Origin: a virus
Reading direction: 5' to 3' (one strand)
Virus record (IMG/VR): IMGVR_UViG_3300013108_000188
DNA: 64,000 nucleotides
Part shown: piece after piece, positions 1 through 64,000 of the stretch
How the letters are laid out: each line of letters opens with the position of its first letter
Numbering within the stretch: the first letter of the stretch is position 1
Program-made: the position numbers and the translations under genes
Notes under the pieces: generated by a model
What the model was told of the DNA's origin: nothing
Databases searched by the model: none
What the model saw: only the letters and a program-made list of their open reading frames with translations

Positions 1-549
1 GGTTGACTTCACTATTTGAGACCTTGTCATATCTCTAGTCTCTTTACCTTCTGCTGTATCTGTCATTTCTTTAGTTGTGGATAACATACCCAAACTATCT
101 AATACAAACATTATAGGTTTTCTTTTGTCTTCTGGACTCTCCAGATACTTGTCAACTATTTTAATTGATTGTGTTCTAAATTCTTGTACGGTTGAAACTG
201 GTACTACTACAAATCTTTTACTATCAATACCTCTATCTTCAATCATATTTTTAGATACAGCACTTTCACTTTCAAAGTAGATAACTCCTGCGTCTTTGTT
301 ATCATCTAAAAAGTGTTTGCATATTCCTAATGCAAAGAAAGTTTTACCTGTAGCGGCCTCACCTGCAATAGCAGTTATTTTATTACCAGGCATTCCGCCA
401 TATATACTTCCTGATAATAGAGCATTAAGAGAATAGCAACCTGTATCAACAAAACTTGATACATCGCCAGCGTCAACTCCTTCACTTGCTAATGTGGCAT
501 ATTCGTTGCCAGTTTCTTTTATAATGTCTTTTAAAAAATCATTTGTCAT
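1..549 (-). CDS. uvsX: UvsX RecA-like recombinase (5' part; runs off the left edge)
   Basis: Manual translation from ATG at 549: [18 protein letters not shown]...[38 protein letters not shown] (Walker A), then YFESESA and [15 protein letters not shown] upstream. Not in the ORF track because it is truncated. Confidence 0.95.
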
Positions 550-558
550 ATTTTCTCC

Positions 559-587
559 ATACTATCATATTATTAATTAGTTGTCAA
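559..587 (-). promoter_or_regulatory. sigma70-type early promoter for uvsX
   Basis: TTGACA-N17-TAGTAT with TG extended -10. Confidence 0.7.
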
Positions 588-903
588 CAGCCAACTTCTT
601 TCTGGTGAACATATTGAAATTAGATAGGTTTGTATATACTTCACCTTCTATTCTCAACGATTCATCTTTTGGTACCCAATCTTTTGGTGGGTCTTCGTAC
701 TCCTCTGGTCTGATTTTATCCCATAGGTGTACTTTAAATTCGGGTAGTGATACTGGTCCAAATTGGTCATAGATACGACCTTCAAAGTTCATTGCCATAT
801 CCATAACTTGTTCTCTATTATAGGCAACTTTTCTTTGATAATCATAATAAGGTTTTAAATCTTCGTAATCTTTTTTGTTTATGGCCATTCCTTTTCCTAA
901 CAT
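577..903 (-). CDS. hypothetical protein
   Basis: 108-aa ORF in line with its neighbours; true start may be the second Met (MAINKK). Confidence 0.7.
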   Translation of the reverse strand: MLGKGMAINKKDYEDLKPYYDYQRKVAYNREQVMDMAMNFEGRIYDQFGPVSLPEFKVHLWDKIRPEEYEDPPKDWVPKDESLRIEGEVYTNLSNFNMFTRKKLAVDN

Positions 904-2141
904 AAGAAATTCTCCAATGTCGCTTTTCTGCTTGACGCAAAGAAATCATAATCTTTTGGTCCGAAACACCATACATTTTCTATATATGTTTTGGACATAA
1001 AGTCAGCTTTTTCTCTATCATCTTTAAAAAGTTTATCGCTTTTAGGTCGTTGCATAATTCTCATACCGATTTGACCTAGAAACTTATCTCTATGTTTATT
1101 TATTAATTCATCACTTGACCTGTATCTAACATTTTTAACTTTAGGGTCCATAATATTAACTAACATAAACTTACTTTTACTTAATGTTTTTTCTGCAACT
1201 GGTAAATAGAAATCGTCTCTCCATCTTTCATATTCATTAAACTTAAACCAAGATTGATTTTCTTCTTTCTCTCCACCTTTGTTATATTCTTCTGTACTGA
1301 AATAAGGTGGACTTGTAAATGCACAATCTATATCTGGTAGTTCATTATAAGGTAAATCTTCTGCACCACAATTCCATATCTTAACTTTTTTGTTAGGAAA
1401 GATTTTACTATATTCTTCTATCTGTTTATGATATTGTTTATATGTGTTTGGGTTTGGGTCACAACCATAATATTCTGTTGCACTACTAGAAAAGAAACCA
1501 GCAAGTCTATCTCCCCAACCACAACTGGTATCTAATACGGTGTTCGCTTTTGTCATATCATATATTGTTTTAGCAACAAGTGGTTTAAATTGTGTTGCAA
1601 TATATGTACCTAATCTTATTGCTTCTCTATAACTTTTACCTGATAAATCTTTACTACTATTTACACCTCTCCATAATGCACCTAAAATTTTCCATATATC
1701 TTTTGCACTACCTTTTGTCCAAACATCAATTGGTGCTCTAAAACTATAACTTGAACAATTTAATCTTAAATGTTGATGAAAATAATTACTGCACTTATTA
1801 TAATAAGCAGGTGCGTCTATAATACCTAAACCATATTTTGAATATGGATGTTCATAGTCATCATATTTTTCACCTACAATTTTATCTGATTGGTCTTTAG
1901 GTGTACATATTTTACTTGTATCAAAATTACTTAATTGTATAATATTGTCTTTCATTTCCTGATATGAAATATTATTTAAAGGAAACTTTGGTCTGTAAGT
2001 AGCAATATATTCTGATAGTACTTCTCTAAATCTTTCCTTACCTAATTTTTCAGTCCATCTTTTAAACTGAATAGAATCCATAATAGGTAGACCATCTTCA
2101 TTAGCAAAATCTTTTAAATCCATCGTATATAAATCCATCAC
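897..2141 (-). CDS. amino-DNA methyltransferase (m6A/m4C type)
   Basis: SAM-binding motif VLDTSCGWGDR, then GCDPN, then catalytic FTSPPYF. Confidence 0.85.
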   Translation of the reverse strand: MMDLYTMDLKDFANEDGLPIMDSIQFKRWTEKLGKERFREVLSEYIATYRPKFPLNNISYQEMKDNIIQLSNFDTSKICTPKDQSDKIVGEKYDDYEHPYSKYGLGIIDAPAYYNKCSNYFHQHLRLNCSSYSFRAPIDVWTKGSAKDIWKILGALWRGVNSSKDLSGKSYREAIRLGTYIATQFKPLVAKTIYDMTKANTVLDTSCGWGDRLAGFFSSSATEYYGCDPNPNTYKQYHKQIEEYSKIFPNKKVKIWNCGAEDLPYNELPDIDCAFTSPPYFSTEEYNKGGEKEENQSWFKFNEYERWRDDFYLPVAEKTLSKSKFMLVNIMDPKVKNVRYRSSDELINKHRDKFLGQIGMRIMQRPKSDKLFKDDREKADFMSKTYIENVWCFGPKDYDFFASSRKATLENFLC

Positions 2142-2147
2142 TTTTCT

Positions 2148-2243
2148 TTAAGGTTTAGGGTCTTCATTGTTCCACATAATTAATAATGATATAGGTACTA
2201 CATATATCAAAGTTGTCAGTATTATACTATAAAAAATTAACAT
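2148..2243 (-). CDS. 31-aa putative single-pass membrane peptide
   Basis: Manual translation MLIFYSIILTTLIYVVPISLLIMWNNEDPKP; fills the gap between genes but overlaps a promoter. Confidence 0.45.
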   Translation of the reverse strand: MLIFYSIILTTLIYVVPISLLIMWNNEDPKP

Positions 2244-2249
2244 AGTCAA
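2221..2249 (-). promoter_or_regulatory. sigma70-type early promoter upstream of methyltransferase
   Basis: TTGACT-N17-TATAAT. Confidence 0.7.
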
Positions 2250-2254
2250 GCATC

Positions 2255-2587
2255 CTAGATGTTTTCAAATTCCTCCAAGTGTAAATCTATTCCTATAAGT
2301 TCATCTGGTTTACCTTTAGGATAACTCGGCCATACTTTAAATTCTTCTCCTGTTGTATCACTCTTACAACCTGCAACTAACCAATCCCATTTAAAATCTC
2401 CATCTATAACAAACTCGTTCATCACTTCATATCTTCCATCAGGTTTTTGTTTAAGTAATTCTTCTTTACACTCGTCCATTGTTTTAAACCAACCTTGCAT
2501 TTGAAAAGTTTGTTGTGTATCTATTGGACTATGACCAATTAGATATGCTAATATTAATATTTTAAAATCAGCCATTGTACCTTTCAT
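2255..2587 (-). CDS. hypothetical protein with N-terminal hydrophobic segment
   Basis: 110-aa ORF; probable start [14 protein letters not shown]; two Cys. Confidence 0.65.
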   Translation of the reverse strand: MKGTMADFKILILAYLIGHSPIDTQQTFQMQGWFKTMDECKEELLKQKPDGRYEVMNEFVIDGDFKWDWLVAGCKSDTTGEEFKVWPSYPKGKPDELIGIDLHLEEFENI

Positions 2588-3617
2588 ATACTTTGTTGAT
2601 TACATTATTTGCTCTAACGAAACTTGCACATTTAGGTATATCTTTTAATCTTCTTGCACCAATATATGTACAAGCACTTCTAACTCCACCTAATATATCT
2701 TCAACGGTTTCTGAAACTGGTCCTCTATCAGGTAATATAACTAATCGTCCTTCATTACCTCTATAACCATCTTTTCTTTTTCCGTGTATCTCTCTTGCTC
2801 TATCAGAAGACATACCATAAAATTCTCTTTTGCCATCTTTTACTTGCACTTCACTTTCATTATGTCCTGCTAACATACCACCTAACATTATAAAGTGAGC
2901 ACCTGCTCCAAATGCCTTTGCTAAATCTCCTGGCATTGTACAACCACCATCAGCAACTATATGTCCACCAACACCATTAGCGGCGTCAGCACATTCCATT
3001 ACTGCACTAAATTGAGGTACACCTACACCTGCCATAGTTCTTGTCGTACATACACTACCAGGACCAATACCTACTTTAACTACATCTGCACCTCTTATAA
3101 TTAGTTCTTCTGTCATTTCTGCTGTAACCACATTACCAGCGATGATAGTTTTATCTGGATATTCGTCTCTAACTCTTGCTATAAAATCTGAAAAATTTGT
3201 ATGATAACCATTTGCGACATCTATTGTAATAAACTTAACATCTGGAAAACTCTTTAATACTTTTTGCATTGTATTATAGTCTTCTGCTTCATCTGTCCAT
3301 AGTTTATTTGTACCTGAACATACTGATAGATACTTTAATTTAATTCCACTACCAACTGCTTGTTGCCACTCGCCTAATGTTGTTGTCTTTGTAATAGTAG
3401 TCATCATCTTATAATTCTGTAAGACTTTCGCCATACTAAATGTTCCTACTCCGTCCATATTAGAAGCAATAATAGGACAACACTTATATGTTTCTCCACT
3501 ATGTCTAAATTTAAACTCTCTAGTCATATCTACATCACGCCTAGATGATAATGTAGACCTTTTAGGTTTTAATAATACATCTTCATAATTTAATTTTATT
3601 TCAGGTTCTATTCTCAT
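2568..3617 (-). CDS. guaC: GMP reductase
   Basis: [43 protein letters not shown] (catalytic Cys), FYGMSS; no CBS domains. Confidence 0.95.
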
Positions 3618-3691
3618 TTCTTTTTCCTCTTAACTAACCAAGTAATTATACCAGACAAAAAAGCAAATAAAGCACCAATGCCTAATCTCAT
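3614..3691 (-). CDS. 25-aa membrane peptide
   Basis: [25 protein letters not shown]; ATGA overlaps with both the upstream MTase stop and the guaC start. Confidence 0.7.
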   Translation of the reverse strand: MRLGIGALFAFLSGIITWLVKRKKK

Positions 3692-4776
3692 ATTCCTAAT
3701 CTTCCATATTTAGATAATCTTTTATTAATGTCTTTGATATAGTTCTTTTCTCTTTCTATTAAATAATATTCTTTATTCTCTAATATACACGCTTCACCAG
3801 TAGTACCTGTACCAGCAAAAGGGTCTAATACTAATCCATCTTTTGGTGTAGCTAATCTAATTAAGTATCTCATTAATGCAATAGGTTTAACCGTTGGATG
3901 TTTTGTATCTTCTTTTTCTTTTTTACTTGCCTTTGCACTATAGAAATATCTTGCAACAGAACCTTCATCTTTAATTTGAGGTCCTGATTCTAAATATTCT
4001 TCTTTTGCTGATTGTTGTCCACCAATATCTTTACCCATATTACCATAACCAGTAACCTTAACTTTTGGCCAATGACCTGTTGTCTTCTGATTTGGAAACG
4101 ATTCTATTACTTCATCTGAACCATCGTGTATTACATTAGCAGGATAACGACCTTTATCACTTGTCTTAATATCTTTACCTTCAAATTTTCCATAGTCGTT
4201 CTTTGCCATCTTATCTGTTTTAAAAATTCCTTTGCCACCTAATCTTTTATCATCACCATCAACTAATCCTATTCTGCAATCATCTATATTCAAACTAGGA
4301 TTAACTCCTTTTCTTGCCATAACAATAGGTTCGTGTGCTGGTTTTAAATAGTTTTTTCTTTTAGGAAAACCACTACCATATATCCAATTAATCATATCAA
4401 ATATTTCAAACCCAGCGTCTTCTACTGCAACTCCCATTCTATGATAATTTCTAGGAGCGGCAAACGCTAATAGTACTGCACCTGGTTTTATAACTCTATA
4501 TACTTCTTTCCAGAAATCTTTATTAAATGCAATGTCACCACCATCCCAAGTCTGTCCCATAAAACCTTTTGCCGTATTATGATAAGGACCATTTCGTCCT
4601 TCTTTTGTATCTCGGTTATTGATAGCTTTCTGACCAGGTCCAAATCGTTTAACAATGGAAGCTAAATGATATGGTGGGTCTGTAACCACACTATCAAATT
4701 TATTATCTTCTAGTGTTTTTAAATGTTCTAAACTATCTGCATTAATAACAAACGACATACCACTTAATTCCTTCAT
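3688..4776 (-). CDS. beta-class DNA methyltransferase (N6-A/N4-C)
   Basis: VVTDPPY near the N-terminus; HPTVKP and VLDPFAGTGTT near the C-terminus; likely start MSFVINADSL. Confidence 0.92.
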   Translation of the reverse strand: MKELSGMSFVINADSLEHLKTLEDNKFDSVVTDPPYHLASIVKRFGPGQKAINNRDTKEGRNGPYHNTAKGFMGQTWDGGDIAFNKDFWKEVYRVIKPGAVLLAFAAPRNYHRMGVAVEDAGFEIFDMINWIYGSGFPKRKNYLKPAHEPIVMARKGVNPSLNIDDCRIGLVDGDDKRLGGKGIFKTDKMAKNDYGKFEGKDIKTSDKGRYPANVIHDGSDEVIESFPNQKTTGHWPKVKVTGYGNMGKDIGGQQSAKEEYLESGPQIKDEGSVARYFYSAKASKKEKEDTKHPTVKPIALMRYLIRLATPKDGLVLDPFAGTGTTGEACILENKEYYLIEREKNYIKDINKRLSKYGRLGI

Positions 4777-4870
4777 CTTTTAAAAATTGTTCTATCTTTG
4801 GCCATTGACTTGCTGGAAAATCGTGTATCAATTGTTCCTGACCTGCATTTCTGTATATCACTAATCTCAT
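4742..4870 (-). CDS. 42-aa hypothetical protein
   Basis: MRLVIYRNAGQEQLIHDFPASQWPKIEQFLKDEGIKWYVVCY; ATGA overlap with the upstream stop. Confidence 0.6.
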   Translation of the reverse strand: MRLVIYRNAGQEQLIHDFPASQWPKIEQFLKDEGIKWYVVCY

Positions 4871-5355
4871 TTTGTAAGTTCATATTCAAAATTTTGTGTC
4901 TCTTTGTTTATACTAATTTGTTTTGCACCATTTCTAATATGATAATGTGTTGCCATTGGTGTTAATGGCGATAAGGTAACTAATCTTTTAATCTTATTCT
5001 TTTTAGCCCACTCTATTACCTTTTTCATAATCTCTTTACCTGCACCTCTCTTACGAGACCATACCGTATATGCAATAGCATTATTCTTTTCATTTTTTAT
5101 ATCTGCAAGTTCACTCATCATATCTAATTCTTTTATATTGTGAGGAATATCGTTTGTAAATGCAACACAAATAATACCTTCAATCTCATCTTCATATTTT
5201 AATCCATATATCTTTCTACCTTTAGTTATTCTCCAACCTAAAGTTAGTTCAGGTCTTACAGGATCCTCCTCAACATCTATGTCATCTAGTTCAACTAGTT
5301 CAGTTCCTTTAACCCACTTATAAAAGTTTTTAAATTTATCTTTAAATAATTCCAT
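4867..5355 (-). CDS. hypothetical protein, probable GNAT-like fold
   Basis: AYTVWSRKRGAGKEIM (acetyl-CoA-binding loop-like) ...RLVTLSP...HYHIRNGA. Confidence 0.6.
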   Translation of the reverse strand: MELFKDKFKNFYKWVKGTELVELDDIDVEEDPVRPELTLGWRITKGRKIYGLKYEDEIEGIICVAFTNDIPHNIKELDMMSELADIKNEKNNAIAYTVWSRKRGAGKEIMKKVIEWAKKNKIKRLVTLSPLTPMATHYHIRNGAKQISINKETQNFEYELTK

Positions 5356-7838
5356 TAGAAAAATGCCTCCAAACTTGCTTGAGGTTCAGCGTGCCAACCT
5401 ATTGAACCTAATATAAACCTCATCGGGTCTAAAAATGTTTTCTCAAATTGTAATTCATAATCTATATATTCTTTCAGTTCAAACTCTCTCGGAAGAGTAG
5501 CAAGATAAGAACATACATTAAACTTAAATGGATTAGGTTCTTTTAATAAAACAAACTTAATCTTATCTCCTTCTTGTATTGATGGATACTTATGGTCTAA
5601 TCTTTTATCTTTTAAATGATAATTGTATATGAGACTACCTTTGATATGTATTGGTGTTCCTTTAATGAATATAGTACTAGCACTATAATACTTTCTTAAA
5701 TTATTACAACTTCTAGGAAAAGCAATTTGTTCTGGTTCAAAATTTGTAAATTTCTTTTTAAAGTCTGCAATAAAATTATGTAAATCAGATTCTTCTTTAT
5801 TCATAATCAATCTAATTGCTTCTTTAATTGCAACTCTACATACTTCTGGCGTTGAAGATTTAACTGCTTCAATACCCATTATCTTTAGTTTAGGTTCTTC
5901 ATATCTAAAACCTTCTTCATCAAGTACATTAAGCATATATCTTTTCTTAGCAGTCCATATACCTTTATCAGCAATTACTTCTCGTTTCATAACCATTTTT
6001 TGTCCAATCGCATTGGTATAATCTGCAAGTTCATTAAAACACTTTTCTATAAATGGTTCTATTCTACTATCTACAACTCTATTAATAAAGTTTATTGTTT
6101 GTTCTTTAGTTTTATCCTTACATACTTTATTAACTAGTTCATCTAATCTTAAATAAATTGAATCTGTATCAGACGCAACAATATAATCTTGTTTTGTTTT
6201 TAATATATTATTAATATATTCATTTACTTTTTTCTCAATATACTGAATAATAAATTGACCAGAAGTAGTAATCGCTGTTGCTTGATTAACATTATAATAT
6301 CTAAAGTATTGATTACCTATGGCACCATAAGCACTATTCAATGATATTTTCTTTGCCCATTGAATATTATGACATCTACTAGTTTCTTTTGCATAGATTG
6401 GGTCTTTTGTTTTTTGATAATTTTTCTTTGCTTCAAACTCTAACTTCTTAAATTCTACTCGGTCATTGTACATCTTCTCCATTATCTTCGGTAAGAAACC
6501 TTGATTATCTATTTTAAACATAGCACCATTTGGAGTAATAGTACAACCTTTATCTTTTAAATAATTTAATTCTACTTTTTTCTTTATCATATTATTAACA
6601 CTAATACCTTCAGGATTAACACCTACCATTTTTTCTGGAGATATATTATACTGCATAATCAAATGTGGATATAGTGAGTTAATATCAAATGAAACAATCC
6701 ATTTATGTTGACCGACCTGTGGTGACTTAACATAAGCACCAACATACTTCTCATCTTTTGCTTGTTCTATTCTTGGTGGGATTTGAATATTATCTTTTAA
6801 TAAATGATTATAAATTAATGTATCCCATAATCTAACTTCTGAAAATACATCTTGGTAATTAATCTTTGCTTCATACGCCATAGTTAATACAAGTTCAATC
6901 AACTTTAATTTATCTTCTAGTTCATCAACTATCTCAACATCTTTAATATTGTAATCTACAAACGATTGAAAGTCATTGGTGTACCACTCTCTAAATGTAT
7001 CATATGGGTTGGCGTCTTTACCATTACTGCCAAGTTCTACTTTAGCAATATAATCTAGTTTATAACTTTCTTGTCTAACTGGAATAAATTTTTTATAGAT
7101 GTCAAGGTAATCTAACATAGTAATACCTTTAATATCATATGCCGTTTGTGTCTGACCTCTTACGGTTATCTGTTCACTATCAATTAATCCCCAAGGAGAT
7201 AACTTATTAATTACTTTATCTCCAACTAATAATTTAATTCTATTACATAGATATGGCAAATCAAAAAACTTTGTATTCCATCCTGTAATAATATCTGGAT
7301 AATTCTTTGTCCAAAATTTGAAAAACTCCATTAATAATTGTTTTTCATTTTGACACTCAATATAGGTTACATCTGCTCTCTTTGAAAAATAAGGTTTGGT
7401 TCCCCAGGTGATAATGTTCTTATTGGATTGGTTCTTAATAGTAAGACATAAGATTTCCTCTATAGGATTTTCTACATCTGGGAAACCTTTTTCAGCGGTT
7501 ACCTCAATATCTAATGTAAATATCTTAATCAGGTTCTTATCGTATTGTATATCACCTGGGTATTCTTCAGCGATGTATTGAAAATGGTATCTCTCATTTC
7601 CGTACAATGCACTATTAGAATTCTGATAATTTCTTTTAAATTCTCTTGCTTTGGGTATACTATTAAATGTGATTGGTTTTAAATTTTGACCTTGAAGATT
7701 TTTATGTGGACTATCTTCGTGTGTGATTGAAAACAATGTTGGTTTAAAGTTAATCTTTTCTTTAAATTCTTTTCCTTCGTGGATTCCTCTAACTAAAAGA
7801 TTACCTCTATGTTCAATTACATCTTTATAAAAATTCAT
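5355..7838 (-). CDS. gp43: family B DNA polymerase (gp43)
   Basis: LDIEV exonuclease motif, SFDINSLYPH, KISLNSAYG, SDTDS, KKRY, C-terminal clamp-binding SLEAFF. Confidence 0.98.
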   Translation of the reverse strand: MNFYKDVIEHRGNLLVRGIHEGKEFKEKINFKPTLFSITHEDSPHKNLQGQNLKPITFNSIPKAREFKRNYQNSNSALYGNERYHFQYIAEEYPGDIQYDKNLIKIFTLDIEVTAEKGFPDVENPIEEILCLTIKNQSNKNIITWGTKPYFSKRADVTYIECQNEKQLLMEFFKFWTKNYPDIITGWNTKFFDLPYLCNRIKLLVGDKVINKLSPWGLIDSEQITVRGQTQTAYDIKGITMLDYLDIYKKFIPVRQESYKLDYIAKVELGSNGKDANPYDTFREWYTNDFQSFVDYNIKDVEIVDELEDKLKLIELVLTMAYEAKINYQDVFSEVRLWDTLIYNHLLKDNIQIPPRIEQAKDEKYVGAYVKSPQVGQHKWIVSFDINSLYPHLIMQYNISPEKMVGVNPEGISVNNMIKKKVELNYLKDKGCTITPNGAMFKIDNQGFLPKIMEKMYNDRVEFKKLEFEAKKNYQKTKDPIYAKETSRCHNIQWAKKISLNSAYGAIGNQYFRYYNVNQATAITTSGQFIIQYIEKKVNEYINNILKTKQDYIVASDTDSIYLRLDELVNKVCKDKTKEQTINFINRVVDSRIEPFIEKCFNELADYTNAIGQKMVMKREVIADKGIWTAKKRYMLNVLDEEGFRYEEPKLKIMGIEAVKSSTPEVCRVAIKEAIRLIMNKEESDLHNFIADFKKKFTNFEPEQIAFPRSCNNLRKYYSASTIFIKGTPIHIKGSLIYNYHLKDKRLDHKYPSIQEGDKIKFVLLKEPNPFKFNVCSYLATLPREFELKEYIDYELQFEKTFLDPMRFILGSIGWHAEPQASLEAFF

Positions 7839-8203
7839 TATATATTCTCCATATCTCTTAAATGAACAATCAAACCATTATGTTTAGGTGTTAAAATAAC
7901 TTGACAAGCTAACCTAGAATACATACGGTCATATTCAGGTTGCATTTCCATTAATTCTGTTTCTAAACTATTATGTTCAGCAGGACCTACTCTATTAATA
8001 TCTTCTTTTATATTAATATGACAAGTACCACACGCTTGACATCCTCCACAATCGGCAGGAATCTCATCAATGGAAGTATTAGCAAATTTCTTTGCCGCTT
8101 CCATAATTGTAAAACCTGGCGGTACTTTGACTTCTTGTTTTGTGCCGTCTTTACTTACAAAGTATATTGTCAAAGTATCCTTCTGTTGGATACTATCTGA
8201 CAT
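7838..8203 (-). CDS. [2Fe-2S] ferredoxin, adrenodoxin/ISC type
   Basis: CGGCQACGTCH...SRLACQ. Confidence 0.93.
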   Translation of the reverse strand: MSDSIQQKDTLTIYFVSKDGTKQEVKVPPGFTIMEAAKKFANTSIDEIPADCGGCQACGTCHINIKEDINRVGPAEHNSLETELMEMQPEYDRMYSRLACQVILTPKHNGLIVHLRDMENI

Positions 8204-8493
8204 TATGTTATTAATCCTGGTCCTTGAATAATTTTACTTACACTTTGTTTATAACTAGCAAGTAAGTCTTGTTTTGGTTCCACCGTTGTTAATATCTTGT
8301 CATCTGCAAAAGTAACCGTATCGGTTTCTGCATATGGGATATAAGTGAACATACCAAACTTCATTGACTTCCCTGCTTCGGGAGCACTTGTTGGATAAAT
8401 GATATATGGATTTTTGACAGAAGTTGTTCCGTCTTTTTTTGAAATTTCTCCGATAATATCTTCACCTGTTATTAGTCTTACTATTTTTACCAT
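8203..8493 (-). CDS. conserved T4-like hypothetical protein (Sm-like fold)
   Basis: VKIVRLITGEDII...KNP...PYA pattern, familiar from marine T4-like phages upstream of gp43. Confidence 0.7.
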   Translation of the reverse strand: MVKIVRLITGEDIIGEISKKDGTTSVKNPYIIYPTSAPEAGKSMKFGMFTYIPYAETDTVTFADDKILTTVEPKQDLLASYKQSVSKIIQGPGLIT

Positions 8494-8502
8494 AATAACT
8501 CC

Positions 8503-8531
8503 ATTATATTATAATTGTTAGTCTTTGTCAA
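8503..8531 (-). promoter_or_regulatory. consensus sigma70 early promoter (ferredoxin/gp43 operon)
   Basis: TTGACA-N17-TATAAT. Confidence 0.8.
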
Positions 8532-9996
8532 TAGGCGGCAATCTCTTACTTAATACGAAAGTCCTACTAGGATTTACGCTAGCGTGAAACTGCCTAATCA
8601 TATCTCTATTTAACAAGACATCCGAACCTGACCTTGGTCTTTGGTCTAGTCCAAATTCTATATCTTTATAAGTAAACCCATTGAAAGTCATATCTAACAA
8701 TACGGTTTTTCTTATTTCGCTTGGTTCATCACCAGCGTTTGCTCTAAAAACTCTACTCTCTCCGTGAATTGGTTTAGTATATGTTTTCTTATTATACTTC
8801 CAACTTACCGTTTTACCTTTTATCTTAATATCTTCTGCGTGTAATGAACAAGCTTTAGCTCCATTACCTGTATCTAACTTGGCTCTTATCTTACCAATGT
8901 CTTCTAATTCTATTGTCTCTAACCAACCTGTTTCTATAATTGATTGTCTATCCCAATTACTTCTATCAGAAATATATTTAACAAAGTTTTTAACTAATTG
9001 TTTACCAGTAATTGCACCTCCAGGATTTGGTCCTTCAAGGTCTTTATATGCGTAACCTTCATAATCAGCACCAGTACCAGGAGAACCATTGACTTCAAGT
9101 ACATAGTACTTACCATCAACAATAATATGGTCTACTCCAACTACATATGCTTTACTAGCTCTACTAGCTTTTAAAATAATTTCTATTTCATCATCATTTA
9201 ATTTATAAGGTACTGCCTTAGCACCTCTATGTGTATTAGTTCTAAAATCAAAAGATGATTGTATTCTTTTTGTACTAGCAAATATCTTATTATCTGCTAC
9301 AAAAGTTCTTATATCAAATTTAACAGGCATAAATTCTTGTATTAATAATTCTGCTTCGTGTTTCCATAGTGATTGAATAGTAGATACAAGCGACTCATAA
9401 CTATCACATTTAACAACTCCGATACCTTGCGTACCTGTTAATGTTTTTAATACTACTGGAAACTTACCACCTATTAGTTTTACTGCGTCATCTATATTTT
9501 TTTCGTTAGATACGAAAGCAGTTCTAGGTGTTGGTATTGCAAACTTTTCAAATAATAATGCTGTTGTTAATTTATTATTACAAGTTAACATTGAGTTTCT
9601 TGTATTAATCATAAACGAACCAGAGTTTTGAAAAGCAGATATGATTGAAAGTCCTGCTTCATCTTCAACTGCACCTGCTCTAGTAATACAAATGGTGTCT
9701 CTACCAATAAATGTATGTTCAGTATCTTTACCATCATAGTTATAGATGGTTAAAGTATTCTTTTCTTCGTCTTTACCTGTTATGATTGCGTGTCTAGTTT
9801 CAATAACTATACACTTGATTTTCAATTCTTCGCAAGTCTCAGCAATCAGACCAACGGTTAATTCCTTTTTCTCCTTACCACCAACTTTTCTTTTTTTGAT
9901 GTTCGGATGAGTTTTGGTAACTACCGCTATCTGTATAGTTCTATCAGAACCTTTTTTTGCTTCGGTTATGAAATCTTTGAAATTTGATACTTGCAT
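8518..9996 (-). CDS. rimK: RimK-family ATP-grasp ligase fused to a retropepsin-like (RimB-like) protease domain
   Basis: NKL...PTPRT, PVVLKTLTGTQGIGV, IQEF, DIR, FRTNTHRG, GVD, LEVNGSPG; C-terminal GWLE...AKLDTGN...SLHA...VLLNRD. Confidence 0.9.
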   Translation of the reverse strand: MQVSNFKDFITEAKKGSDRTIQIAVVTKTHPNIKKRKVGGKEKKELTVGLIAETCEELKIKCIVIETRHAIITGKDEEKNTLTIYNYDGKDTEHTFIGRDTICITRAGAVEDEAGLSIISAFQNSGSFMINTRNSMLTCNNKLTTALLFEKFAIPTPRTAFVSNEKNIDDAVKLIGGKFPVVLKTLTGTQGIGVVKCDSYESLVSTIQSLWKHEAELLIQEFMPVKFDIRTFVADNKIFASTKRIQSSFDFRTNTHRGAKAVPYKLNDDEIEIILKASRASKAYVVGVDHIIVDGKYYVLEVNGSPGTGADYEGYAYKDLEGPNPGGAITGKQLVKNFVKYISDRSNWDRQSIIETGWLETIELEDIGKIRAKLDTGNGAKACSLHAEDIKIKGKTVSWKYNKKTYTKPIHGESRVFRANAGDEPSEIRKTVLLDMTFNGFTYKDIEFGLDQRPRSGSDVLLNRDMIRQFHASVNPSRTFVLSKRLPPIDKD

Positions 9997-10455
9997 TTAT
10001 TGACCTTCATTTTTACCTTCTTTGGAAACTTCTTCCTTCTTCTCATCAACTTTCTTACCAATGTTATATTTAGCAGAAAGTATCCATTCTTTCTTTTCTT
10101 TAAATGGTAATACTTTTATTTGAGATAAAGGCGCTTTGTTTTCAGCTGCCTCTTTTTTTACAATGGAAATAAGGTTCCAATCTGCTAGTAATACTGCGAT
10201 TGTATTTCTTCTTTGTATATCGTTTTCGGTCAATGTAGCTTTCTTACCATCTAAAGCAAATAGTTCTTTGAAGTGAACAATGTAATATTTGCCTTGTTTA
10301 TGTAATATATGGCAAGATTGAAATAGTGTTTTGTCTTTCCTAGACGCCACGCCTATTCTTGTTAAAGTCTCTCTAACTTTAAGAAAGTCGTCAGGTTGCT
10401 TGATTGTTACCTCTAGCATATCATCTGGCGACCAGTTTAATGTGTCTGTCGTCAT
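9997..10455 (-). CDS. regA: RegA translational repressor
   Basis: DDFLKVRETLTRIGVASRK...QSCHILHKQGKYYIVHFKELFALDG. Confidence 0.97.
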   Translation of the reverse strand: MTTDTLNWSPDDMLEVTIKQPDDFLKVRETLTRIGVASRKDKTLFQSCHILHKQGKYYIVHFKELFALDGKKATLTENDIQRRNTIAVLLADWNLISIVKKEAAENKAPLSQIKVLPFKEKKEWILSAKYNIGKKVDEKKEEVSKEGKNEGQ

Positions 10456-10850
10456 TTTCTTTTATGTCTCCCACCCTTTTGCAAGGATTGTTTTATAGTT
10501 TCAATTTGTTTTCTAGTCAATATGCTGAGAGCGGATTTGGCTTTTTCATTACTATACCCATAATACTCTTTTACATACTCTATATCTTTAAGCTTTTCTG
10601 CTTTCAACCATTTAGCAAATCGCTTTTTCTTTCTTACTATATTTAGTAAAAAATGATATTGCATATTGTTAGGGAGAAAATGATACCCATTCATTTCGTT
10701 GGCAGCGATTAAGGTATCATAGTGATAAGACAGACATTTGTTGACCACAAACGCAGGATACTTCTTTTCCCAAAAGTAGTCTTCGGTATCCATTACATCC
10801 TTTTTAGTAAAGTTAATACTATTAAGGTATTCTTTTAACTCGTAAGCCAT
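10452..10850 (-). CDS. gp62: clamp loader small subunit (gp62)
   Basis: YPAFVVNKCLS, ANEMN, KKRFAKW, YYGYSNEKA; position between gp44 and regA. Confidence 0.95.
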   Translation of the reverse strand: MAYELKEYLNSINFTKKDVMDTEDYFWEKKYPAFVVNKCLSYHYDTLIAANEMNGYHFLPNNMQYHFLLNIVRKKKRFAKWLKAEKLKDIEYVKEYYGYSNEKAKSALSILTRKQIETIKQSLQKGGRHKRK

Positions 10851-11794
10851 TATTTAAACTTACAATTAGCCATTATCTCGGTTAAACAAGCGACCATATT
10901 GATTTCTTGGTCTGCGACAAAACCTGCCTTGTACTGATAACCTGCGATAACTAATACTGCTTGAGGTATTGATTTAGGGTCTAACGCCTTCCACAATACT
11001 TCATATAGATTTCTAAACATAGATGATGGTTCTTTATCTATATTCTGAATAACCCATTTACGCATATCATTAAATCTTTTTTCTTTTAATGTTGCGACTA
11101 ATTCCTTTGTGTTTGTTTCTGATAAACTAAACAATATCCCACTATCAATTTTACCTCTTACTGAATATCTTTGAAGTTCGTTGATAGTTCTTCTGAAATC
11201 TGGAAAGTGTTTTATAATAAGTTCTGCTAATACTTTCTTATCATAAGGTACTTTTTCATCATCTAATATAGTACCTAATCTAATCATCATAGCGTCAGCA
11301 CATTTTTTTCTATAACCATTTTTGATTGCAAAATCAACTACGGTACAACGACTATGTAATGCTGGGATTATTTTGTTTTTGAAATTGCAAGTAAATATAA
11401 ATCTACAATTCTTATAAAAAGTCTCTATAAAATTTCTTAAAGCAGGTTGAACACTATCGGCGTTCATATAATCTGCTTCATCAACTATTATAACTTTGTG
11501 ATTTGCTTCTTTGTCTAAAGAAACCGTACTTGCAAAAGATTTTATTTTAGTTCTTAATGTGTCAATTTGACGGCCTTCGTCTGACCCATTAATAATAAGA
11601 TAATCACATTTTAATTCTTCACATAAGGCACGAGCAACCGTTGTCTTACCTGTACCTGCTGTACCTGATAAGAGTAGATTACTTATCTCACCTTGTCTTA
11701 AAAAAGATTGAAATGTTTGTTTTGTATCTTCTGGAAGGATACAATCTTCAATTGTCTTTGGGCGATATTTTTCAACCCACAGAAAGTCTGCCAT
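10850..11794 (-). CDS. gp44: clamp loader large subunit (gp44)
   Basis: LWVEKYRP, GTAGTGKTT, DEAD, SRC. Confidence 0.97.
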   Translation of the reverse strand: MADFLWVEKYRPKTIEDCILPEDTKQTFQSFLRQGEISNLLLSGTAGTGKTTVARALCEELKCDYLIINGSDEGRQIDTLRTKIKSFASTVSLDKEANHKVIIVDEADYMNADSVQPALRNFIETFYKNCRFIFTCNFKNKIIPALHSRCTVVDFAIKNGYRKKCADAMMIRLGTILDDEKVPYDKKVLAELIIKHFPDFRRTINELQRYSVRGKIDSGILFSLSETNTKELVATLKEKRFNDMRKWVIQNIDKEPSSMFRNLYEVLWKALDPKSIPQAVLVIAGYQYKAGFVADQEINMVACLTEIMANCKFK

Positions 11795-11827
11795 AATATA
11801 TACTCCATAATAAAATTAAACAAAAAA

Positions 11828-12493
11828 TTATAATTCAGATTCAGGTTCTAAAGCAATCCAATATTGTACTGGTCTTGTTCTATTAACAAAATGTGAAATT
11901 TTTTGTTTTGAAATAGCAACATCATAGTCATCTTCTAACATTTTAAAGTTTTCTGCTTTAAAGTATGCCTTAAATTTCTTCGTACTAGTTCCTAAATCAA
12001 TATCAAACTTATTAGAAGCTTTGTTTTTTCTGTCTTCTGCAATAAGTTTCATAGTTTTACCATCGCCGATAACTCCGACATCTGGTAAGTTCAAAGTCAC
12101 CACACCTTTTTGAAGTCTAGCAAAATCAGCTTTCTTTAAAGTAAAAGAAACTTCTGTATCTGGCATAGTGATTGATTTTGTAGGTGCAACAATAACAGAT
12201 TCGTCAGCGAAAGTGTACTTACTTGTAGACCTTCCATCTTTTCCTGTAATACCTACACTTGAACCACCATTAAATTTTAAAGATGGTGCTTCAAATAAAT
12301 CTATTGTTCTTAAAAATTCAGGCAAATCATAGATAGCAAATTGCTCGCTAAAATCTTCTTTAATATCTGCCTGTGCTAAAATATTTTTCATAGTAGAAAT
12401 TGTATTTAATTTCTTACCTGGTTTGATTAAAATATTTTGGTTTATATTTGCAAAGTTTTTTAACATTGCAATCGTGTCATTTGATAAGTTCAT
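11828..12493 (-). CDS. gp45: sliding clamp (gp45)
   Basis: LKNFANINQNI, FAIYDLPEFL, YWIALE; synteny. Confidence 0.95.
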   Translation of the reverse strand: MNLSNDTIAMLKNFANINQNILIKPGKKLNTISTMKNILAQADIKEDFSEQFAIYDLPEFLRTIDLFEAPSLKFNGGSSVGITGKDGRSTSKYTFADESVIVAPTKSITMPDTEVSFTLKKADFARLQKGVVTLNLPDVGVIGDGKTMKLIAEDRKNKASNKFDIDLGTSTKKFKAYFKAENFKMLEDDYDVAISKQKISHFVNRTRPVQYWIALEPESEL

Positions 12494-12521
12494 ATCAATA
12501 TTTCTCCTTCATTATTTAAAC

Positions 12522-12550
12522 ATTATATTATAGTGTGTGTCGTTTGTCAA
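12522..12550 (-). promoter_or_regulatory. consensus sigma70 early promoter (gp45 operon)
   Basis: TTGACA-N17-TATAAT. Confidence 0.8.
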
Positions 12551-13095
12551 TAGCCACTTGTTAAATAATTGACAATATTTTCTGGTGTTGTTTCTACATA
12601 TGGGTCGCCATCATTACTTTCATTATTGATACCTGGTTCTTCCCACCAGTTTTCAACAACTCCGTCTTTGACTATTGCCATATATCTCCAACTTCTCATT
12701 CCAAAACCTTGTTTAGGTTTGTCAACTAACATACCCATAGCTCTTGTAAATTCTCCTGTGCCATCTGCAATCAATTTAACTTTTTTGATTCCACTATGAT
12801 GTGCCCAAGCATTCATAACAAACGAATCATTTACAGATACACAATACACTTCATCTATATTAGAAGTTCTTATCCTATCGTAATTTGATTCAAAACCAGG
12901 AAGTTGTTTTCCAGAACAAGTTGGTGTAAATGCACCAGGCAAACTGAATAAAACAACTCTCTTACCTTTAAAGTAATCATCGGTTGTCTTATTAATCCAC
13001 TCTCCACCAATAGGACATCCGCCTGAAGAATCAGTTGAATAATCGTCTCCTGTTCTTACACGAAATCTTACTAATGGTAATTCTTTATTTTTCAT
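12547..13095 (-). CDS. Prx5-type peroxiredoxin
   Basis: FSLPGAFTPTCS, SVNDSFVMNAW, GFGMRSWRY. Confidence 0.95.
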   Translation of the reverse strand: MKNKELPLVRFRVRTGDDYSTDSSGGCPIGGEWINKTTDDYFKGKRVVLFSLPGAFTPTCSGKQLPGFESNYDRIRTSNIDEVYCVSVNDSFVMNAWAHHSGIKKVKLIADGTGEFTRAMGMLVDKPKQGFGMRSWRYMAIVKDGVVENWWEEPGINNESNDGDPYVETTPENIVNYLTSGY

Positions 13096-13120
13096 CGATT
13101 CATTTCCTCATTATTCATAT

Positions 13121-13149
13121 AATATAACATAATCTATAAAAGAAGTCAA
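13121..13149 (-). promoter_or_regulatory. sigma70-type promoter for peroxiredoxin
   Basis: TTGACT-N17-TATATT with TG extended -10. Confidence 0.65.
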
Positions 13150-13174
13150 TAGGCCGTGGTTTATTACGGCCTAT
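13136..13174 (-). terminator. intrinsic terminator after hsp20
   Basis: 9-bp stem ATAGGCCGT/ACGGCCTAT followed by an interrupted T-rich tract. Confidence 0.65.
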
Positions 13175-13222
13175 CAACATTTAGCTAATTAGCGAAGCTA
13201 AAACGCCACTCCGCTGTATTAC

Positions 13223-13675
13223 TTATTTAATCTTAATAGTTCTAGGTTTCTTACCTTCAGGGACTATTTTAACTAAAGATACTCTTAAAAGACCGTCTTT
13301 AAGTTCAGCACCTTTTACTTCCACATCGTCAGCGATAGTAAAAGTTCTGCTAAAGTTTCTTTTAGCGATACCTTTATGAAGTACACCATCGTTGTCCTCA
13401 ACTTCTTGCGTTTCTTGGTCTTTCTTTGAAACGATTGTTAGAACATTGTCGGCATATTCAACAGAAACATCTTCTTTAGAATATCCTGCTAATGCGACTT
13501 CTATATCATAAGTCAGTTTACCTGTCTTTCTGATATTGTATGGTGGATAATTTGAGACTCTTGGAAAGTTTAAGTCTGTATCTAGCATTGACTCAAAATG
13601 GTCAAATACTGAATCGAAACCTACACTTATAGGTCTTAAATTATTAAAAAATTGAATTGCTTTTGAATTGGTCAT
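13223..13675 (-). CDS. small heat-shock protein Hsp20 (IbpA-like)
   Basis: YPPYNI, IEVALAG, LHKGIAKRNFSRTF, AELKDGLL, C-terminal IKI. Confidence 0.97.
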   Translation of the reverse strand: MTNSKAIQFFNNLRPISVGFDSVFDHFESMLDTDLNFPRVSNYPPYNIRKTGKLTYDIEVALAGYSKEDVSVEYADNVLTIVSKKDQETQEVEDNDGVLHKGIAKRNFSRTFTIADDVEVKGAELKDGLLRVSLVKIVPEGKKPRTIKIK

Positions 13676-13680
13676 AATTG

Positions 13681-13734
13681 AACCTCCTTTTGTTAAGCAA
13701 AGTTAATTTTCCGAGAACCCATTATGGCGTTCTC
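13681..13734 (-). promoter_or_regulatory. ROSE-like RNA thermometer in the hsp20 5' UTR
   Basis: Hairpin GAGAAC/GTTCTC, then AACTTTGCTT-AACAA-AAGGAGGTT, where UUGCU with a bulged G pairs with the SD. Confidence 0.6.
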
Positions 13735-13739
13735 TATAT

Positions 13740-13771
13740 TATTTATATAAGTACTATCTCAAAAATGTCAA
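13740..13771 (-). promoter_or_regulatory. overlapping sigma70 and T4-late promoters for hsp20
   Basis: TTGACA at 13766-13771; TATAAATA at 13740-13747. Confidence 0.7.
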
Positions 13772-13782
13772 GCACTTAATAT

Positions 13783-13920
13783 AAAAAAGTGGTGGTTTTT
13801 ACATAGACATATTCGTCTTATGAGGAGAACCACCTAAACTCCAGCGACACCGTATTTGATTTAATATCTGGTTACGGCGACCTTTTACGCTCTGCCAGGA
13901 CTTATGAATTGCCTAAGCAT
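13783..13920 (-). ncRNA. candidate structured small RNA with 3' pseudoknot
   Basis: Own promoter TTGCAA-N17-TATATT (13921-13949), several stems, pseudoknot GGAG/CTCC plus GGTGGTT/AACCACC, ends in a T-tract, no meaningful ORF. Confidence 0.55.
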
Positions 13921-13963
13921 AATATATATACAACTTCAACAAATTGCAACAGCGTAAAATACA

Positions 13964-14167
13964 TTAATATCCTCTTTGAGCCATCAGCTTTTTCTTATTT
14001 TTTAAGAAAGCTCTAGTCATTTCTTTTTTCTTACGATTCTTTTTGTCGCAAGGTTTTTCATAATATTGACGCTGACGCAGTTCTTTTAATCTGCCATCTT
14101 TCTGGAGTTTCTTCTTTAAAACTCTCATTGCTTGCTCAACATTATTATTTCTAACTACTACTAACAA
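13964..14167 (-). CDS. rpsU: 30S ribosomal protein bS21
   Basis: VVVRNNNVEQAMRVLKKKLQKDG...RQYYEKP; TTG start with GGAGG SD. Confidence 0.95.
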   Translation of the reverse strand: MLVVVRNNNVEQAMRVLKKKLQKDGRLKELRQRQYYEKPCDKKNRKKKEMTRAFLKNKKKLMAQRGY

Positions 14168-14181
14168 CTTTATTACCTCCT

Positions 14182-14622
14182 TTACACATAATTTGTACTA
14201 TAAAATTTTAAATATTTGTATTCTTCTGGTGACAAATCTTTAATAAAGACCATTTTTTCTTGGTCCATATATACATCATACCTAACTTCACCATTTTTTC
14301 TTTTGGTTTTTCCACATTTAAATCCTTCTTTTATCTCCCACATCCTAGCTTGAGGACTTCTATCTGTTGGACACTCAATCCAAATAAAACCTTTTTTACA
14401 TTTTTCTATTTGATTTAATTTTAAACTACAACAATTATTAACTACATACCTTGTTTGTGTTTTAATTTCTTTTCTTTTATCATCTACTAAAATATCTTTC
14501 TCCATATCAAATGGATTTAAAGATAGATGTATTTTATGACCTAGTGAAGAACAATGATTAGCATAAATCTTCTCTCCTAAATCTCCTAAAATTTTCATTC
14601 TTTCTTTTTCACTTATGTTCAT
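14182..14622 (-). CDS. hypothetical protein, possible PD-(D/E)xK nuclease
   Basis: GDLGE...KDILVD...EIKT spacing matches the restriction-endonuclease-like fold. Confidence 0.5.
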   Translation of the reverse strand: MNISEKERMKILGDLGEKIYANHCSSLGHKIHLSLNPFDMEKDILVDDKRKEIKTQTRYVVNNCCSLKLNQIEKCKKGFIWIECPTDRSPQARMWEIKEGFKCGKTKRKNGEVRYDVYMDQEKMVFIKDLSPEEYKYLKFYSTNYV

Positions 14623-15041
14623 TTCATATACCTTGTTAAAGCAGTTTCAATTTTAGTTTCATCAAAGAATAATGTCGCCTTGGTGTTTATAGTATCTCCA
14701 TTATATTTTGTTTTATATGCGTGGCAATTTCTACAAAGTGTTTGTACATTTTTAGGAACATTGTTCCATCTATCTCCATCTATATGGTCCATTTCTAACA
14801 TACAACTATCTTCAATCTTTGCTTCACACCAAATACCTAATCTTCCATCTTTATTCTCACAATAAGTTTTCTTATGTGGTGTAACCCCAGGTCTATTACG
14901 ACCTCCCATATGACATCTATAACACTCCGTTCTAACATCATAAGTACCGTTCTTATTTACCTTTCTGGTATGTACAGGACTTCCACAACCATCGTTGATA
15001 CAATCTGGTTTAAATTCTTTATAATGATTTTTCTTTATCAA
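14619..15041 (-). CDS. HNH endonuclease with Zn-binding cysteines
   Basis: MDHIDGDRWNNVPKNVQTLCRNCH; N-terminal Cys pairs. Confidence 0.85.
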   Translation of the reverse strand: MIKKNHYKEFKPDCINDGCGSPVHTRKVNKNGTYDVRTECYRCHMGGRNRPGVTPHKKTYCENKDGRLGIWCEAKIEDSCMLEMDHIDGDRWNNVPKNVQTLCRNCHAYKTKYNGDTINTKATLFFDETKIETALTRYMK

Positions 15042-15358
15042 TTGACTGCCTTACCTGTAAATGTTTCTTTTAATGCTTTTAATGGACTAGGGTCTGGTTC
15101 ATTAGATTCACTATCCATTAATAAAATTATATAATGAATTGCCTTTAATAAATCTTTACGATTTTTTCCATTTTTCTTTCCATATCTACACAAATATTTA
15201 ATAGCATTTGCCTGACAAAAATGTTTATCAATGTTCAGGTGTCTTAACATATCTTGGACTTGAAATCCGTCCTTTGTAGTACTATAATGTTCTCCATAAG
15301 TACCTTTTATATAATCTGAAATTTCTTTTATTATTTTATCTACATCTTTATATTTCAT
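15038..15358 (-). CDS. DUF3310-family protein (T7 gp1.7-like nucleotide kinase family)
   Basis: HY...FCQANAIKYLCRYGKKNG...DLLKAIHY. Confidence 0.8.
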   Translation of the reverse strand: MKYKDVDKIIKEISDYIKGTYGEHYSTTKDGFQVQDMLRHLNIDKHFCQANAIKYLCRYGKKNGKNRKDLLKAIHYIILLMDSESNEPDPSPLKALKETFTGKAVN

Positions 15359-15389
15359 ATATTCTCCGTGTGGTTAATTGTAGTCCTAT

Positions 15390-15420
15390 AAAAAGGTAGG
15401 GAGCCACTACACTCCCTACC
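15390..15420 (-). terminator. intrinsic terminator after the CobS-like gene
   Basis: GGTAGGGAG/CTCCCTACC stem followed by TTTTT. Confidence 0.75.
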
Positions 15421-15451
15421 AAGGACCACACTATTTAATGAATTTGGATAA

Positions 15452-16708
15452 TTAGACAAGGTCTTCCTGGTCTTCTTTATCGTCCTCATCATCATCGGAC
15501 TCCATTTGTTGTGCCTTCAAAGCGTCAGCTTTTTGTTGAGCAGCGATACTTTCGGCAGTTGCCCCAGCATCCACTTTCCCATACAGGTCAACAAAGGAAT
15601 TTTTTGTATCATCATCAAATCTATTAGTACATAGTTCAATCGCCTTCATCTTATTTCCAAAGATTGAATACGCCTGACATATGTGGACTAATCTTCTTGT
15701 TGATATAATCTCATCAACTCCACCATCAAAGTATGTTTTTCTAATCACATCTGCCCAAGTAGAAAGTTTTTCTACATAGGTTGTATCTTTTTTACCTGAT
15801 AGAGCAAGAGTATTATTTAATATCTTCTGTTCAGTTTTAGCAGAAGGATAAGTCTGTTCAAAGGTTACTGGAAATCTTTCCAAAAACGCCTCGTTCAGTA
15901 TGTTAGTTCCGATAAACTTACCATCATCACTACCTTGCCCTTTAGTATTGGCAGTAGCAACAACATTGAAACCAACTTTTGGTTTAACAAACTTGTTTAT
16001 CTTTTTAACATATACTCCGTTACCTTCAAGGATAGGTTGTAAGCACATTATCTTATTACTTGCAAGGTCAATCTCATCAAGTAATAGAATAGCACCTCTC
16101 TCCATCGCCTCTATAACTGGACCATTTTGCCATACGGTCTGACCATCTTTAAGTCTATAACCTCCCAGCAAATCGTCCTCATCTGTTTCAATTGTAATGT
16201 TAACTCTAATCATTTCTCTTTTAGACTCAGCACACGCCTGAACAACAGAAAAAGTTTTACCATTTCCTGAAAGACCTGTGATGAATATAGGATAAAATTT
16301 ATTAGATTTAATTATGTTTCTAACATCTGGATGGTTACCAAATGATACGAAACTTTTATCTTTATTCGGAACAATGTTTCCTTCTAAAGATGAAATAACA
16401 TATGCCGCTTCTTTTTTAGTAGCAGATACATTGTTAATTTGAGTATCATCTGGAACATTATCCTTGTCTTTATTGTCATCTAATACATCTGGTTTAGTAT
16501 CAAGTACTAACTTCTCATCTATATCAGGCAACTTAAATAAACCTTTACCAATTTTGTAGTGTTTATTTTTTGTTAACCATTGAGGTGCATAAGCATAACC
16601 AAATTTTTTATTGGCAGCTTTCAACTCATTAGTAGTTAACTCAACTTTGCCGTACATTTGGAATGCACTTTTAACAAAGTCTTTTTGTTTTGAGTTCAAA
16701 GTTATCAT
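15452..16708 (-). CDS. cobS: CobS-like (MoxR-type) AAA+ ATPase
   Basis: GLSGNGKT, DEDDLLGG, LLLDEID, ATANTKGQG, NEAFLERF, ISTRRL. Confidence 0.92.
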   Translation of the reverse strand: MITLNSKQKDFVKSAFQMYGKVELTTNELKAANKKFGYAYAPQWLTKNKHYKIGKGLFKLPDIDEKLVLDTKPDVLDDNKDKDNVPDDTQINNVSATKKEAAYVISSLEGNIVPNKDKSFVSFGNHPDVRNIIKSNKFYPIFITGLSGNGKTFSVVQACAESKREMIRVNITIETDEDDLLGGYRLKDGQTVWQNGPVIEAMERGAILLLDEIDLASNKIMCLQPILEGNGVYVKKINKFVKPKVGFNVVATANTKGQGSDDGKFIGTNILNEAFLERFPVTFEQTYPSAKTEQKILNNTLALSGKKDTTYVEKLSTWADVIRKTYFDGGVDEIISTRRLVHICQAYSIFGNKMKAIELCTNRFDDDTKNSFVDLYGKVDAGATAESIAAQQKADALKAQQMESDDDEDDKEDQEDLV

Positions 16709-16759
16709 AATGTAGTCTCTCCTTTTTTTGTTAACTTTATTTCTTTCATTGTTAAGTAT

Positions 16760-16788
16760 ATGCTATCAAAATTGGGTATCATTGTCAA
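16760..16788 (-). promoter_or_regulatory. sigma70-type early promoter (cobS)
   Basis: AGTGC-TTGACA-N17-TAGCAT with TG extension and an A-rich UP region. Confidence 0.65.
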
Positions 16789-16828
16789 GCACTTTTTTCC
16801 CTTATTTTTCAATAGTTTTTTCATATAC

Positions 16829-25392: not shown

Positions 25393-27100
25393 TTGCTATC
25401 CTCGTAAAGTTTTGGTACTTTTCAAATTTAATTATATTAGTAAATTTATCAAACATTATATCTCCTTTATGTGATATGATAAAGATGTTTTCTTTTGTTA
25501 GTGTCTTAATAATTTTAAAAAAGTCATCTGTTCCTTGTCCATCTAAACTTGAATCAAATATCTCATCTAATATTAGTAAGTTTGTATTAACACTATTTTT
25601 CATTTTTGCAATACTTCTCCAAGTAAATAATAATGCAAGGTCTATTCTCATCTTCTCACCTTCACTAAAGTTATTGTAGTTAAAGGAGTCCATATGTCTG
25701 CTCTTAACCGTCTCGTTAAATTCTTCATCTAAATGAAATGATACAAAGAAGTCCATAGCTTGTAAATAGTTATTAATTAAAGTATTCATAATCGGTAAAT
25801 ACTTTTTAATAATTTGTGCTCTTGCTCCACTATCGTCTACTATCTGTCTCAATATATCAATATATTTTTTCTCCTCAATAACATTATCTTTTTGTACATT
25901 TGCGTCAACTAATTCTCTTTTTAGTTTAGCAATTTCTTCTTTTATATTTAGGCCGCCAGCATCCTCAACTGATAACCTATCTATCTCATCTTGTATTCTA
26001 TCTGTATGTCTTTTAATCTCATCAATAGAAGTAGTTAATTTTGCAACATTAGTTTCTATAGTTCTAACCTTTTGTGCAATGTTATCAAATCCTAATATTT
26101 CTTCTTCTGTATTAGTTATTTCTGTTAATAGTTTTTTATAACCATCTTGTAATTTAATTACAGCGTCTTTCTCCTCACTAATTTTTGTCTGTCTAAAACC
26201 TTGTTCTATTTCCTGTGTACAAGTAGGACAACTAGTATTGTCTTCAAAAAACTTTAATGTCTTCTTATGTGTCTTTAAGTTCTGGTCTATCTTTGCTTCT
26301 AACTTATGTAATTGTGTAAACTTATCTTTTGTCTTTGTCTTGCCTAATAATTTCTGTTCGTTCTCATTAAGTTCTTTATTAAGACTTTCTATTCTAGTCA
26401 TATAATCTCTCTTATGAGTATGTGCTTTTTCTATGTCTTCTTTCTTTTTAGATATAGCGTCTGTATCTCTACCTTGTAATTCATTAAAATGTTTCTCTTG
26501 TAGTTCAACTTTATTCTCAATCAAATCTACTTGATGTCTTAATGTAGTAATGTCTTTTGTTAAATCGTTTTGTTTACTCTTTAATAAGTAGTTCATATTT
26601 TGAAATACTTTAATGTCTAATATTTCTTCAATTACTTCTCTACGATTCCTTGCTCTCATCTTCATAAATGGTTCATATAAAGAAGACCCTAAAATAACAA
26701 CTTGACAAAAGGACCTATAGTTTAATTTCATTATATTTTTTTCTAAATGTTTTTGATAGTCTATAGTACTTGCGTCTTGGTTAATTAAAATTCCGTCTTG
26801 GTATATTTCAAATACATTAGGTTTAATTCCTCTAACAACTTTATACTTTTTAGGACCTACACTAAAGTTTAATTCTACTACGGTATCAGCATTATTAATC
26901 GTATTGACCATCTGGTCTTTCTTAATAATTCTAAATGGTTTATTAAACAAAGCAAAACATATTGCGTCTAACAATGTTGATTTACCTGACCCATTAGTTC
27001 CAATAATTAATGTTGTTGGTTGTTCTGCTAGATTAACACTTATAGGAGTATTACCTGTTGATAAAAAGTTCTTCCAAGTTATATTATGAAATATTATCAT
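25385..27100 (-). CDS. gp46: recombination nuclease ATPase subunit (gp46, Rad50-like)
   Basis: GTNGSGKS, CPTC zinc hook, FSEGE, LDEIFD. Confidence 0.97.
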   Translation of the reverse strand: MIIFHNITWKNFLSTGNTPISVNLAEQPTTLIIGTNGSGKSTLLDAICFALFNKPFRIIKKDQMVNTINNADTVVELNFSVGPKKYKVVRGIKPNVFEIYQDGILINQDASTIDYQKHLEKNIMKLNYRSFCQVVILGSSLYEPFMKMRARNRREVIEEILDIKVFQNMNYLLKSKQNDLTKDITTLRHQVDLIENKVELQEKHFNELQGRDTDAISKKKEDIEKAHTHKRDYMTRIESLNKELNENEQKLLGKTKTKDKFTQLHKLEAKIDQNLKTHKKTLKFFEDNTSCPTCTQEIEQGFRQTKISEEKDAVIKLQDGYKKLLTEITNTEEEILGFDNIAQKVRTIETNVAKLTTSIDEIKRHTDRIQDEIDRLSVEDAGGLNIKEEIAKLKRELVDANVQKDNVIEEKKYIDILRQIVDDSGARAQIIKKYLPIMNTLINNYLQAMDFFVSFHLDEEFNETVKSRHMDSFNYNNFSEGEKMRIDLALLFTWRSIAKMKNSVNTNLLILDEIFDSSLDGQGTDDFFKIIKTLTKENIFIISHKGDIMFDKFTNIIKFEKYQNFTRIANV

Positions 27101-27255
27101 ATTCTTAAATCTTGTCCTTTAATTTGTTCCATTTTTTGTTGCAACTCTTTTTTATATTTTGCTTGATTTGCTGATAACAATAACCCAAAAGCAAATATAG
27201 CAATTATGAATATTGAAGGTAAATTATCTAGCATCCATATTCCAATTTTTTTCAT
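27097..27255 (-). CDS. 52-aa membrane-anchored peptide
   Basis: MKKIGIWMLDNLPSIFIIAIFAFGLLLSANQAKYKKELQQKMEQIKGQDLRI; TAATG and ATGA overlaps with gp47 and gp46. Confidence 0.75.
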   Translation of the reverse strand: MKKIGIWMLDNLPSIFIIAIFAFGLLLSANQAKYKKELQQKMEQIKGQDLRI

Positions 27256-28313
27256 TATTTCTCTTGTACCTCTTGGTAAAAGTCTTTCATTATAGAGTTT
27301 ATTCTTGCCTTATCTAATTCAGTATCCAAACTATTAATATAATTGTGTAAGAAAGTTAAAGTATCTTCTCCTTGGTCTATGATATTAACATCGGCAGTAG
27401 CATTGATATTATAACTATCTTCTATAACATTAACTTCGTGTGTATTAATTTCATTGTGTAGTCTATCAATAAATTCTCCAAATTGATTTGTGTCTGTTTT
27501 TTCTTCTACTATAACTTTTAAATGCTTATCTTTATACTTTGATATATCCATATTAGTATAACTTTGTTTTGTATCATTGTATATAATCTTTTCAAACATA
27601 GTAAGTGGATTTGATATTCTAGTTAGTTCTCTTGTATCTGTATCAAATATATGAAACCCTTTTGGACATTGATAATCTGACCAGGTTATTTCATATTGAG
27701 TTCCTAAATAATATATTGTTCCGTTATCTGATTTTCTATGATAGTGTCCTGATAATACTTTGTCAAATCTTTTAAACTGGTCCATTTCTAAACCAACTTC
27801 CTGAAAGTGTCCTTTGTGCATTTCAAAACCTTTAATTTCTAAATGACCCATAGCAACTTCGGCGTGTGAGTTATCAATCTCGTATATACTTTCTTCTTCT
27901 GTTTCAGGACATATCCAAGGTAATAATAATATATCTAAACCATCAAAGTTAACCGTAGCAGGTTTCTCATATATCCAAGGTTCATTTGCACCATCAAAGG
28001 TTTTGATTAAGTGTGTGAAATTTACTTTGTTTGTATTCTTATAATATGTGTCGTGGTTACCTAGTATAATATGTGTATCTATTTTTAAGTCCCATAATCT
28101 TTTCCAAAAGTTTTCTTGGAAGTTATGAGCAGTATTGAAGTTAATAAACTTTCGTCTATCAACAACATCGCCTAAATGGATTAATGTTTTGATGTCGTTT
28201 TGTATTATATACGGAAAAAAGATTTCATCATAAAATCTATTAAAGTATTTTACAAACGCAGGATTATCATTTCTAGCACCGAAATGCGTATCGTTCAATA
28301 ATGCTATTTTCAT
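27255..28313 (-). CDS. gp47: recombination nuclease subunit (gp47, Mre11-like)
   Basis: DTHFG, GDVVD, GNHD, GHLE, SGHYH. Confidence 0.97.
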   Translation of the reverse strand: MKIALLNDTHFGARNDNPAFVKYFNRFYDEIFFPYIIQNDIKTLIHLGDVVDRRKFINFNTAHNFQENFWKRLWDLKIDTHIILGNHDTYYKNTNKVNFTHLIKTFDGANEPWIYEKPATVNFDGLDILLLPWICPETEEESIYEIDNSHAEVAMGHLEIKGFEMHKGHFQEVGLEMDQFKRFDKVLSGHYHRKSDNGTIYYLGTQYEITWSDYQCPKGFHIFDTDTRELTRISNPLTMFEKIIYNDTKQSYTNMDISKYKDKHLKVIVEEKTDTNQFGEFIDRLHNEINTHEVNVIEDSYNINATADVNIIDQGEDTLTFLHNYINSLDTELDKARINSIMKDFYQEVQEK

Positions 28314-28314
28314 A

Positions 28315-28893
28315 TTATATAAAGTCTTCTAAATTCGCCTTCGCTTTTCTTACTCGTTTTTTTGTCGGTTTCGGTTTTTTCTTTTCTTTTGTTTCGTCTT
28401 CCATTGGAAGATTCTTTTGTAAAAATTCAGTAAACTGATTCTTAAATTCTCTATCGTCTCCTGGTTGCAAAGTCATATCATCATAATTTGCGTCCTGGAT
28501 TAGTTTATGTTTAATTGTAGTTTGTTTCTTTTCTTTCTGTATTCTTCGTATAAATGCGTAATAGATTATTTGTGTAAAATAAGCAAACGGATTGTTTGAC
28601 TTTTTAGGATTAAAGTTTGCTAGATATTGCAAACAATTTTCTATGCCATCACTTATCATATCGTCTCTAAATGTGTAATTAATAAAGTTAGGTCTATATG
28701 ATAGATGGTTTGCTATCTTTAAAAAACACTCACCTATATAATTGGTTACAGGAGGATTTTTGCGTCCTCTTTTTTTAGCTTTATTACACTTATCTTTATA
28801 CTCAATCATTGCCTCTAAAAACACTTTGTTATTTACATAGTGTTCCTTTTTGGCAGGAGTTCGTATTCTTTTGGGTTTGTTATCAATTGTCAT
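28315..28893 (-). CDS. gp55: late-transcription sigma factor (gp55)
   Basis: HYVNN, YIGECFLKIA, RPNFINYT, NPFAYFTQI. Confidence 0.97.
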   Translation of the reverse strand: MTIDNKPKRIRTPAKKEHYVNNKVFLEAMIEYKDKCNKAKKRGRKNPPVTNYIGECFLKIANHLSYRPNFINYTFRDDMISDGIENCLQYLANFNPKKSNNPFAYFTQIIYYAFIRRIQKEKKQTTIKHKLIQDANYDDMTLQPGDDREFKNQFTEFLQKNLPMEDETKEKKKPKPTKKRVRKAKANLEDFI

Positions 28894-28902
28894 TATGTTC
28901 TC

Positions 28903-28931
28903 ACTATACTATATTTTGTTGTTAGAGTCAA
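28903..28931 (-). promoter_or_regulatory. sigma70-type promoter for gp55
   Basis: TTGACT-N17-TATAGT. Confidence 0.7.
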
Positions 28932-28968
28932 TAACCTAACTAAAATTTCGGTCCCGATTGTTGGACTA

Positions 28969-28997
28969 TTGACAGATTAAAATGTTTATGATATTAT
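28969..28997 (+). promoter_or_regulatory. orphan plus-strand sigma70-type promoter
   Basis: TTGACA-N17-TATTAT with TG extension, followed by hairpin CAGCG/CGCTG; no sense ORF downstream. Confidence 0.55.
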
Positions 28998-29044
28998 CAG
29001 CGTGTAGCCGCTGAGAGATAGAGTCTATAAAGAGATTATATCTA

Positions 29045-29542
29045 TTAATGGATAGTTTTCTTCTTAACATCGTCATCGTGTATATCAGTAAATTCGTCTA
29101 TTATTTCATCAAGTTTATTATTTAATTCCTCTTGTTCCATTTTGTTCATTAGTTCTCGGTCCATAAGTTTTCTAGTTCTCGGGTTATCGTCTCGTCTATG
29201 CAATTTATCAACAATATGATACTCGCCAACGACCTTTTTATATGACCTAATCATTTCATCGGAAGCGTTGGTAATTGTAAGTATCTTATCTTTTGGTATA
29301 GTCACCAATTGGTCTTGCGTATAACCTGCCCATTTCACCAAGGCAATATAATCTTTAATACCCAAGTTGGTTATTTGGGGTACATATTTAATCTCTAATG
29401 GTTTATCAAGTGTAAGTAATGGTGAGTTTGGCGTCTCTTTATTTGTAGGTATAACGCAAACAACATCTGTTCCGTTTATTATCTTAACGATTTTAACCGT
29501 TGTAGTTCCATCAGGATTCATATCTTTAGGGTTAGTTGCCAT
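29045..29542 (-). CDS. conserved T4-like hypothetical protein (Sm-like fold)
   Basis: VKIVKIINGTDVV...P...W pattern; usual position between uvsW and gp55. Confidence 0.7.
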   Translation of the reverse strand: MATNPKDMNPDGTTTVKIVKIINGTDVVCVIPTNKETPNSPLLTLDKPLEIKYVPQITNLGIKDYIALVKWAGYTQDQLVTIPKDKILTITNASDEMIRSYKKVVGEYHIVDKLHRRDDNPRTRKLMDRELMNKMEQEELNNKLDEIIDEFTDIHDDDVKKKTIH

Positions 29543-29543
29543 A

Positions 29544-31022
29544 TTACTCCTTTAGTTCCACATTATGGATTTCATAATCAAATCCTTCTTCATTGTATAT
29601 ATTTATTCTTTCTCTAAAGTGTTGTAGAGTATAATTTTCTTTTTCTCCATATGATACATCATCGGATATATCATATAAAGTTGCATTTGTCTTGTTATCT
29701 CCTAGTCGGAGACCACGACCTATTGATTGTAGATTTCTTATCCTAGACTTACTAGGACTAGCAAAAATAATGTTATGCAAGTTCCGTATATTAATGCCTG
29801 TACTGAAAGTCCCATAACTTGCAACGATAATAGCGTTATCGCTTTTTTCCGTAATTGCTCTAATCTTTTCTCTTTCATCTGCGTCCACTCCTCCATAAAC
29901 GAAAAACACCTTTCTGTTTTCTTGTTTGTCTTCTATTAATTGTTTAAGTACTTTACCGTGCTTTTCAACATATTGAAATAAGCAAAGTGTATTACCTTGA
30001 AGACCACAACATAGATTTCTTATATATTTATTTCTAGCTTTACTTGAACATAAAAAGTCCATTTCTTCCTGATATGTTTTATCTTTTAAGTAGTCTCTAC
30101 TATTCTTTCCGTGTGCTAATATTAAACAATTGATTTTAAACTTCGCTAATTGTTTCTTCTCAATTAAATCTGTTGTTTGTGCGACTTTATTAACAGCACC
30201 AAATAATCCTTCTAGTACTAGTTTATGTGTTTTACTACCATCTAAAGTTCCTGTCATACCCACTCTATACTTACAATTAGTCATCTTTGTCATTATACTT
30301 GTTAGGGACTGGCTTTTAAATAAATGTGCTTCGTCTCCAATGATACAACCAAAATCAGCAAACCATTTTTTAGGTAGTTTATATACTGATTGCCAAGTAG
30401 ATATTACTATCTTCTTTGGAGTATCTTTATCGTGTCCTTGATATATTCTATGAATATGACTTGTATTATATCCATAGTCTTTAAAATCTTTGTATAATTG
30501 TTCTACTAAATTTGTTGTAGGTACAATAATTAATATCTTATTTGCTTTCTTATTTCTCAATCTTAACAACTGAAATCTTAATATTAGATATGCTATTAAT
30601 GATTTACCAGACGCTGTAGGAGATAATAATAAACATCTGTCTTCTTGTATTGCGTGATAAAACGCATTAAATTGATAGTCTCTAATAGTTAAAGGTATCT
30701 TTAATGCTTTACAGAATTTAGCACACTCTAATTTATCTAATGGTTCCTTTTCTGTTTTTAGTTTAGATACAATTGTTATATTATTGTCAACACAAAATTT
30801 CTTTATATAAGGTAATAGACCATAGTATATTTCACCACTTGCATACTTAAATAATCTAATCTTTCCGTCCCAATATCTATTTCTATATTGTGGCATAAAC
30901 TTATATCCAGGAACCTCAAAAGTAAAAAACTCCGATAAGTCTCTACGAATATCAGCGTCTGCTTCTATAGTAAGATAGACTTCATTTTTCTTTTCTAATA
31001 TTAAGTATCTATTTTCAACCAT
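29544..31022 (-). CDS. uvsW: UvsW RNA-DNA/DNA-DNA helicase
   Basis: WDGKIRLF, RDYQ, SPTASGKS, DEAH, TGT, QSIGRGLR. Confidence 0.97.
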   Translation of the reverse strand: MVENRYLILEKKNEVYLTIEADADIRRDLSEFFTFEVPGYKFMPQYRNRYWDGKIRLFKYASGEIYYGLLPYIKKFCVDNNITIVSKLKTEKEPLDKLECAKFCKALKIPLTIRDYQFNAFYHAIQEDRCLLLSPTASGKSLIAYLILRFQLLRLRNKKANKILIIVPTTNLVEQLYKDFKDYGYNTSHIHRIYQGHDKDTPKKIVISTWQSVYKLPKKWFADFGCIIGDEAHLFKSQSLTSIMTKMTNCKYRVGMTGTLDGSKTHKLVLEGLFGAVNKVAQTTDLIEKKQLAKFKINCLILAHGKNSRDYLKDKTYQEEMDFLCSSKARNKYIRNLCCGLQGNTLCLFQYVEKHGKVLKQLIEDKQENRKVFFVYGGVDADEREKIRAITEKSDNAIIVASYGTFSTGINIRNLHNIIFASPSKSRIRNLQSIGRGLRLGDNKTNATLYDISDDVSYGEKENYTLQHFRERINIYNEEGFDYEIHNVELKE

Positions 31023-31440
31023 TTGCTAATTTTATTACTCTTTCAATTAAACTTCCAAAACCCACTTGTCTTTGCATTGTTAATAATTCTCTAATACCTA
31101 AATGTTTAAAATCTTCTAAAGTTAATTTACTTATCTCATCTGCCTTTTCACCATTTACAATATCTAATATAACTTTAGCCGTGCCTTTAGTAATGAAAGC
31201 GTCACCATCGTGTTTATAAGTCATAGTATTATCTTTATTTTTTTCACCTGTCACCCATAAATTACTAGCACAACCTCTTATTTTATTATCATCTATTTTA
31301 TCTTTATCTGATAGTGGTTTTACTTCTTTTGCTAAATCAACCAAATATTGTAGTCTATCGTGTCCTTGTAAGGTTTTTAATTCTTCACCTCTTGCAATAA
31401 TTTTATCTATCATTATTGAAATTTGGAACCTAATGTCCAA
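31015..31440 (-). CDS. sufE: SufE sulfur-acceptor protein
   Basis: RLQYLVDLAK, IRGCASNLWV (acceptor Cys), DAFITKG, LTMQR..G; likely start MIDKII at 31413. Confidence 0.92.
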   Translation of the reverse strand: MDIRFQISIMIDKIIARGEELKTLQGHDRLQYLVDLAKEVKPLSDKDKIDDNKIRGCASNLWVTGEKNKDNTMTYKHDGDAFITKGTAKVILDIVNGEKADEISKLTLEDFKHLGIRELLTMQRQVGFGSLIERVIKLANG

Positions 31441-31976
31441 CCTACTAGTGATTGTCTTTGTCCTGATTTAACAGGATAAACTTTATGCCATAGACCAGAA
31501 TAGAATACTATAATAGTACCTGGTTTTGTTTTTTCAAATCTATGTATTATTGATTTAGTATGTTCTGGATGTGGTTCACATATTGCAAAGTCACCACCTT
31601 CAAATTCGTCATTTAATATTAAAGAGAAACTAATTTTTCTAACCATACCATCTGCATATGGTTTAGCGTGTGTATCTGTATGCCAAGAATAGTGTTGTGA
31701 TTTATCGTATGATGTATATTGTAAATCTTCAAACTTTGATAGTTTAAAGTTCCAACCTAAAGTTTTATTTGTATCGTTAATAACAGGAGCTAATTGAGTT
31801 TGTAACCAAGTGCTGTTTATAAAACAACCTTTACTATCTCTAGTTAATAGTTCTCGGTTTTTATCTTGTAATTGTAAATCTTTTAATTTTTGTTGACTAG
31901 CTAATTCTTTTACTTTCTTAATAAAAGAAGAATCGAATAGACCGTCCTGTCGCCAGTATAGTTTCTCTAAATTCAT
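31413..31976 (-). CDS. 2OG-Fe(II) oxygenase (PKHD type)
   Basis: YSWHTD, RKISFS, FEGGDF, WHKVYPV..G.RQSLVGW. Confidence 0.92.
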   Translation of the reverse strand: MNLEKLYWRQDGLFDSSFIKKVKELASQQKLKDLQLQDKNRELLTRDSKGCFINSTWLQTQLAPVINDTNKTLGWNFKLSKFEDLQYTSYDKSQHYSWHTDTHAKPYADGMVRKISFSLILNDEFEGGDFAICEPHPEHTKSIIHRFEKTKPGTIIVFYSGLWHKVYPVKSGQRQSLVGWTLGSKFQ

Positions 31977-31978
31977 AA

Positions 31979-32407
31979 TTAAATAGCGCCAGAAGTAAAT
32001 TTACGCCATTCAATTGCGTCTTTAATTAAAAATCCTCTATTAGATATTTGTTTGATTGTTTTGTCTAGGTAATCACATATAGTTTTTAGATACTCAACTT
32101 TTTGTTTTAACTTTATGTAATCTTCATCTGCTTCAATGTACTTATCAACATCTTGTTTTAAAATTTTTAAATTGAATGGTTTAGTTTGATATACTGCTGG
32201 GTCAGCTTTTCCTGTATAGTATTCCCACTTATGCAATTTAATAATTGCTAATTCGCTTTCAGTTCTATTAAGTAAAAGTCTAAATTTGTTATAGTGTTTT
32301 AAAAACTCATTATGTAGTTGTGGAGTTTTTAATGCTTCAACATCTAACTCCGTATCATTAATTTTTAATTTCTTTTCGGTGATTTCTTGTAATTCTTCAA
32401 GTGTCAT
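31979..32407 (-). CDS. uvsY: UvsY recombination mediator
   Basis: KWEYYTGKA, PFNLKILK, IKDAIEWRKF; synteny. Confidence 0.93.
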   Translation of the reverse strand: MTLEELQEITEKKLKINDTELDVEALKTPQLHNEFLKHYNKFRLLLNRTESELAIIKLHKWEYYTGKADPAVYQTKPFNLKILKQDVDKYIEADEDYIKLKQKVEYLKTICDYLDKTIKQISNRGFLIKDAIEWRKFTSGAI

Positions 32408-32427
32408 AATATCTCCATTATTAATAT

Positions 32428-32456
32428 ATAATACACTATTTGGTAGTGTTTGTCAA
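32428..32456 (-). promoter_or_regulatory. sigma70-type promoter for uvsY
   Basis: TTGACA-N17-TATTAT; the spacer contains an inverted repeat ACACTA/TAGTGT. Confidence 0.7.
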
Positions 32457-32471
32457 TGACCTGGGACTATT

Positions 32472-33101
32472 TTATGTAGTAGGAACCTTACTAGAAGTTT
32501 TTCCAGGTGTAGCAAACTCATAGTAAGAATATTTAAAATTAACCGTAGAAGTTATATAGTTAATATCCTGTGCTTGTTGTGTAAAACTAGCACCTGTCAT
32601 TGATACAGGAAACAAATCTATAAATCTAACTTCTTTTATTACATTATTTTTAGCTGATAAAATTGATAGTGTAGCGTCTGATAGAGCAGTACCCATAGGT
32701 GTAGCAGGTTGTTCTTTATTTCTTCTACTACCTAATAGATTAACTTCTTTTCCTTGATTAGGAAATCTATCTCTTCCAGCAGAAACAAGATTAGCAAAAT
32801 CTTTATGGTCAATAGGTATTCCTAGTCCTCTTAACCAATTGTATAATTCTTCAAAATTATCAAACTTCTCATCTACCATATATGTAAGTACTAAATCTCC
32901 AAAATCAAGTTTATCTCCAGGTATTGGAATATCTCTCAAAGCAGTATTTTGTGTAGCACTAGACATTTGCAAACCAGGTATATTAATCTCGGTGCAAAAG
33001 TATTCTACTTTAGGAAGTTTTGTAATTTTAAACCTAAACTGCGCTGGTGAAGCGTAATCAAGTTGCGTGGGTTGTCTTGTTATAGCGTTTGTATCAGTCA
33101 T
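32472..33101 (-). CDS. gp3: tail completion/tube terminator (gp3)
   Basis: FRFKITKLPKVEYFC, PGDKLDFGDL, VDE..N, SDATL, FIDLFPVS; position after gp23. Confidence 0.85.
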   Translation of the reverse strand: MTDTNAITRQPTQLDYASPAQFRFKITKLPKVEYFCTEINIPGLQMSSATQNTALRDIPIPGDKLDFGDLVLTYMVDEKFDNFEELYNWLRGLGIPIDHKDFANLVSAGRDRFPNQGKEVNLLGSRRNKEQPATPMGTALSDATLSILSAKNNVIKEVRFIDLFPVSMTGASFTQQAQDINYITSTVNFKYSYYEFATPGKTSSKVPTT

Positions 33102-33106
33102 ACTAT

Positions 33107-33114
33107 TATTTATA
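33107..33114 (-). promoter_or_regulatory. T4-type late promoter (gp3)
   Basis: TATAAATA. Confidence 0.75.
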
Positions 33115-33128
33115 TGAGTTTTTAAACG

Positions 33129-33163
33129 AAAAAAAAGGCGAGATTTTTTAGGTCTCGCCTTTT
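33129..33163 (-). terminator. intrinsic terminator after the major capsid gene
   Basis: AAAAGGCGAGA/TCTCGCCTTTT stem with a T8 tail. Confidence 0.9.
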
Positions 33164-33202
33164 CTTATATCAGTTTACAGATAATATAGTTATTAATTGC
33201 AA

Positions 33203-34540
33203 TTACGCAAGGTTAACAACTTGTACTTTTCTGTAGTATCTGTTAGAGTTAGCAGCACCAGCACCATCAATCACAGCGTCAGAAGAAGCACTAGCTTCAG
33301 CAAAAGGATTTGCCTGTAAGCCGTATCTTGTTTTGAAACCGATTTTTGGTTGGAAAGTGTCTTGGCCAACTGCTCTAACCATTTGTAAAGGTACATATGG
33401 GCAATAGAACATACCAGCGTCATAAGGAGAAGTTCCTTTATAACCAACTACATAAAATTGTTTAGCAGCTTGGTTTGCTGAGTAAGGGTCTATATACACT
33501 TTAAATCTACCGTTAAGAACACCAGCAAAAGTATTGCCTGTGTCATCAACATTTAGATTATTGTTAAGTGCAGGAGCATAGTCAAGGATGCCAGCCATTT
33601 GAAGAGCAGAAGCAACATCAGAAGAACAAACGATTATGTTCCCTTTACCTCTTCTGGTTCTTTGAGCAACAGCGTTAGCGTCTCTCTCTAATTGGAACAT
33701 TAAACCTTTAAATCTCTCAACTGACCATCTACCGTTAGAGTCTGTATCTAAATCAAAGATTCCAGCGTTAGTTGTGTCCGTTTGAGCACCTTTTTCTGAA
33801 TTAATGTAAATTGTTCTAACAACTTCTCTATTAATTTCAGCAAGGATTTCAGCAGATAAGATGTTCGCTAATTCTGTTTCAGCGTCTAATCCGTGAATTG
33901 CTTTAAGGTCTTGTGCAAGTTCCATTGTATATTCTGCTTTAAGAGCTCTACTTTTCGCAGTTACCGTTGATTTCTCAATTGAGAAAGCCATTTCAGCAAA
34001 AGCGTTTCCAGCAGAATCTCCAAGTGCTTCAGCACTAGCAGTCGCCATACCTGAACCAGAAGTATAAGTTCCAGCAGGTGAGTCGTTTAATATACCAGGG
34101 TTGTTTTGAGCAGGTGAATTTGAAGAAGTACCAGCACTTCCAGGAATGTTTGCGTTAGCAGCGTTTCCAGAAAATTTAGATTCAGCTTCGTCAAATAATG
34201 CTTCAGTTCCGCCTTGAGTTTTGTATCTGCTTCTCATTGCGAATATAAGTCCAGTAGGTCCGCTCATAGGTTGTACACCAGCAATATCGTAAGCGATAAG
34301 GTTTGGCATAGCTCGTCTAACTAAACTAATTAGGATTGGATCCCAGTTAGCAATGTTAGCACCTGTAGCGTTGGCAGGAGCCGCTTCGGCCATAAATTGA
34401 GCGTCTTCTTTAAGCGCTCTTTCTTGGTTTTCCAAGATAACCGAGGTTACAGCTCTTTTGTAGCTATCGCTGATTTTTGGTAAATCAGGATGGTCTAATA
34501 CTGGCTGCCATTTTTTTTGGTAGTTTTCAGATAAATACAT
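33203..34540 (-). CDS. gp23: major capsid protein (gp23)
   Basis: KWQPVLDH, GVQPMSGPTGLIFAMR, RALKAEYTMELAQDLKAIHGLDAE, FQPKIGFKTRYG. Confidence 0.99.
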   Translation of the reverse strand: MYLSENYQKKWQPVLDHPDLPKISDSYKRAVTSVILENQERALKEDAQFMAEAAPANATGANIANWDPILISLVRRAMPNLIAYDIAGVQPMSGPTGLIFAMRSRYKTQGGTEALFDEAESKFSGNAANANIPGSAGTSSNSPAQNNPGILNDSPAGTYTSGSGMATASAEALGDSAGNAFAEMAFSIEKSTVTAKSRALKAEYTMELAQDLKAIHGLDAETELANILSAEILAEINREVVRTIYINSEKGAQTDTTNAGIFDLDTDSNGRWSVERFKGLMFQLERDANAVAQRTRRGKGNIIVCSSDVASALQMAGILDYAPALNNNLNVDDTGNTFAGVLNGRFKVYIDPYSANQAAKQFYVVGYKGTSPYDAGMFYCPYVPLQMVRAVGQDTFQPKIGFKTRYGLQANPFAEASASSDAVIDGAGAANSNRYYRKVQVVNLA

Positions 34541-34561
34541 ATCTTTTTCCTCTCTCTATTA

Positions 34562-35722
34562 TTATTTTACAGACAACTTAATGTCTTTAGTTTTACTAAT
34601 AGCGGTAGTATAAGCAGCCATTGCATTAGACAAATCTTTTGAATCTACTTCATTTGATTGTCCAGCTACCGCATTATCTACTTCGCTGTCAGAATTCGCT
34701 TCTTTTTTATTTCCAAAATATGATTCTTTAATAGTCTCACATTTTTTCTTAAAAGTTTCAGCGTCGGAATACTCAACTTCTTCTGTAAGTTTAGCAAATT
34801 TTTCTTTAGAAGTATCTGCTAAGTCAGAAGCAACATCAGCTAAAATGTCAGCTCTCTCAAGCATATTGCTTTTCTTATTCAATTCAACATTTTTTCCGAT
34901 TTCTTCGTTAAGTTTCTTCTCCAGTTCCTCAATCTTTGAGGCCTGGTCTTCTAACACATCATATTTTTCATCAGGTACATCAATATAGTGGTCTTCAAAA
35001 AGTTTTTTCAGACCGTTAATGAAGTCCTCAGCAATCTCTCCCTTGATACCTTTTTCAATAGCAAGTTCGTTTTCTTTCATCCACTCATTGACAACATAGT
35101 TCAAATAATTGTCTACCTTTTCAACAAGTTCTGATTTTTGCTTAGTACTTTCAGTTTCAAATTTTTTATTATAATCTGCTTCCATTGATTCTTCTATCTC
35201 TCTAACTTTAGATTTGATAGCAGCTTCAAATATAGTAGCAGCTTTGGCTTTAAATTCTTCTGACAAGTCTTTTTCTCCAGAGGTTAAAGCGTCAATGTGT
35301 TCTTTTACATCAACATCTTTTGCTTTCTGGTCATCTTTTTCCTCAGACTTGACTTCATCATCTTTAGATACTTTAACTTCAGCGTCTTTAGATTCTTTTT
35401 TGTCGTCTTTCTTATCTAGGAATTTTTTTAGACCGTCAGGCATTTCTCCCTCGGAAATCTTCTTGCCTTCAGAATCAGTTTCTTTCTCTTCACCTTTAAG
35501 AGTAGGCATAGCGTCAGCTTTACCTTGATTCTTTTGAGGTGCTTGTCCAGAAACTTCTTTTGTGCTTGCGTTAGCTTTAGGATTTTCGTCTGTAGGTTTA
35601 ACTACAGCTTTACCTAAATCCTCAGCGTCATTTTTCAATGGCGTTGGCTCAGCGGCTACAGCGTTCTTTTTAGGAGCGTCTGCTACCGTGTTTTCACTAA
35701 CACTTTTTTCTGTTTCGGCCAT
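34562..35722 (-). CDS. gp22: prohead core scaffold (gp22)
   Basis: LSEEFKAKAATIFEAA, VDNYLNYVVNEWM; synteny. Confidence 0.95.
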   Translation of the reverse strand: MAETEKSVSENTVADAPKKNAVAAEPTPLKNDAEDLGKAVVKPTDENPKANASTKEVSGQAPQKNQGKADAMPTLKGEEKETDSEGKKISEGEMPDGLKKFLDKKDDKKESKDAEVKVSKDDEVKSEEKDDQKAKDVDVKEHIDALTSGEKDLSEEFKAKAATIFEAAIKSKVREIEESMEADYNKKFETESTKQKSELVEKVDNYLNYVVNEWMKENELAIEKGIKGEIAEDFINGLKKLFEDHYIDVPDEKYDVLEDQASKIEELEKKLNEEIGKNVELNKKSNMLERADILADVASDLADTSKEKFAKLTEEVEYSDAETFKKKCETIKESYFGNKKEANSDSEVDNAVAGQSNEVDSKDLSNAMAAYTTAISKTKDIKLSVK

Positions 35723-35773
35723 ATGAAGTTCTCCTTAATTTAAAAAAATAATTATTTTCTTTTCTTTGCTAGA

Positions 35774-35781
35774 TATTTATA
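35774..35781 (-). promoter_or_regulatory. T4-type late promoter (gp22)
   Basis: TATAAATA. Confidence 0.75.
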
Positions 35782-36435
35782 CTAATACAATCCTTTAAGG
35801 AACGATTCAAAGACTTCCGCCTTTGCTTCTGCGATTTTTAGTCGTTTTGCCTCTTGGATGTACTCTTTATATTCTTCTAGCTCTTTTTGTTTAATGACAC
35901 CATTATCCCATATCCACTCTTTTCCTTCCATAATTCCTTCTACGAAAGCGTCTGGAGCTGATGGATCTGCAACAATGTCAGCGGCAGTAGCAAGATAAAA
36001 GTCTTGTCCGACCTGTGCCTCACCGTTTCTACCTCTTTGTAATGAACCCATACCACGACTAGATACGCCTAATTTAGCGCCTTCATCTATAAGATTTTTT
36101 ACAATCTTTCCGTATGGAGTATCCATAACTTTTGCTTCTCCGATGAAGTTATTTCCATCTGGATATAGTTTAGTTATCATATGTGATACTCTTTCCAAGT
36201 TTACCGTTGGTCCGTCAGGATGTCCTAACTCGCCAAAAGCTCTCTTCTGTTCAACAAATTCTCTATTATATCTACTTACTTCTTTTGATAAAGTTTCCTT
36301 TGGATAGACTCTACCGTTTCTATTTTTAATTTCTGATTGTAAGAATACTCCACGGATTTTGTAGTTTTTGCCACCTTGTCCGTTATCTTCTTTAATGTAT
36401 TCTACATTATCTATTGCTTCTGTTATGAGTTTCAT
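35782..36435 (-). CDS. gp21: prohead protease (gp21)
   Basis: MKLITE, NRNGRVYP, GELGHP, GVSSRGMGS, DIVADPSAPDA. Confidence 0.98.
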   Translation of the reverse strand: MKLITEAIDNVEYIKEDNGQGGKNYKIRGVFLQSEIKNRNGRVYPKETLSKEVSRYNREFVEQKRAFGELGHPDGPTVNLERVSHMITKLYPDGNNFIGEAKVMDTPYGKIVKNLIDEGAKLGVSSRGMGSLQRGRNGEAQVGQDFYLATAADIVADPSAPDAFVEGIMEGKEWIWDNGVIKQKELEEYKEYIQEAKRLKIAEAKAEVFESFLKGLY

Positions 36436-36459
36436 TAGTCTATCTCTCTCTTTCCTTAA

Positions 36460-36467
36460 TATTTATA
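36460..36467 (-). promoter_or_regulatory. T4-type late promoter (gp21)
   Basis: TATAAATA. Confidence 0.75.
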
Positions 36468-36474
36468 CATTTTA

Positions 36475-36870
36475 TTATCTAAATTCAACAATCAATGTGT
36501 AATTGTCGTGTAAAGCAAAGTTTTTAGTTGACAAATATACATAACCAGTAGCACCAGTAGCGTTATTAGCTATATCATTTCCTGCAGTTCTAAAGTCAAA
36601 AACTCCATTTCCTGATAATACAAGTGCTGTTGTGTTGGCAGAAGAACCTCCCCAGGATATCTCTACTGCCGATTTTGAGTTTGCTGTATTAATTGAATAC
36701 CAGACTTTAGCAATAGTCTTGGTACCATCTGTTGTCATAAAATTAGATGTTGTCGGATTAACTAACACACTATCAGTTTCACCAGTACCATCACTTATGT
36801 TTGTTCTCTTAACAACATATTTTACGCCTGCTGTATCTGATACTATTTGCGTTGTTATTGCGTCTGCCAT
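36475..36870 (-). CDS. putative virion protein (head module)
   Basis: 131-aa beta-rich protein between gp20 and gp21. Confidence 0.6.
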   Translation of the reverse strand: MADAITTQIVSDTAGVKYVVKRTNISDGTGETDSVLVNPTTSNFMTTDGTKTIAKVWYSINTANSKSAVEISWGGSSANTTALVLSGNGVFDFRTAGNDIANNATGATGYVYLSTKNFALHDNYTLIVEFR

Positions 36871-36880
36871 TTTTTATCCT

Positions 36881-37252
36881 CTAACTATTTGGTCCTAATT
36901 CTGTTTCTTTTTGTACTTCTACTGCCAAGTCAAACTTACTAACTTCTTTATCAGCAGAAACTTTTAATTCAGTAGCCGTATCTAATTTTTGGTCTATAAC
37001 CTTTCGTGCTTCTCCTTCTTTTAATCCCCAATTACCAAACCTTTCTAAAACTAAAGTTTGGTCTCCGAGTGTAAGAGTCACTTTTGGATAGATTTCATTT
37101 TCGTAATCATTTCCTCTTATCTCATAATATACATTCGCTAATGATATACTCTTGTCGGAGCTAAATAAAGTTCCGCTATCTTCGCCTACACCACTAGCAG
37201 TTATAATTGCCTTATTGGTGTCATCAACTTTTGTATTGACAACTAAAGTCAT
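36881..37252 (-). CDS. putative virion protein, likely paralog of 36475..36870
   Basis: Shared pattern G.GE...L...(I/L)A.V.Y.I...V....LVL...G.(W/F). Confidence 0.55.
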   Translation of the reverse strand: MTLVVNTKVDDTNKAIITASGVGEDSGTLFSSDKSISLANVYYEIRGNDYENEIYPKVTLTLGDQTLVLERFGNWGLKEGEARKVIDQKLDTATELKVSADKEVSKFDLAVEVQKETELGPNS

Positions 37253-37257
37253 ATTTC

Positions 37258-37494
37258 TTACTCTTCAAAGTATGCTTTAATATCTGACTCAACAACTCCC
37301 GTTGCCGCCGCTACTTCAGCTACTTTAGTTTCAATAATGCTAACCAAATCTTGTGGTTGCGACCAATCAACACCATCTAAAGATTCAATTAATTGTTTAA
37401 CTGCTTCTTTCATTGATGGTGAAAGATTTATATATTTGTCGTTACCGATAAAACCTGATACATTACCAACTATACTTGATACCGTTAATGCCAT
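37258..37494 (-). CDS. hypothetical head-module protein
   Basis: 78 aa with GGAG SD; synteny. Confidence 0.65.
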   Translation of the reverse strand: MALTVSSIVGNVSGFIGNDKYINLSPSMKEAVKQLIESLDGVDWSQPQDLVSIIETKVAEVAAATGVVESDIKAYFEE

Positions 37495-37508
37495 TTTTTA
37501 TTCTCCTG

Positions 37509-37895
37509 TTAATTACTTTGTTCTGAACCAGAATCAGCAGGTGCTTCTGCAGGTGCTGTTTCGGCAGGTGCCGTATCAGCAGGTGTAGCATTAGCAGCTC
37601 CATCTGGCGTCATTGCTGTTTGTACATCATCCCTTGTTGCAGTCTGAGCAATCGGATCAGCCACTTCTGGTTTAGGATCCGAGTGAGGTTCTGCCTGTCC
37701 AGGCGTTTGTGTCATAACATCCCTAGCAGCGTTAAATAGATTACTCGCATAATCTTTTCTGCTAGCATCCAAAGCGTCACCAACTTTATTTCTTAATGCG
37801 TCTTTAAATGCTTCACCAGCACTTTTGTTATCACCACTTGCAAGTTTATCAACAAACTTTTCTGTATCTGTCTGTTTTGTTTCATTATCAGCCAT
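37509..37895 (-). CDS. prohead core protein (gp67-like)
   Basis: Immediately downstream of the portal; helical N-terminus and acidic Ala/Pro-rich tail. Confidence 0.6.
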   Translation of the reverse strand: MADNETKQTDTEKFVDKLASGDNKSAGEAFKDALRNKVGDALDASRKDYASNLFNAARDVMTQTPGQAEPHSDPKPEVADPIAQTATRDDVQTAMTPDGAANATPADTAPAETAPAEAPADSGSEQSN

Positions 37896-37904
37896 ATTTT
37901 TCTC

Positions 37905-39428
37905 CTATATTATATCAGGTTCATCACCAGAAACCTGAACGGTTGGACTGGATATGATACCATCATTTATTTCTTTCTTAATTTGTTTGTCTATATCAGC
38001 TATTTCTCTTTCAGATTGTTTAAGTATATTTTGTCTAACATACTTAACTGAAAAGTATTTACCAACATAGTCTCGTACATCATTTGCCAACATTATTCTT
38101 TCTTTTAATAATTCAGCATTTTTCAGTTCCGAGAAGTGACCATCAGCAAGAAAATCATATTTAATTTTCTCTTTGACATTCACCCAATCGTCTTCGTTTA
38201 TGATTGCCTTTAAAACTAATTGTGTTCTCAGCAAATCATTAAACAATTCTGTAAATTTCTTACGCAATCTTTGTACAAATTTTGTAAATTTAAGTTCGTC
38301 TCTAGTAATCTCGGTACTTCTACCTAGATTGAATCCTTGACTTGCTTCTAATCTACTAATAGGTACATTAAGCGAACGGTATAGTTTTCTTTGGAAGTAT
38401 TCTATATCCGCAACTTCGCCTAAATTTTGACCACCAGGTAAAGTGGAAATATCAGTTCCTCTTCCACCTTCTCTACTTGGTAACCAAAAGTCTTCAAGCA
38501 TAGACATATAGTTTCTGTCGTCTCTAATTTCTCCAGTACTTGCGTCATAGACAAGTTTGTTTCTGTATCTTGCCATTACATCACGCAAATATTGTTCTGC
38601 TTTTACTTTAGGTAAATTACCTACATCAATTTTAAAAATTCTTCTTTCAGGTGCTCTTGCAATTCTGTATATAACAACAGCGTCTTCAATCATTCTTAAT
38701 TGATTGACAGGTTTAATTGCTTTGTGCATATAAGACATAACCATATTCTTATTCAAATCAACTAAACCACTTGGACAAAAAGTAATAGCGTCTGTAGCAA
38801 TTTTTAATCCACCACTTGCCATTCCTGGTCCTGCAACACCTTTTTCATTATATAAAAAGTATTCGTTATAATCGTGTATGACCTGAATATTTGCTAATGG
38901 TACAGGTCTACCTTTTTTAATTTCTCTTATCTTCTTAATTTTTCTCGGGTCAATATATCTTAATTCTGTAATACCCTTAATTGGAGATTCTCTATCAATT
39001 ATTTTATGATAGTAAATTCTTCCATCTACATACCATCTACGAAATATATCGTGTCCTTTCGTAGAAAAGTTTAGAAGTCTTAAAACTTCTTTAAATTCAT
39101 CTTCAACTTTTCTTTTAATGTTATCAGAAAAGTTTGTATCTTTTAAATCTACTCTAACTGGATCTTTCTCAATCTCGTTTGCAACAATAGCTTCGTTGAC
39201 TATATCTTCAACTGCCATATCGCATTCTGGATGTATTGAAATTTCCCTATACCTACGAATTAAGTCTTGCTCAGTTTTTGCAGTACCTTCCATATCAAGG
39301 TACTGACCAAAATAACCTCCAGCGGCGACGGTTTGTGTACCGTCATCCGCTTTAGGTTGTGTAAAACTTTGTTTCGGGTCTGGAGTTTGCTTAACTCTAG
39401 TTATTTGGAAACCGAAAAGTTCTGCCAT
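37905..39428 (-). CDS. gp20: portal protein (gp20)
   Basis: FRRWYVDGR, YRIARAPERRIF.IDVGNLP, EDFWLPSREGGRGT, ITRDELKF. Confidence 0.99.
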   Translation of the reverse strand: MAELFGFQITRVKQTPDPKQSFTQPKADDGTQTVAAGGYFGQYLDMEGTAKTEQDLIRRYREISIHPECDMAVEDIVNEAIVANEIEKDPVRVDLKDTNFSDNIKRKVEDEFKEVLRLLNFSTKGHDIFRRWYVDGRIYYHKIIDRESPIKGITELRYIDPRKIKKIREIKKGRPVPLANIQVIHDYNEYFLYNEKGVAGPGMASGGLKIATDAITFCPSGLVDLNKNMVMSYMHKAIKPVNQLRMIEDAVVIYRIARAPERRIFKIDVGNLPKVKAEQYLRDVMARYRNKLVYDASTGEIRDDRNYMSMLEDFWLPSREGGRGTDISTLPGGQNLGEVADIEYFQRKLYRSLNVPISRLEASQGFNLGRSTEITRDELKFTKFVQRLRKKFTELFNDLLRTQLVLKAIINEDDWVNVKEKIKYDFLADGHFSELKNAELLKERIMLANDVRDYVGKYFSVKYVRQNILKQSEREIADIDKQIKKEINDGIISSPTVQVSGDEPDII

Positions 39429-39456
39429 TTTATATCCTCACTTTATTTGTACTAAT

Positions 39457-39464
39457 TATTTATT
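39457..39464 (-). promoter_or_regulatory. late promoter variant (gp20)
   Basis: AATAAATA. Confidence 0.55.
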
Positions 39465-39470
39465 CAACTA

Positions 39471-39998
39471 TTAAGTAGTCGTTCTCGCTTCAAAATTTAG
39501 GTATCTAAACGAAACATCAAAAGTCTCAACAGCATCCGTTGGTGCCATATCTAACTCAATACTACTTACGGATATTGGAAAACATCCTCTCATAGTATAA
39601 GATTTAATAGTAGCGCCATTTCTGTCAAGGTGGTCAATAAATGCGTCAACTTGATAATCAACAGGATTTGTTAATCCTTCGTTATCTGACATATTATTAA
39701 TACCATTTTGCCATCTTTCAAATGCGTCTCTTAATCTAAAGTTTGTATCGTTAAGTACCGTAATATCCCAAGCTTCAAATGTTCTATCACCTGCTAAGTA
39801 TATTGGTCTACCACGGAAATTAACCGTTGTAAGTCCAAGTGTCATAGCTGGAATAGTAGTAGTTTGTACTAGGAACGCCAGTTCTTCTGTTTCTCCACCA
39901 ACTTGTGCGTAACCAGGAAAAGGCATAGTTACCTTAAACTGGTTCTTACGAGCTCCGCCGCCTGCAAGTTTGGTTTTGAAGTCATTTATGTTTGCCAT
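39471..39998 (-). CDS. gp19: tail tube protein (gp19)
   Basis: GGGAR.NQF, FRGR...AGDRTF, LDRNG. Confidence 0.96.
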   Translation of the reverse strand: MANINDFKTKLAGGGARKNQFKVTMPFPGYAQVGGETEELAFLVQTTTIPAMTLGLTTVNFRGRPIYLAGDRTFEAWDITVLNDTNFRLRDAFERWQNGINNMSDNEGLTNPVDYQVDAFIDHLDRNGATIKSYTMRGCFPISVSSIELDMAPTDAVETFDVSFRYLNFEARTTT

Positions 39999-40021
39999 TT
40001 TTTATTTCTCCTCTTTACCTA

Positions 40022-41962
40022 TTAACCTGCGACTTCTTCAAAAGCCACGCCAGTTCTCGTTGCAACGAAAGATAATGTGATAAAGTTAATGCTTCTTGCT
40101 GGTTTAATATAAATCTCAGCAATGAATTCATTTCTATCAATTACTTCGCCTGTGTTGTTAGTTTCATCACACACTACTAAAAAGTCTGTGATACCTCGTC
40201 TACCTTGTACTTCTCTTAAAAAAGGTTCTACCATATTTCTAAAACCAGCTCTAGTGAACTCATCGTTGAATTCAAATAGTTGGAATTTAGAAGCAGTAGC
40301 GATTGCCTTCTCTAATACGATAAACAATTTTCTGACATTGATTCTGTCAAACGCAGATGGAGTAGTTAATCCAGTTTTATCTCCAAACAAGATAATACCT
40401 TGTCCAGGGAATGAAACAACAGGATTGATTCTAGCTCTATATAACTCGTCTCTTTGAGTTTTATTAGGACTATATGCCAATTTAACAGCACCTCTAATAA
40501 TACCTCTATTTAATCCAGCAGGACTAAACCAAGGATCGTTAGTTAGGTCTGTTCTAGCACATAAGCCAGCCATATCTCCGTTTAGTGGAACATATCTATA
40601 GACATCGTTATATCTGTCGTATGTATATTTGTAACCACTATCAAAAACTATGTAAGATGATGAACGAATTGTATTAAAAAATGCTAATACATTTTTCGTT
40701 TGTGTTATCGCAGAAGTGATGTTTACTACATCGGACCTTTCAGGACTAGCGAACACTACACAATCTTTTCTTTGTTCAGCGATTGTAATTAAATCACCGA
40801 TTAAAGCAGCGGAAGCGTTTCCAGCCATTATTAATCCAACATCAACCGTTTCTGAATCAGCAAATTTTTCAAACGCAGTCTTTCTTGCTCCATCAGTAAC
40901 CGTACCATCTACACCACCAGCGAAGGTTAGTGCGATAGGAGCGGTAACATCTGTATAAGCAGAAGTAGCTGCTGTTTTAGAATCTCCCCAATTAGTTCCG
41001 TTTGAGTTGTGGTCTCCCCAATAGATGAAAGATGATTTTCTGTAAATAACTTCTGCATAGAAATTATTTGAACCACCTGCATCCTTGGCGTCTTTTGCCT
41101 TTGATACTTTTTCGTATATCTCTAATACTTCGTCTTTAGTACCGTTTACTGAACCGTCTGCATCCACAACAACCAAGTGTAGCTCGTCATTACTTCTTCC
41201 TGCTTTTTCAACATCTGGAGATGTTCCAGGTGCTCCATTTACTTGGTCATAATATTGCCATCTTCGTCTTACATTAGCACCGTTTGGACAGATTGCTCCA
41301 AGTCCACCAGTACCTACTTTTTTCTTAAATGTAATATCGTTAGATGAAACATTAGTAACCTCGTATTCTAGGCCGTCATCATAGTCGTTAGTTCCTGCCG
41401 TAGATGAGAAAGATATAATGTCACCAACACCAATGTTGGTTCCACTTGCTACCGTGATTTGTGTATCGCCTACTGCTACAGCTGAATCAGAAACCGTGGT
41501 TACGCCTTCTGTTTCATAAGCAGTCGCTGAAGGACAAACAGATACTTTTAATCCATTACCCCAAGCTCCCGCTGTTCTAGCAGCAAACTCAATGCCAGAG
41601 ATTCCTGTGTAAGCACCATCCGCTAAGTATGTAGAACTATAATGATCCGTGTGTCGGATCAATAGTGCTGTACCTGAATTGGTTACAGCGTTTTTTATAC
41701 CAGTATTTTCTGTTCGTACAACTTTTAGGGCATTGGAATACTGAAGGAAAGATGAAGCAGTAAAATACTCTTCAAAGTTGCTTGCAGTTGGTTTTCCAAA
41801 AACACTAACAAAATCTTGTTCAGAAGAGATAAGTGTTACCTCTCCTACTGGACCTCTTGTAGAATTGAAAGCATATGCTCCAATACTAGTAGATACAGCT
41901 GGGATTATATTAGTTAAATCCTTTTCTTGTACGAGAACTCCTGGTGATACTTGAAATGCCAT
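40022..41962 (-). CDS. gp18: contractile tail sheath (gp18)
   Basis: SPGVLVQEKD, WFSPAGLNRG, FDRINVRKLF, FEFNDEFTR, KPARSINFI. Confidence 0.98.
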   Translation of the reverse strand: MAFQVSPGVLVQEKDLTNIIPAVSTSIGAYAFNSTRGPVGEVTLISSEQDFVSVFGKPTASNFEEYFTASSFLQYSNALKVVRTENTGIKNAVTNSGTALLIRHTDHYSSTYLADGAYTGISGIEFAARTAGAWGNGLKVSVCPSATAYETEGVTTVSDSAVAVGDTQITVASGTNIGVGDIISFSSTAGTNDYDDGLEYEVTNVSSNDITFKKKVGTGGLGAICPNGANVRRRWQYYDQVNGAPGTSPDVEKAGRSNDELHLVVVDADGSVNGTKDEVLEIYEKVSKAKDAKDAGGSNNFYAEVIYRKSSFIYWGDHNSNGTNWGDSKTAATSAYTDVTAPIALTFAGGVDGTVTDGARKTAFEKFADSETVDVGLIMAGNASAALIGDLITIAEQRKDCVVFASPERSDVVNITSAITQTKNVLAFFNTIRSSSYIVFDSGYKYTYDRYNDVYRYVPLNGDMAGLCARTDLTNDPWFSPAGLNRGIIRGAVKLAYSPNKTQRDELYRARINPVVSFPGQGIILFGDKTGLTTPSAFDRINVRKLFIVLEKAIATASKFQLFEFNDEFTRAGFRNMVEPFLREVQGRRGITDFLVVCDETNNTGEVIDRNEFIAEIYIKPARSINFITLSFVATRTGVAFEEVAG

Positions 41963-42077
41963 TAGGTTTTCTCCTCTTTATTATTTGTTTTTGTATTTAA
42001 ATTTAAATACATAATTTACCTTATTGTTCAAAAGTCGTATTATTCATACGCCCATATTCAAATTTCTCAATTGCTTA

Positions 42078-42085
42078 TATTTATG
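42078..42085 (-). promoter_or_regulatory. late promoter variant (gp18)
   Basis: CATAAATA in the intergenic gap. Confidence 0.55.
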
Positions 42086-42101
42086 ATTAACCAAATCTAT
42101 A

Positions 42102-43739
42102 CTATTGTCCTTTGCGTACTACAGGATGCCAGACCGTTCCATATTCATCTACGGTCGGTTTGTCTTCCTCTTTGGTTATACCATCATCTACAAAGCCAAA
42201 AGGTGCCATATCTTGCTCTATTAACTTCTCTTGCTCTTTGTACATTTCTGCTCGTATGTTTCTGTCTGTCATTTCCTTAAAAAACCTTTGATTTGCAACC
42301 CAACCAAGTATAACCAGACAGGTCATATAGTCGTCATTGCAACCTTCTTCTGCCTGCCAAGATTGATTTTTTCGGGTATAAGTAGACATTTCTTCTATGA
42401 TATTGAAGTCATTTATAATCAGTTTATCACTTTCTATAATTGATTTTATATTAGCAGTACCCATTTTCTTTACCTGTTTTGTCATCCGAACACCTAATTG
42501 GCTTCCTCTTTGACTGAACATAGCACCTAGGATTTGACCTGCTCTACCTTTTTGTGTAGTCATTAATACATTTGGATACTCAATTTCAAAATGTAGTCCA
42601 TCTGAAATCTGAGCGCCTATATCATTTACTTCAACAAGTATATGTGCATTGTCATATTGCTTACATACTTTAGCAATCATTTCTGGAAATAACATAGGTT
42701 TAATTTCATTGTCTCTAAATGTAGCAACCACTCTATAAGGTAAGTTGGTTACATCATAAACAATAAATGCTGAATAATCTTTTAGTGTACCTCTGGCAAC
42801 ATCAACCGTACATAGGTATGTGTTGCCTTTTACAGGTTCTTCAAAGATACTTAATCTACCATTTGTTTTAAGTGGTGTAATATACGGTGTCGCTTTTATT
42901 TTTGAGGCAGCTATTAATGTATCTATACTACCTAAAAATTCACACTCAAACTCACTAGCAAATTGTGCTTCCGATGTATTTCTAATTGTTTCTTCTTTCC
43001 ATTTTGCGTCTCTACCTGGTACTTCTGACCAATGTACTTCTAATGGAATATAATTATTTTTTCCGTTCTCACTATCTATCCATAGTTTATAAAACTGATT
43101 CATTCCGTGTGGAGTTGATACTATAATTACTTTAGTTGATTTACCAGAAGTAATTGTAGGATAAACGGAACTAAAAAATTGTTCGGCAATCGTTGTAGGT
43201 ACGAAAGCAAACTCGTCAAGGAATATTATATTATATGAACCACCTCGGACAGCACTTGAAGATGTAGCGGCCGCAACTATTTTACTTCCATTTTCTAATT
43301 CAATATTACCTTTGTTCCAATTTAATACACCTTGTTGTAACCATTTAGGTAAGTTTTCATAAGCTAGTTGTAATCTTCCCAATATATCTCTAGCAGTAGA
43401 AGATTTATTGGCAAGAATCGCTATACTTGAATTGGGATTAAATAACGCATAATGTAATAAGTAAGATATGATAGTTGTAGATTTACCACTTTGTCTAGGT
43501 AGTTTATAGATTGAAAACCTATTGTTGTGCATAGTATCAATCATCTTATCTTGGAATTTATAAGTTGTAAAAGGAACCAAACCTTCATCAAGCGATACAA
43601 TCTTTACATAGTTTTTAATAAAGTATAATGGGTCTCCACTACACTTCGCAAACTCCTCAACCTGTTCTTTTGTGAACTCGGATTGAACACCTGATTTTTT
43701 TAGATTAGGATTACCTAAATATGCGTCATTAGTTATCAT
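42102..43739 (-). CDS. gp17: terminase large subunit (gp17)
   Basis: YLGNPNLK, PRQSGKST, LDEFAF, STPHG, DVARG, DDY. Confidence 0.98.
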   Translation of the reverse strand: MITNDAYLGNPNLKKSGVQSEFTKEQVEEFAKCSGDPLYFIKNYVKIVSLDEGLVPFTTYKFQDKMIDTMHNNRFSIYKLPRQSGKSTTIISYLLHYALFNPNSSIAILANKSSTARDILGRLQLAYENLPKWLQQGVLNWNKGNIELENGSKIVAAATSSSAVRGGSYNIIFLDEFAFVPTTIAEQFFSSVYPTITSGKSTKVIIVSTPHGMNQFYKLWIDSENGKNNYIPLEVHWSEVPGRDAKWKEETIRNTSEAQFASEFECEFLGSIDTLIAASKIKATPYITPLKTNGRLSIFEEPVKGNTYLCTVDVARGTLKDYSAFIVYDVTNLPYRVVATFRDNEIKPMLFPEMIAKVCKQYDNAHILVEVNDIGAQISDGLHFEIEYPNVLMTTQKGRAGQILGAMFSQRGSQLGVRMTKQVKKMGTANIKSIIESDKLIINDFNIIEEMSTYTRKNQSWQAEEGCNDDYMTCLVILGWVANQRFFKEMTDRNIRAEMYKEQEKLIEQDMAPFGFVDDGITKEEDKPTVDEYGTVWHPVVRKGQ

Positions 43740-44214
43740 CTTTTGTCTCTATTGGTTCTAATTCATCTTGCATTTTTTCTGAAGTTGTTTTAAGTTTTTT
43801 ATCTTTTAACATCTTTTGCAAGTCTGTAGTACTCCCAACAAATAAAGCATTTTTGATATTGGCAGTTGTCTTATTAGGCACCTCTTTTAATTTTGATAAT
43901 TTAGCTTGTAAGTCTTGTAATTTATCAACGGTGTCTGCTACATTTTTAATTAATGCACCTGCAACTTCATATGCTCTTGGATGTTGTCCTTCTTTTGCAA
44001 CATCTAATATACCTTGTATTGCGTCTTGTCCTCTCTCAATAAGATTATAATAATTCTCTCTACTATATTTGTAATCATTATCTATATCGTCCTTTTTAGG
44101 ATCCTCTTTTCTAGGTACAGGAACTTTTTTCTCTTGCACCATTAATTCAGCGACAGGAGTACTTTCTTCCTTAATACCTAAAATATCATTTACTTTGTCT
44201 TCTAGTTTTCCCAT
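43729..44214 (-). CDS. gp16: terminase small subunit (gp16)
   Basis: DYKYSR, HPRAYEV, NALFVGST. Confidence 0.95.
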   Translation of the reverse strand: MGKLEDKVNDILGIKEESTPVAELMVQEKKVPVPRKEDPKKDDIDNDYKYSRENYYNLIERGQDAIQGILDVAKEGQHPRAYEVAGALIKNVADTVDKLQDLQAKLSKLKEVPNKTTANIKNALFVGSTTDLQKMLKDKKLKTTSEKMQDELEPIETKDDN

Positions 44215-44894
44215 TAGTCTTTACCTTCTATACTTGTTCCTTTAAAAGGATCATTTCTTGTATCTCTATTATTTTCATTAAACTCTTCTTTTTCTAATAA
44301 AGAAAAATTACAATTTAAAACAATTCTCATTTCATTTTTCATTGGATTAGCACTTGCGTGGAATCTATTTCCTTTAAACATAATACACCTATTTCTTTTT
44401 GGTGATATTCTCTTATGTATAGTTAGTTTTTTTGGTTTCTTTAGCTTATCAAATTTCTCATTAAACAAATAAGTATCGCCATCAGAATCTATTGGATAAT
44501 AAATTAAAACAAAATGTTGTGCCATTTCTTCATCATCAATATGTGCTGTGTTATACATACCTTTTTTGAAATCTGGATGTGGTTGTATCATATTAAATTT
44601 TAATCTCATTATATCTTTCACTTTATAACCAAAACCTTCAACCATCATATTCAAAGCATATTTAATTGGTTCTAATCCTGGATTAACTTGTGGTCTTTGG
44701 TCTAGGTGTGAATAGATACGGTGTACCATTTGAACGGTATTAAATGTATTGTCATCTTTAACAATACCTGGATTGTTCATTTGATTTGCTAATATATCTT
44801 TAGATATTATATAACCTAATCTGTATATATTGTGTTGGAAACTATTTGCTACATTCTCTGGTAGAGCATTGTCTCTTACTAATATTTCGTCCAT
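44214..44894 (-). CDS. 2OG-Fe(II) oxygenase
   Basis: AHID, IYYPIDSDGDT, PKRNR..F.G..FHAS, RIVLN. Confidence 0.85.
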   Translation of the reverse strand: MDEILVRDNALPENVANSFQHNIYRLGYIISKDILANQMNNPGIVKDDNTFNTVQMVHRIYSHLDQRPQVNPGLEPIKYALNMMVEGFGYKVKDIMRLKFNMIQPHPDFKKGMYNTAHIDDEEMAQHFVLIYYPIDSDGDTYLFNEKFDKLKKPKKLTIHKRISPKRNRCIMFKGNRFHASANPMKNEMRIVLNCNFSLLEKEEFNENNRDTRNDPFKGTSIEGKD

Positions 44895-44909
44895 TATATC
44901 CTCTCATTA

Positions 44910-45722
44910 TTATGTATCACTTCCTGTTGAAGGGTCATATTTTTTACCATCTTCAAAAAACGATATAGTTGTTGTAAATCCAAAATCATCTCCTGGTTTG
45001 GCAGTAGAAGGATTAGGAATAACTATTACTCTTTCTTCTCTTGCCTTATTAGTCATATCAGTTCCTAAATCTGATTGTACTTTTCTTATGATACCTCCAT
45101 CAGTTGCAGGTCCATATAGATATGTTTTAGCAGTAAAACTCATTGTGTATATTACTGCTCTTCTGGTTTCAAAAGATCCATCATAACTATCTTCGTATTG
45201 TATGTCTCCAATTATAATAGGAACATCACGCTTAATTCCTAAATCTGGAACCATATTAATTGAAACCGTATAATCTGGTTGAAAGTATGGTACTATTTGT
45301 TCAACAATCTGTAATCCATTTTCAGCAGTTGCTGTAAATATAAACAATTTATATGTTATATTATATGGGACTGGAGTATAGTTAAAGTCCATCTTCTTTT
45401 CTTTATCAGTAGCAGTACCAGTTGTTTTTGGTTTTCTAAACTTTTGTAGTTTATTTAATTTTCTACTAGGGTCATATTCTATACCAGATATTTCAAATCC
45501 CATACGAGGTAGTACCGTTGCGAATTGTTTATCTAATAAATCAGGTTGTTGAGTTAATCTAACAATAAATTTTTCTTTTGGTGCATATGCTAATGGCACC
45601 GTAAATCTTTTAACTACTGAACCATTTGCGTCTTTTGTTTGTACAACAATTTTATTAAAAATCTGACCAAACGCAATAGTTAATCTTCTTAATCCTTCGT
45701 TATAAAAATGAGTTCCAAACAT
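44910..45722 (-). CDS. gp15: tail sheath stabilizer/completion protein (gp15)
   Basis: VPLAYAPKEKF, LPRMGFE, EQIVPYFQP. Confidence 0.95.
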   Translation of the reverse strand: MFGTHFYNEGLRRLTIAFGQIFNKIVVQTKDANGSVVKRFTVPLAYAPKEKFIVRLTQQPDLLDKQFATVLPRMGFEISGIEYDPSRKLNKLQKFRKPKTTGTATDKEKKMDFNYTPVPYNITYKLFIFTATAENGLQIVEQIVPYFQPDYTVSINMVPDLGIKRDVPIIIGDIQYEDSYDGSFETRRAVIYTMSFTAKTYLYGPATDGGIIRKVQSDLGTDMTNKAREERVIVIPNPSTAKPGDDFGFTTTISFFEDGKKYDPSTGSDT

Positions 45723-46561
45723 TATTTAACCTCTCCAAATGGGTTCTTTTCAGTAAAGTCTAATATATCGTCATTAACCGTTGCAGTATCAAAACCAGCA
45801 GCCGAATCTAAATCTAAATTATCAGCATAAGCAGATTTTGTTTGTACACTTTCAGCAGCGTCTCCATCAGTTGTAATGTCGTCCCATTCTTCATTAATTA
45901 AGTATAGTGGATTACCGTGTGAGTCTCCTGTTTCTAATAATAAGAAACCATCATAAGAAGATTGATTTAGTGTACCATCTTCAAGTCTAAACTGGTGTGC
46001 CAAAGATGTATCAAGTGATTTTCTATCATCAGCTTGGTCAATATCAGCGTGACCTGTATTAAATTCTTCACTTGAATATTCAAAAGTTTTACATACTAAT
46101 TTATAGCAAGGCAAGTTACCTAATTGAAAGAAAGGTTCCTGGTCTTCTACAAACGCAATCTCAAAAAACTTATTCATTAGTGGATAGTAAATAACATCAC
46201 CTTCATTAGGTCTGCCATCTACCATTAGGTTTGCTGGGTCATCTACTTGTTCTTGGAATCTTCTTTTAGCAACAACAAAAGTTGTATCGTCTCTAACTTC
46301 TAATCCAAATTTACTAATTATTTCTTGCTCACCAGCAAACCCTTGTGGTGTGTTAAAATACATTTCAATTAAATAACTATCGTCAAACCTAGACGCAGAA
46401 TCCTCACCAAGAATTAAATCTCTATTAACTAGAGTTCTCGGTAAATAATAAACAGCGTGTCCATAGATTTTTAAATTTTCTACGATTAAATCTTCTATTA
46501 ATCTTTTCTCACTTTGACTACCTATGCCATCGCCGCCTTGAAAATAATGATTAACGGCCAT
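45722..46561 (-). CDS. gp14: neck protein (gp14)
   Basis: YYLPR, SKFG, RPNEGDVIY, PFFQLG, FTEKNPFG. Confidence 0.95.
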   Translation of the reverse strand: MAVNHYFQGGDGIGSQSEKRLIEDLIVENLKIYGHAVYYLPRTLVNRDLILGEDSASRFDDSYLIEMYFNTPQGFAGEQEIISKFGLEVRDDTTFVVAKRRFQEQVDDPANLMVDGRPNEGDVIYYPLMNKFFEIAFVEDQEPFFQLGNLPCYKLVCKTFEYSSEEFNTGHADIDQADDRKSLDTSLAHQFRLEDGTLNQSSYDGFLLLETGDSHGNPLYLINEEWDDITTDGDAAESVQTKSAYADNLDLDSAAGFDTATVNDDILDFTEKNPFGEVK

Positions 46562-46568
46562 TGTATTT

Positions 46569-47372
46569 TTATCCTATCATTAATGCTTGGTGTTCTTGTA
46601 GAGATTTTATTTCTTCCTCTAACTTCTCTATATCTGCTAATGCCTGTGTATAGATTTGTTCACCATTTAAGGTTACTCCACCTATCATAGCAACACCAGC
46701 AAATTTTGATAGATTGGCACCCCATTGTTTTTTAACTAGTGCAGTTGTGTATTTCTTTAACCAAATATCATTATAGACATCTGTATAAGTGTCTGGATCC
46801 ATTTTTCTATAGCATTCAATAACAATATATTCATCTACCATTAAATCGTTTTCCCAATCCATATCTACATATAATCTATTATCGTGTTGGTTAAATCTTA
46901 AAGGTTTTTCACCAACTAATATATGGTCTAGGAAATCTAGTTGTCTCATAACTACATCATAGTTAATTACAGAAGTTGATGAGAAATCATATAGGTCATT
47001 TAATCTTAATTGGTATCTTACATCAAATAAATTTAAATTACCTTTGTTTGAAAAAGGAAATATATTTGTAACCGAAAATACGGTTTCTGGAACAACAATA
47101 TAATTGTTATCTTCTTTCCAAGTAGAGGTTACAGAATTTTTTGTAGCACCTTCAGTATTACTAGTTAACATTCTAGTTTTTTCTGCTTGTGTATATTGCC
47201 ATTTTAAGTATGTTCTTTTGATACCATCATAGTGATATTGTTGCCAATATTGTAATGCTTCATCTACTCTATCATCTATTTGGTCATCATCAACATTTAT
47301 TTCTATGACAGGATGCCCCAATGCCCTTTTAGCATAAGAGATTAATGTCTGTCTTGTATTAGGTTGAGCCAT
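46569..47372 (-). CDS. gp13: neck protein (gp13)
   Basis: LGHPVIEINVDDDQ, QWGANLSKF, GGVTLNG. Confidence 0.95.
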   Translation of the reverse strand: MAQPNTRQTLISYAKRALGHPVIEINVDDDQIDDRVDEALQYWQQYHYDGIKRTYLKWQYTQAEKTRMLTSNTEGATKNSVTSTWKEDNNYIVVPETVFSVTNIFPFSNKGNLNLFDVRYQLRLNDLYDFSSTSVINYDVVMRQLDFLDHILVGEKPLRFNQHDNRLYVDMDWENDLMVDEYIVIECYRKMDPDTYTDVYNDIWLKKYTTALVKKQWGANLSKFAGVAMIGGVTLNGEQIYTQALADIEKLEEEIKSLQEHQALMIG

Positions 47373-47398
47373 AGTTATTTCCTTCTAATTCTTTGCTA

Positions 47399-47406
47399 TA
47401 TTTATA
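47399..47406 (-). promoter_or_regulatory. T4-type late promoter (gp13)
   Basis: TATAAATA. Confidence 0.75.
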
Positions 47407-47408
47407 AT

Positions 47409-47588
47409 TTATAGATAATCGTTTCGGTTACTCCAGTCCGCTTTATCATCTTTTTTATCATAGTACCAAGAAAATAACGATATAATTAGTGCAAATAATA
47501 TAATTCCTTGTATAAAAGGTTCGTGTTTTAGGCAATATATTAGGACATCTAATCCATTTCCACCGTCAGCTATAATTTTATCTATCAT
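47409..47588 (-). CDS. 59-aa membrane peptide at the end of the tetrapyrrole cassette
   Basis: [59 protein letters not shown]; overlaps the ALA synthase stop. Confidence 0.65.
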
Positions 47589-48783
47589 ATTTTAAACCTT
47601 TGCCACATCTTTTGATTGCAGATTTAACTTTAACTACCATATCAAATATTAATTTGTCTGTATGAAATGGTGTAGGAGTAAATCTTAATCTTTCAGTACC
47701 TACAGCAACCGTTGGCCAATTAATAGGTTGTACATAGATACCTTCTTTGTAAAGTAATTCATCTGATATTGCTTTACATCTTTTTGCTTCTCCAATAATA
47801 ACAGGAACAATATGACTATCATTTTTCATAACTTCTATTCCTTGTCTAGTAAGTTCTTCTTTTGTTTTATTTGCTCTTTCGTGTATCTTCTCTCTTAATT
47901 CAGGATGGTCTCTAACATACTTAACACTTGTTAAAGCACCAGCACAAATAACTGGACTTACAGAAGTTGTAAAAATAAAAGCACTCGCCATACTTCTTAT
48001 TGCGTCAATAAAATCTCTCTTTCCTGCGATGTATCCACCTTGTACACCGAACGCCTTGGCTAGTGTTCCATTTATTATATCAACTTCAACATTATCTCTT
48101 TCGCATATTCCAGCACCTTCTTCTCCATAAAGACCAACAGCGTGTACTTCATCAATATAAGAAATTGCATTATACTTATTACATAAGTCAACTATTTCTT
48201 TTACAGGAGCAATATCTCCGTCCATAGAATATACACTTTCAAATACTACACATTTTGGACCTGGATTAGATTGTAATATGCCTTCTAAATCTTTTACATC
48301 ATTATGTTTAAATATTTCTTTTCTACATCTACTATGCCTTAAACCTTGTATAATGGAAGAGTGATTTTGTGCGTCTGATATAAACAACATATCAGGTATA
48401 ATCTTACCCATTGTTTCTAAAGTTGTTTGATTGGCATTATAAGCAGAAGTAAATAATAATGCTTTTTCTTTCTTATGGAGAGACGCTAGTTCTCGTTCCA
48501 GAGCATTATGATAGTGAGTAGTGCCTGATATGTTTCTTGTCCCTCCAGCACCCGCTCCGCTCGTTTCTAGTGCTGTTTTCATAGAGTCTATAACATAGTT
48601 ATGTTGTCCCATACCAAGATAGTCGTTGGAACACCAATTAACTATATTTTTAATTGAGTATTTTGAATACCAGATTGCGTGTGGATACTTTCCTTTTATT
48701 CTTATAATATCGTTAAAAGTTCTATATCTTCCATCTGATTTATAATCTTCTATGACCTGTGTAAATTTTTCTAATTCTTTCAT
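47578..48783 (-). CDS. hemA: 5-aminolevulinate synthase (Shemin/C4 pathway)
   Basis: [54 protein letters not shown] (PLP Lys), [12 protein letters not shown]. Confidence 0.96.
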
Positions 48784-49499
48784 TATTCTACATATGGAAA
48801 TAATGCGTTAGTACAAAACTCTTTTACATCGTCTTCAGGTAGTCCAAGTGATTTCATAACTCTAGGTGTATGAGGATTTTCTCTTTGATGTTTAGCATAT
48901 CTGTTTTGTGCGTCTTTTATTTCTTGCTCCGTTATATCTGTTTTGTTATTTTTTTCTCGTCTTAATAATGTAAAGTAAGCACCTAAATTACATTGTGATA
49001 AACTCAAAGCGTGATTTAATTCTTTTTCAGTAGTTATATTACTAGCAGCTACCATACCTGGACTAAAAATTTTTAATGCCCATTCAGGTAGTTCTCTCAC
49101 TTTAGATGGTTTATAATTACTTGATTCTTTTACAAACCAATCAACCATTGAATGGTCTCTCTTTGCAAGTGGAGAAAAGTCGTGGAAGAAACCTGTAACC
49201 TTTTTTGCACCAGCAATTACATCTAGTCCATATATTGGTGCTGGACTATTAAGTCTAGGAAATACACAACAATGAAACATATATAAACCTTTTGTTGCTC
49301 TAGCATCCACAACATCTAAATGACATCTTCTTGCTTCTGGTGTTTCCCATACTCTATTAATCCAACCGTCTTTTGGACGATTAAATTTTTCCATAGTTGG
49401 TTCAAATATTTCTTTACCTTCTCTTTCAAAAACTGCCATAATTAAAGTGGTAGTTTCTTCAAGCATATTCCATATTCTACTTCGTTTGTATTGTGCCAT
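48783..49499 (-). CDS. pcyX: ferredoxin-dependent bilin reductase, PcyX/PcyA family
   Basis: [51 protein letters not shown]; start reassigned to MAQYKR. Confidence 0.88.
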
Positions 49500-50142
49500 C
49501 ACCAAACCTCTTCTCGTTTTGTTCAATAAATTTTTGAATATCTTTAAATAAATCTGTTGCAAATCCAAAACATTGTCTTGCTTCATAAACAACACTATTA
49601 ATATTTTCAGTTAAAGTACTTTGGTCAGAATATTTTTGATAACTATTTACCTTTGTTCTTAACGCTTCTTTTAGTTCTTGTATATTTTTATATTTCTGAT
49701 TTCTTCCTTCAACATATCTAATATTAAATTGATAATACTTTCCTTGACCAGGTATCTTTCTTTGTATCATTTGGCCACCAGATAAATCACCCATATGTCT
49801 AACATATATATGAGCAGCTATTTTTTCTGGATTATCCATTAAATTTTTATTAATATAATCCAAATATGCACCAGTAGATTCCATTTTTACTGGTTGCCAA
49901 TTATAAGTCCATAATTCGTCAAAGTCTGCTTTGATAGATGGCGCTCTTCTTATTTCAGGCATATCATCAAAGATACCTTCTGACATTGCTAGTGCTTCTA
50001 ACATATCATAACATTGATGTTGATTGTAAAGATAGATAGCATATATTTCAGGATTTATTTTACCTGACATTAATACTTTAACAAACTTTTGTCTTTCTGC
50101 TTCTTTATGATGTTCCCAAGTAAGTTCTTTTAATGTCTTCAT
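49477..50142 (-). CDS. hemO: heme oxygenase
   Basis: LKELTWEHHKEAE (proximal His), AHIYVRHMGDLSGGQ, EARQCF. Confidence 0.95.
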   Translation of the reverse strand: MKTLKELTWEHHKEAERQKFVKVLMSGKINPEIYAIYLYNQHQCYDMLEALAMSEGIFDDMPEIRRAPSIKADFDELWTYNWQPVKMESTGAYLDYINKNLMDNPEKIAAHIYVRHMGDLSGGQMIQRKIPGQGKYYQFNIRYVEGRNQKYKNIQELKEALRTKVNSYQKYSDQSTLTENINSVVYEARQCFGFATDLFKDIQKFIEQNEKRFGDGTIQTK

Positions 50143-50945
50143 CTTTTTGGTGCTTCTTCAAATTTTTTATCTAGTTCTTTTTTCTTTTGTTCTTCTGCTT
50201 TCATATCTTCTTTAACATAATCTTTATATTTTTCTGGCAAATCATCAAAGTCCATTTCTCTCATAGTGACCGCATTTTTCATTAATTCTGCTCTTACTAA
50301 ATCATTTTCAGTTTCGTCTCTATTACCATCAGACATATTATTAATACCTGATTTATCTTCCATTATTTCTTTTGCACCTTGTTTAAATAATGCAATTCTA
50401 GGTAAGACCTCTTCCATATGTTCTTGGTGTGCCACTAAATCTTGTATTAAACCTCTTTTAAAATCCCAAGACATTTTAACTTCCTCTAACATTTCTTCTT
50501 TATGGTCTTTGTAATATTTTTCAAATAAAGTTTTTAACTTGTCAACTAATACAGAAGATTTTTGATTTTTATGAATTTCGCTATGAGTAGCGTATAGTTG
50601 AGCAACTAGTTTATATGGAATGTCTTTTAATGATTTTAAATGTTTTGCCCACACTTCGGTACCATACATCATTGATGGCTCTACCCAAGGTTTTGAAACA
50701 TCATCAGCTTCATAAGGCCACTCTTGTTTAAATGCCTCATATAGCTTTTCTCGTATGTTTATTTCTGGAAAGTCTTTAGTGATTTCTAAAGTTAAATGTT
50801 CTAACTGATTTATAACCAACCATTGATTATAAAAGTAAGTTCCTTTAACTTCTTTGATGAGTTTATTGTTGTTGTAATCTACTATGAAATCCATTGTTTC
50901 ATAGTTGCTTCGTGCCTTTTCAATAAAGGTTTCTAGGTCTTTCAT
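50139..50945 (-). CDS. degenerate heme-oxygenase-like protein with C-terminal extension
   Basis: Gap-free alignment with the first 41 aa of the adjacent HO; PEI and LVAQLYATH matches; lacks the proximal His and GDLSGG. Confidence 0.7.
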   Translation of the reverse strand: MKDLETFIEKARSNYETMDFIVDYNNNKLIKEVKGTYFYNQWLVINQLEHLTLEITKDFPEINIREKLYEAFKQEWPYEADDVSKPWVEPSMMYGTEVWAKHLKSLKDIPYKLVAQLYATHSEIHKNQKSSVLVDKLKTLFEKYYKDHKEEMLEEVKMSWDFKRGLIQDLVAHQEHMEEVLPRIALFKQGAKEIMEDKSGINNMSDGNRDETENDLVRAELMKNAVTMREMDFDDLPEKYKDYVKEDMKAEEQKKKELDKKFEEAPKR

Positions 50946-50995
50946 TTTTCACTCCAAGTTTTTATATAGTGACCTTTAAAAGGTCTATAATATAG

Positions 50996-51003
50996 TATTT
51001 ATA
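50996..51003 (-). promoter_or_regulatory. T4-type late promoter driving the tetrapyrrole cassette
   Basis: TATAAATA, followed by hairpin GACCTTT/AAAGGTC in the leader. Confidence 0.7.
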
Positions 51004-53199
51004 TTAGTCTCTAGGACCCAAGTGGAAGAAGTATTGTGTTTGGTTACTATCAGCACCTTCACTATAATAATCATAGTGTTGCGTTACCGAAGATCCACCA
51101 TCGTATCCACACCAATACACTTGACCTCTTTGGTTAAGCGCTCTTGGTATGTTTGAAGAACCAGTTCCTGAATAGAATAAATCAGTCCATCTATGACCAC
51201 CTGAAGGTTGGAATACAATTCTTTTTCTTGTTCTAAACATTTCATTGTCTTCCATAGCACCTTGCGTGTCATTACGACCACCATTTGTCCATTGGTCATC
51301 GTTAGTAGATGTTCCACCTAAACCGTGTTCATCGTTTGAATATGGAGCACCACCCCATATAATTCCTTCGTCATCAAGTATCATTGGGAAAGAGTACATA
51401 TAAGAACCATCAGCTCTACTCATACCTACATCACATACATTAACCGTCCATTTAGGACCTTTCATATGTAAGAAACTTCCTGGGTGACCACCTGAAGCAT
51501 ACCAGTATCCATTACTTTCTACTGATTGTCCACGACCACCATAAGTTCCATAGTTACCATCGTGTACCCATAGCATACCTGTTGATTTTTGTCTTAAATA
51601 CAACCATTTGTTTTCATCACCACCACACCAGAAGAAGTCAATATCACCATTTATAAAGTGACCTTCTCTTCTAAATGAACCAATATGGTGAGTTCCTGTA
51701 TAACCAGGAGAACCAATAGGCCAAGCGCCTGAAGTTGTATAACCTGTAAACCACATATATCCTTCACCATCTAAAATGTGTGTAGAATGATGTGATCCGT
51801 TTGACCAAGTTGTTTTATATAATTTTAATCCGCCGTATCTGTTCCAGTTAATTCCAACTCTTGTAGGTGTTGTATAGTGGTAAGTTCCATTTCTGTTACC
51901 TACTCCTAATTCACCGTGTTGGTTTTCACCCCACGCCCATAGTTGACCTGTATCGTCAAGTGCGTGCCACCAAGCTTCTTCTGAACCTGAACACCACATA
52001 TCTACAATTCTTCTTCCATCAAAATATGATTGTGGTAATCTTACTGGTCTAGGAACATTGGCACTATAGAAAGCAGTTGAAGTTGGTCCACCACTAGTAT
52101 CTGTTGAGTTATTAATTGAAGGATTACCTAAACCAAGTTGACCTTCGTTATTGTATCCCCAAACCCATACACTTCCGTCAGAACCTAATGCCCAACAAGA
52201 AGCAGAACCATTATCGTGTGCCTCGTCTGAAAATCCTACTTTAACCATTCTAGTTTGGTTAAATGTTTTTCCAATTGTATTACCTTGCCAGTCCTGTGTA
52301 TCGGTTGCCGTTACCCTAACTGCATAAGGTCTATCTGTTGTTTCTGAATTTCCTAATTCGTATCTGCCATTTTCTCCAGCAGAATATACTTCACCATTGT
52401 TAAATAACCAAAATGTTCTGTTATAGTTTCTTGCAACTTGGATAACTTTTGGTGCTAATCCATCAGGAGTAGTCATTCTTCCTGTTGCATTAATATTCCA
52501 AGATTGGTTATCTGTTGACGCCATCCAATCTGTAAATGTGAAACCACAAGACATATGTTTTGCAGGTTCGTCATTTCCAGCAATACCTTCTCCTAATCCA
52601 GAAGAAGATGTACTATCAGAAGAACCAACCCACATATCAGAACCATCTGAACATAAAGTACAAGTTCTGTAAGTTTGGTCAGCGCAACCTGTGTGTGAAA
52701 CACCCATATTGTATCTCCAACCTAACGGAGCACGGTTGTTAAATGATACAACTTCGTTTCTACTTGACCACTTGTTTTCGTTTATGTAAATTAGTTCCCA
52801 ATATTTTGAAGGTCTTCCATCGTGTTCTACGACCCAAGTATTACAATATCTTGTTCTTTGCAAACAAAGATAAATTTTATCAGCAACTTTAACCATTTCT
52901 CCTCTTTCATATTGTCTCCAATATTGCCAAGTTTCAATGTTATCGTTACCAGCAAGTAATAATGTCCAATATCTTCTGTTATCTGGTCTATAACTTCTTT
53001 TCACCATAGTCGGTTGATATTGACCGTATGAATTTGTGTTAATCATTGCTTCAGACGAGATAGTGTAATTAATAGGTGTATCTTCAATACATCTATACGA
53101 TTTACCTCTCCAGTAAACTACATCATTTTTGTTGTAGCTTTCTTTATCTCTCCAAGCACCCTTCCAGGTAACTTTAAAATCTGTTATTGATAATGCCAT
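51004..53199 (-). CDS. virion protein with RCC1/BLIP-II-like beta-propeller (tail fibre/baseplate associated)
   Basis: N-terminal WKGAW...Y..NDVV...G..Y.C repeats; GSVWVWGYNNEGQLGLG and GQLWAWGENQHGELGVG repeats. Confidence 0.75.
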   Translation of the reverse strand: MALSITDFKVTWKGAWRDKESYNKNDVVYWRGKSYRCIEDTPINYTISSEAMINTNSYGQYQPTMVKRSYRPDNRRYWTLLLAGNDNIETWQYWRQYERGEMVKVADKIYLCLQRTRYCNTWVVEHDGRPSKYWELIYINENKWSSRNEVVSFNNRAPLGWRYNMGVSHTGCADQTYRTCTLCSDGSDMWVGSSDSTSSSGLGEGIAGNDEPAKHMSCGFTFTDWMASTDNQSWNINATGRMTTPDGLAPKVIQVARNYNRTFWLFNNGEVYSAGENGRYELGNSETTDRPYAVRVTATDTQDWQGNTIGKTFNQTRMVKVGFSDEAHDNGSASCWALGSDGSVWVWGYNNEGQLGLGNPSINNSTDTSGGPTSTAFYSANVPRPVRLPQSYFDGRRIVDMWCSGSEEAWWHALDDTGQLWAWGENQHGELGVGNRNGTYHYTTPTRVGINWNRYGGLKLYKTTWSNGSHHSTHILDGEGYMWFTGYTTSGAWPIGSPGYTGTHHIGSFRREGHFINGDIDFFWCGGDENKWLYLRQKSTGMLWVHDGNYGTYGGRGQSVESNGYWYASGGHPGSFLHMKGPKWTVNVCDVGMSRADGSYMYSFPMILDDEGIIWGGAPYSNDEHGLGGTSTNDDQWTNGGRNDTQGAMEDNEMFRTRKRIVFQPSGGHRWTDLFYSGTGSSNIPRALNQRGQVYWCGYDGGSSVTQHYDYYSEGADSNQTQYFFHLGPRD

Positions 53200-53226
53200 A
53201 TTACTCTTTCCTTAATACTTAATTAA

Positions 53227-53616
53227 TTAAAATCCTAAATTTGATAAAAAGTTAGCTTTAGCAGTTTTGTGGTCAGCGATAGCAGTTTTAGTTGCAGAAG
53301 TGTCATCTGCCACATCTGATAATAAGTCTATCATTTTTTTGCCTTCCATAAAACTTTTGTCTAAATCGTCTAAACCTTGTTCAACATAAGAGCTAGAATT
53401 TTTTAGTTTTGTTTTCTCATCAGCGTCTGATACTACTGATACTCCATATACAGAATCATTTGCACCACTAGTTGAAATGGTAGTATTACCATCGTCTATA
53501 GAAAAGTATGTTTTACCATCCATTTCTCCTAAACTAATAGGCGTATCTCCTGTAGGAGCAGTATAATCATCACCTTGACCAATTCCAGCAGTCATTGAAT
53601 ATATTACTTTTGCCAT
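53227..53616 (-). CDS. hypothetical tail-module protein
   Basis: 129 aa; GGAG SD; preceded by a late promoter. Confidence 0.7.
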   Translation of the reverse strand: MAKVIYSMTAGIGQGDDYTAPTGDTPISLGEMDGKTYFSIDDGNTTISTSGANDSVYGVSVVSDADEKTKLKNSSSYVEQGLDDLDKSFMEGKKMIDLLSDVADDTSATKTAIADHKTAKANFLSNLGF

Positions 53617-53650
53617 TGTTATTTCTCCGTTTTCTTTTTTGTTATACTTC

Positions 53651-53658
53651 TATTTATA
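53651..53658 (-). promoter_or_regulatory. T4-type late promoter
   Basis: TATAAATA. Confidence 0.75.
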
Positions 53659-53659
53659 A

Positions 53660-56600
53660 TTATCTACCATTACCAGCTTGCCACATCATCGCTCTTCCTG
53701 TACTTGACCAAGTAGCAGTTGCGTGGTGTCCCAAGTTGTTATTACTAGAATATCCCCAAAGTAGTGCTTGTCCATCTTCAGTTCCTACCCAAGGTTGTAG
53801 TCCATAGTAGTTTGTACTTTGGTCAACACCTTGAATACACATTGTTCTTATTCTTGTTCCTGCAGGTACATAAGCGTGGTATGGTTTGTATGTTCCATCT
53901 TCACCATTCCAGTTATCTCCAGCAATTGGATTAGGCATAGATGAATAAACATCCCTACCTTGACAGAAGAATTCCCCATTATCAGTTAACCAATAACTTC
54001 TTCCGTGGTCAGAATAAGTATTGCAAATTGCAACTTCTTTCAAATTGTTAATTTTGTCTACTTGTACAGGTGCAGTATTTGTACCTGTTCCACCATCACC
54101 TGAATTGTAATAACCTCCAGAGTGTCCAGCAGTCCAAGTCTCTCCATTTTTCAATCTAACGAAAGATGTTTTATATCCGTTCCATCTACAAGCCCAAAAG
54201 TCAACTATATCCCCAGCAGGAGAAGCAGTTGCCTGTGTCATAGTACTTCTATCAGTTGTTGAGTTATCAAAGAAGTTACCATAATCGTTTTTACCTGTAC
54301 TCCAAATATATCCGTTTCCATCTAATATTTGGAAACAAGAGTTAGATGAGTGAGAACAAGCTTGCCATACAGCGATACCACCATTATCAGAAGCAGTAAA
54401 TCCTGTCATTAATATTGGTCTGTATTTGTCTGTAGTTGTTGTATCTCCTAATTGACCAATGTTATTTCTTCCCCAAGCATAAATGTTATCTTGCGATGTT
54501 CTAGCATAGAAAGATGTACTATCTCCACCAGAGCAACATATGTCAATTATTTTCTCGTCATTAAACCATTCTCTAGGTATTCTTTTTGGTCCGTAGTTAT
54601 TTTGTGTTCTACCATCACCACACTCTCCATATCCATTATAACCCCAAGTATATACATCGCCTTCGTCTGTTAAAGCGCAAGGAGTATGTGTACTATCTTC
54701 GTTTTGATACTTCATATTAATTTTAATGAAGTGGACATTTTCTAATCCGTCAGGTGACATTGCCATACCTGGCGCACCATCATAACCAGTACCTTGTTGT
54801 CCGTGTGAACCATATCCACCGTGGAAGATTTCACCATTATCAAATAATATCATTGTGAAACTATATCCCATTTCTATTTGGATAGCTCTTGGTGTTCTCA
54901 TTCTGTCATAACGAGACCATTTAGGTCCTGCTCTATGACTATATCCACCTTCGTTTCTACTTTCTGAATTGTAGAAATCTCTCCATCTAAAAGATACTTC
55001 TCTAAAGTATGAAGATGAACGACCTTGTTCCATATTGTGGCTATCTGAACCGTGTCCGATTGACCATACAGCACCATTTTTATCAATGTACATATGACAT
55101 CTATAAATGTTAGCACTTTCGCTTCTTCCATCTTTATAAGGCCAACCTATTGGACCTCTATTCGGGAACCAAACACCAGCACATTGTTCTTGGTTGTTCA
55201 TACCTGCAAAGGATTCCCAAGCATTATGATATGATTGAATATGTGCAGGATAATTCTTACCTGTCTCATTGTTAAATTCGTGGTCAGAATAACCAGTAAG
55301 TCTGTTTGATGTAACCGAAGATTTAGTCATTAAAGGAGACCTTGTTGGTTCCATATAACCGTGTTGAGGTGGTCTACCTTTGTTATCTCTTATACATCTA
55401 TATAATCCAGTACCGTGTCTGTAAAATTTCTCACCAGTTGATATTCTTTTGAAAGGTTTGTAAGACACAACATCATTGTGATTGTATTGTGTATTAACAG
55501 AATATTCACCTCTAAATCTTAAAGATGATTGTATTTTGTCCCAATGTTTATGACCTCTCCAAGACTTCTCAATTGAGAAACCTAAATCGTTGTACATACC
55601 AGTAGTAGCTCTACTAGCAGTTGTTGGTTCTAAACAGAATGGATATATAACCGTTTTTTCTGCTTCAGATTGAGTTGTTTGATAAGGTACATATAACTCA
55701 ACCGTTCTATCACCTTTGTTTTCAAAGTTGTATTGTTTTCCACCCTTCCATTTGCCATTTTCCATTTTTTGTCTGTATTCGTGGTCATCATTGTTTCCAG
55801 TTCCATTGAAAAATGTCTCAATGTAAGTGTGTTCATCAACTTGGTATCCATCTAGGTAGTATTTAACCCATCCGTTTTTACCAAATCCTCTCCATTTAGT
55901 TATGTTTGCAGGAGCATATGTTTTTCCTAAATTAGCAGAAGTATCATATGTTTCAGTTGCAAAACCCATACCAGAGTGAGCAGTACAATAAACATAAAGT
56001 TTAGCAGTACCAGCTCTTACTTTAATTATCGTATGAGCACCTGCTTTTCCAGGTGTTCCATAAGAGGTTACTCCAGTTGTATATGCAGACCCACCGCCGT
56101 GTGTACCATCAGCAGTTGTTGAAAATCCTATAATGTGAGTGTCGTTTAAAGAATCTGATTGGTCAAACTTATAAGTTTTTCCTTCTTCTAATTTAACCGT
56201 ATTAGCAGTTGGCGCTTCACCATCTATAGTAAATTTACTAGAAGCAACAGAAACTTGGAAAGTTCTTTCCGCATTTTCAGTTGGATCAGTAAGTTTTGGC
56301 ATATAAAGTTCAACCAAACCTTCGTTAGAAGTTGGAGATGAACCTAAAGCAGTAGTTGTTCCTGTACCAGTATTATCTATTGCCTGATAAGCACCAGATA
56401 TACCATCAACCGTTGCAGTATTTGTTTCAGCAACTAATTGATAAACAGGTTTTCCATTTATTAAAAGTCTTTTTCTTCCAGCACCATTATTAGCAGTTGT
56501 TGTATCGTCTCTACTATATGTTACCGTAGCGGTTACATTTGAGCCAACTTGTAATGCACCATCAATATAAACATAAGAATATGTTGTTCCTGTTTGTGCG

Positions 56601-57748
56601 TGATGTTCAGTTGAATCACCTGTGTTTATGTAAATTGTTTTTCTTGTTCTTGTAGAAGCACCACCTGAAGTAGTTCCTTCCCAAGCATTTGTAACCTGTA
56701 AGTAAGTATTATTACTAGCGTCTGTTAATACTGAAACTTGCGTATCTTTTCTTTGTGTGCCATCATCGTGTAACCAACCTTGTAAAGCAACTGATTGTGT
56801 TTCATAACCAGGTACATCGTCTTGGTTAAAAGTTAGTTTATGTGATACACCTTGTCCACCTCGTCTTGTATCTTCAGCATTAGCGGCAGTAGCAGTTTTG
56901 TATAAAGGTGAAAAGAAACCACTATCACCAGTTGAAGTTGTTCCTTTTACATAGTAAGGACCATCGTGGTCTTGTCCTAATGATTTACCTGTGTCACCTG
57001 TATTGTGAATACCATCGGCAGTATAAGAAAATCCTAACGGATAGTATTTGTTTGAATTCTTTTGTTGTATGAAGTTATATCTATGTCCTTCTCTAACAAA
57101 CTCATAGTTTCTGTAACCAGCAAATTGTCTTCCTTTAGTAGATGAACCTAATCTATTGTCAATTTTGAAATCTGGAACACCACCAGAAACAGCAACAGCA
57201 ACATCAAAAGTATTGTCTGCTGGTCTGTAGTGGTATCTAAAATAAGTTTGTTCATAACCATTGTAAGTATCCATTTCTGAATAATCGTCTTCTGTCTCTC
57301 GGAACATAGCGTCATATTCATCCATAAGGTGGGATTGATGGCGAACAATCGTACCCATATGTGAATCGATTTGGTTATGGTTCATTTCCATTGAACCTTC
57401 TTCGTTAGAGCCGTAAGTAGAATTGTGAGTGATAGGATTTCCGTCTCTATCAGTTCTTTGTCTTTCAGCTTTTCTTTCGTTTTCAGTCCAATATTGTGTA
57501 TATTTAAATGCGTCAGCACCGTTGTAATCTGAATCTTGCGACCAGTTACCACCAGTTCTTTCTTTTACATTGTAACCTTGAACCTTACTTCCTGGAGCAT
57601 AAGCACTAGAACCATCTGGAAGATATTCACTAGTCAAAATCCACATAGCATTTCTGTGGTAGACTATATCGTCTCTTCTATATAACTGGTTTGTGTCGTA
57701 CTCTCCTTGGAATTGTAGTTTAATTCTTCCGAGATTTATTTTTGCCAT
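53660..57748 (-). CDS. large virion protein: cupredoxin-like modules plus RCC1-like propeller
   Basis: GRIKLQFQGEY N-terminus; YCTAHSGMG; GDVYTWGYNGYGECGDG and IYAWGRNNIGQLGD repeats. Confidence 0.75.
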   Translation of the reverse strand: MAKINLGRIKLQFQGEYDTNQLYRRDDIVYHRNAMWILTSEYLPDGSSAYAPGSKVQGYNVKERTGGNWSQDSDYNGADAFKYTQYWTENERKAERQRTDRDGNPITHNSTYGSNEEGSMEMNHNQIDSHMGTIVRHQSHLMDEYDAMFRETEDDYSEMDTYNGYEQTYFRYHYRPADNTFDVAVAVSGGVPDFKIDNRLGSSTKGRQFAGYRNYEFVREGHRYNFIQQKNSNKYYPLGFSYTADGIHNTGDTGKSLGQDHDGPYYVKGTTSTGDSGFFSPLYKTATAANAEDTRRGGQGVSHKLTFNQDDVPGYETQSVALQGWLHDDGTQRKDTQVSVLTDASNNTYLQVTNAWEGTTSGGASTRTRKTIYINTGDSTEHHAQTGTTYSYVYIDGALQVGSNVTATVTYSRDDTTTANNGAGRKRLLINGKPVYQLVAETNTATVDGISGAYQAIDNTGTGTTTALGSSPTSNEGLVELYMPKLTDPTENAERTFQVSVASSKFTIDGEAPTANTVKLEEGKTYKFDQSDSLNDTHIIGFSTTADGTHGGGSAYTTGVTSYGTPGKAGAHTIIKVRAGTAKLYVYCTAHSGMGFATETYDTSANLGKTYAPANITKWRGFGKNGWVKYYLDGYQVDEHTYIETFFNGTGNNDDHEYRQKMENGKWKGGKQYNFENKGDRTVELYVPYQTTQSEAEKTVIYPFCLEPTTASRATTGMYNDLGFSIEKSWRGHKHWDKIQSSLRFRGEYSVNTQYNHNDVVSYKPFKRISTGEKFYRHGTGLYRCIRDNKGRPPQHGYMEPTRSPLMTKSSVTSNRLTGYSDHEFNNETGKNYPAHIQSYHNAWESFAGMNNQEQCAGVWFPNRGPIGWPYKDGRSESANIYRCHMYIDKNGAVWSIGHGSDSHNMEQGRSSSYFREVSFRWRDFYNSESRNEGGYSHRAGPKWSRYDRMRTPRAIQIEMGYSFTMILFDNGEIFHGGYGSHGQQGTGYDGAPGMAMSPDGLENVHFIKINMKYQNEDSTHTPCALTDEGDVYTWGYNGYGECGDGRTQNNYGPKRIPREWFNDEKIIDICCSGGDSTSFYARTSQDNIYAWGRNNIGQLGDTTTTDKYRPILMTGFTASDNGGIAVWQACSHSSNSCFQILDGNGYIWSTGKNDYGNFFDNSTTDRSTMTQATASPAGDIVDFWACRWNGYKTSFVRLKNGETWTAGHSGGYYNSGDGGTGTNTAPVQVDKINNLKEVAICNTYSDHGRSYWLTDNGEFFCQGRDVYSSMPNPIAGDNWNGEDGTYKPYHAYVPAGTRIRTMCIQGVDQSTNYYGLQPWVGTEDGQALLWGYSSNNNLGHHATATWSSTGRAMMWQAGNGR

Positions 57749-57774
57749 TTTAGTTTCCTATTTCCCTCTTATTA

Positions 57775-57782
57775 TATTTATT
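57775..57782 (-). promoter_or_regulatory. late promoter variant
   Basis: AATAAATA. Confidence 0.55.
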
Positions 57783-60700
57783 ATCCAAGAACAGGTGGTT
57801 GTGCAATTGAGTGGTAGTTTGAGTCATTTTGTCCCATCATATAATCTCCACCGTAACCCCACATTAGGTACCTGTTATCAAATGTTCTAATTTCTCTAAA
57901 GTGGTATCTGTTACCATCTGTAGAGTAATAACCTCTTCCTCTTACATCTTCGATTCTGCCGTGTGCATAGTTCGGCATTCTTTGCATTTGGAAGTAATAG
58001 TCATCTGTTTCTTCTATGTTGTTTGTAGATTGTCTGTTAGTATAGTCAGAAGACCAACCTTGGCATCCAATTCCATAGTTGTTTCTTCCAGTATTAAACA
58101 TAAATCCATCGTAAGTTAATACCCATACATTACACATCCATTGGTTACCATATTCACTATTGCAACCTATGTCTTTAATATTTTCTAAATCAGCAGTTGT
58201 TGTTCCATTAATTTGCCATTTAGGATCAACAGCACTTGATTGGTTGTTGTTATTTCCAATTCCTAATTCATAAGAACCATTGTAACCACAACATTTTATA
58301 GCACCTGTACTATCTTTAGTCCAGAAACTTGCGTATCTTCCATTTCCAGTAAACCACATATTAGCGCAATATGAATTAGTTCCGCTTCCAGGTCCACCAG
58401 ACATTTGAGTAAATGTATTAACATCTGTTGTATTTCCCATCATCGCCCATCCATATTCATTTCTTCCAGACCAATATATTTTACCTTTGTCTGTAAGAAC
58501 AGCAACCCTTTGGTATGATTGTTGAGAATCAACTAATAATTTTTTAATTGTACCAGCGTTTGAAGAACCATTATCAAAGGTTACACCAGTTATTTCAGTT
58601 GGTACTGATAAGTTTGTTGTGTTACCTTGAGCAAGTACTCCATATCCATTATAACCCCAACTATATAATTTTCCAGCAGTATCTAAAGCGAAACAGAAAG
58701 CGTATCCTGCCCCAGCAGTCCAGAAAGCAAGAATCTTATTACCATTAAAGTAAGAAGTCTTGTTAATTTTAGTTGGTCTGTTTAAATTTGTAGTATTGTT
58801 TTGTCCTAATTGACCATAACCATTATAACCCCACGCCCATAGTTCTCCGTCAGTATCTAACGCATAACAAGAGTGTGTATTTGTGTTATTGTCTCCGCCC
58901 CAATTAGTAACCCATATTCTTTTAATTTTTGTATCTTTTAAAGTGTGTGTTGAAGTGTTAGCAGCAAGATAAACTTCCTGATATGTTCCACCACATCTTA
59001 CTGGATAACTTCTATTTGAAGTAGCAGCGTCACCACTTTGTCCGTGACCTCCGTAACCCCAATGGTATATTTCGCCATTATTAAATAATGCCATACCACT
59101 TTCATATCCAGATATTAATTGAAGTGCTTTAGGTGGTTCTCCATCAGGAGTAGTATGAACACCACTACCACCGTTATCTGTACTTCTATACCAATCTGTA
59201 AATGGGAAAGTCATTCCAACTCCCATTAATACAGAACCTTGATTAATTCCGTTTTGTCCATTTGAGTTTGAACCCCAACTTGTAATACCACCACGACCAT
59301 TAATAAAACACGGCCAGTTAACGCAATTAGCTTGTTGGAATTGTCCAGGTAATCTGTAATACTTGTTATCGTCTCCAATTGGACCATTTGTATTACATAG
59401 AGACATACACTCTAATCTGTTTCCTGTAAATCTTGTAGCATAACCTCTAGCTTTTTTACTTGTACTTGCAACATCAAAGGTTACATTTGAAGAAGAATAA
59501 AATATTTGTCCATCAAATCCTAATTGGTCATTAGTAGCGTTATTTTCTCCACCAAATACTGGTGCTTCATTATCGTTATACCATTGTGCGTATTGTCTTC
59601 CTTGTCTATCGTCTTTGGCTAAATTAATGTTTAATGCACCCCAAGTTCCTATTGCAGTAATCTTTAATACAACATCTGGAGCACCACCTCCACCGAAACT
59701 TGAATCAGCAAAAGTTAATTCTTCGTTAACAGCATATCCTAATCCACCCATATCACCACCAAGATTTTTCTTCGTAAGAACAGCTTTGGTTACTTTTCCT
59801 TCCATATCAACTTCAAAATCCCAATAGGAGTTTGAACCACCACCACTTGAAGAAGTATGGGTTACATTATTGTATTTTCCTTTTTTTCTTTTGTAATGAG
59901 CACTTGTTTCAATTGTCCAAGTTTTTGCAGATTGATAACCTTCTACTTCAACATCAAACATTGGAGGATTATATCCACCTGTTCTACCAGCATTTGAGTT
60001 TTCAGCAGCGGCAGTTATGTTTTTAGAATTAACAGACCAGTAAAATCCTTGTTTTCTACTTGGAGAAGCAGCAGATATGTTTGTAATTGTAGCAACAGCT
60101 CCACTATCTTCAACTATCTCATCATCAAATTGCATTTCTTCTGAAATTCTTTCCCAATACTTATTGTCGTCTGTATCAACTTCTTGGTCCCAAGGTAAAA
60201 ACTTACTTGTACCATCGCAAGTATGCTGTCTTATACAAATATAAGTAGCTCTTGCAGATTGAATATGCTCTTGGTCCATAACCGTTTCAGAAAAGTCGTT
60301 ATCTAAAGGAACAACTATTCTTACTATGTCATTTGTGTAATAAGTTTGATATGAACCACTATCGTTTGTGTTATCGTGTTCACCTCTCCATTTAAATGAT
60401 TGTCTAATCGGTTTCCAAATTGAATGGTCAGCAACAACTATTTTAGGACCCCAATTGGCACTTGGATTATCATAGTTAAACATATAAATTTCTTTAGGTG
60501 TTTCACTTGTAAAATCTATTCTAATTTCTCTTTTAGTAGCATTGTTAAAAGCTGATGAATTAAAATATTCATTAGTTGCCGTACCAGCACCAACAGCTTT
60601 ACCATTTAAGAAATAGGTAACATCTTTGTGGTATAAATTTGTATTTTTGTTTGTAGATGAATCTGAAAAAGCAATTTTGTTATCATCAAAATCGTTTCCA

Positions 60701-60999
60701 TCTTGGTGTAAAACTAAAGTATCACCAATTTTATATTGTACTTCTGATTGAGGCCAAGCAGCTTCACCATCCCATTTATATGCGTTAGAACCTGTACTAG
60801 CTGAAACAGCTTTAGTAATTCTGACATATCTTCTTTGATTGTCTACTGGAGCAGTTCCCGTTGTAGCAGAATTCTTTGTACAAATCCAATCTGTGTTGTT
60901 GTACATAACAACATCGTCTTTATAATATGTTTTTGTACTTGAATATTCTCCTTGATAATTGAAGAACAGATTTCCAATTCTAGTTTTTGTTGTTGCCAT
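57781..60999 (-). CDS. large virion protein with RCC1-like propeller
   Basis: IGNLFFNYQGEY N-terminus; GELWAWGYNGYGQLGQ and GKLYSWGYNGYGVLAQG repeats. Confidence 0.75.
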   Translation of the reverse strand: MATTKTRIGNLFFNYQGEYSSTKTYYKDDVVMYNNTDWICTKNSATTGTAPVDNQRRYVRITKAVSASTGSNAYKWDGEAAWPQSEVQYKIGDTLVLHQDGNDFDDNKIAFSDSSTNKNTNLYHKDVTYFLNGKAVGAGTATNEYFNSSAFNNATKREIRIDFTSETPKEIYMFNYDNPSANWGPKIVVADHSIWKPIRQSFKWRGEHDNTNDSGSYQTYYTNDIVRIVVPLDNDFSETVMDQEHIQSARATYICIRQHTCDGTSKFLPWDQEVDTDDNKYWERISEEMQFDDEIVEDSGAVATITNISAASPSRKQGFYWSVNSKNITAAAENSNAGRTGGYNPPMFDVEVEGYQSAKTWTIETSAHYKRKKGKYNNVTHTSSSGGGSNSYWDFEVDMEGKVTKAVLTKKNLGGDMGGLGYAVNEELTFADSSFGGGGAPDVVLKITAIGTWGALNINLAKDDRQGRQYAQWYNDNEAPVFGGENNATNDQLGFDGQIFYSSSNVTFDVASTSKKARGYATRFTGNRLECMSLCNTNGPIGDDNKYYRLPGQFQQANCVNWPCFINGRGGITSWGSNSNGQNGINQGSVLMGVGMTFPFTDWYRSTDNGGSGVHTTPDGEPPKALQLISGYESGMALFNNGEIYHWGYGGHGQSGDAATSNRSYPVRCGGTYQEVYLAANTSTHTLKDTKIKRIWVTNWGGDNNTNTHSCYALDTDGELWAWGYNGYGQLGQNNTTNLNRPTKINKTSYFNGNKILAFWTAGAGYAFCFALDTAGKLYSWGYNGYGVLAQGNTTNLSVPTEITGVTFDNGSSNAGTIKKLLVDSQQSYQRVAVLTDKGKIYWSGRNEYGWAMMGNTTDVNTFTQMSGGPGSGTNSYCANMWFTGNGRYASFWTKDSTGAIKCCGYNGSYELGIGNNNNQSSAVDPKWQINGTTTADLENIKDIGCNSEYGNQWMCNVWVLTYDGFMFNTGRNNYGIGCQGWSSDYTNRQSTNNIEETDDYYFQMQRMPNYAHGRIEDVRGRGYYSTDGNRYHFREIRTFDNRYLMWGYGGDYMMGQNDSNYHSIAQPPVLG

Positions 61000-61021
61000 T
61001 GTTTATCTTCCTAATTTACTA

Positions 61022-61029
61022 TATTTATA
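61022..61029 (-). promoter_or_regulatory. T4-type late promoter
   Basis: TATAAATA. Confidence 0.75.
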
Positions 61030-64000
61030 TTGTTTCTATTACCAAATCTCCAGCTTTGTCTATATTAATTTGCATAGTGCCGTTGATAAATTCAAATCCT
61101 TCAGCTTTATCTGTACCATCAAAACGAGTACTTTCTTTTTGGATTAGTTCATTAGCATTTGTAATAACTCTTCGTTTTAATGCCAAATCAACATCATCAA
61201 TTGAAAGTGTTTGTAATGTTGGAGTACCTTGCGAATCAACATATGATTTATTAACTATGTCGTTAGCAGCCGAAGGTGTAATTCCTATTTGTGTTTGTGC
61301 GTTTAATGTAATTATACCATCGTTTTGTGTTCCAATAGTTAAATTAACATCTGTTCCACTTAATCCTGTTGTAGAAATAGTTTGTCCTGTTGCAGTAATT
61401 GAACCTGCCGTTAATGAGTTAACTGACAAGTCGTTTTGACCACCACCAAGTTGTCCATCTACATAAGTCTTAATAGCTCTTTCGGTTACAAGAGCAGTAT
61501 CAGAATTGTCTGCCAATGTTCCGTCTGTACTAAATTCAGCAATTGTAGCACCAAAGTTTCCTTGAGCACTTGAACCTAAACTTAATTCTTGTAATCCAGA
61601 AAGGTCAAATGCTTCGGCATTCAATGTTGCCTTACCAGTTGCCTGTTCAATTTTAAATAGATTACCTACTCTAAAGTTACCATCTTGGTCTGTTGAAGAA
61701 TAGAATACTCTTCCTCTATCAGCTTCATAGATTTCATCATTAGCGTCTGCCGCCTGTGTTGGAGCATTTGGATAATTAGTTGTTGCAATATCTCCAGTAC
61801 CAACATCTAGGAAGTCGTGTCCTGTTAATCTTATGTTTGAGTAATTACTTCTTAAAGTAGCAGTTTCAGCGTGAGTTGGTTTGTTAGCAGTTGTAAATTT
61901 AGGATTTACTCTAACCGTTCCAGCACCAGCAGAATATCCTGTAACCGCCACAACATAGTAAGCTTGTCCAGTTATTCCAGCAAACTCTACAATGTCTCCA
62001 CCTGTAGGTGATTTTGATAATCCTGTTAATCTAACAAAGGCAGTACCTTCACTTGATATTTCAGCATAACCATTACCAGATATAGTAGCAGTTGTTGTTT
62101 CTGTTTTGTATCCAGAACCAGCAGTTCCAACCGTTGTTTGTGATATTACTCCATCTCCTATTTCAGAAGTAGCAGTACCAACCGTTGAAGCGTTAGGGTC
62201 TGTAATTGTTACCGTTGGTGCAGAAGAATAACCAGCACCTCCGTCTAATATATAAATTTTTGAAATTTGTTGATTATCTACAACAGCTCTAGCGAGTGCG
62301 TCTCTTGTTGGAGAACCACCACCAGAAATAGTCACTCTTGGTTCTATTTCGTAACCAGATGTTGTATCAAAAGTTGTTGCAGAAGATAAACCAGAGTTTA
62401 CCCATACATCCCAACCTGCAGTACCATTATTTTTTTGTACCGTACAAGTTTTTGTAGAAGCAACATAGTCAGTTATGATTGCAGTATTACCGTAACCAGT
62501 TCCAGTATAAACATTTATTCTCATTCCATTATAGAAATCGTCTGGTTGTGAATCAGAAGCAGCAAGTTTTAATGTAGTTGAAGTTCCTGATTGTGCAAAT
62601 CCTGAAGTTGTAAAGTGAGTTGAACCATTTGTTGCAACTTTAATATGTTTTACAGCACCATCGTTAAATGAAGCAGTAGCGGCACCTGAAGCACCAGAAC
62701 CAGCAAACGCAATAGTGGCAGAAGAATAACTTTCCCCAGCGTATTCAAATTCTAATCTTCCAATACCTGAACCAGCAATTAATACTCTTCCTACTCTTGC
62801 TTCGTTGTTTCTTAAATCTACCGTTCCAGTATAAGGTGTTTCTGAAGCGTCAATACCAGCAGCAGTTGAACCATATTCTCCATAAGAGTTGTTAGAGTTC
62901 AAACTTCTGATAACAGCTCCACTATCAGCCAAATAACCGTGATGGCAGTAATAAGTGAATACTGATACTAATTCTGATTTAGCATTTGATAATGCCCATA
63001 CACCAATACCATCACTTGAAATTTGTGTAAAGTCGTTTGCAAGAATTGAAGCATATCCACCACCGTGTAGTGAACCATCAATCTTAATACCAACTGAACC
63101 AGTTCCAAAGTGTGTACAATTTTGTATAAATGGAGATTTATATTCAATCCAAGCAGAATTGTCTGTAGTACCTGTACCTGGGTCTAAAGCGATAACTACA
63201 CCTGAACGAGTAGCACCGTCAGCAGTATTTGGTCTTGCTACGCCATTTGCGTCAGCAGCACCCATAGTTCCTAACATTCCAGAGAAAGTCATACCAGTCA
63301 TCGTCACTCCATCCCTAACTCTAAACATATCAGCTCTTGCGTTAGGTGTGTTAGTTAGACCACTTGCAGTTGAATTTCCTGAAGCAGGTTTAATTTTTGT
63401 ACTTCTTACTCCATCACCAATAATTTGTGTGTTCGCAGGAACAACAATTGGTAATGCTTCTGAATATGTTCCAGTTTTAACATAAAGCGTTTTATTAACC
63501 GTATCTCTTGGATAAGTTTTAGTTCCTTCAGAACAAGTATAAACTATTCCAGATAATTTAACTTTATCACCTGTTGTTAATCCGTGAACAGCAGAAGTAG
63601 TAATTGTTACCACACCTGTTGAGTTGTTATACGGAGCGTCTGAAATTGAAAGTGTACTATAGTCTGATTTAGTTACCGTACCACCACTTGAATAAGTGTG
63701 AGCATAACTTGAAGTAGCTAAAGTAATTGTAAATATTGTTGTGTTTGTAACCGTAACCGTGTAATCTAATCCAGAGTTACCTGTGTCTTTCATCCAATTA
63801 CAAGCATATGCTATTGTTGCCCAAGGTTTATCTAAAGAAGTTCCTCTACCAGTATCACTACTTGGTAAAGCGTCTGTACCGTGAGGTGCAACAAAATATA
63901 CATTGTCATTAGTTTGAGCAAGTGCCCAAGCAACATCTGTACCATCAGATTTTAACATTGAGCCAGTTGTACCAATAGGTAATCTGACATTCTGTGTTGC
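61025..64000 (-). CDS. tail fibre/tailspike-like virion protein with parallel beta-helix (5' end beyond the window)
   Basis: Frame is open to the window edge (ATQNVRLPIGTTGSML...); VYFVAPHG.D...G.S...PWATI..A, V..GTY.E..PI..P, SPFIQNCT, NDFTQI; Gly/Thr-rich repeats. Confidence 0.8.
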   Translation of the reverse strand, partial: ATQNVRLPIGTTGSMLKSDGTDVAWALAQTNDNVYFVAPHGTDALPSSDTGRGTSLDKPWATIAYACNWMKDTGNSGLDYTVTVTNTTIFTITLATSSYAHTYSSGGTVTKSDYSTLSISDAPYNNSTGVVTITTSAVHGLTTGDKVKLSGIVYTCSEGTKTYPRDTVNKTLYVKTGTYSEALPIVVPANTQIIGDGVRSTKIKPASGNSTASGLTNTPNARADMFRVRDGVTMTGMTFSGMLGTMGAADANGVARPNTADGATRSGVVIALDPGTGTTDNSAWIEYKSPFIQNCTHFGTGSVGIKIDGSLHGGGYASILANDFTQISSDGIGVWALSNAKSELVSVFTYYCHHGYLADSGAVIRSLNSNNSYGEYGSTAAGIDASETPYTGTVDLRNNEARVGRVLIAGSGIGRLEFEYAGESYSSATIAFAGSGASGAATASFNDGAVKHIKVATNGSTHFTTSGFAQSGTSTTLKLAASDSQPDDFYNGMRINVYTGTGYGNTAIITDYVASTKTCTVQKNNGTAGWDVWVNSGLSSATTFDTTSGYEIEPRVTISGGGSPTRDALARAVVDNQQISKIYILDGGAGYSSAPTVTITDPNASTVGTATSEIGDGVISQTTVGTAGSGYKTETTTATISGNGYAEISSEGTAFVRLTGLSKSPTGGDIVEFAGITGQAYYVVAVTGYSAGAGTVRVNPKFTTANKPTHAETATLRSNYSNIRLTGHDFLDVGTGDIATTNYPNAPTQAADANDEIYEADRGRVFYSSTDQDGNFRVGNLFKIEQATGKATLNAEAFDLSGLQELSLGSSAQGNFGATIAEFSTDGTLADNSDTALVTERAIKTYVDGQLGGGQNDLSVNSLTAGSITATGQTISTTGLSGTDVNLTIGTQNDGIITLNAQTQIGITPSAANDIVNKSYVDSQGTPTLQTLSIDDVDLALKRRVITNANELIQKESTRFDGTDKAEGFEFINGTMQINIDKAGDLVIETI

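Follow-up and report, generated by a model that had tools for sequence, protein, structure and literature searches.

Removal of some twenty short restriction-type words by codon choice, and flank-limited survival of sites, in a T4-like Pelagibacter phage

The window analyzed here is a 64,000-nt portion of the genome of a T4-like Pelagibacter (SAR11) myophage, with an AT-rich, strand-skewed base composition. A sequence-only reading had claimed that GC-richer synonymous codons are chosen wherever certain short words would otherwise arise, and that the few GATC and GATGC sites left obey a rule on the neighboring base; the question raised by this locus is what removes these words, and why particular copies are spared.

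Words removed by synonymous codon choice

Counts were set against a null of 300 randomizations in which synonymous codons were shuffled within each gene, leaving protein sequence and codon usage intact. On exhaustive count of the whole window CATG is absent (0 against a shuffle mean of 115, lowest shuffle 92), as are ACWGT (mean 94, lowest 79), HGATCD (mean 85, lowest 68) and HGATGC (mean 68, lowest 50); the absences seen by eye are thus upheld, with zero observed where 68-115 were expected. AGATCT and TGATCA likewise number 0, and ACAGT and ACTGT are missing while ACCGT and ACGGT together occur 108 times. The words listed by the sequence-only reading are indeed purged, but its list was incomplete: ACGT, CASTG, CCGG, CGCG, TCNNGA, CTNAG and others have to be added. 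Observed counts over shuffle means are 0/92 for ACGT, 0/95 for TCDHGA, 0/39 for both CASTG and AGSCT, 0/23 for CCGG, 0/12 for CGCG, 0/18 for TCTAGA, 0/8 for CTTAAG, 0/24 for CATCTCD, 1/15 for GATATC and 1/10 for GTATAC; TCGA (6/85), HCTNAGD (1/80) and DCAGAG (1/48) are nearly gone. CATG, ACGT, ACWGT, CASTG, CCGG, CGCG, AGSCT, TCTAGA and CTTAAG are purged without exception; GANTC is not purged in the window (92 against 136).

The means of removal is visible in the codon-context tables, which bear out the claimed use of GC-richer codons in specific contexts. Histidine is encoded by CAC in 80 of 80 cases before G, compared with 30% CAC elsewhere; aspartate before C, described earlier as usually GAC, is GAC in 67 of 67 non-exempt contexts; Asp-Ala uses GAC 63 times out of 63, except after a codon ending in G, where GAT appears in 7 of 9; and Thr-Val takes ACC or ACG in all 68 instances (10% elsewhere). 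In non-exempt contexts the site-destroying synonymous choice is made 100% of the time. By codon shuffles and codon-context tables together, some 20 short restriction-type words have been stripped of every unprotected copy across positions 1..64000 through GC-richer synonymous codons. The alternative that no selection acts on DNA words, and that the pattern is a by-product of base composition, codon preferences, amino-acid makeup or biased mutation, has in its favor only the AT-rich, strand-skewed composition and is extremely improbable: the zeros lie far under the minimum of the 300 shuffles, the choice becomes absolute solely in site-creating contexts, and close relatives of equal composition retain the words. 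Shuffles, codon tables and relatives' counts already refute it.

Surviving sites and the flank rule

The rule claimed for the survivors holds for every site, and the positions given as examples were correct. All 18 GATC in the window are GGATC or GATCC; five are GGATCC (5261..5266, 34338..34343, 37675..37680, 44099..44104 and 46795..46800), and the other 13 start at 23154, 35964, 37655, 39161, 40534, 41644, 41657, 44249, 45175, 51092, 51794, 56284 and 58224. The 14 GATGC/GCATC are all GGATGC (starts 21358, 33586, 42124 and 47311) or GCATCC (2250..2255, and starts 15567, 25959, 27231, 37765, 39532, 41079, 41160, 49303 and 58063). Given the surviving sites, the probability of the rule by chance is 1.5e-7 for GATC and 1.8e-13 for GATGC. 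GGATCC, flanked on both sides, is wholly neutral (5 against a mean of 4.8 in the 300 shuffles) and GGATGC is not depleted (14 against 9.5); one-sided copies are tolerated in part, GGATCD numbering 13 against 56.

TCNNGA is kept in the window only as TCC..GA and CATCTC only as CATCTCC; GGA/TCC therefore exempts GATC, GATGC, CATCTC and TCNNGA there, with GANTC in addition in the isolate HTVC008M. A preceding G, giving GGA/TCC, is required for the survival of sites that begin with GA (GATC, GATGC, GAGATG, GANTC and the GA arm of TCNNGA). Two motifs have exempting contexts other than GGA: CTNAG is kept only with a 5' G (GCT) and CAGAG only as CCAGAG (CCA), with a single HCTNAGD and a single DCAGAG exception in the window. 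ACWGT would fit the same pattern if the core is ACNGT and ACSGT is exempt. The exemption is motif-specific rather than general in the window, where no CATG, ACGT, CASTG, CCGG or CGCG survives in any flank, although 50-65 G- or C-flanked CATG are expected.

Comparison was made with the nearest relative G001, the complete 177-kb genome G002, Mosig and HTVC008M (both cultured isolates on HTCC1062) and 80 IMG/VR relatives. G001 shares the full set of purged words; more distant relatives carry mosaic subsets, a pattern that selection by diverse sequence-specific nucleases would predict. G002 shares the purge of CATG, HGATCD (0/370), HCTNAGD (1/370), DCAGAG, TCGA, CCGG and CGCG, and is not purged of ACGT or ACWGT; Mosig and HTVC008M lack HGATCD (0/186 and 0/197), and CATG is not purged in them. 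The 80 relatives form a binary mosaic in which purging is all-or-none per motif and differs among close relatives; the GATC state itself varies among HGATCD, HGATC and all GATC purged, and one-sided GGATC is also purged in Mosig (0/81-90), L015, L026, L027, L040 and L062. A few relatives avoid a roughly complementary set, with YCHGGA purged and TCDHGA normal. In HTVC008M, GGA/TCC exempts GATC, GANTC (44/45 pooled survivors), GATGC, CATCTC and TCNNGA, and GCC, CGG and CAG act as exempting contexts beyond GGA, GCT and CCA. The base 5' of GGA at survivors follows the genome-wide NGGA distribution with no further preference, and the context is thus no more than the trinucleotide itself.

The origin of the rule is addressed by podophages that share their strain of isolation with the cultured myophages; their loci are mutually close (82-100% portal identity) and hence are not independent samples. 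In GATC-purged myophages the observed over expected counts are 2/1637 without a flanking G, 216/660 one-sided and 83/67 two-sided, whereas in GATC-purged podophages they are 0/2025, 0/827 and 0/85. GANTC gives 0/328, 38/132 and 10/13 in HTVC008M and one other myophage sequence, compared with 20/1615, 3/660 and 0/67 in podophages, and CTNAG is gone from HTVC010P, GCTNAG (0/33) included. Since the same cores, GATC, GANTC and CTNAG, are purged in same-strain podophages without flank exemption, the flank rule appears to belong to the T4-like phage, centered on GGA/TCC, rather than to the nucleases, and is better read as a core site with a phage-side exemption; the natural hosts of podophages and myophages might differ, which may weaken this contrast.

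HGATCD and HGATGC are thus probably not enzyme specificities. That host enzymes recognize HGATCD, HGATGC, HCTNAGD, TCDHGA, DCAGAG and ACWGT as such is considered quite unlikely, despite the crispness of the rules (0 of 85, 68 and 95 expected), the variation of GATC states among myophages, the relatives that avoid the complementary YCHGGA, and the occurrence of "not-X" positions in real enzymes, such as GDGCHC. A rule residing in the enzyme should not track phage family, but GATC, GANTC and CTNAG are always flank-limited in myophages and always plain in same-strain podophages; many independent enzymes would also need the same discrimination against G before GA. To our knowledge HGATCD, ACWGT and AGSCT as such match no restriction enzyme.

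A second alternative, considered doubtful, places the rule in kinetics: G-flanked sites would be cut more slowly, and T4-like phages, which take over the cell fast and rely on recombination to replicate and repair their DNA, would tolerate slow sites where small podophages tolerate none, with no DNA modification involved. The myophage/podophage contrast is then accounted for without a methyltransferase, which fits HTVC008M, as are the gradient from two-sided through one-sided to unflanked sites and the variation of exempt flanks between motifs; CTNAG survival in podophages also rises weakly from unflanked to two-sided sites (0.013, 0.064, 0.14). It is opposed by exempt forms that stand at or above expectation and look neutral (GGATCC at 19/6.5 in Mosig and 28/11 in HTVC008M, besides the window), by five unrelated motifs in one phage, whose nucleases would all have to be slowed by a G immediately 5' of GA, and by the lack of a podophage gradient for GATC (one-sided 0/827) or GANTC (3/660). 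The reading favored, by a small measure, joins two parts: purging by codon choice under nucleases of the host population, and context-specific protection on the phage side.

Candidate selecting nucleases in the host population

The agent of selection would be sequence-specific nucleases that the phages meet among their hosts, with restriction-modification (RM) systems scattered through the SAR11 pan-genome as the likeliest source; such scatter would give each phage lineage its own all-or-none subset. Restriction as the selecting force, proposed in the sequence-only reading, is in this part sustained by the codon choice, the all-or-none behavior per motif, and a probable SAR11 genome without the purge; the part left unsupported as worded is the treatment of HGATCD and HGATGC as specificities, given podophages without exemption. 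In that genome GATC has an observed/expected ratio of 1.21 and CATG of 0.80, so host composition does not cause the purge. The purged words CATG, GATC, ACGT, TCGA, CCGG, CGCG, CTNAG, TCNNGA, ACNGT, CASTG, GCATC, CAGAG and several 6-mers are taken here to be classic restriction specificities. RM systems are sparse among 301 genomes of the probable SAR11 order: DpnII-family nucleases are found in none and D12 methylases in 19, and a single operon of one REase and two MTases occurs in that order. SMRT methylomes of SAR11 show GANTC/GAWTC methylation only, with few RM systems (PMC9516812, PMC8919816).

Avoidance of restriction sites by lytic phages resembles the present case in its under-represented 4-6-mers, synonymous substitutions and lineage variation. 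Loss of GATC from staphylococcal phage K is a familiar example, and avoidance has been surveyed across prokaryotic viruses. The differences lie in scale, with some 20 words brought to zero within 64 kb of AT-rich DNA, in the strictly flank-conditional survival, for which a literature search found no paper, and in how few RM systems are known from the host. Closest in host group is the depletion of GANTC in some pelagiphage clades, mainly podophages, where the density of this one motif partitions lineages (Seong et al. 2022; PMC9516812); HTVC011P, HTVC019P and HTVC008M were found GANTC-purged here too, but that study does not contain the many other purged words or the retention of GANTC in HTVC008M solely as GGANTC.

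The phage's own nucleases might instead be the agent, degrading host DNA for nucleotides while the phage is kept safe by the absence of sites rather than by methylation. A complete, binary purge would suit this reading, as would a host genome rich in unmethylated GATC and CATG (PMC9516812) and the scarcity of recognizable RM in SAR11 (PMC8919816). It is nevertheless highly improbable: about 20 nucleases would be required, the same words are purged in unrelated podophages, RM operons are present in the host order, no restriction-type nuclease occurs among the window-specific ORFs, and no DpnII family member was found in G002, Mosig or HTVC008M. Chloroviruses do use short-site nucleases on host DNA. 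The only nuclease-like gene found among the window-specific ORFs is small and of HNH, homing-type character (14619..15041, minus strand; weak Pfam HNH, PADLOC HNH/homing endonuclease 6e-7); it was not found in Mosig or HTVC008M, and no link to the purge was found.

The purge in these SAR11 phages is among the most thorough seen, which implies that sequence-specific nucleases must weigh heavily on pelagiphages and have been under-counted. The set avoided by each lineage acts as a bar code for the nucleases it encounters, and such sets could serve to tie uncultured phages to subpopulations of the host and to predict restriction specificities not yet known.

Putative phage-side protection and methyltransferase-like genes

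The presence of the flank rule in myophages and its absence from same-strain podophages points to a putative DNA protection, probably supplied by the T4-like phage itself. Such protection would chemically block one of the site's own bases, most neatly by methylating the A of GGA at N6 or attaching some other adduct to it; this A is presumably the adenine modified by the cognate methylases of GATC, GANTC, GCATC and TCNNGA systems. Three methyltransferase-like genes in the window are candidate enzymes, and methylase-like genes are also carried by G002. HTVC008M obeys the GGA rule with no recognizable DNA methyltransferase (no match to PF01555, PF02086, PF00145, PF05063, PF05869 or PF02384, and no TGT/DpdA), so a shield there would need an enzyme outside the recognized ones; relatives without recognizable methyltransferases purge the same words, leaving the earlier suggestion that the phage avoids sites of its own modification enzymes without support. 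It is tentatively proposed that T4-like marine phages, HTVC008M included, modify GGA/TCC with enzymes outside known methyltransferase families, mimicking the cognate methylation of GATC, GANTC, GCATC and TCNNGA and limiting the purge to unshielded copies; this idea is held as possible and short of probable. The putative modification may perhaps extend to GCY and CCA. Counting against a shield, the exemption does not extend to every motif of the window, some myophages purge one-sided GGATC as well, and several contexts would be required, namely GGA, GCT and CCA, and in HTVC008M also GCC, CGG and CAG.

Protection of this kind would have precedents. A restriction site can be blocked by an overlapping methylase target, Bacillus phages carry multispecific methylases, and chlorovirus methylases have 2-3-base targets (GC, CCD, RAG); a modification with a three-base context would protect exactly the overlapping restriction sites, and the window has its three methylase-like genes, but in the present case the modification is putative, and HTVC008M follows the rule without a recognizable methylase. 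The Mom function of phage Mu attaches an adduct to adenine in limited contexts and thereby blocks many restriction enzymes; the likeness is of one phage function acting on adenine in a short degenerate context against several enzymes, while the GGA context differs and protection here is incomplete, so that purging is still required of the phage. No match to Mom emerged when the window-specific ORFs were scanned against Pfam. Methylases number about 2.2 per marine myovirus genome, and the viral motifs reported (RGCY, CCNGG, GGWCC, GGHCC) differ from GGA (PMC8919816).

The three candidate genes all lie on the minus strand, and none was found in Mosig or HTVC008M. The clearest, at 3688..4776, encodes a DNA methyltransferase of the beta class (N6A/N4C) with a DPPY motif (Pfam PF01555, E 2.6e-38; NCBIfam; PDB CcrM, 4.6e-18; PADLOC MTase_II, 8e-45); its closest named relatives are of CcrM/DpnA type, and an orthologue is present in G002. 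Two divergent genes display SPPY, a motif typical of N4-cytosine enzymes: that at 19404..20564 matches PF01555 weakly (4.7e-4) and PADLOC MTase_II at 5.5e-7; that at 897..2141 has a weak PF01555 match (1.9e-4) with no PDB or PADLOC match, and its G002 orthologue scores above the Pfam cut-off, at 27.5 bits.

Words purged from the window and its relatives

The window (64,000 bp, 32.8% GC) carries 65 of its 66 called genes on the minus strand; its structural genes share 77-82% DNA identity with those of the cultured T4-like Pelagibacter myophages Mosig (EXVC030M) and HTVC008M, and the order of its genes is as in these phages (DNA polymerase, clamp loader, UvsW/UvsY, capsid, portal, sheath, terminase, neck, tail fibres). 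Restriction-site avoidance is textbook knowledge; the purge of short words in the window is real, and it is larger than a sequence-only reading had stated. Expected counts were obtained by shuffling synonymous codons within each gene for 300 rounds, which keeps proteins and codon usage; paired numbers below are observed/expected. On exhaustive scanning CATG, described by that reading as absent, occurs 0 times with 115 expected (lowest shuffle 92), and the described lack of ACAGT and ACTGT is complete alongside 108 copies of ACCGT/ACGGT (ACWGT 0/94, lowest shuffle 79). GATC was said to survive only as GGATC/GATCC, and GATGC/GCATC only as GGATGC/GCATCC, which is the case at 18 of 18 and 14 of 14 sites; HGATCD (0/85, lowest shuffle 68) and HGATGC (0/68, lowest shuffle 50) are lost, the permitted GGATCC (5/4.8) and GGATGC (14/9.5) are not depleted, and one-sided GGATCD is depleted in part (13/56 by codon shuffles). 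The reported codon choices were also borne out: His before G is CAC (80 of 80), Asp before C is GAC (67 of 67 in non-exempt contexts), Asp-Ala is GAC-GC (63 of 63, save after a codon ending in G, where GAT is used in 7 of 9), and Thr-Val, reported as ACG-GT, uses ACC or ACG (68 of 68).

Every count of the sequence-only reading holds, but its word list fell well short of the purge found by an unbiased scan of all IUPAC 6-mers and the 300-shuffle table. Lost without exception are ACGT (0/92), CASTG (0/39), AGSCT (0/39), CCGG (0/23), CGCG (0/12), TCTAGA (0/18) and CTTAAG (0/8); almost lost are TCGA (6/85), GATATC (1/15) and GTATAC (1/10). Further cores are purged in one form and tolerated in another: TCNNGA is purged as TCDHGA (0/95) and tolerated as TCCHGA (86/74), CTNAG as HCTNAGD (1/80) and GCTNAGD (21/35), CAGAG as DCAGAG (1/48) and CCAGAG (13/10), and CATCTC as CATCTCD (0/24) and CATCTCC (4/9), respectively. 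ACWGT fits the same scheme, with ACNGT as the core and ACSGT, which is enriched (108/79), as the tolerated form. An artefact of composition or codon usage was rejected: the counts lie far below the codon-shuffle null, and some relatives retain the words. GGTTAC/GTAACC is 2.7-fold over-represented across the window (58 vs 21, Markov model; e.g., 63749-63761), in many genes and several frames; the excess seems to follow from the forced ACS-GTN and GGT-TAC codon choices and not to be a signal in itself.

The entire purged set, including ACWGT, is common to the window and its nearest record, G001 (21.9 kb), and is found in L007 and L008, the closest relatives by portal, save three CATG in L008. 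The complete relative G002 (177 kb) lacks CATG (0/524) and HGATCD (0/370), is nearly devoid of HCTNAGD (1/370), DCAGAG (10/140) and TCGA (2/524), and has purged CCGG and CGCG as the window has; ACGT and ACWGT are kept. Six of the ten CAGAG copies without a 5' C in G002 (L091-L099) are CAGAGTCT, possibly a word with a conserved regulatory or structural role. HGATCD is absent from Mosig (0/186) and HTVC008M (0/197), which also share the purges of HGATGC, CASTG, CGCG and TCTAGA with the window, but not those of CATG and ACWGT; Mosig has purges of its own (ACGT, CGWCG, AGTACT), and so has HTVC008M (TCGR, TCDHGA, GANTC, GAATTC). When 80 IMG/VR relatives are compared, most motifs prove either essentially absent or about as frequent as expected, a mosaic that marks selection by many different sequence-specific agents, each met or not met per lineage. 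Four IMG/VR relatives (L062, L063, L071, L077) keep TCDHGA and have lost TCCNGA/TCNGGA, best described as YCHGGA, which comes close to the complement of the window's own purged set. A 50-kb sample of KVP40 has purged CCGG, GGCC, CCWGG and GGWCC, with few survivors.

Flanking contexts that exempt a site

The main exempting context reduces to GGA/TCC, which in HTVC008M exempts five motifs, namely GATC, GANTC (44 of 45 pooled survivors), GATGC, CATCTC and TCNNGA, and in the window GATC, GATGC, CATCTC and TCNNGA; the sole surviving GATATC of the window is GGATATC. The base 5' of GGA at survivors follows the genome-wide NGGA distribution, so the exempt context is a bare trinucleotide. The A of GGA is the adenine modified by the cognate methylases of GATC, GANTC, GCATC and TCNNGA systems, so that a modified adenine in this context would explain the exemption economically. 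The window also exempts CTNAG after G (GCT) and CAGAG after C (CCA); RGCY methylation as the source of the GCTNAG exemption was rejected, the survivors being preceded by T or C and not R. A universal shield at a 5' G or a GG/CC step was likewise rejected for the window, where CATG, ACGT, CASTG, CCGG and CGCG have zero survivors whatever the flank, and where the 3' C end of GATGC confers no exemption. HTVC008M keeps CCGG as GCCGG and GGCC as CGGCC and tolerates AGCT as CAGCTG; in Mosig and some other myophages two-sided GGATCC alone is tolerated. GGATCC is enriched 2.5-3-fold over the codon-shuffle null in Mosig (19 vs 6.5) and HTVC008M (28 vs 11), and CAGCTG about 2-fold over a Markov model in both genomes; these excesses suggest conversion of harmful sites to a tolerated form, or a function of the words.

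Podophage contrast and the source of the exemption

Depletion of GANTC in pelagiphages has already been published (PMC9516812); a literature search found no description of flank-conditional avoidance, and the reduction of the main context to GGA and the contrast with podophages are new here. Three podophages were compared, all isolated on HTCC1062, the host strain of HTVC008M and Mosig: HTVC011P lacks GATC (0/88) and GANTC (0/88), HTVC019P has GATC at 0/95 and GANTC at 1/95, and HTVC010P has no CTNAG, GCTNAG (0/33) included. In 32 HGATCD-purged myophage sequences, pooled GATC is 2/1637 without a flanking G, 216/660 with G on one side and 83/67 with G on both, whereas in 81 podophage loci it is 0/2025, 0/827 and 0/85; for GANTC the respective values are 0/328, 38/132 and 10/13 in myophages (HTVC008M and one other) and 20/1615, 3/660 and 0/67 in podophages, the podophage loci being mutually close relatives and the natural host ranges of the two families possibly different. 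A rule seated in the nucleases would be expected to be blind to phage family, so the flank rule is better read as phage-side. The sequence-only reading had proposed restriction avoidance with degenerate specificities; the avoidance is sound, but the sites are better described as cores with a phage-side exemption. True degenerate nuclease specificities are ranked third among explanations, since podophages from the same host strain purge the same cores without the exemption. A putative context-specific protection of T4-like phage DNA ranks first, followed by kinetic tolerance of slow sites; self-avoidance of phage-encoded nucleases is a distant fourth, no phage-borne DpnII-type nuclease having been found in G002, Mosig or HTVC008M.

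HTVC010P (L200) itself keeps GATC (131/103) and is low in ACGT (3/103), ACSGT (0/33), CCGG (0), CGCG (0), GGCC (0) and GCGC (1); of ACNGT it avoids the ACSGT half, opposite to the window, and a general loss of CpG is the probable reason.

The window encodes a confident DNA methyltransferase with a DPPY motif (CcrM/DpnA-like; 3688-4776, minus strand) and two divergent methyltransferase-like genes with SPPY (897-2141 and 19404-20564, both minus strand); these and a small HNH gene (14619-15041) are without counterpart in Mosig and HTVC008M, and G002 holds orthologues of all three methylase-like genes. That three exempt contexts (GGA, GCT, CCA) match one DPPY and two SPPY genes in number is suggestive, nothing more. 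GANTC is not purged from the window and G002, which carry methylase genes, and is purged from methylase-less HTVC008M; as speculation, the DPPY enzyme could be a GANTC protector, although HTVC010P keeps GANTC without PF01555. A canonical phage methylase as the source of the GGATC exemption is weakened: Mosig and HTVC008M have no match to PF01555, PF02086 or PF00145, nor HTVC008M to PF05063, PF05869 or PF02384 (six DNA methyltransferase families in all), and the annotated methyltransferases of both are generic FkbM/O-methyltransferase types. The 7-deazaguanine route fails for HTVC008M, which has no TGT/DpdA. With the six families unmatched in HTVC008M, a canonical methylase cannot account for the exemption in general. 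DUF6433, which is small and conserved and carries an NPPY/DPPY tetrapeptide (HTVC008M 139169-139630, adjoining RNase H; Mosig 117861-118394; G002 about 87784-88299), was set aside as a candidate, as a glycine-rich SAM-binding motif was not seen on reading its sequence. Flanked by methylase genes in the window is an IMPDH/GMP-reductase family gene (2568-3617, minus strand; E 5e-67), and the gene at 8518-9996 (minus strand) joins a RimK-type ATP-grasp domain with a putative zinc-protease domain; each resembles an auxiliary metabolic gene.

Restriction in the probable host order

G279, an alphaproteobacterial genome of 1.16 Mb and 30% GC encoding proteorhodopsin, is most likely SAR11 by these features. 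It keeps the words (GATC 1.21, HGATCD 1.14, CATG 0.80, observed over expected), so the purge is not inherited from host-like composition. The agents selecting for it are probably sequence-specific nucleases; DpnII-family nucleases were found in none of 301 genomes of the order to which G279 belongs. Published accounts of SAR11 restriction content disagree: in SMRT studies GANTC/GAWTC was the sole methylation seen and RM genes were few (PMC9516812, PMC8919816), and a 2026 single-cell survey found type II RM to be the commonest defence, dominated by Alphaproteobacteria including Pelagibacterales (preprint 10.64898/2026.09.15.751803). D12-class adenine methylases occur in 19 of the 301 genomes. 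One, G642 (L289, G642:C1, 4428-7946), holds an operon that encodes a full-length type II restriction enzyme of 542 aa (PADLOC REase_II, E 6e-61) along with two D12 adenine methylases in tandem, an architecture typical for asymmetric-site systems. A single D12 methylase, in reading frames of 335-348 aa, is common to 15 other genomes; at the one locus examined, in G544, bipA and groEL stand on either side of it, and an unknown 182-aa ORF is adjacent.

Follow-up and report, generated by a model that had tools for sequence, protein, structure and literature searches.

Results

Genes and features at the locus

The window (the whole stretch of 64,000 nucleotides in IMG/VR record IMGVR_UViG_3300013108_000188) comes from a pelagimyophage, i.e. 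a marine T4-like phage infecting SAR11-type bacteria. Its minus strand carries an open reading frame (8518..9996) for a 492-amino acid product with the N-terminus MQVSNFKDFITEAK, in which a RimK-type ligase is joined to a retropepsin-like peptidase and preceded by a short leader (Table 1). The gene directly follows regA, and the end of regA (9997) and the start codon of the fusion lie one base apart. The regA stop abuts this start codon in the window and overlaps with it in relatives, and the gene order is kept in phage Mosig and in the related loci L031 and L078. Further upstream lies a gene for ribosomal protein bS21, and in this way too the phage touches the 30S subunit.

Table 1. Features of the locus and of the head genes discussed in the text (positions in the window)
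Feature	Position	Strand	Evidence
RimK-retropepsin-like peptidase fusion with N-terminal leader	8518..9996	-	ORF/translation, Pfam/NCBIfam matches, AlphaFold model
Retropepsin-like (RimB / PF05618) peptidase domain, ~aa 355-485	8542..8934	-	PF05618, family profile
Catalytic D375-T376-G377, peptidase domain	8866..8874	-	Conservation, 57 homologues
RimK-type alpha-L-glutamate ligase (pre-ATP-grasp + ATP-grasp), ~aa 22-320	9037..9933	-	PF08443, TIGR00768, Foldseek
Variable linker, codons 13-21, between leader and first ligase strand	9934..9960	-	Entropy, model
Leader, codons 1-12 (MQVSNFKDFITE), predicted gp21 cut after E12	9961..9996	-	Entropy, codons, pLDDT, T4 comparison
regA translational repressor, directly upstream	9997..10455	-	PF01818 6e-47
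GCTAAATA, RegA codons Ala-Lys-Tyr; late-promoter reading rejected	10067..10074	-	Strand counts, 65 loci
sigma70-type promoter (TTGACA-17-TATAAT) before gp45, predicted early	12522..12550	-	12/12 match
Phage-encoded ribosomal protein bS21	13967..14173	-	PF01165 1.2e-16; tblastn with Mosig S21
gp23 maturation site F49-M50-A51-E52/A53, homologous to T4 gp23 FLTE65/A	34385..34396	-	gp23 alignment
gp22, T4-type scaffolding core, presumed docking partner of the leader	34562..35722	-	PF25623 3.3e-72
gp21 prohead serine protease (S77), presumed processing enzyme	35782..36435	-	PF03420 7.8e-35

The perfect sigma70-type promoter in front of gp45, which itself lies behind a strong terminator (13178..13145), is the predicted early promoter of an operon 45-44-62-regA-rimK fusion. 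A sequence-only reading of this DNA had also pointed to a weak late-promoter-like site within regA. The letters are indeed there (GCTAAATA at 10074..10067 on the minus strand, 71-78 nt upstream of the fusion gene), but they encode Ala-Lys-Tyr of RegA and do not follow this phage's own late-promoter pattern, and we therefore rejected them as a promoter. The relaxed pattern NNTAAATA is strand-neutral, with coding-strand and opposite-strand counts of 50 and 51. NATAAATA occurs 14 times on the coding strand versus twice on the other; within 200 nt upstream of the fusion gene it was found at none of 65 loci. The T4 record itself has no TATAAATA within 130 nt of the ip genes, and ipI, ipII and ipIII are preceded by early-type promoters. 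The missing late promoter is therefore no argument against packaging, and strictly early expression, named in the sequence-only reading as grounds for refutation, is not a valid one.

A ligase and a peptidase in one chain

The ligase half matches PF08443 (RimK) at amino acids 140-308 (4.5e-36). Against TIGR00768 it scores 141.1 bits over amino acids 46-307, slightly below the cut-off of 143.4, and against NF007764, the equivalog model for the S6 ligase, the fusion reaches 97 bits versus a cut-off of 331. By its sequence, the ligase half is a divergent RimK-family member rather than an equivalog of the E. coli enzyme. K142, K184, Q220, R252, D289 and E301 are invariant among 57 homologues and N303 is nearly so; going by ATP-grasp enzymes in general, we take these residues to be ATP/Mg-binding positions.

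As a single sequence, the peptidase half passes PF05618 by a small amount (28.4 bits versus a cut-off of 27, 1.8e-6, amino acids 357-483) and weakly matches RloA1-3 of NCBIfam, while the family profile recovers three retropepsin-like chains (9g59, 9g58, 2pma; 1.7e-17 to 6.7e-15). AKLDTG occupies amino acids 372-377; D375, G377 and N378 are invariant, and T376 is kept in at least 90%, of the same 57 homologues, which reach down to 27% identity. The AlphaFold model of the fusion has a pLDDT of 87, and its best PDB matches by Foldseek are Pseudomonas and E. coli RimK (7qys, 5zct, 4iwx), with target-normalised TM scores of 0.77-0.85 against RimK structures that are merely 23-26% identical to the window protein. 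Profile matches, the invariant residues of the DTG motif and the model bear out the fusion of RimK with a retropepsin-like domain carrying AKLDTG, as read from the letters at the outset, and the product is predicted to be a two-domain enzyme, a pair of writer and eraser. The family is large: 1067 homologues at E <=1e-5 were found among 8000 scored candidates, and some of the listed 90%-identity clusters hold hundreds of member sequences each.

A conserved leader that resembles T4 capsid-targeting sequences

All 120 of 120 close homologues begin with M-x-x-x-x-F-[KR]-[DE]-[FY]-[IL]-x-E. Among representatives at <=50% identity, 17 of 57 carry the strict motif, versus 0.22 expected from shuffles, a frequency far above chance. 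Column entropy is 0.07 bits at F6 and 0.0 bits at E12. The linker that follows is the most variable region of the protein (mean 1.56 bits versus 0.74 for the whole protein), and the residue right after the predicted cut varies widely across homologues (Q, T, A, K, E). In the AlphaFold model residues 1-17 have a pLDDT <50, an unpacked helix lies at 7-15 and the first strand at amino acids 22-27. Cellular RimK begins at this first strand, without the 20-residue N-terminal extension.

In the T4 record, IPII and IPIII start with MKTYQEFIAE/A and IPI with MKTFKEF...ITE/A (the slash marks the cut). Targeting of IPIII needs residues 4 and 7, and its processing residues 8 and 10 (PMC9026906); the counterparts of these four positions in the marine leader are F6, F9, I10 and E12. 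The pair of aromatic residues three apart is conserved (F6, F/Y9) but sits two residues further from the initial Met than in T4, while the exact 4/7 spacing is present in the homologues P0138, P0157 and P0184. The predicted cleavage triad is I10-T11-E12, followed by A13; T4 Alt is cleaved at ITE-6 (PMC5694885). In an alignment of the gp23 N-terminus from the window with those of T4, Mosig and C48C1, F and E are invariant at the maturation site, and the FITE/A of the leader follows the same pattern as FMAE/A at the gp23 site of this phage. The gp21 of the window starts with MKLITE/A, which aligns with T4 gp21 (LLIE-9), and its gp22 contains many [IL]xE sites. A literature search for capsid-targeting sequences in cyanophages turned up solely a T4 review.

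The leader as a module

The genome L078 is 91-92% identical to the window in the flanks of the gene and just 32% in the enzyme body. The junction is codon 12, and nucleotide identity stops exactly at 9961. This near-identical genome has exchanged the enzyme body behind the leader. The same peptide motif also stands on genes far from regA, in L083, C48C1, HTVC008M and L101. L101 is identical to the window across their common ORFs, and in it four of seven consecutive unrelated enzymes carry T4-type leaders, versus 0 of 63 window genes (Fisher 4e-5). C48C1 has six leader-bearing ORFs versus 0.16 expected, five of them clustered, and gp143 of HTVC008M starts with MKTFTDFST, close to the MKTFKEFTST of T4 IPI. 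In P0135 and P0133, RimK-peptidase modules are fused to enzymes of the same cluster under a single leader, and in P0240 the module is fused to an Alt-like ADP-ribosyltransferase; fusion partners of the module include DUF6267 and a cytidylyltransferase-like domain. Such shared leaders turned up solely in the gp41-gp61 variable cluster, which lies beyond the window. Apart from the RimK fusion, no leader-bearing gene was found in the 64-kb window, in 74 related loci or in the whole genome of Mosig, where the RimK fusion is the sole gene of this kind.

Discussion

The sequence-only reading had seen in this gene a writer-plus-eraser enzyme with a T4-type, gp21-cleaved capsid-targeting N-terminus and a weak late-promoter-like site. 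The promoter did not hold up. The domain pair did, and the N-terminus has gained strong comparative backing from its conservation, its disorder, its absence in cellular RimK, the match to the targeting positions and to the gp23 site, its modularity and its recurrence on unrelated enzymes within this phage lineage. The fusion as such is not new. A RimK homologue flanked by regA was reported in GOS contigs of T4-like marine phages, several of which had a C-terminal DUF785/PF05618 domain, and modification of ribosomal S6 was proposed (Monier, Claverie and Ogata 2008, PMC2530865). The gene family and the regA context are those of the window; however, the C-terminal domain was not recognised in that report as a retropepsin-like Glu-tail peptidase, the leader went unnoticed and packaging was not raised.

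In Pseudomonas, RimB is an experimentally proven Glu-tail peptidase that partners RimK, so the logic of writer plus eraser has been established by experiment there; cleavage of poly-Glu tails is documented for this RimB alone, and a study of 2025 characterised RimB-RimK hybrids from cells (PMC11957791). The window protein shares with the RimABK module and with these hybrids the same two catalytic domains, including the RimK fold, the ATP-grasp residues and the retropepsin-like D-T-G domain (PMC7343187, PMC11957791). It differs in domain order, with the ligase first where the characterised cellular hybrid has the peptidase first, in having neither RimA nor a c-di-GMP partner, and in its low identity to the solved structures and its extended N-terminus. 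Among other phages, Yersinia phage YerA41 (gp066) and vB_Yru_GN1 have a full-length RimK and retropepsin-like fusion with 32% identity over 78% of the query. These are different cases, in that YerA41 is an unrelated phage, with hypermodified DNA and multisubunit RNA polymerases, and its homologue has another N-terminus. The annotation of the YerA41 homologue as a 'structural protein', from LC-MS/MS of particles, is the single experimental hint at packaging. As proof we set it aside as weak, because the 63 proteins of that preparation are rich in replication enzymes, DNA polymerases and ribonucleotide reductase among them.

We are highly confident that the leader is a functional, portable N-terminal signal. 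That this signal is a capsid-targeting sequence and gp21 propeptide we consider somewhat favoured by the evidence. The likeness to T4 IPI, IPII, IPIII and Alt lies in two aromatics three apart followed by an aliphatic-x-Glu cut site and Ala, in a constant leader on a hypervariable body with the exchange junction at the edge of the leader, in genes behind early-type promoters and in a phage that encodes both an S77 protease and a scaffold of the gp22 type. Alt moreover provides the precedent of a large host-modifying enzyme able to travel in the head. Beyond the leader, however, sequence homology to the T4 proteins is nil, the aromatics stand at 6/9 in the window (4/7 in several homologues), and the cargo would be a 55-kDa two-domain enzyme.

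From these comparisons we infer packaging, cleavage, injection and the substrate as parts of one model, to which we give even chances as a whole. The RimK-type ATP-grasp ligase would add alpha-linked glutamates onto a carboxyl terminus and the RimB-type retropepsin-like peptidase would trim such glutamate tails. Expression of the enzyme would come from the replication operon (45-44-62-regA-rimK, early/middle), with translation coupled to that of regA, and its first 12 residues would act as a separate, portable leader of the T4 internal-protein/Alt kind. The two aromatics three apart would dock the protein on the prohead scaffolding core, and gp21 would cut after I-T-E and before Ala, leaving within the head a mature enzyme that starts at A13. 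Since the leader matches the head-loading signal of T4, the enzyme may be injected together with the DNA; it would then reach the next host and act ahead of all phage gene expression. RimK is active as a tetramer and retropepsins are dimeric, so that the head would have to take up a 55-kDa oligomer and unfold it again on ejection. This counts against packaging, as do the shifted aromatics, the variable residue behind the predicted cut, the solitary leader in Mosig and the place of the gene in the replication module.

It could also be that the enzyme stays unpackaged in the infected cell and takes part in early or middle host takeover, with the leader being a short linear motif for another purpose; it might dock the enzyme to a partner (for example the ribosome, RegA or another enzyme of the kit), set its stability or bring it into a multi-enzyme complex with other leader-bearing proteins. 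We regard this as a serious prospect, though one that falls short of even chances. The place of the gene in the early replication operon, which has a perfect sigma70-type promoter and no late one, would fit it, as would the displaced aromatic pair, the solitary leader in Mosig and the modification of S6 inside the cell as proposed in 2008 (PMC2530865). It fails to account for a motif ending in F-[ILM]-x-E, the very pattern of gp23 maturation in this phage, or for the agreement with all four positions on which the T4 targeting sequence depends (PMC9026906), and the promoter argument is blunted by the T4 ip genes, which likewise lie behind early promoters. An origin of the leader conservation in the mRNA, as a RegA operator or as a translational-coupling or initiation region, would be in keeping with a gene that always comes after regA, abutting or overlapping its stop, and with leader codons that are A/U-rich. 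T4 RegA binds A/U-rich initiation regions. Yet both synonymous codons are used at the invariant residues (F6 with TTT 22 and TTC 7; E12 with GAA 24 and GAG 5), which indicates selection at the protein level; replacements in the leader are conservative in the protein (F/Y, I/L, D/E, K/R), and the motif recurs on genes far from regA. The codon data largely refute an RNA-level origin, which we consider very improbable.

Wherever the enzyme acts, its target is a separate matter. S6 as the main target seems unlikely to us. The ligase may instead modify another host or phage protein, or make free poly-alpha-glutamate whose length the peptidase tunes; as a third option, it may serve a pathway with the nucleotidyltransferase and ligase-like enzymes that are fused to the module in other phages. 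Such non-S6 targets fit the scores below the cut-offs for the S6--glutamate ligase equivalog and the RimK family, the fusions with DUF6267, a cytidylyltransferase-like domain and an ADP-ribosyltransferase, and the habit of RimK-family members of also glutamylating cofactors and carrier proteins (MptN, CofF and LysX are among the matches). RimB, too, stimulates free poly-Glu synthesis (PMC11957791). Phage substrates were sought as window proteins ending in Glu-Glu, and none was found. Nonetheless, the closest structures and profiles are those of bona fide S6-modifying RimK enzymes, and since the phage also has bS21 and RegA, ribosome-directed functions are in character for it. We hold a target other than S6, in any of these forms, to be doubtful as well.

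Taking the module and the shared leaders together, a broader reading suggests itself, which we offer tentatively and at less than even odds. Those marine phages of the T4 type that infect heterotrophs (pelagimyophages, Melnitz, C48C1 and uncultured relatives) might load and inject a kit of enzymes by means of a T4-type leader. Besides the poly-glutamylation writer/eraser, kinases, nucleotidyltransferases and a ligase-like enzyme would belong to this kit, to which some phages would add an ADP-ribosyltransferase. The RimK fusion would be the first injected enzyme to rewrite the tail of a ribosomal or other host protein at infection.

RimK genes adjoining regA abound in viromes from the ocean. 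If packaging fails, the leader still stands as a conserved, portable signal common to unrelated phage enzymes. If it is true, capsid targeting, a mechanism known so far in T-even coliphages alone, would reach the marine branch of the family, and candidate injected effectors could be recognised from nothing but their sequences. Host translation, or another target of glutamylation, would be modified before phage gene expression begins, and this would concern phage-host pairs that rank among the most abundant in the ocean.

The RimK fusion in its genomic context

The window is a piece of an uncultured T4-like pelagimyophage genome, with a G+C content of 32.8% and nearly all genes on the minus strand. 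Among isolates it is closest to the Pelagibacter phages Mosig EXVC030M and HTVC008M, the former with 72% nucleotide identity across 70% of the queried replication region. The RimK fusion is a single ORF in the order gp45, gp44, gp62, regA, RimK fusion, DUF6561 protein, 2Fe-2S ferredoxin, gp43; the end of regA, at 9997, lies one base away from the start codon of the fusion, and the two genes overlap in relatives.

That a RimK ligase is joined to a protease, as the sequence-only reading claimed, is borne out by the ORF, the Pfam RimK match (residues 140-308, 4.5e-36), PF05618 (residues 357-483, 28.4 bits, cut-off 27), the catalytic residues and the AlphaFold fold (pLDDT 87, pTM 0.81). TIGR00768 covers residues 46-307 with 141.1 bits, against a cut-off of 143.4. 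An alignment of 57 homologues, the most distant at 27% identity, shows no change at K142, K184, D289 and E301 in the ATP-grasp part or at D375, G377 and N378 in the peptidase. The best solved structural matches of the model are Pseudomonas and E. coli RimK, and the family profile matches the retropepsin-like chains 9g59, 9g58 and 2pma. Pseudomonas RimB, a retropepsin-like peptidase characterised by experiment, not only takes glutamates off polyglutamylated S6 but also stimulates RimK, and a RimB-RimK hybrid that occurs in nature has activity too (PMC11957791). Given these matches and this literature, "writer plus eraser" is a fair label for the domain pair. The fusion itself was already known: in 2008, Monier, Claverie and Ogata described regA-flanked RimK homologues in T4-like marine contigs, several carrying DUF785 (= PF05618) at the C-terminus, and suggested modification of S6 as their role (PMC2530865).

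Coordinates of the features discussed (window positions unless another locus is named)
Feature	Position	Strand	Remarks
RimK fusion	8518..9996	-	492 aa; N-terminus MQVSNFKDFITEAK
Exchanged segment	8534..9961; L078:3739-5138		two RimK-fusion alleles in one slot
DUF6561 gene	8203..8493		
TTGACA-17-TATAAT promoter, perfect	8503..8531	-	overlaps last RimK-fusion codons
TTGACA-17-TATAAT promoter, perfect	12550..12522		ahead of gp45
Strong intrinsic terminator	13145..13178	-	13-bp stem, 6 G-C pairs
GCTAAATA	10074..10067		RegA codons Ala-Lys-Tyr
bS21 (phage-encoded ribosomal protein)	13967..14173	-	PF01165, 1.2e-16; ~4 kb upstream of RimK fusion
Exact TATAAATA sites (n=8)	33107..61029	-	6-65 nt before gene start
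Stretch shared with L101 (UvsX and two preceding ORFs)	1..2138		identical over the shared ORFs
Leader cluster	L101:6327-12349		after gp41
Late promoter NATAAATA	L101:6252		directly before cluster
YerA41 RimK-retropepsin fusion	L002:4719-6140		full-length
YerA41 LysW-like small protein	L002:9778-10158		4 kb from the fusion

The N-terminal leader

The leader motif is present in all 120 close homologues (62-95% identity), with column entropies of 0.07 bits at F6 and 0.0 bits at E12; the mean is 0.81 bits over residues 1-12, 1.56 in the linker (13-21) and 0.74 over the whole protein. At F6, F9 and E12 each of the two synonymous codons is used, and substitutions are of the kind F/Y, I/L, D/E and K/R, so the leader is under selection at the protein level. 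Among 57 representatives (at most 50% mutual identity), 17 carry [FYW]xx[FYW][ILVMF]xE within residues 1-28, where composition-preserving shuffles gave an expectation of 0.22 (maximum 2 in 1000), and some begin at the first strand with no extension at all. In the AlphaFold model the pLDDT of residues 1-17 stays under 50, residues 7-15 form a short, unpacked helix and strand 1 starts at residue 22. The alignment of Pseudomonas RimK to the family profile begins at RimK residue 5 and profile position 23, so cellular RimK has no such extension. The RimK of cyanophage S-RIM12, encoded elsewhere in its genome and not at regA, has no N-terminal extension; the protease-less RimK that follows regA in Methylophilales phage Melnitz has one (TQKFSQFITEE).

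In the T4 record, IPII and IPIII begin MKTYQEFIAE/A and IPI MKTFKEF...ITE/A (slashes mark cut sites). In T4 IPIII, residues 4 and 7 matter most for targeting, residues 8 and 10 for processing (PMC9026906); these functional Y, F, I and E correspond to the conserved F, F/Y, I/L and E of the leader, whose aromatic positions are 6 and 9 in the window, whereas they are 4 and 7 in T4. In T4 Alt the cut falls at ITE-6 (PMC5694885). The window encodes a T4-type scaffold and an S77 prohead protease, itself beginning MKLITE/A, and the gp23 maturation sites align (T4 SFLTE/A, window QFMAE/A, Mosig AFLSE/A, C48C1 GFLTE/T) with F and E invariant, an aromatic-aliphatic-x-Glu pattern shared by the leader's DFITE/A. 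The residue after the predicted leader cut is highly variable across the family.

The leader also behaves as a module. Contig L078 has 91-92% nucleotide identity to the window on both flanks, with a Mosig-type RimK-fusion body of only 32% protein identity; nucleotide identity breaks off at the end of codon 12 and sets in again 16 nt (about 5 codons) short of the stop codon. T-even internal proteins likewise combine a conserved leader with an exchangeable body (PMC3012670).

Unrelated proteins that share the leader

The RimK fusion is the only leader carrier in the window and in the whole Mosig genome. Contig L101, which extends beyond the window start, has seven consecutive unrelated genes in its cluster, with an aromatic at residue 4 in six and a T4-type leader in four; such leaders occur in none of 63 window genes (Fisher p about 4e-5). 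The N-termini include MFSFKGY (ligase-like DUF6267), MKTFRNFYEQQLLE (adenylate-kinase-like), MKQFKQVIQE (P-loop kinase), MIFRFKNFIKE (nucleotidyltransferase plus cytidylyltransferase-like), and MKTYEEKSAE and MTRYTKSMRE on proteins of unknown function, the former small. Homologous clusters exist in the isolate C48C1 (Kyanoviridae), where 0.16 leader ORFs are expected and six occur, five of these inside an 11-kb stretch, and between gp41 and gp61 of HTVC008M (MKSFKDF, MKTFTDFST, MRTYRAF, MKTLKELL), where MKTFTDFST resembles T4 IPI MKTFKEFTST. In one group of loci (L081-L086) the RimK fusion lies within the leader cluster and has exact T4 spacing (MRNFSNFLSEA). Homologues of the cluster enzymes in cyanophage Syn1 have no leader, so it is an add-on outside those folds.

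In some phages the RimK-peptidase module is fused to cluster enzymes under one leader. The metagenomic proteins P0135 (DUF6267, cytidylyltransferase-like, RimK, PF05618), P0133 (HxGH nucleotidyltransferase, RimK, PF05618, DUF5824, DUF3140) and P0240 (PARP/exotoxin-A-like ADP-ribosyltransferase, RimK; MKTMQQVLSEA) may be polyproteins, since each has a single CTS-like leader.

Promoters and expression timing

Late promoters stand out clearly in the window phage: the coding strand has 14 copies of NATAAATA and the opposite strand 2, and intergenic spacers directly before structural genes account for 11 of the 14. The exact TATAAATA sites form a clean late-promoter set, all on the coding strand, seven before structural-region genes and one before hsp20. 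The stretch from gp45 to the RimK fusion has no NATAAATA, and neither do the 200 nt that precede the gene in any of 65 related loci. The late promoter proposed inside regA has to be abandoned, as GCTAAATA is RegA coding sequence and fits only the relaxed pattern NNTAAATA, equally frequent on both strands (50 vs 51).

The terminator separates the peroxiredoxin/gp45 early operon from the upstream, late-promoter-driven hsp20. Together with the sigma70-type promoter ahead of gp45 and the lack of a late site, this predicts that the RimK fusion is an early/middle gene; the genes downstream probably have their own early promoter, placed ahead of the DUF6561 gene. T4 itself, according to its record, has a GTTTAC...TATA early-type promoter before each of ipI, ipII and ipIII and no TATAAATA within 130 nt, so the predicted timing does not count against packaging.

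Discussion

Phage bS21 and RegA are in favour of a ribosomal target. S6 as the main substrate seems doubtful to us, and the fusion scores far below the S6-ligase equivalog cut-off. The sequence-only reading had also considered phage proteins with acidic tails; a Glu-Glu C-terminus was seen in none of the window's proteins. YerA41, which has hypermodified DNA, encodes a small protein annotated as LysW-like near its RimK-retropepsin fusion. LysW is a carrier protein glutamylated by the RimK-family LysX, and by analogy the YerA41 protein may be a dedicated substrate.

As to packaging, the homologue in YerA41 (32% identity) bears the annotation 'structural' on the strength of LC-MS/MS of particles. 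This support is weak, because the 63 proteins detected included DNA polymerases, helicases and ribonucleotide reductase. The T4-type capsid-targeting reading of the N-terminus draws on comparative evidence, in which conservation, targeting positions, the gp23 site and modularity all agree, and we regard it as a well-supported hypothesis. That the leader is a functional, portable signal is very probable; that it is specifically a capsid-targeting, gp21-cleaved propeptide we hold to be slightly more probable than not. To judge by the searchable literature, this reading is unpublished, and it would cover a whole enzyme set in marine T4-like phages.

Follow-up and report, generated by a model that had tools for sequence, protein, structure and literature searches.

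A covarying RNA element with predicted pseudoknots is conserved upstream of hsp20 in T4-like pelagimyophages

We have found that the region between S21 and hsp20 in a T4-like pelagimyophage holds a structured RNA element whose sequence and position are conserved, whose helices covary, and which is linked to hsp20 in nearly every phage that carries it. We give about an even chance to the reading that this element is a conserved noncoding RNA module of the hsp20 transcription unit, belonging to a new (pelagi)myophage RNA family and acting in cis as a distal leader or regulator. Because the element precedes hsp20 in more than 100 related phages, we prefer an hsp20 control region to the free-standing small RNA that a preliminary description of this DNA had proposed; the near-absolute linkage to hsp20, together with the contiguous leader of the relatives that lack S21, makes a cis role in the expression of hsp20 the reading with the best support.

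Results

Locus and content of the element

The window (the whole 64,000-nucleotide stretch that was analyzed) comes from a T4-like pelagimyophage. Among cultured phages, blastn found just two relatives, the Pelagibacter phages Mosig and HTVC008M, both matched through hsp20. The genes around the element all lie on the minus strand, in the order cobS, three small open reading frames (ORFs), S21 (14167-13964, stop codon 13964-13966), the candidate element (13783-13959), hsp20 (13675-13223, ATG at 13675), peroxiredoxin, gp45 and gp44. The structured unit that the preliminary description placed between S21 and hsp20 is there on the minus strand, complete with its stems (among them the 5' hairpin TTAGG/CCTGG), its pseudoknot, its T6 run and its 11-codon ORF, and it is indeed richer in GC (0.38-0.40) than the window as a whole (0.33) and the flanks (0.29-0.33). 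The ORF, which would encode MLRQFISPGRA, has an ATG in 34 of 100 homologues, in differing frames and with lengths of 1-39 codons; with no conservation of the ORF, the reading as a small protein gene is unsupported by these sequences. The single-sequence fold has a z-score of -1.49, which alone is not above chance, so that it is the comparative evidence presented below, not the fold of one sequence, that marks the element as more than chance.

We also compared the region with marine metatranscriptomes. Seventeen RNA runs share 16-32% of the words of positions 13200-14200, and the contigs of four of them were compared. These contigs, which cannot show starts, ends or absence, cover hsp20 with its leader as far as 13718, as well as S21 (13946-14141). 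Positions 13744-13945 are uncovered, and because contig data cannot show absence they are silent on the expression of the element.

Homologues and distribution

Homologues were collected in two ways. The first set consisted of 80 viral contigs retrieved by their Hsp20 protein, and about 40 of these 80 hsp20 loci carry the element in the same place, with 70-93% identity by blastn. The second came from a scan of IMG/VR with a pattern of the TATA box and the hairpin loop, which yielded at least 119 further stretches. The two sets combined contain at least 122 distinct elements, on viral contigs of pelagimyophage-like character. Among the 122 elements listed, hsp20 lies downstream in 119, at 120-540 nt from the P2 hairpin described below, and S21 lies upstream in 95; at three loci (L051, L062, L065) an ORF sits between the element and hsp20. 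The elements without S21 (21-26 among those listed) belong to related T4-like phages with the order cobS-element-hsp20-gp45-gp44 and ∼52-57% identity in gp44, and a comparison of their sequences with cultured phages gave no match.

A covariance model of the element returns exactly one match per locus, which in the window lies at 13787-13971 (86.5 bits, E = 3.7e-17). Applied to complete genomes, the model finds one copy in Mosig (E = 1.4e-9) and one in HTVC008M; the latter match is weak (E = 0.015) but falls at the expected spot, where inspection by eye shows two hairpins, their loops of the CUCGUAA type, and then the pseudoknot. The same search pattern matched 58 times in 596 Gb of prokaryote genomes, and only 3 of these matches are true by the covariance model, all of them on contigs of MAGs (L250, 118.7 kb, from a Porticoccaceae MAG; L249; L256). 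These three are probably mis-binned pelagimyophage-like contigs.

The loci of some relatives hold further RNA features. In Mosig, an extra RNA module of ∼210-230 nt (L001 1175-1345) lies between the first and second copies of the pseudoknot-2 unit, and this module recurs in L032, L034, L035, L052, L053, L060, L064, L076, L078, L080 and L145. It has covarying stems, including a closing CUGGY/RCCAG stem and a hairpin AGAGG-GUGAGACCUA-CCUCU, and it matches no Rfam family. The Mosig annotation gives two small hypothetical ORFs for it, Mosig_00015 and Mosig_00014, both probably spurious. In HTVC008M a tRNA sits immediately upstream of S21 (L002 1707-1780, called by ARAGORN as Gly with anticodon ACC), and downstream of hsp20 five loci (L035, L052, L073, L076, L078) give Rfam tRNA matches, at 43-47 bits, which are not called by ARAGORN. 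One locus has a true glutamine riboswitch (L085 1751-1803, minus strand; RF01739, 64.9 bits) just downstream of hsp20 and on its strand; the window has none.

Covariation in the helices

The preliminary description had named an absence of covariation as evidence against an RNA; we found covariation in the helices of the element. In an alignment of 100 matches to the covariance model, 90.3% of cells pair, compared with 69.3% in shuffled alignments and 39-46% when partners are slid, and double changes occur in 29 of the 31 pairs; no shuffle reached the observed values. Because this alignment is fitted to the covariance model, we also relied, for the helix P1, on an unfitted test in which RNAalifold was given 81 non-redundant sequences that MAFFT had aligned by sequence only. 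Here P1 was predicted unaided, with 8 pairs, 7 of them showing compensatory changes. One further helix, S1 of pseudoknot 2, is not part of the covariance model, and a MAFFT alignment of pseudoknot 2 alone left it out of register. Since alignment did not bring S1 into register, it was tested by partner swapping: the strands score 4.14 with their own partners versus 3.78 ± 0.09 with swapped ones, and none of 1000 swaps reached the observed value.

P1 and P2

P1 is a long-range helix, absent from the list of stems in the preliminary description, that encloses the promoter-like TATATATA box and the P2 hairpin. Its 5' strand, TTTTACGCT (13951-13959, minus strand), starts 4 nt past the S21 stop codon and pairs with the 3' strand, AGCGTAAAA (13883-13891, minus strand). 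In the model alignment, 95% of its cells pair and all 9 of its pairs show double changes. More than 15 complementary versions occur, among them TTTTACGCC/GGCGTAAAA, TCTATGCC/GGTATAGA, TTTGTCCTC/GAGGACAAA and CTCCATCG/CGATGGAG, and G-U pairs appear on the minus strand only, that is, the strand of the element. Across the S21-linked copies, P1 begins 1-6 nt after the S21 stop codon. The 5' strand of P1 is upstream of the proposed promoter, and hence transcripts coming from S21 belong to the structure that has been selected.

P2 is a hairpin (13894-13918, minus strand) with a stem of 13912-13916 paired to 13895-13899 and a 12-nt loop (13900-13911), which is CAATTCATAAGT in the window. Its stem pairs show double changes in the model alignment and exist in 39 distinct 5-bp versions, while the loop is fixed as C-N-N-U-Y-C-R-U-A-A-G-W. 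The loop pattern was used in the search, so this invariance is partly built in; the set derived by blastn has the same loop. Within the window the P2 hairpin occurs as a single copy.

Two predicted pseudoknots

The next stem of the preliminary description, CGCCGTA (13873-13879) with TACGGTG (13848-13854), is present as described, and we refer to it as the alpha helix. What had been missed is a short helix, P3, in which GGT (13880-13882) pairs with ACC (13870-13872) and whose loop supplies the 5' strand of the alpha helix, making this second stem an H-type pseudoknot (pseudoknot 1, 13848-13882, minus strand) with an AU-rich linker (13855-13869, minus strand). All 7 pairs of the alpha helix show double changes in the model alignment, with variants such as CCGAC/GTCGG and TGGGTAC/GTACCCA. 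For P3 we found 7 complementary variants by eye, including GGGA/TCCC, AGGT/ACCT, ACGT/ACGT, GAGT/ACTC and GGC/GCC. Pseudoknot 1 differs by subclass: in one the long helix has been swapped outright (TGGGTAC/GTACCCA), and in another a plain hairpin is found. The joining sequence that follows, GTGTCGCT (13843-13850, minus strand), is invariant or near-invariant in alignment A2 and missing in the TCTATGCC-type subclass.

Pseudoknot 2 (13791-13842, minus strand), also predicted to be of the H type, contains the pairing of GGAG with CTCC and of the loop GGTGGTT with AACCACC across a CATAAGAC/GTCTATG hairpin, just as the preliminary description had it. Its helix S1 joins GGAG (13839-13842) to CTCC (13824-13827), and its helix S2 joins GGTGGTT (13828-13834) to AACCACC (13791-13797), both on the minus strand. 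Loop L1 is TTTA, and loop L3 holds the hairpin (13802-13822), which is an insertion found only in the closest relatives of the window. S2 shows double changes in 9 of 9 pairs, with 94% of cells pairing in the model alignment, and we counted ∼30 complementary S1 pairs and 39 S2 pairs among the variants. U makes up 60% of L1, and A makes up 65% of L3. Pseudoknot 2 occurs in all classes of relatives. Covariation thus supports both helices of pseudoknot 2 as well as the alpha helix and P3 of pseudoknot 1, so that both structures qualify as H-type pseudoknots, in which the strands run in the order S1-5', S2-5', S1-3', S2-3'.

The promoter-like box

The preliminary description had given the element its own promoter, TTGCAA-N17-TATATT, overlapping TATATATA. 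These motifs are present in the window (13921-13949, minus strand; TTGCAA at 13949-13944, a 17-nt spacer, TATATT at 13926-13921), and the box TATATATATT (13921-13930, minus strand), in which TATATATA (13930-13923) overlaps TATATT, ends ∼4 nt before P2. The box is near-invariant and keeps a fixed distance to P2. Its -35 partner, TTGCAA, is not conserved and is absent even from close relatives, and in S21-linked relatives the mean -35 score is 3.30, versus 3.24 in shuffled sequence. In a promoter scan the window site has 9 of 12 matches, and the region holds 5 promoter-like sites, compared with 7.9 in shuffles. The relatives without S21 have a -35 of at least 5/6 at a 16-17-nt spacer from TATATA in 14 of 21 cases, against 3.8% in shuffles; in these phages P2 starts 7-11 nt past the box, and pseudoknot 2 follows directly.

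The window contains eight late sites, TATAAATA, all on the minus strand and elsewhere than in the element, and TATATATA, which has one mismatch, occurs once. Some relatives have an exact late TATAAATA or ATAAATAG at the position of the box. Because the -35 of S21-linked copies is not conserved and TATATATA is one base off the late consensus, an internal start is uncertain; the sequences make a start at the base of P2 likely, perhaps one that is independent of a -35 element.

The 3' end and the hsp20 leader

The T6 run in which the preliminary description let the RNA end is present (13783-13788, minus strand), after S2, and gives a terminator-like end. Together with S2 it amounts to a 7-bp stem, GGTGGTT/AACCACC, followed by ACT6, with a 33-nt 'loop', and a terminator scan makes no call on it. 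Among the homologues, a U-run of at least 4 after the last helix occurs in only 19 of 100, and in many homologues the hsp20 promoter, with its -35 or its late box, begins within 1-10 nt past S2. The T6 of the window is therefore a minority state, which judging from the sequence would probably give a discrete 3' end and end the cobS-S21 operon.

Downstream of T6, the window has a second, early+late promoter for hsp20 and a leader (13676-13771, minus strand), with TTGACA at 13766-13771, a late TATAAATA at 13740-13747, and a ROSE-like leader. The leader (13670-13736, minus strand) matches ROSE_3 with 25 bits, below the gathering score of 43. It has a hairpin, GAGAAC...GUUCUC, followed by UUGCUUAAC facing the Shine-Dalgarno (SD) sequence AAGGAGG, and this two-hairpin leader is kept in all classes of relatives. 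With T6 and a separate hsp20 promoter, a discrete RNA of ∼135 nt is possible in the window; the same two features separate the element from hsp20, so that a cis role in this phage needs read-through.

The relatives without S21 are simpler. They have neither P1 nor pseudoknot 1, and their RNA runs into the ROSE-like hairpin and the hsp20 SD with no terminator or second promoter in between. Because these relatives keep just the box, P2 and pseudoknot 2, we take these three to be the conserved core, with hsp20 as its partner. Judging from the layout of these sequences, the element would in most relatives form the distal portion of a long leader to hsp20.

Beyond hsp20, a canonical terminator with a 13-bp stem and a T-run (13145-13178, minus strand) indicates that the phage uses ordinary terminators elsewhere. 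It overlaps the -35 of the peroxiredoxin promoter, TTGACT-N17-TATATT (13121-13149, minus strand).

Comparison with known RNA families

The preliminary description had asked for a comparison with Rfam and suggested that the element might belong to the manA or wcaG families or else be new. At gathering scores, Rfam 15 gave no match anywhere in the window, across 25 diverse loci the element had no match either, and at E values up to 10 nothing relevant appeared on the element in 13600-14050 or in Mosig (L001:1000-1450). The element therefore belongs neither to manA or wcaG nor to another family of Rfam 15, and the suggestion that it is new is the one that stands. The element itself matches no ROSE model, and a literature search found no description of it. 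A survey of pelagimyophages reported that a riboswitch scan gave no regulatory RNAs (PMC7029224). The earlier statement that the RNA is not tRNA-like agrees with our results: ARAGORN finds no tRNA or tmRNA in the window, nor at the element when 8 loci were scanned, and no Rfam tRNA or tmRNA model matches the element.

A number of more specific ideas were tried and rejected. A tmRNA or tRNA-like minihelix, with P1 as acceptor stem and P2 as T arm, lacks a CCA end and runs against the negative ARAGORN and Rfam results. Anticodon-loop mimicry by the P2 loop (UUCGUAA, UUCAUAA or CUCGUAA, resembling Thr-CGU or Met-CAU) is contradicted by the R position, which varies between G and A, and by the flanking loop bases, which show no pairing covariation. 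Pairing of the P2 loop with the ROSE anti-SD (UAAG/CUUA) would amount to 4-5 bp only and shows no covariation; a loop motif shared by P2 and the ROSE-side hairpin was dropped because the loop of the latter varies; and a pairing of GUCGCU with the 3' strand of P1 likewise shows no covariation. A RegB site at GGAG is contradicted by the GGAG covarying away, and pseudoknots that stimulate stop-codon read-through or frameshifting by their wrong spacing. A putative RegA operator in the P2 loop, suggested by a resemblance, was set aside as well.

Discussion

A cis-acting module of the hsp20 unit

The picture that these results give is of a core in which a hairpin with a fixed 12-nt loop comes right after a TATA-type box and precedes an H-type pseudoknot, whose loop 1 is rich in U and whose loop 3 is rich in A, and to which S21-linked phages add pseudoknot 1 and P1. 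Because the 5' strand of P1 lies upstream of the box, P1 would form only in RNA that reads through from S21, and the module would exist in two differently folded forms; this restriction depends on the internal start being real. Since P1 lies so close behind the stop codon, it would be expected to be covered by a ribosome that terminates on S21. The module most likely works on hsp20 expression in cis, through effects on stability, folding or factor binding. In the phage of the window, it would probably also be released as an RNA of ∼135-175 nt and would end the upstream operon.

By analogy, the most concrete candidate function is that of an operator for self-repression by Hsp20. [quoted passage not shown] The phage Hsp20 proteins are 38-44% identical to IbpA, and R106 of the window protein (motif GIAKRNF) aligns with R93, where IbpB has Q; of the 178 instances of this motif across the retrieved loci, 177 have arginine at this position. 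An arginine of the R93 type is widespread in small heat-shock proteins, so that its conservation is weak evidence for self-regulation.

The fixed P2 loop is a point against the hsp20-leader reading, which gives no reason for it, and so is the ORF that separates the element from hsp20 in some relatives. A rather speculative proposal, and one that we think unlikely to be right as it stands, is that the P2 loop and tandem triple-helix-type pseudoknots bind the phage Hsp20 or another factor of phage or host, such as RNA polymerase or RegA; in long transcripts of hsp20 the module would serve as an operator, and in phages like the one studied it would be set free as a decoy, with P1, which begins within the reach of a ribosome terminating on S21, switching the RNA between an inactive read-through form and an active form.

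Alternative explanations

The stand-alone, trans-acting small RNA of the preliminary description, made from its own promoter, ending at T6, and acting on host or phage targets or titrating a protein, would account for the promoter-like box, the T6 run and the separate hsp20 promoter of the window and its close relatives. The ∼220-nt structured module that Mosig-type relatives add, which has no coding signal, also looks more like part of a stable RNA than of a leader, and two pseudoknots with a fixed loop exceed the needs of a plain leader. The comparison with relatives does not support the claim as stated. P1 needs RNA from upstream of the promoter whose -35 is not conserved, ∼81% of the homologues lack the U-run, where S21 is missing the element forms one uninterrupted stretch with the leader of hsp20, the linkage to hsp20 is almost absolute, and no target complementarity was found; we therefore see only a small chance that this account is correct. 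Of the related statement that the RNA is a phage noncoding RNA beside translation-related genes, the first part stands, and the second gives way to its membership in the hsp20 locus. A role as a 3' element of the cobS...S21 operon (a processing site, a barrier to exonucleases and a terminator for read-through transcripts, with the AU-rich box as a single-stranded RNase E site), would explain why P1 covaries and begins so close behind the S21 stop codon, why S21-linked copies have no -35, and why the window has a T6 that would end the operon. We consider it improbable, since the relatives that lack S21 have an obvious sigma70 promoter with P2 and pseudoknot 2, but not P1, behind it, since a terminator is missing from most copies, and since the conserved partner is hsp20 rather than S21.

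The element might also be a sensing attenuator, a riboswitch or thermosensor in which a ligand or the temperature refolds the pseudoknots and so sets read-through into hsp20. Its position in front of a heat-shock gene whose leader is itself ROSE-like, the loops of pseudoknot 2, rich in U and in A as is typical of triple-helix pseudoknots, and the overlap of the terminator-like end with a pseudoknot in the window are all in keeping with such a device. Yet the element matches none of the riboswitch families, even with E values of up to 10 allowed, the pseudoknot loops have no conserved nucleotides beyond their richness in U and A, most copies lack the U-run, and we found no covarying, mutually exclusive alternative fold, all of which leaves a sensor distinctly improbable. 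That the structure is a matter of DNA, as an operator or promoter architecture, or of chance, might be thought from a hairpin placed exactly at a promoter and from the unremarkable single-sequence z-score of -1.49. But arms that covary around a fixed loop are the reverse of what a palindrome bound by a protein would show, G-U pairs keep to the strand of the element, and shuffled and slid controls fall far below the observed pairing. Such an origin is very hard to believe, and covariation in the sequences largely refutes it.

Significance and comparison with known systems

Pelagimyophages infect SAR11, the most abundant marine bacteria. The new RNA family is well supported and has more than 120 variants, with two predicted pseudoknots and a promoter-like box nested in a stem; it is absent from Rfam, which it could join, and it could improve the annotation of phages. 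Its biology is directly testable because the cultured phages HTVC008M and Mosig carry the element and their host can be grown. If the family regulates or binds the phage small heat-shock protein, the feedback between IbpA and its mRNA would extend to viruses; and if the protein-binding reading is true, a phage gene for a ribosomal protein (S21), a chaperone and an RNA sensor would be coupled in one circuit, in viruses that are among the most abundant of the ocean.

Seen against known systems, the end of the element in the window resembles an intrinsic terminator in its 7-bp stem, GGTGGTT/AACCACC, followed by ACT6, but the 33-nt 'loop' contains a pseudoknot strand and a hairpin, and ∼81% of the homologues have no U-run. 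With the Rfam families manA, wcaG and the glutamine riboswitch it shares the character of a structured RNA, in some of them with pseudoknots, in marine T4-like phages; it differs from them in sequence and structure, matching none of them whether the limit is the gathering score or an E value of 10. The T4 genes e, soc, 49 and I-TevI have an internal promoter inside a hairpin, the 3' strand of which hides the ribosome-binding site. The element is similar in that the P1 strands flank the box, such that read-through RNA would fold the stem and RNA from the internal start could not. Unlike in T4, the 3' strand of P1 hides no SD or start codon and instead stacks next to P2, and the internal box is TATATATA rather than the late consensus TATAAATA.

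A parallel to the proposed cis role is offered by the ROSE and ibpA leaders, which likewise are multi-hairpin leaders of small heat-shock genes, with upstream stem-loops apart from the hairpin that masks the SD. The protein is comparable as well, the phage Hsp20 being IbpA-like with the arginine equivalent to R93. In the window, unlike in those leaders, T6 and the second promoter split the element from the thermometer. And where the ibpA leader consists of three simple stem-loops, the phage element combines a fixed-loop hairpin with one or two predicted H-type pseudoknots.
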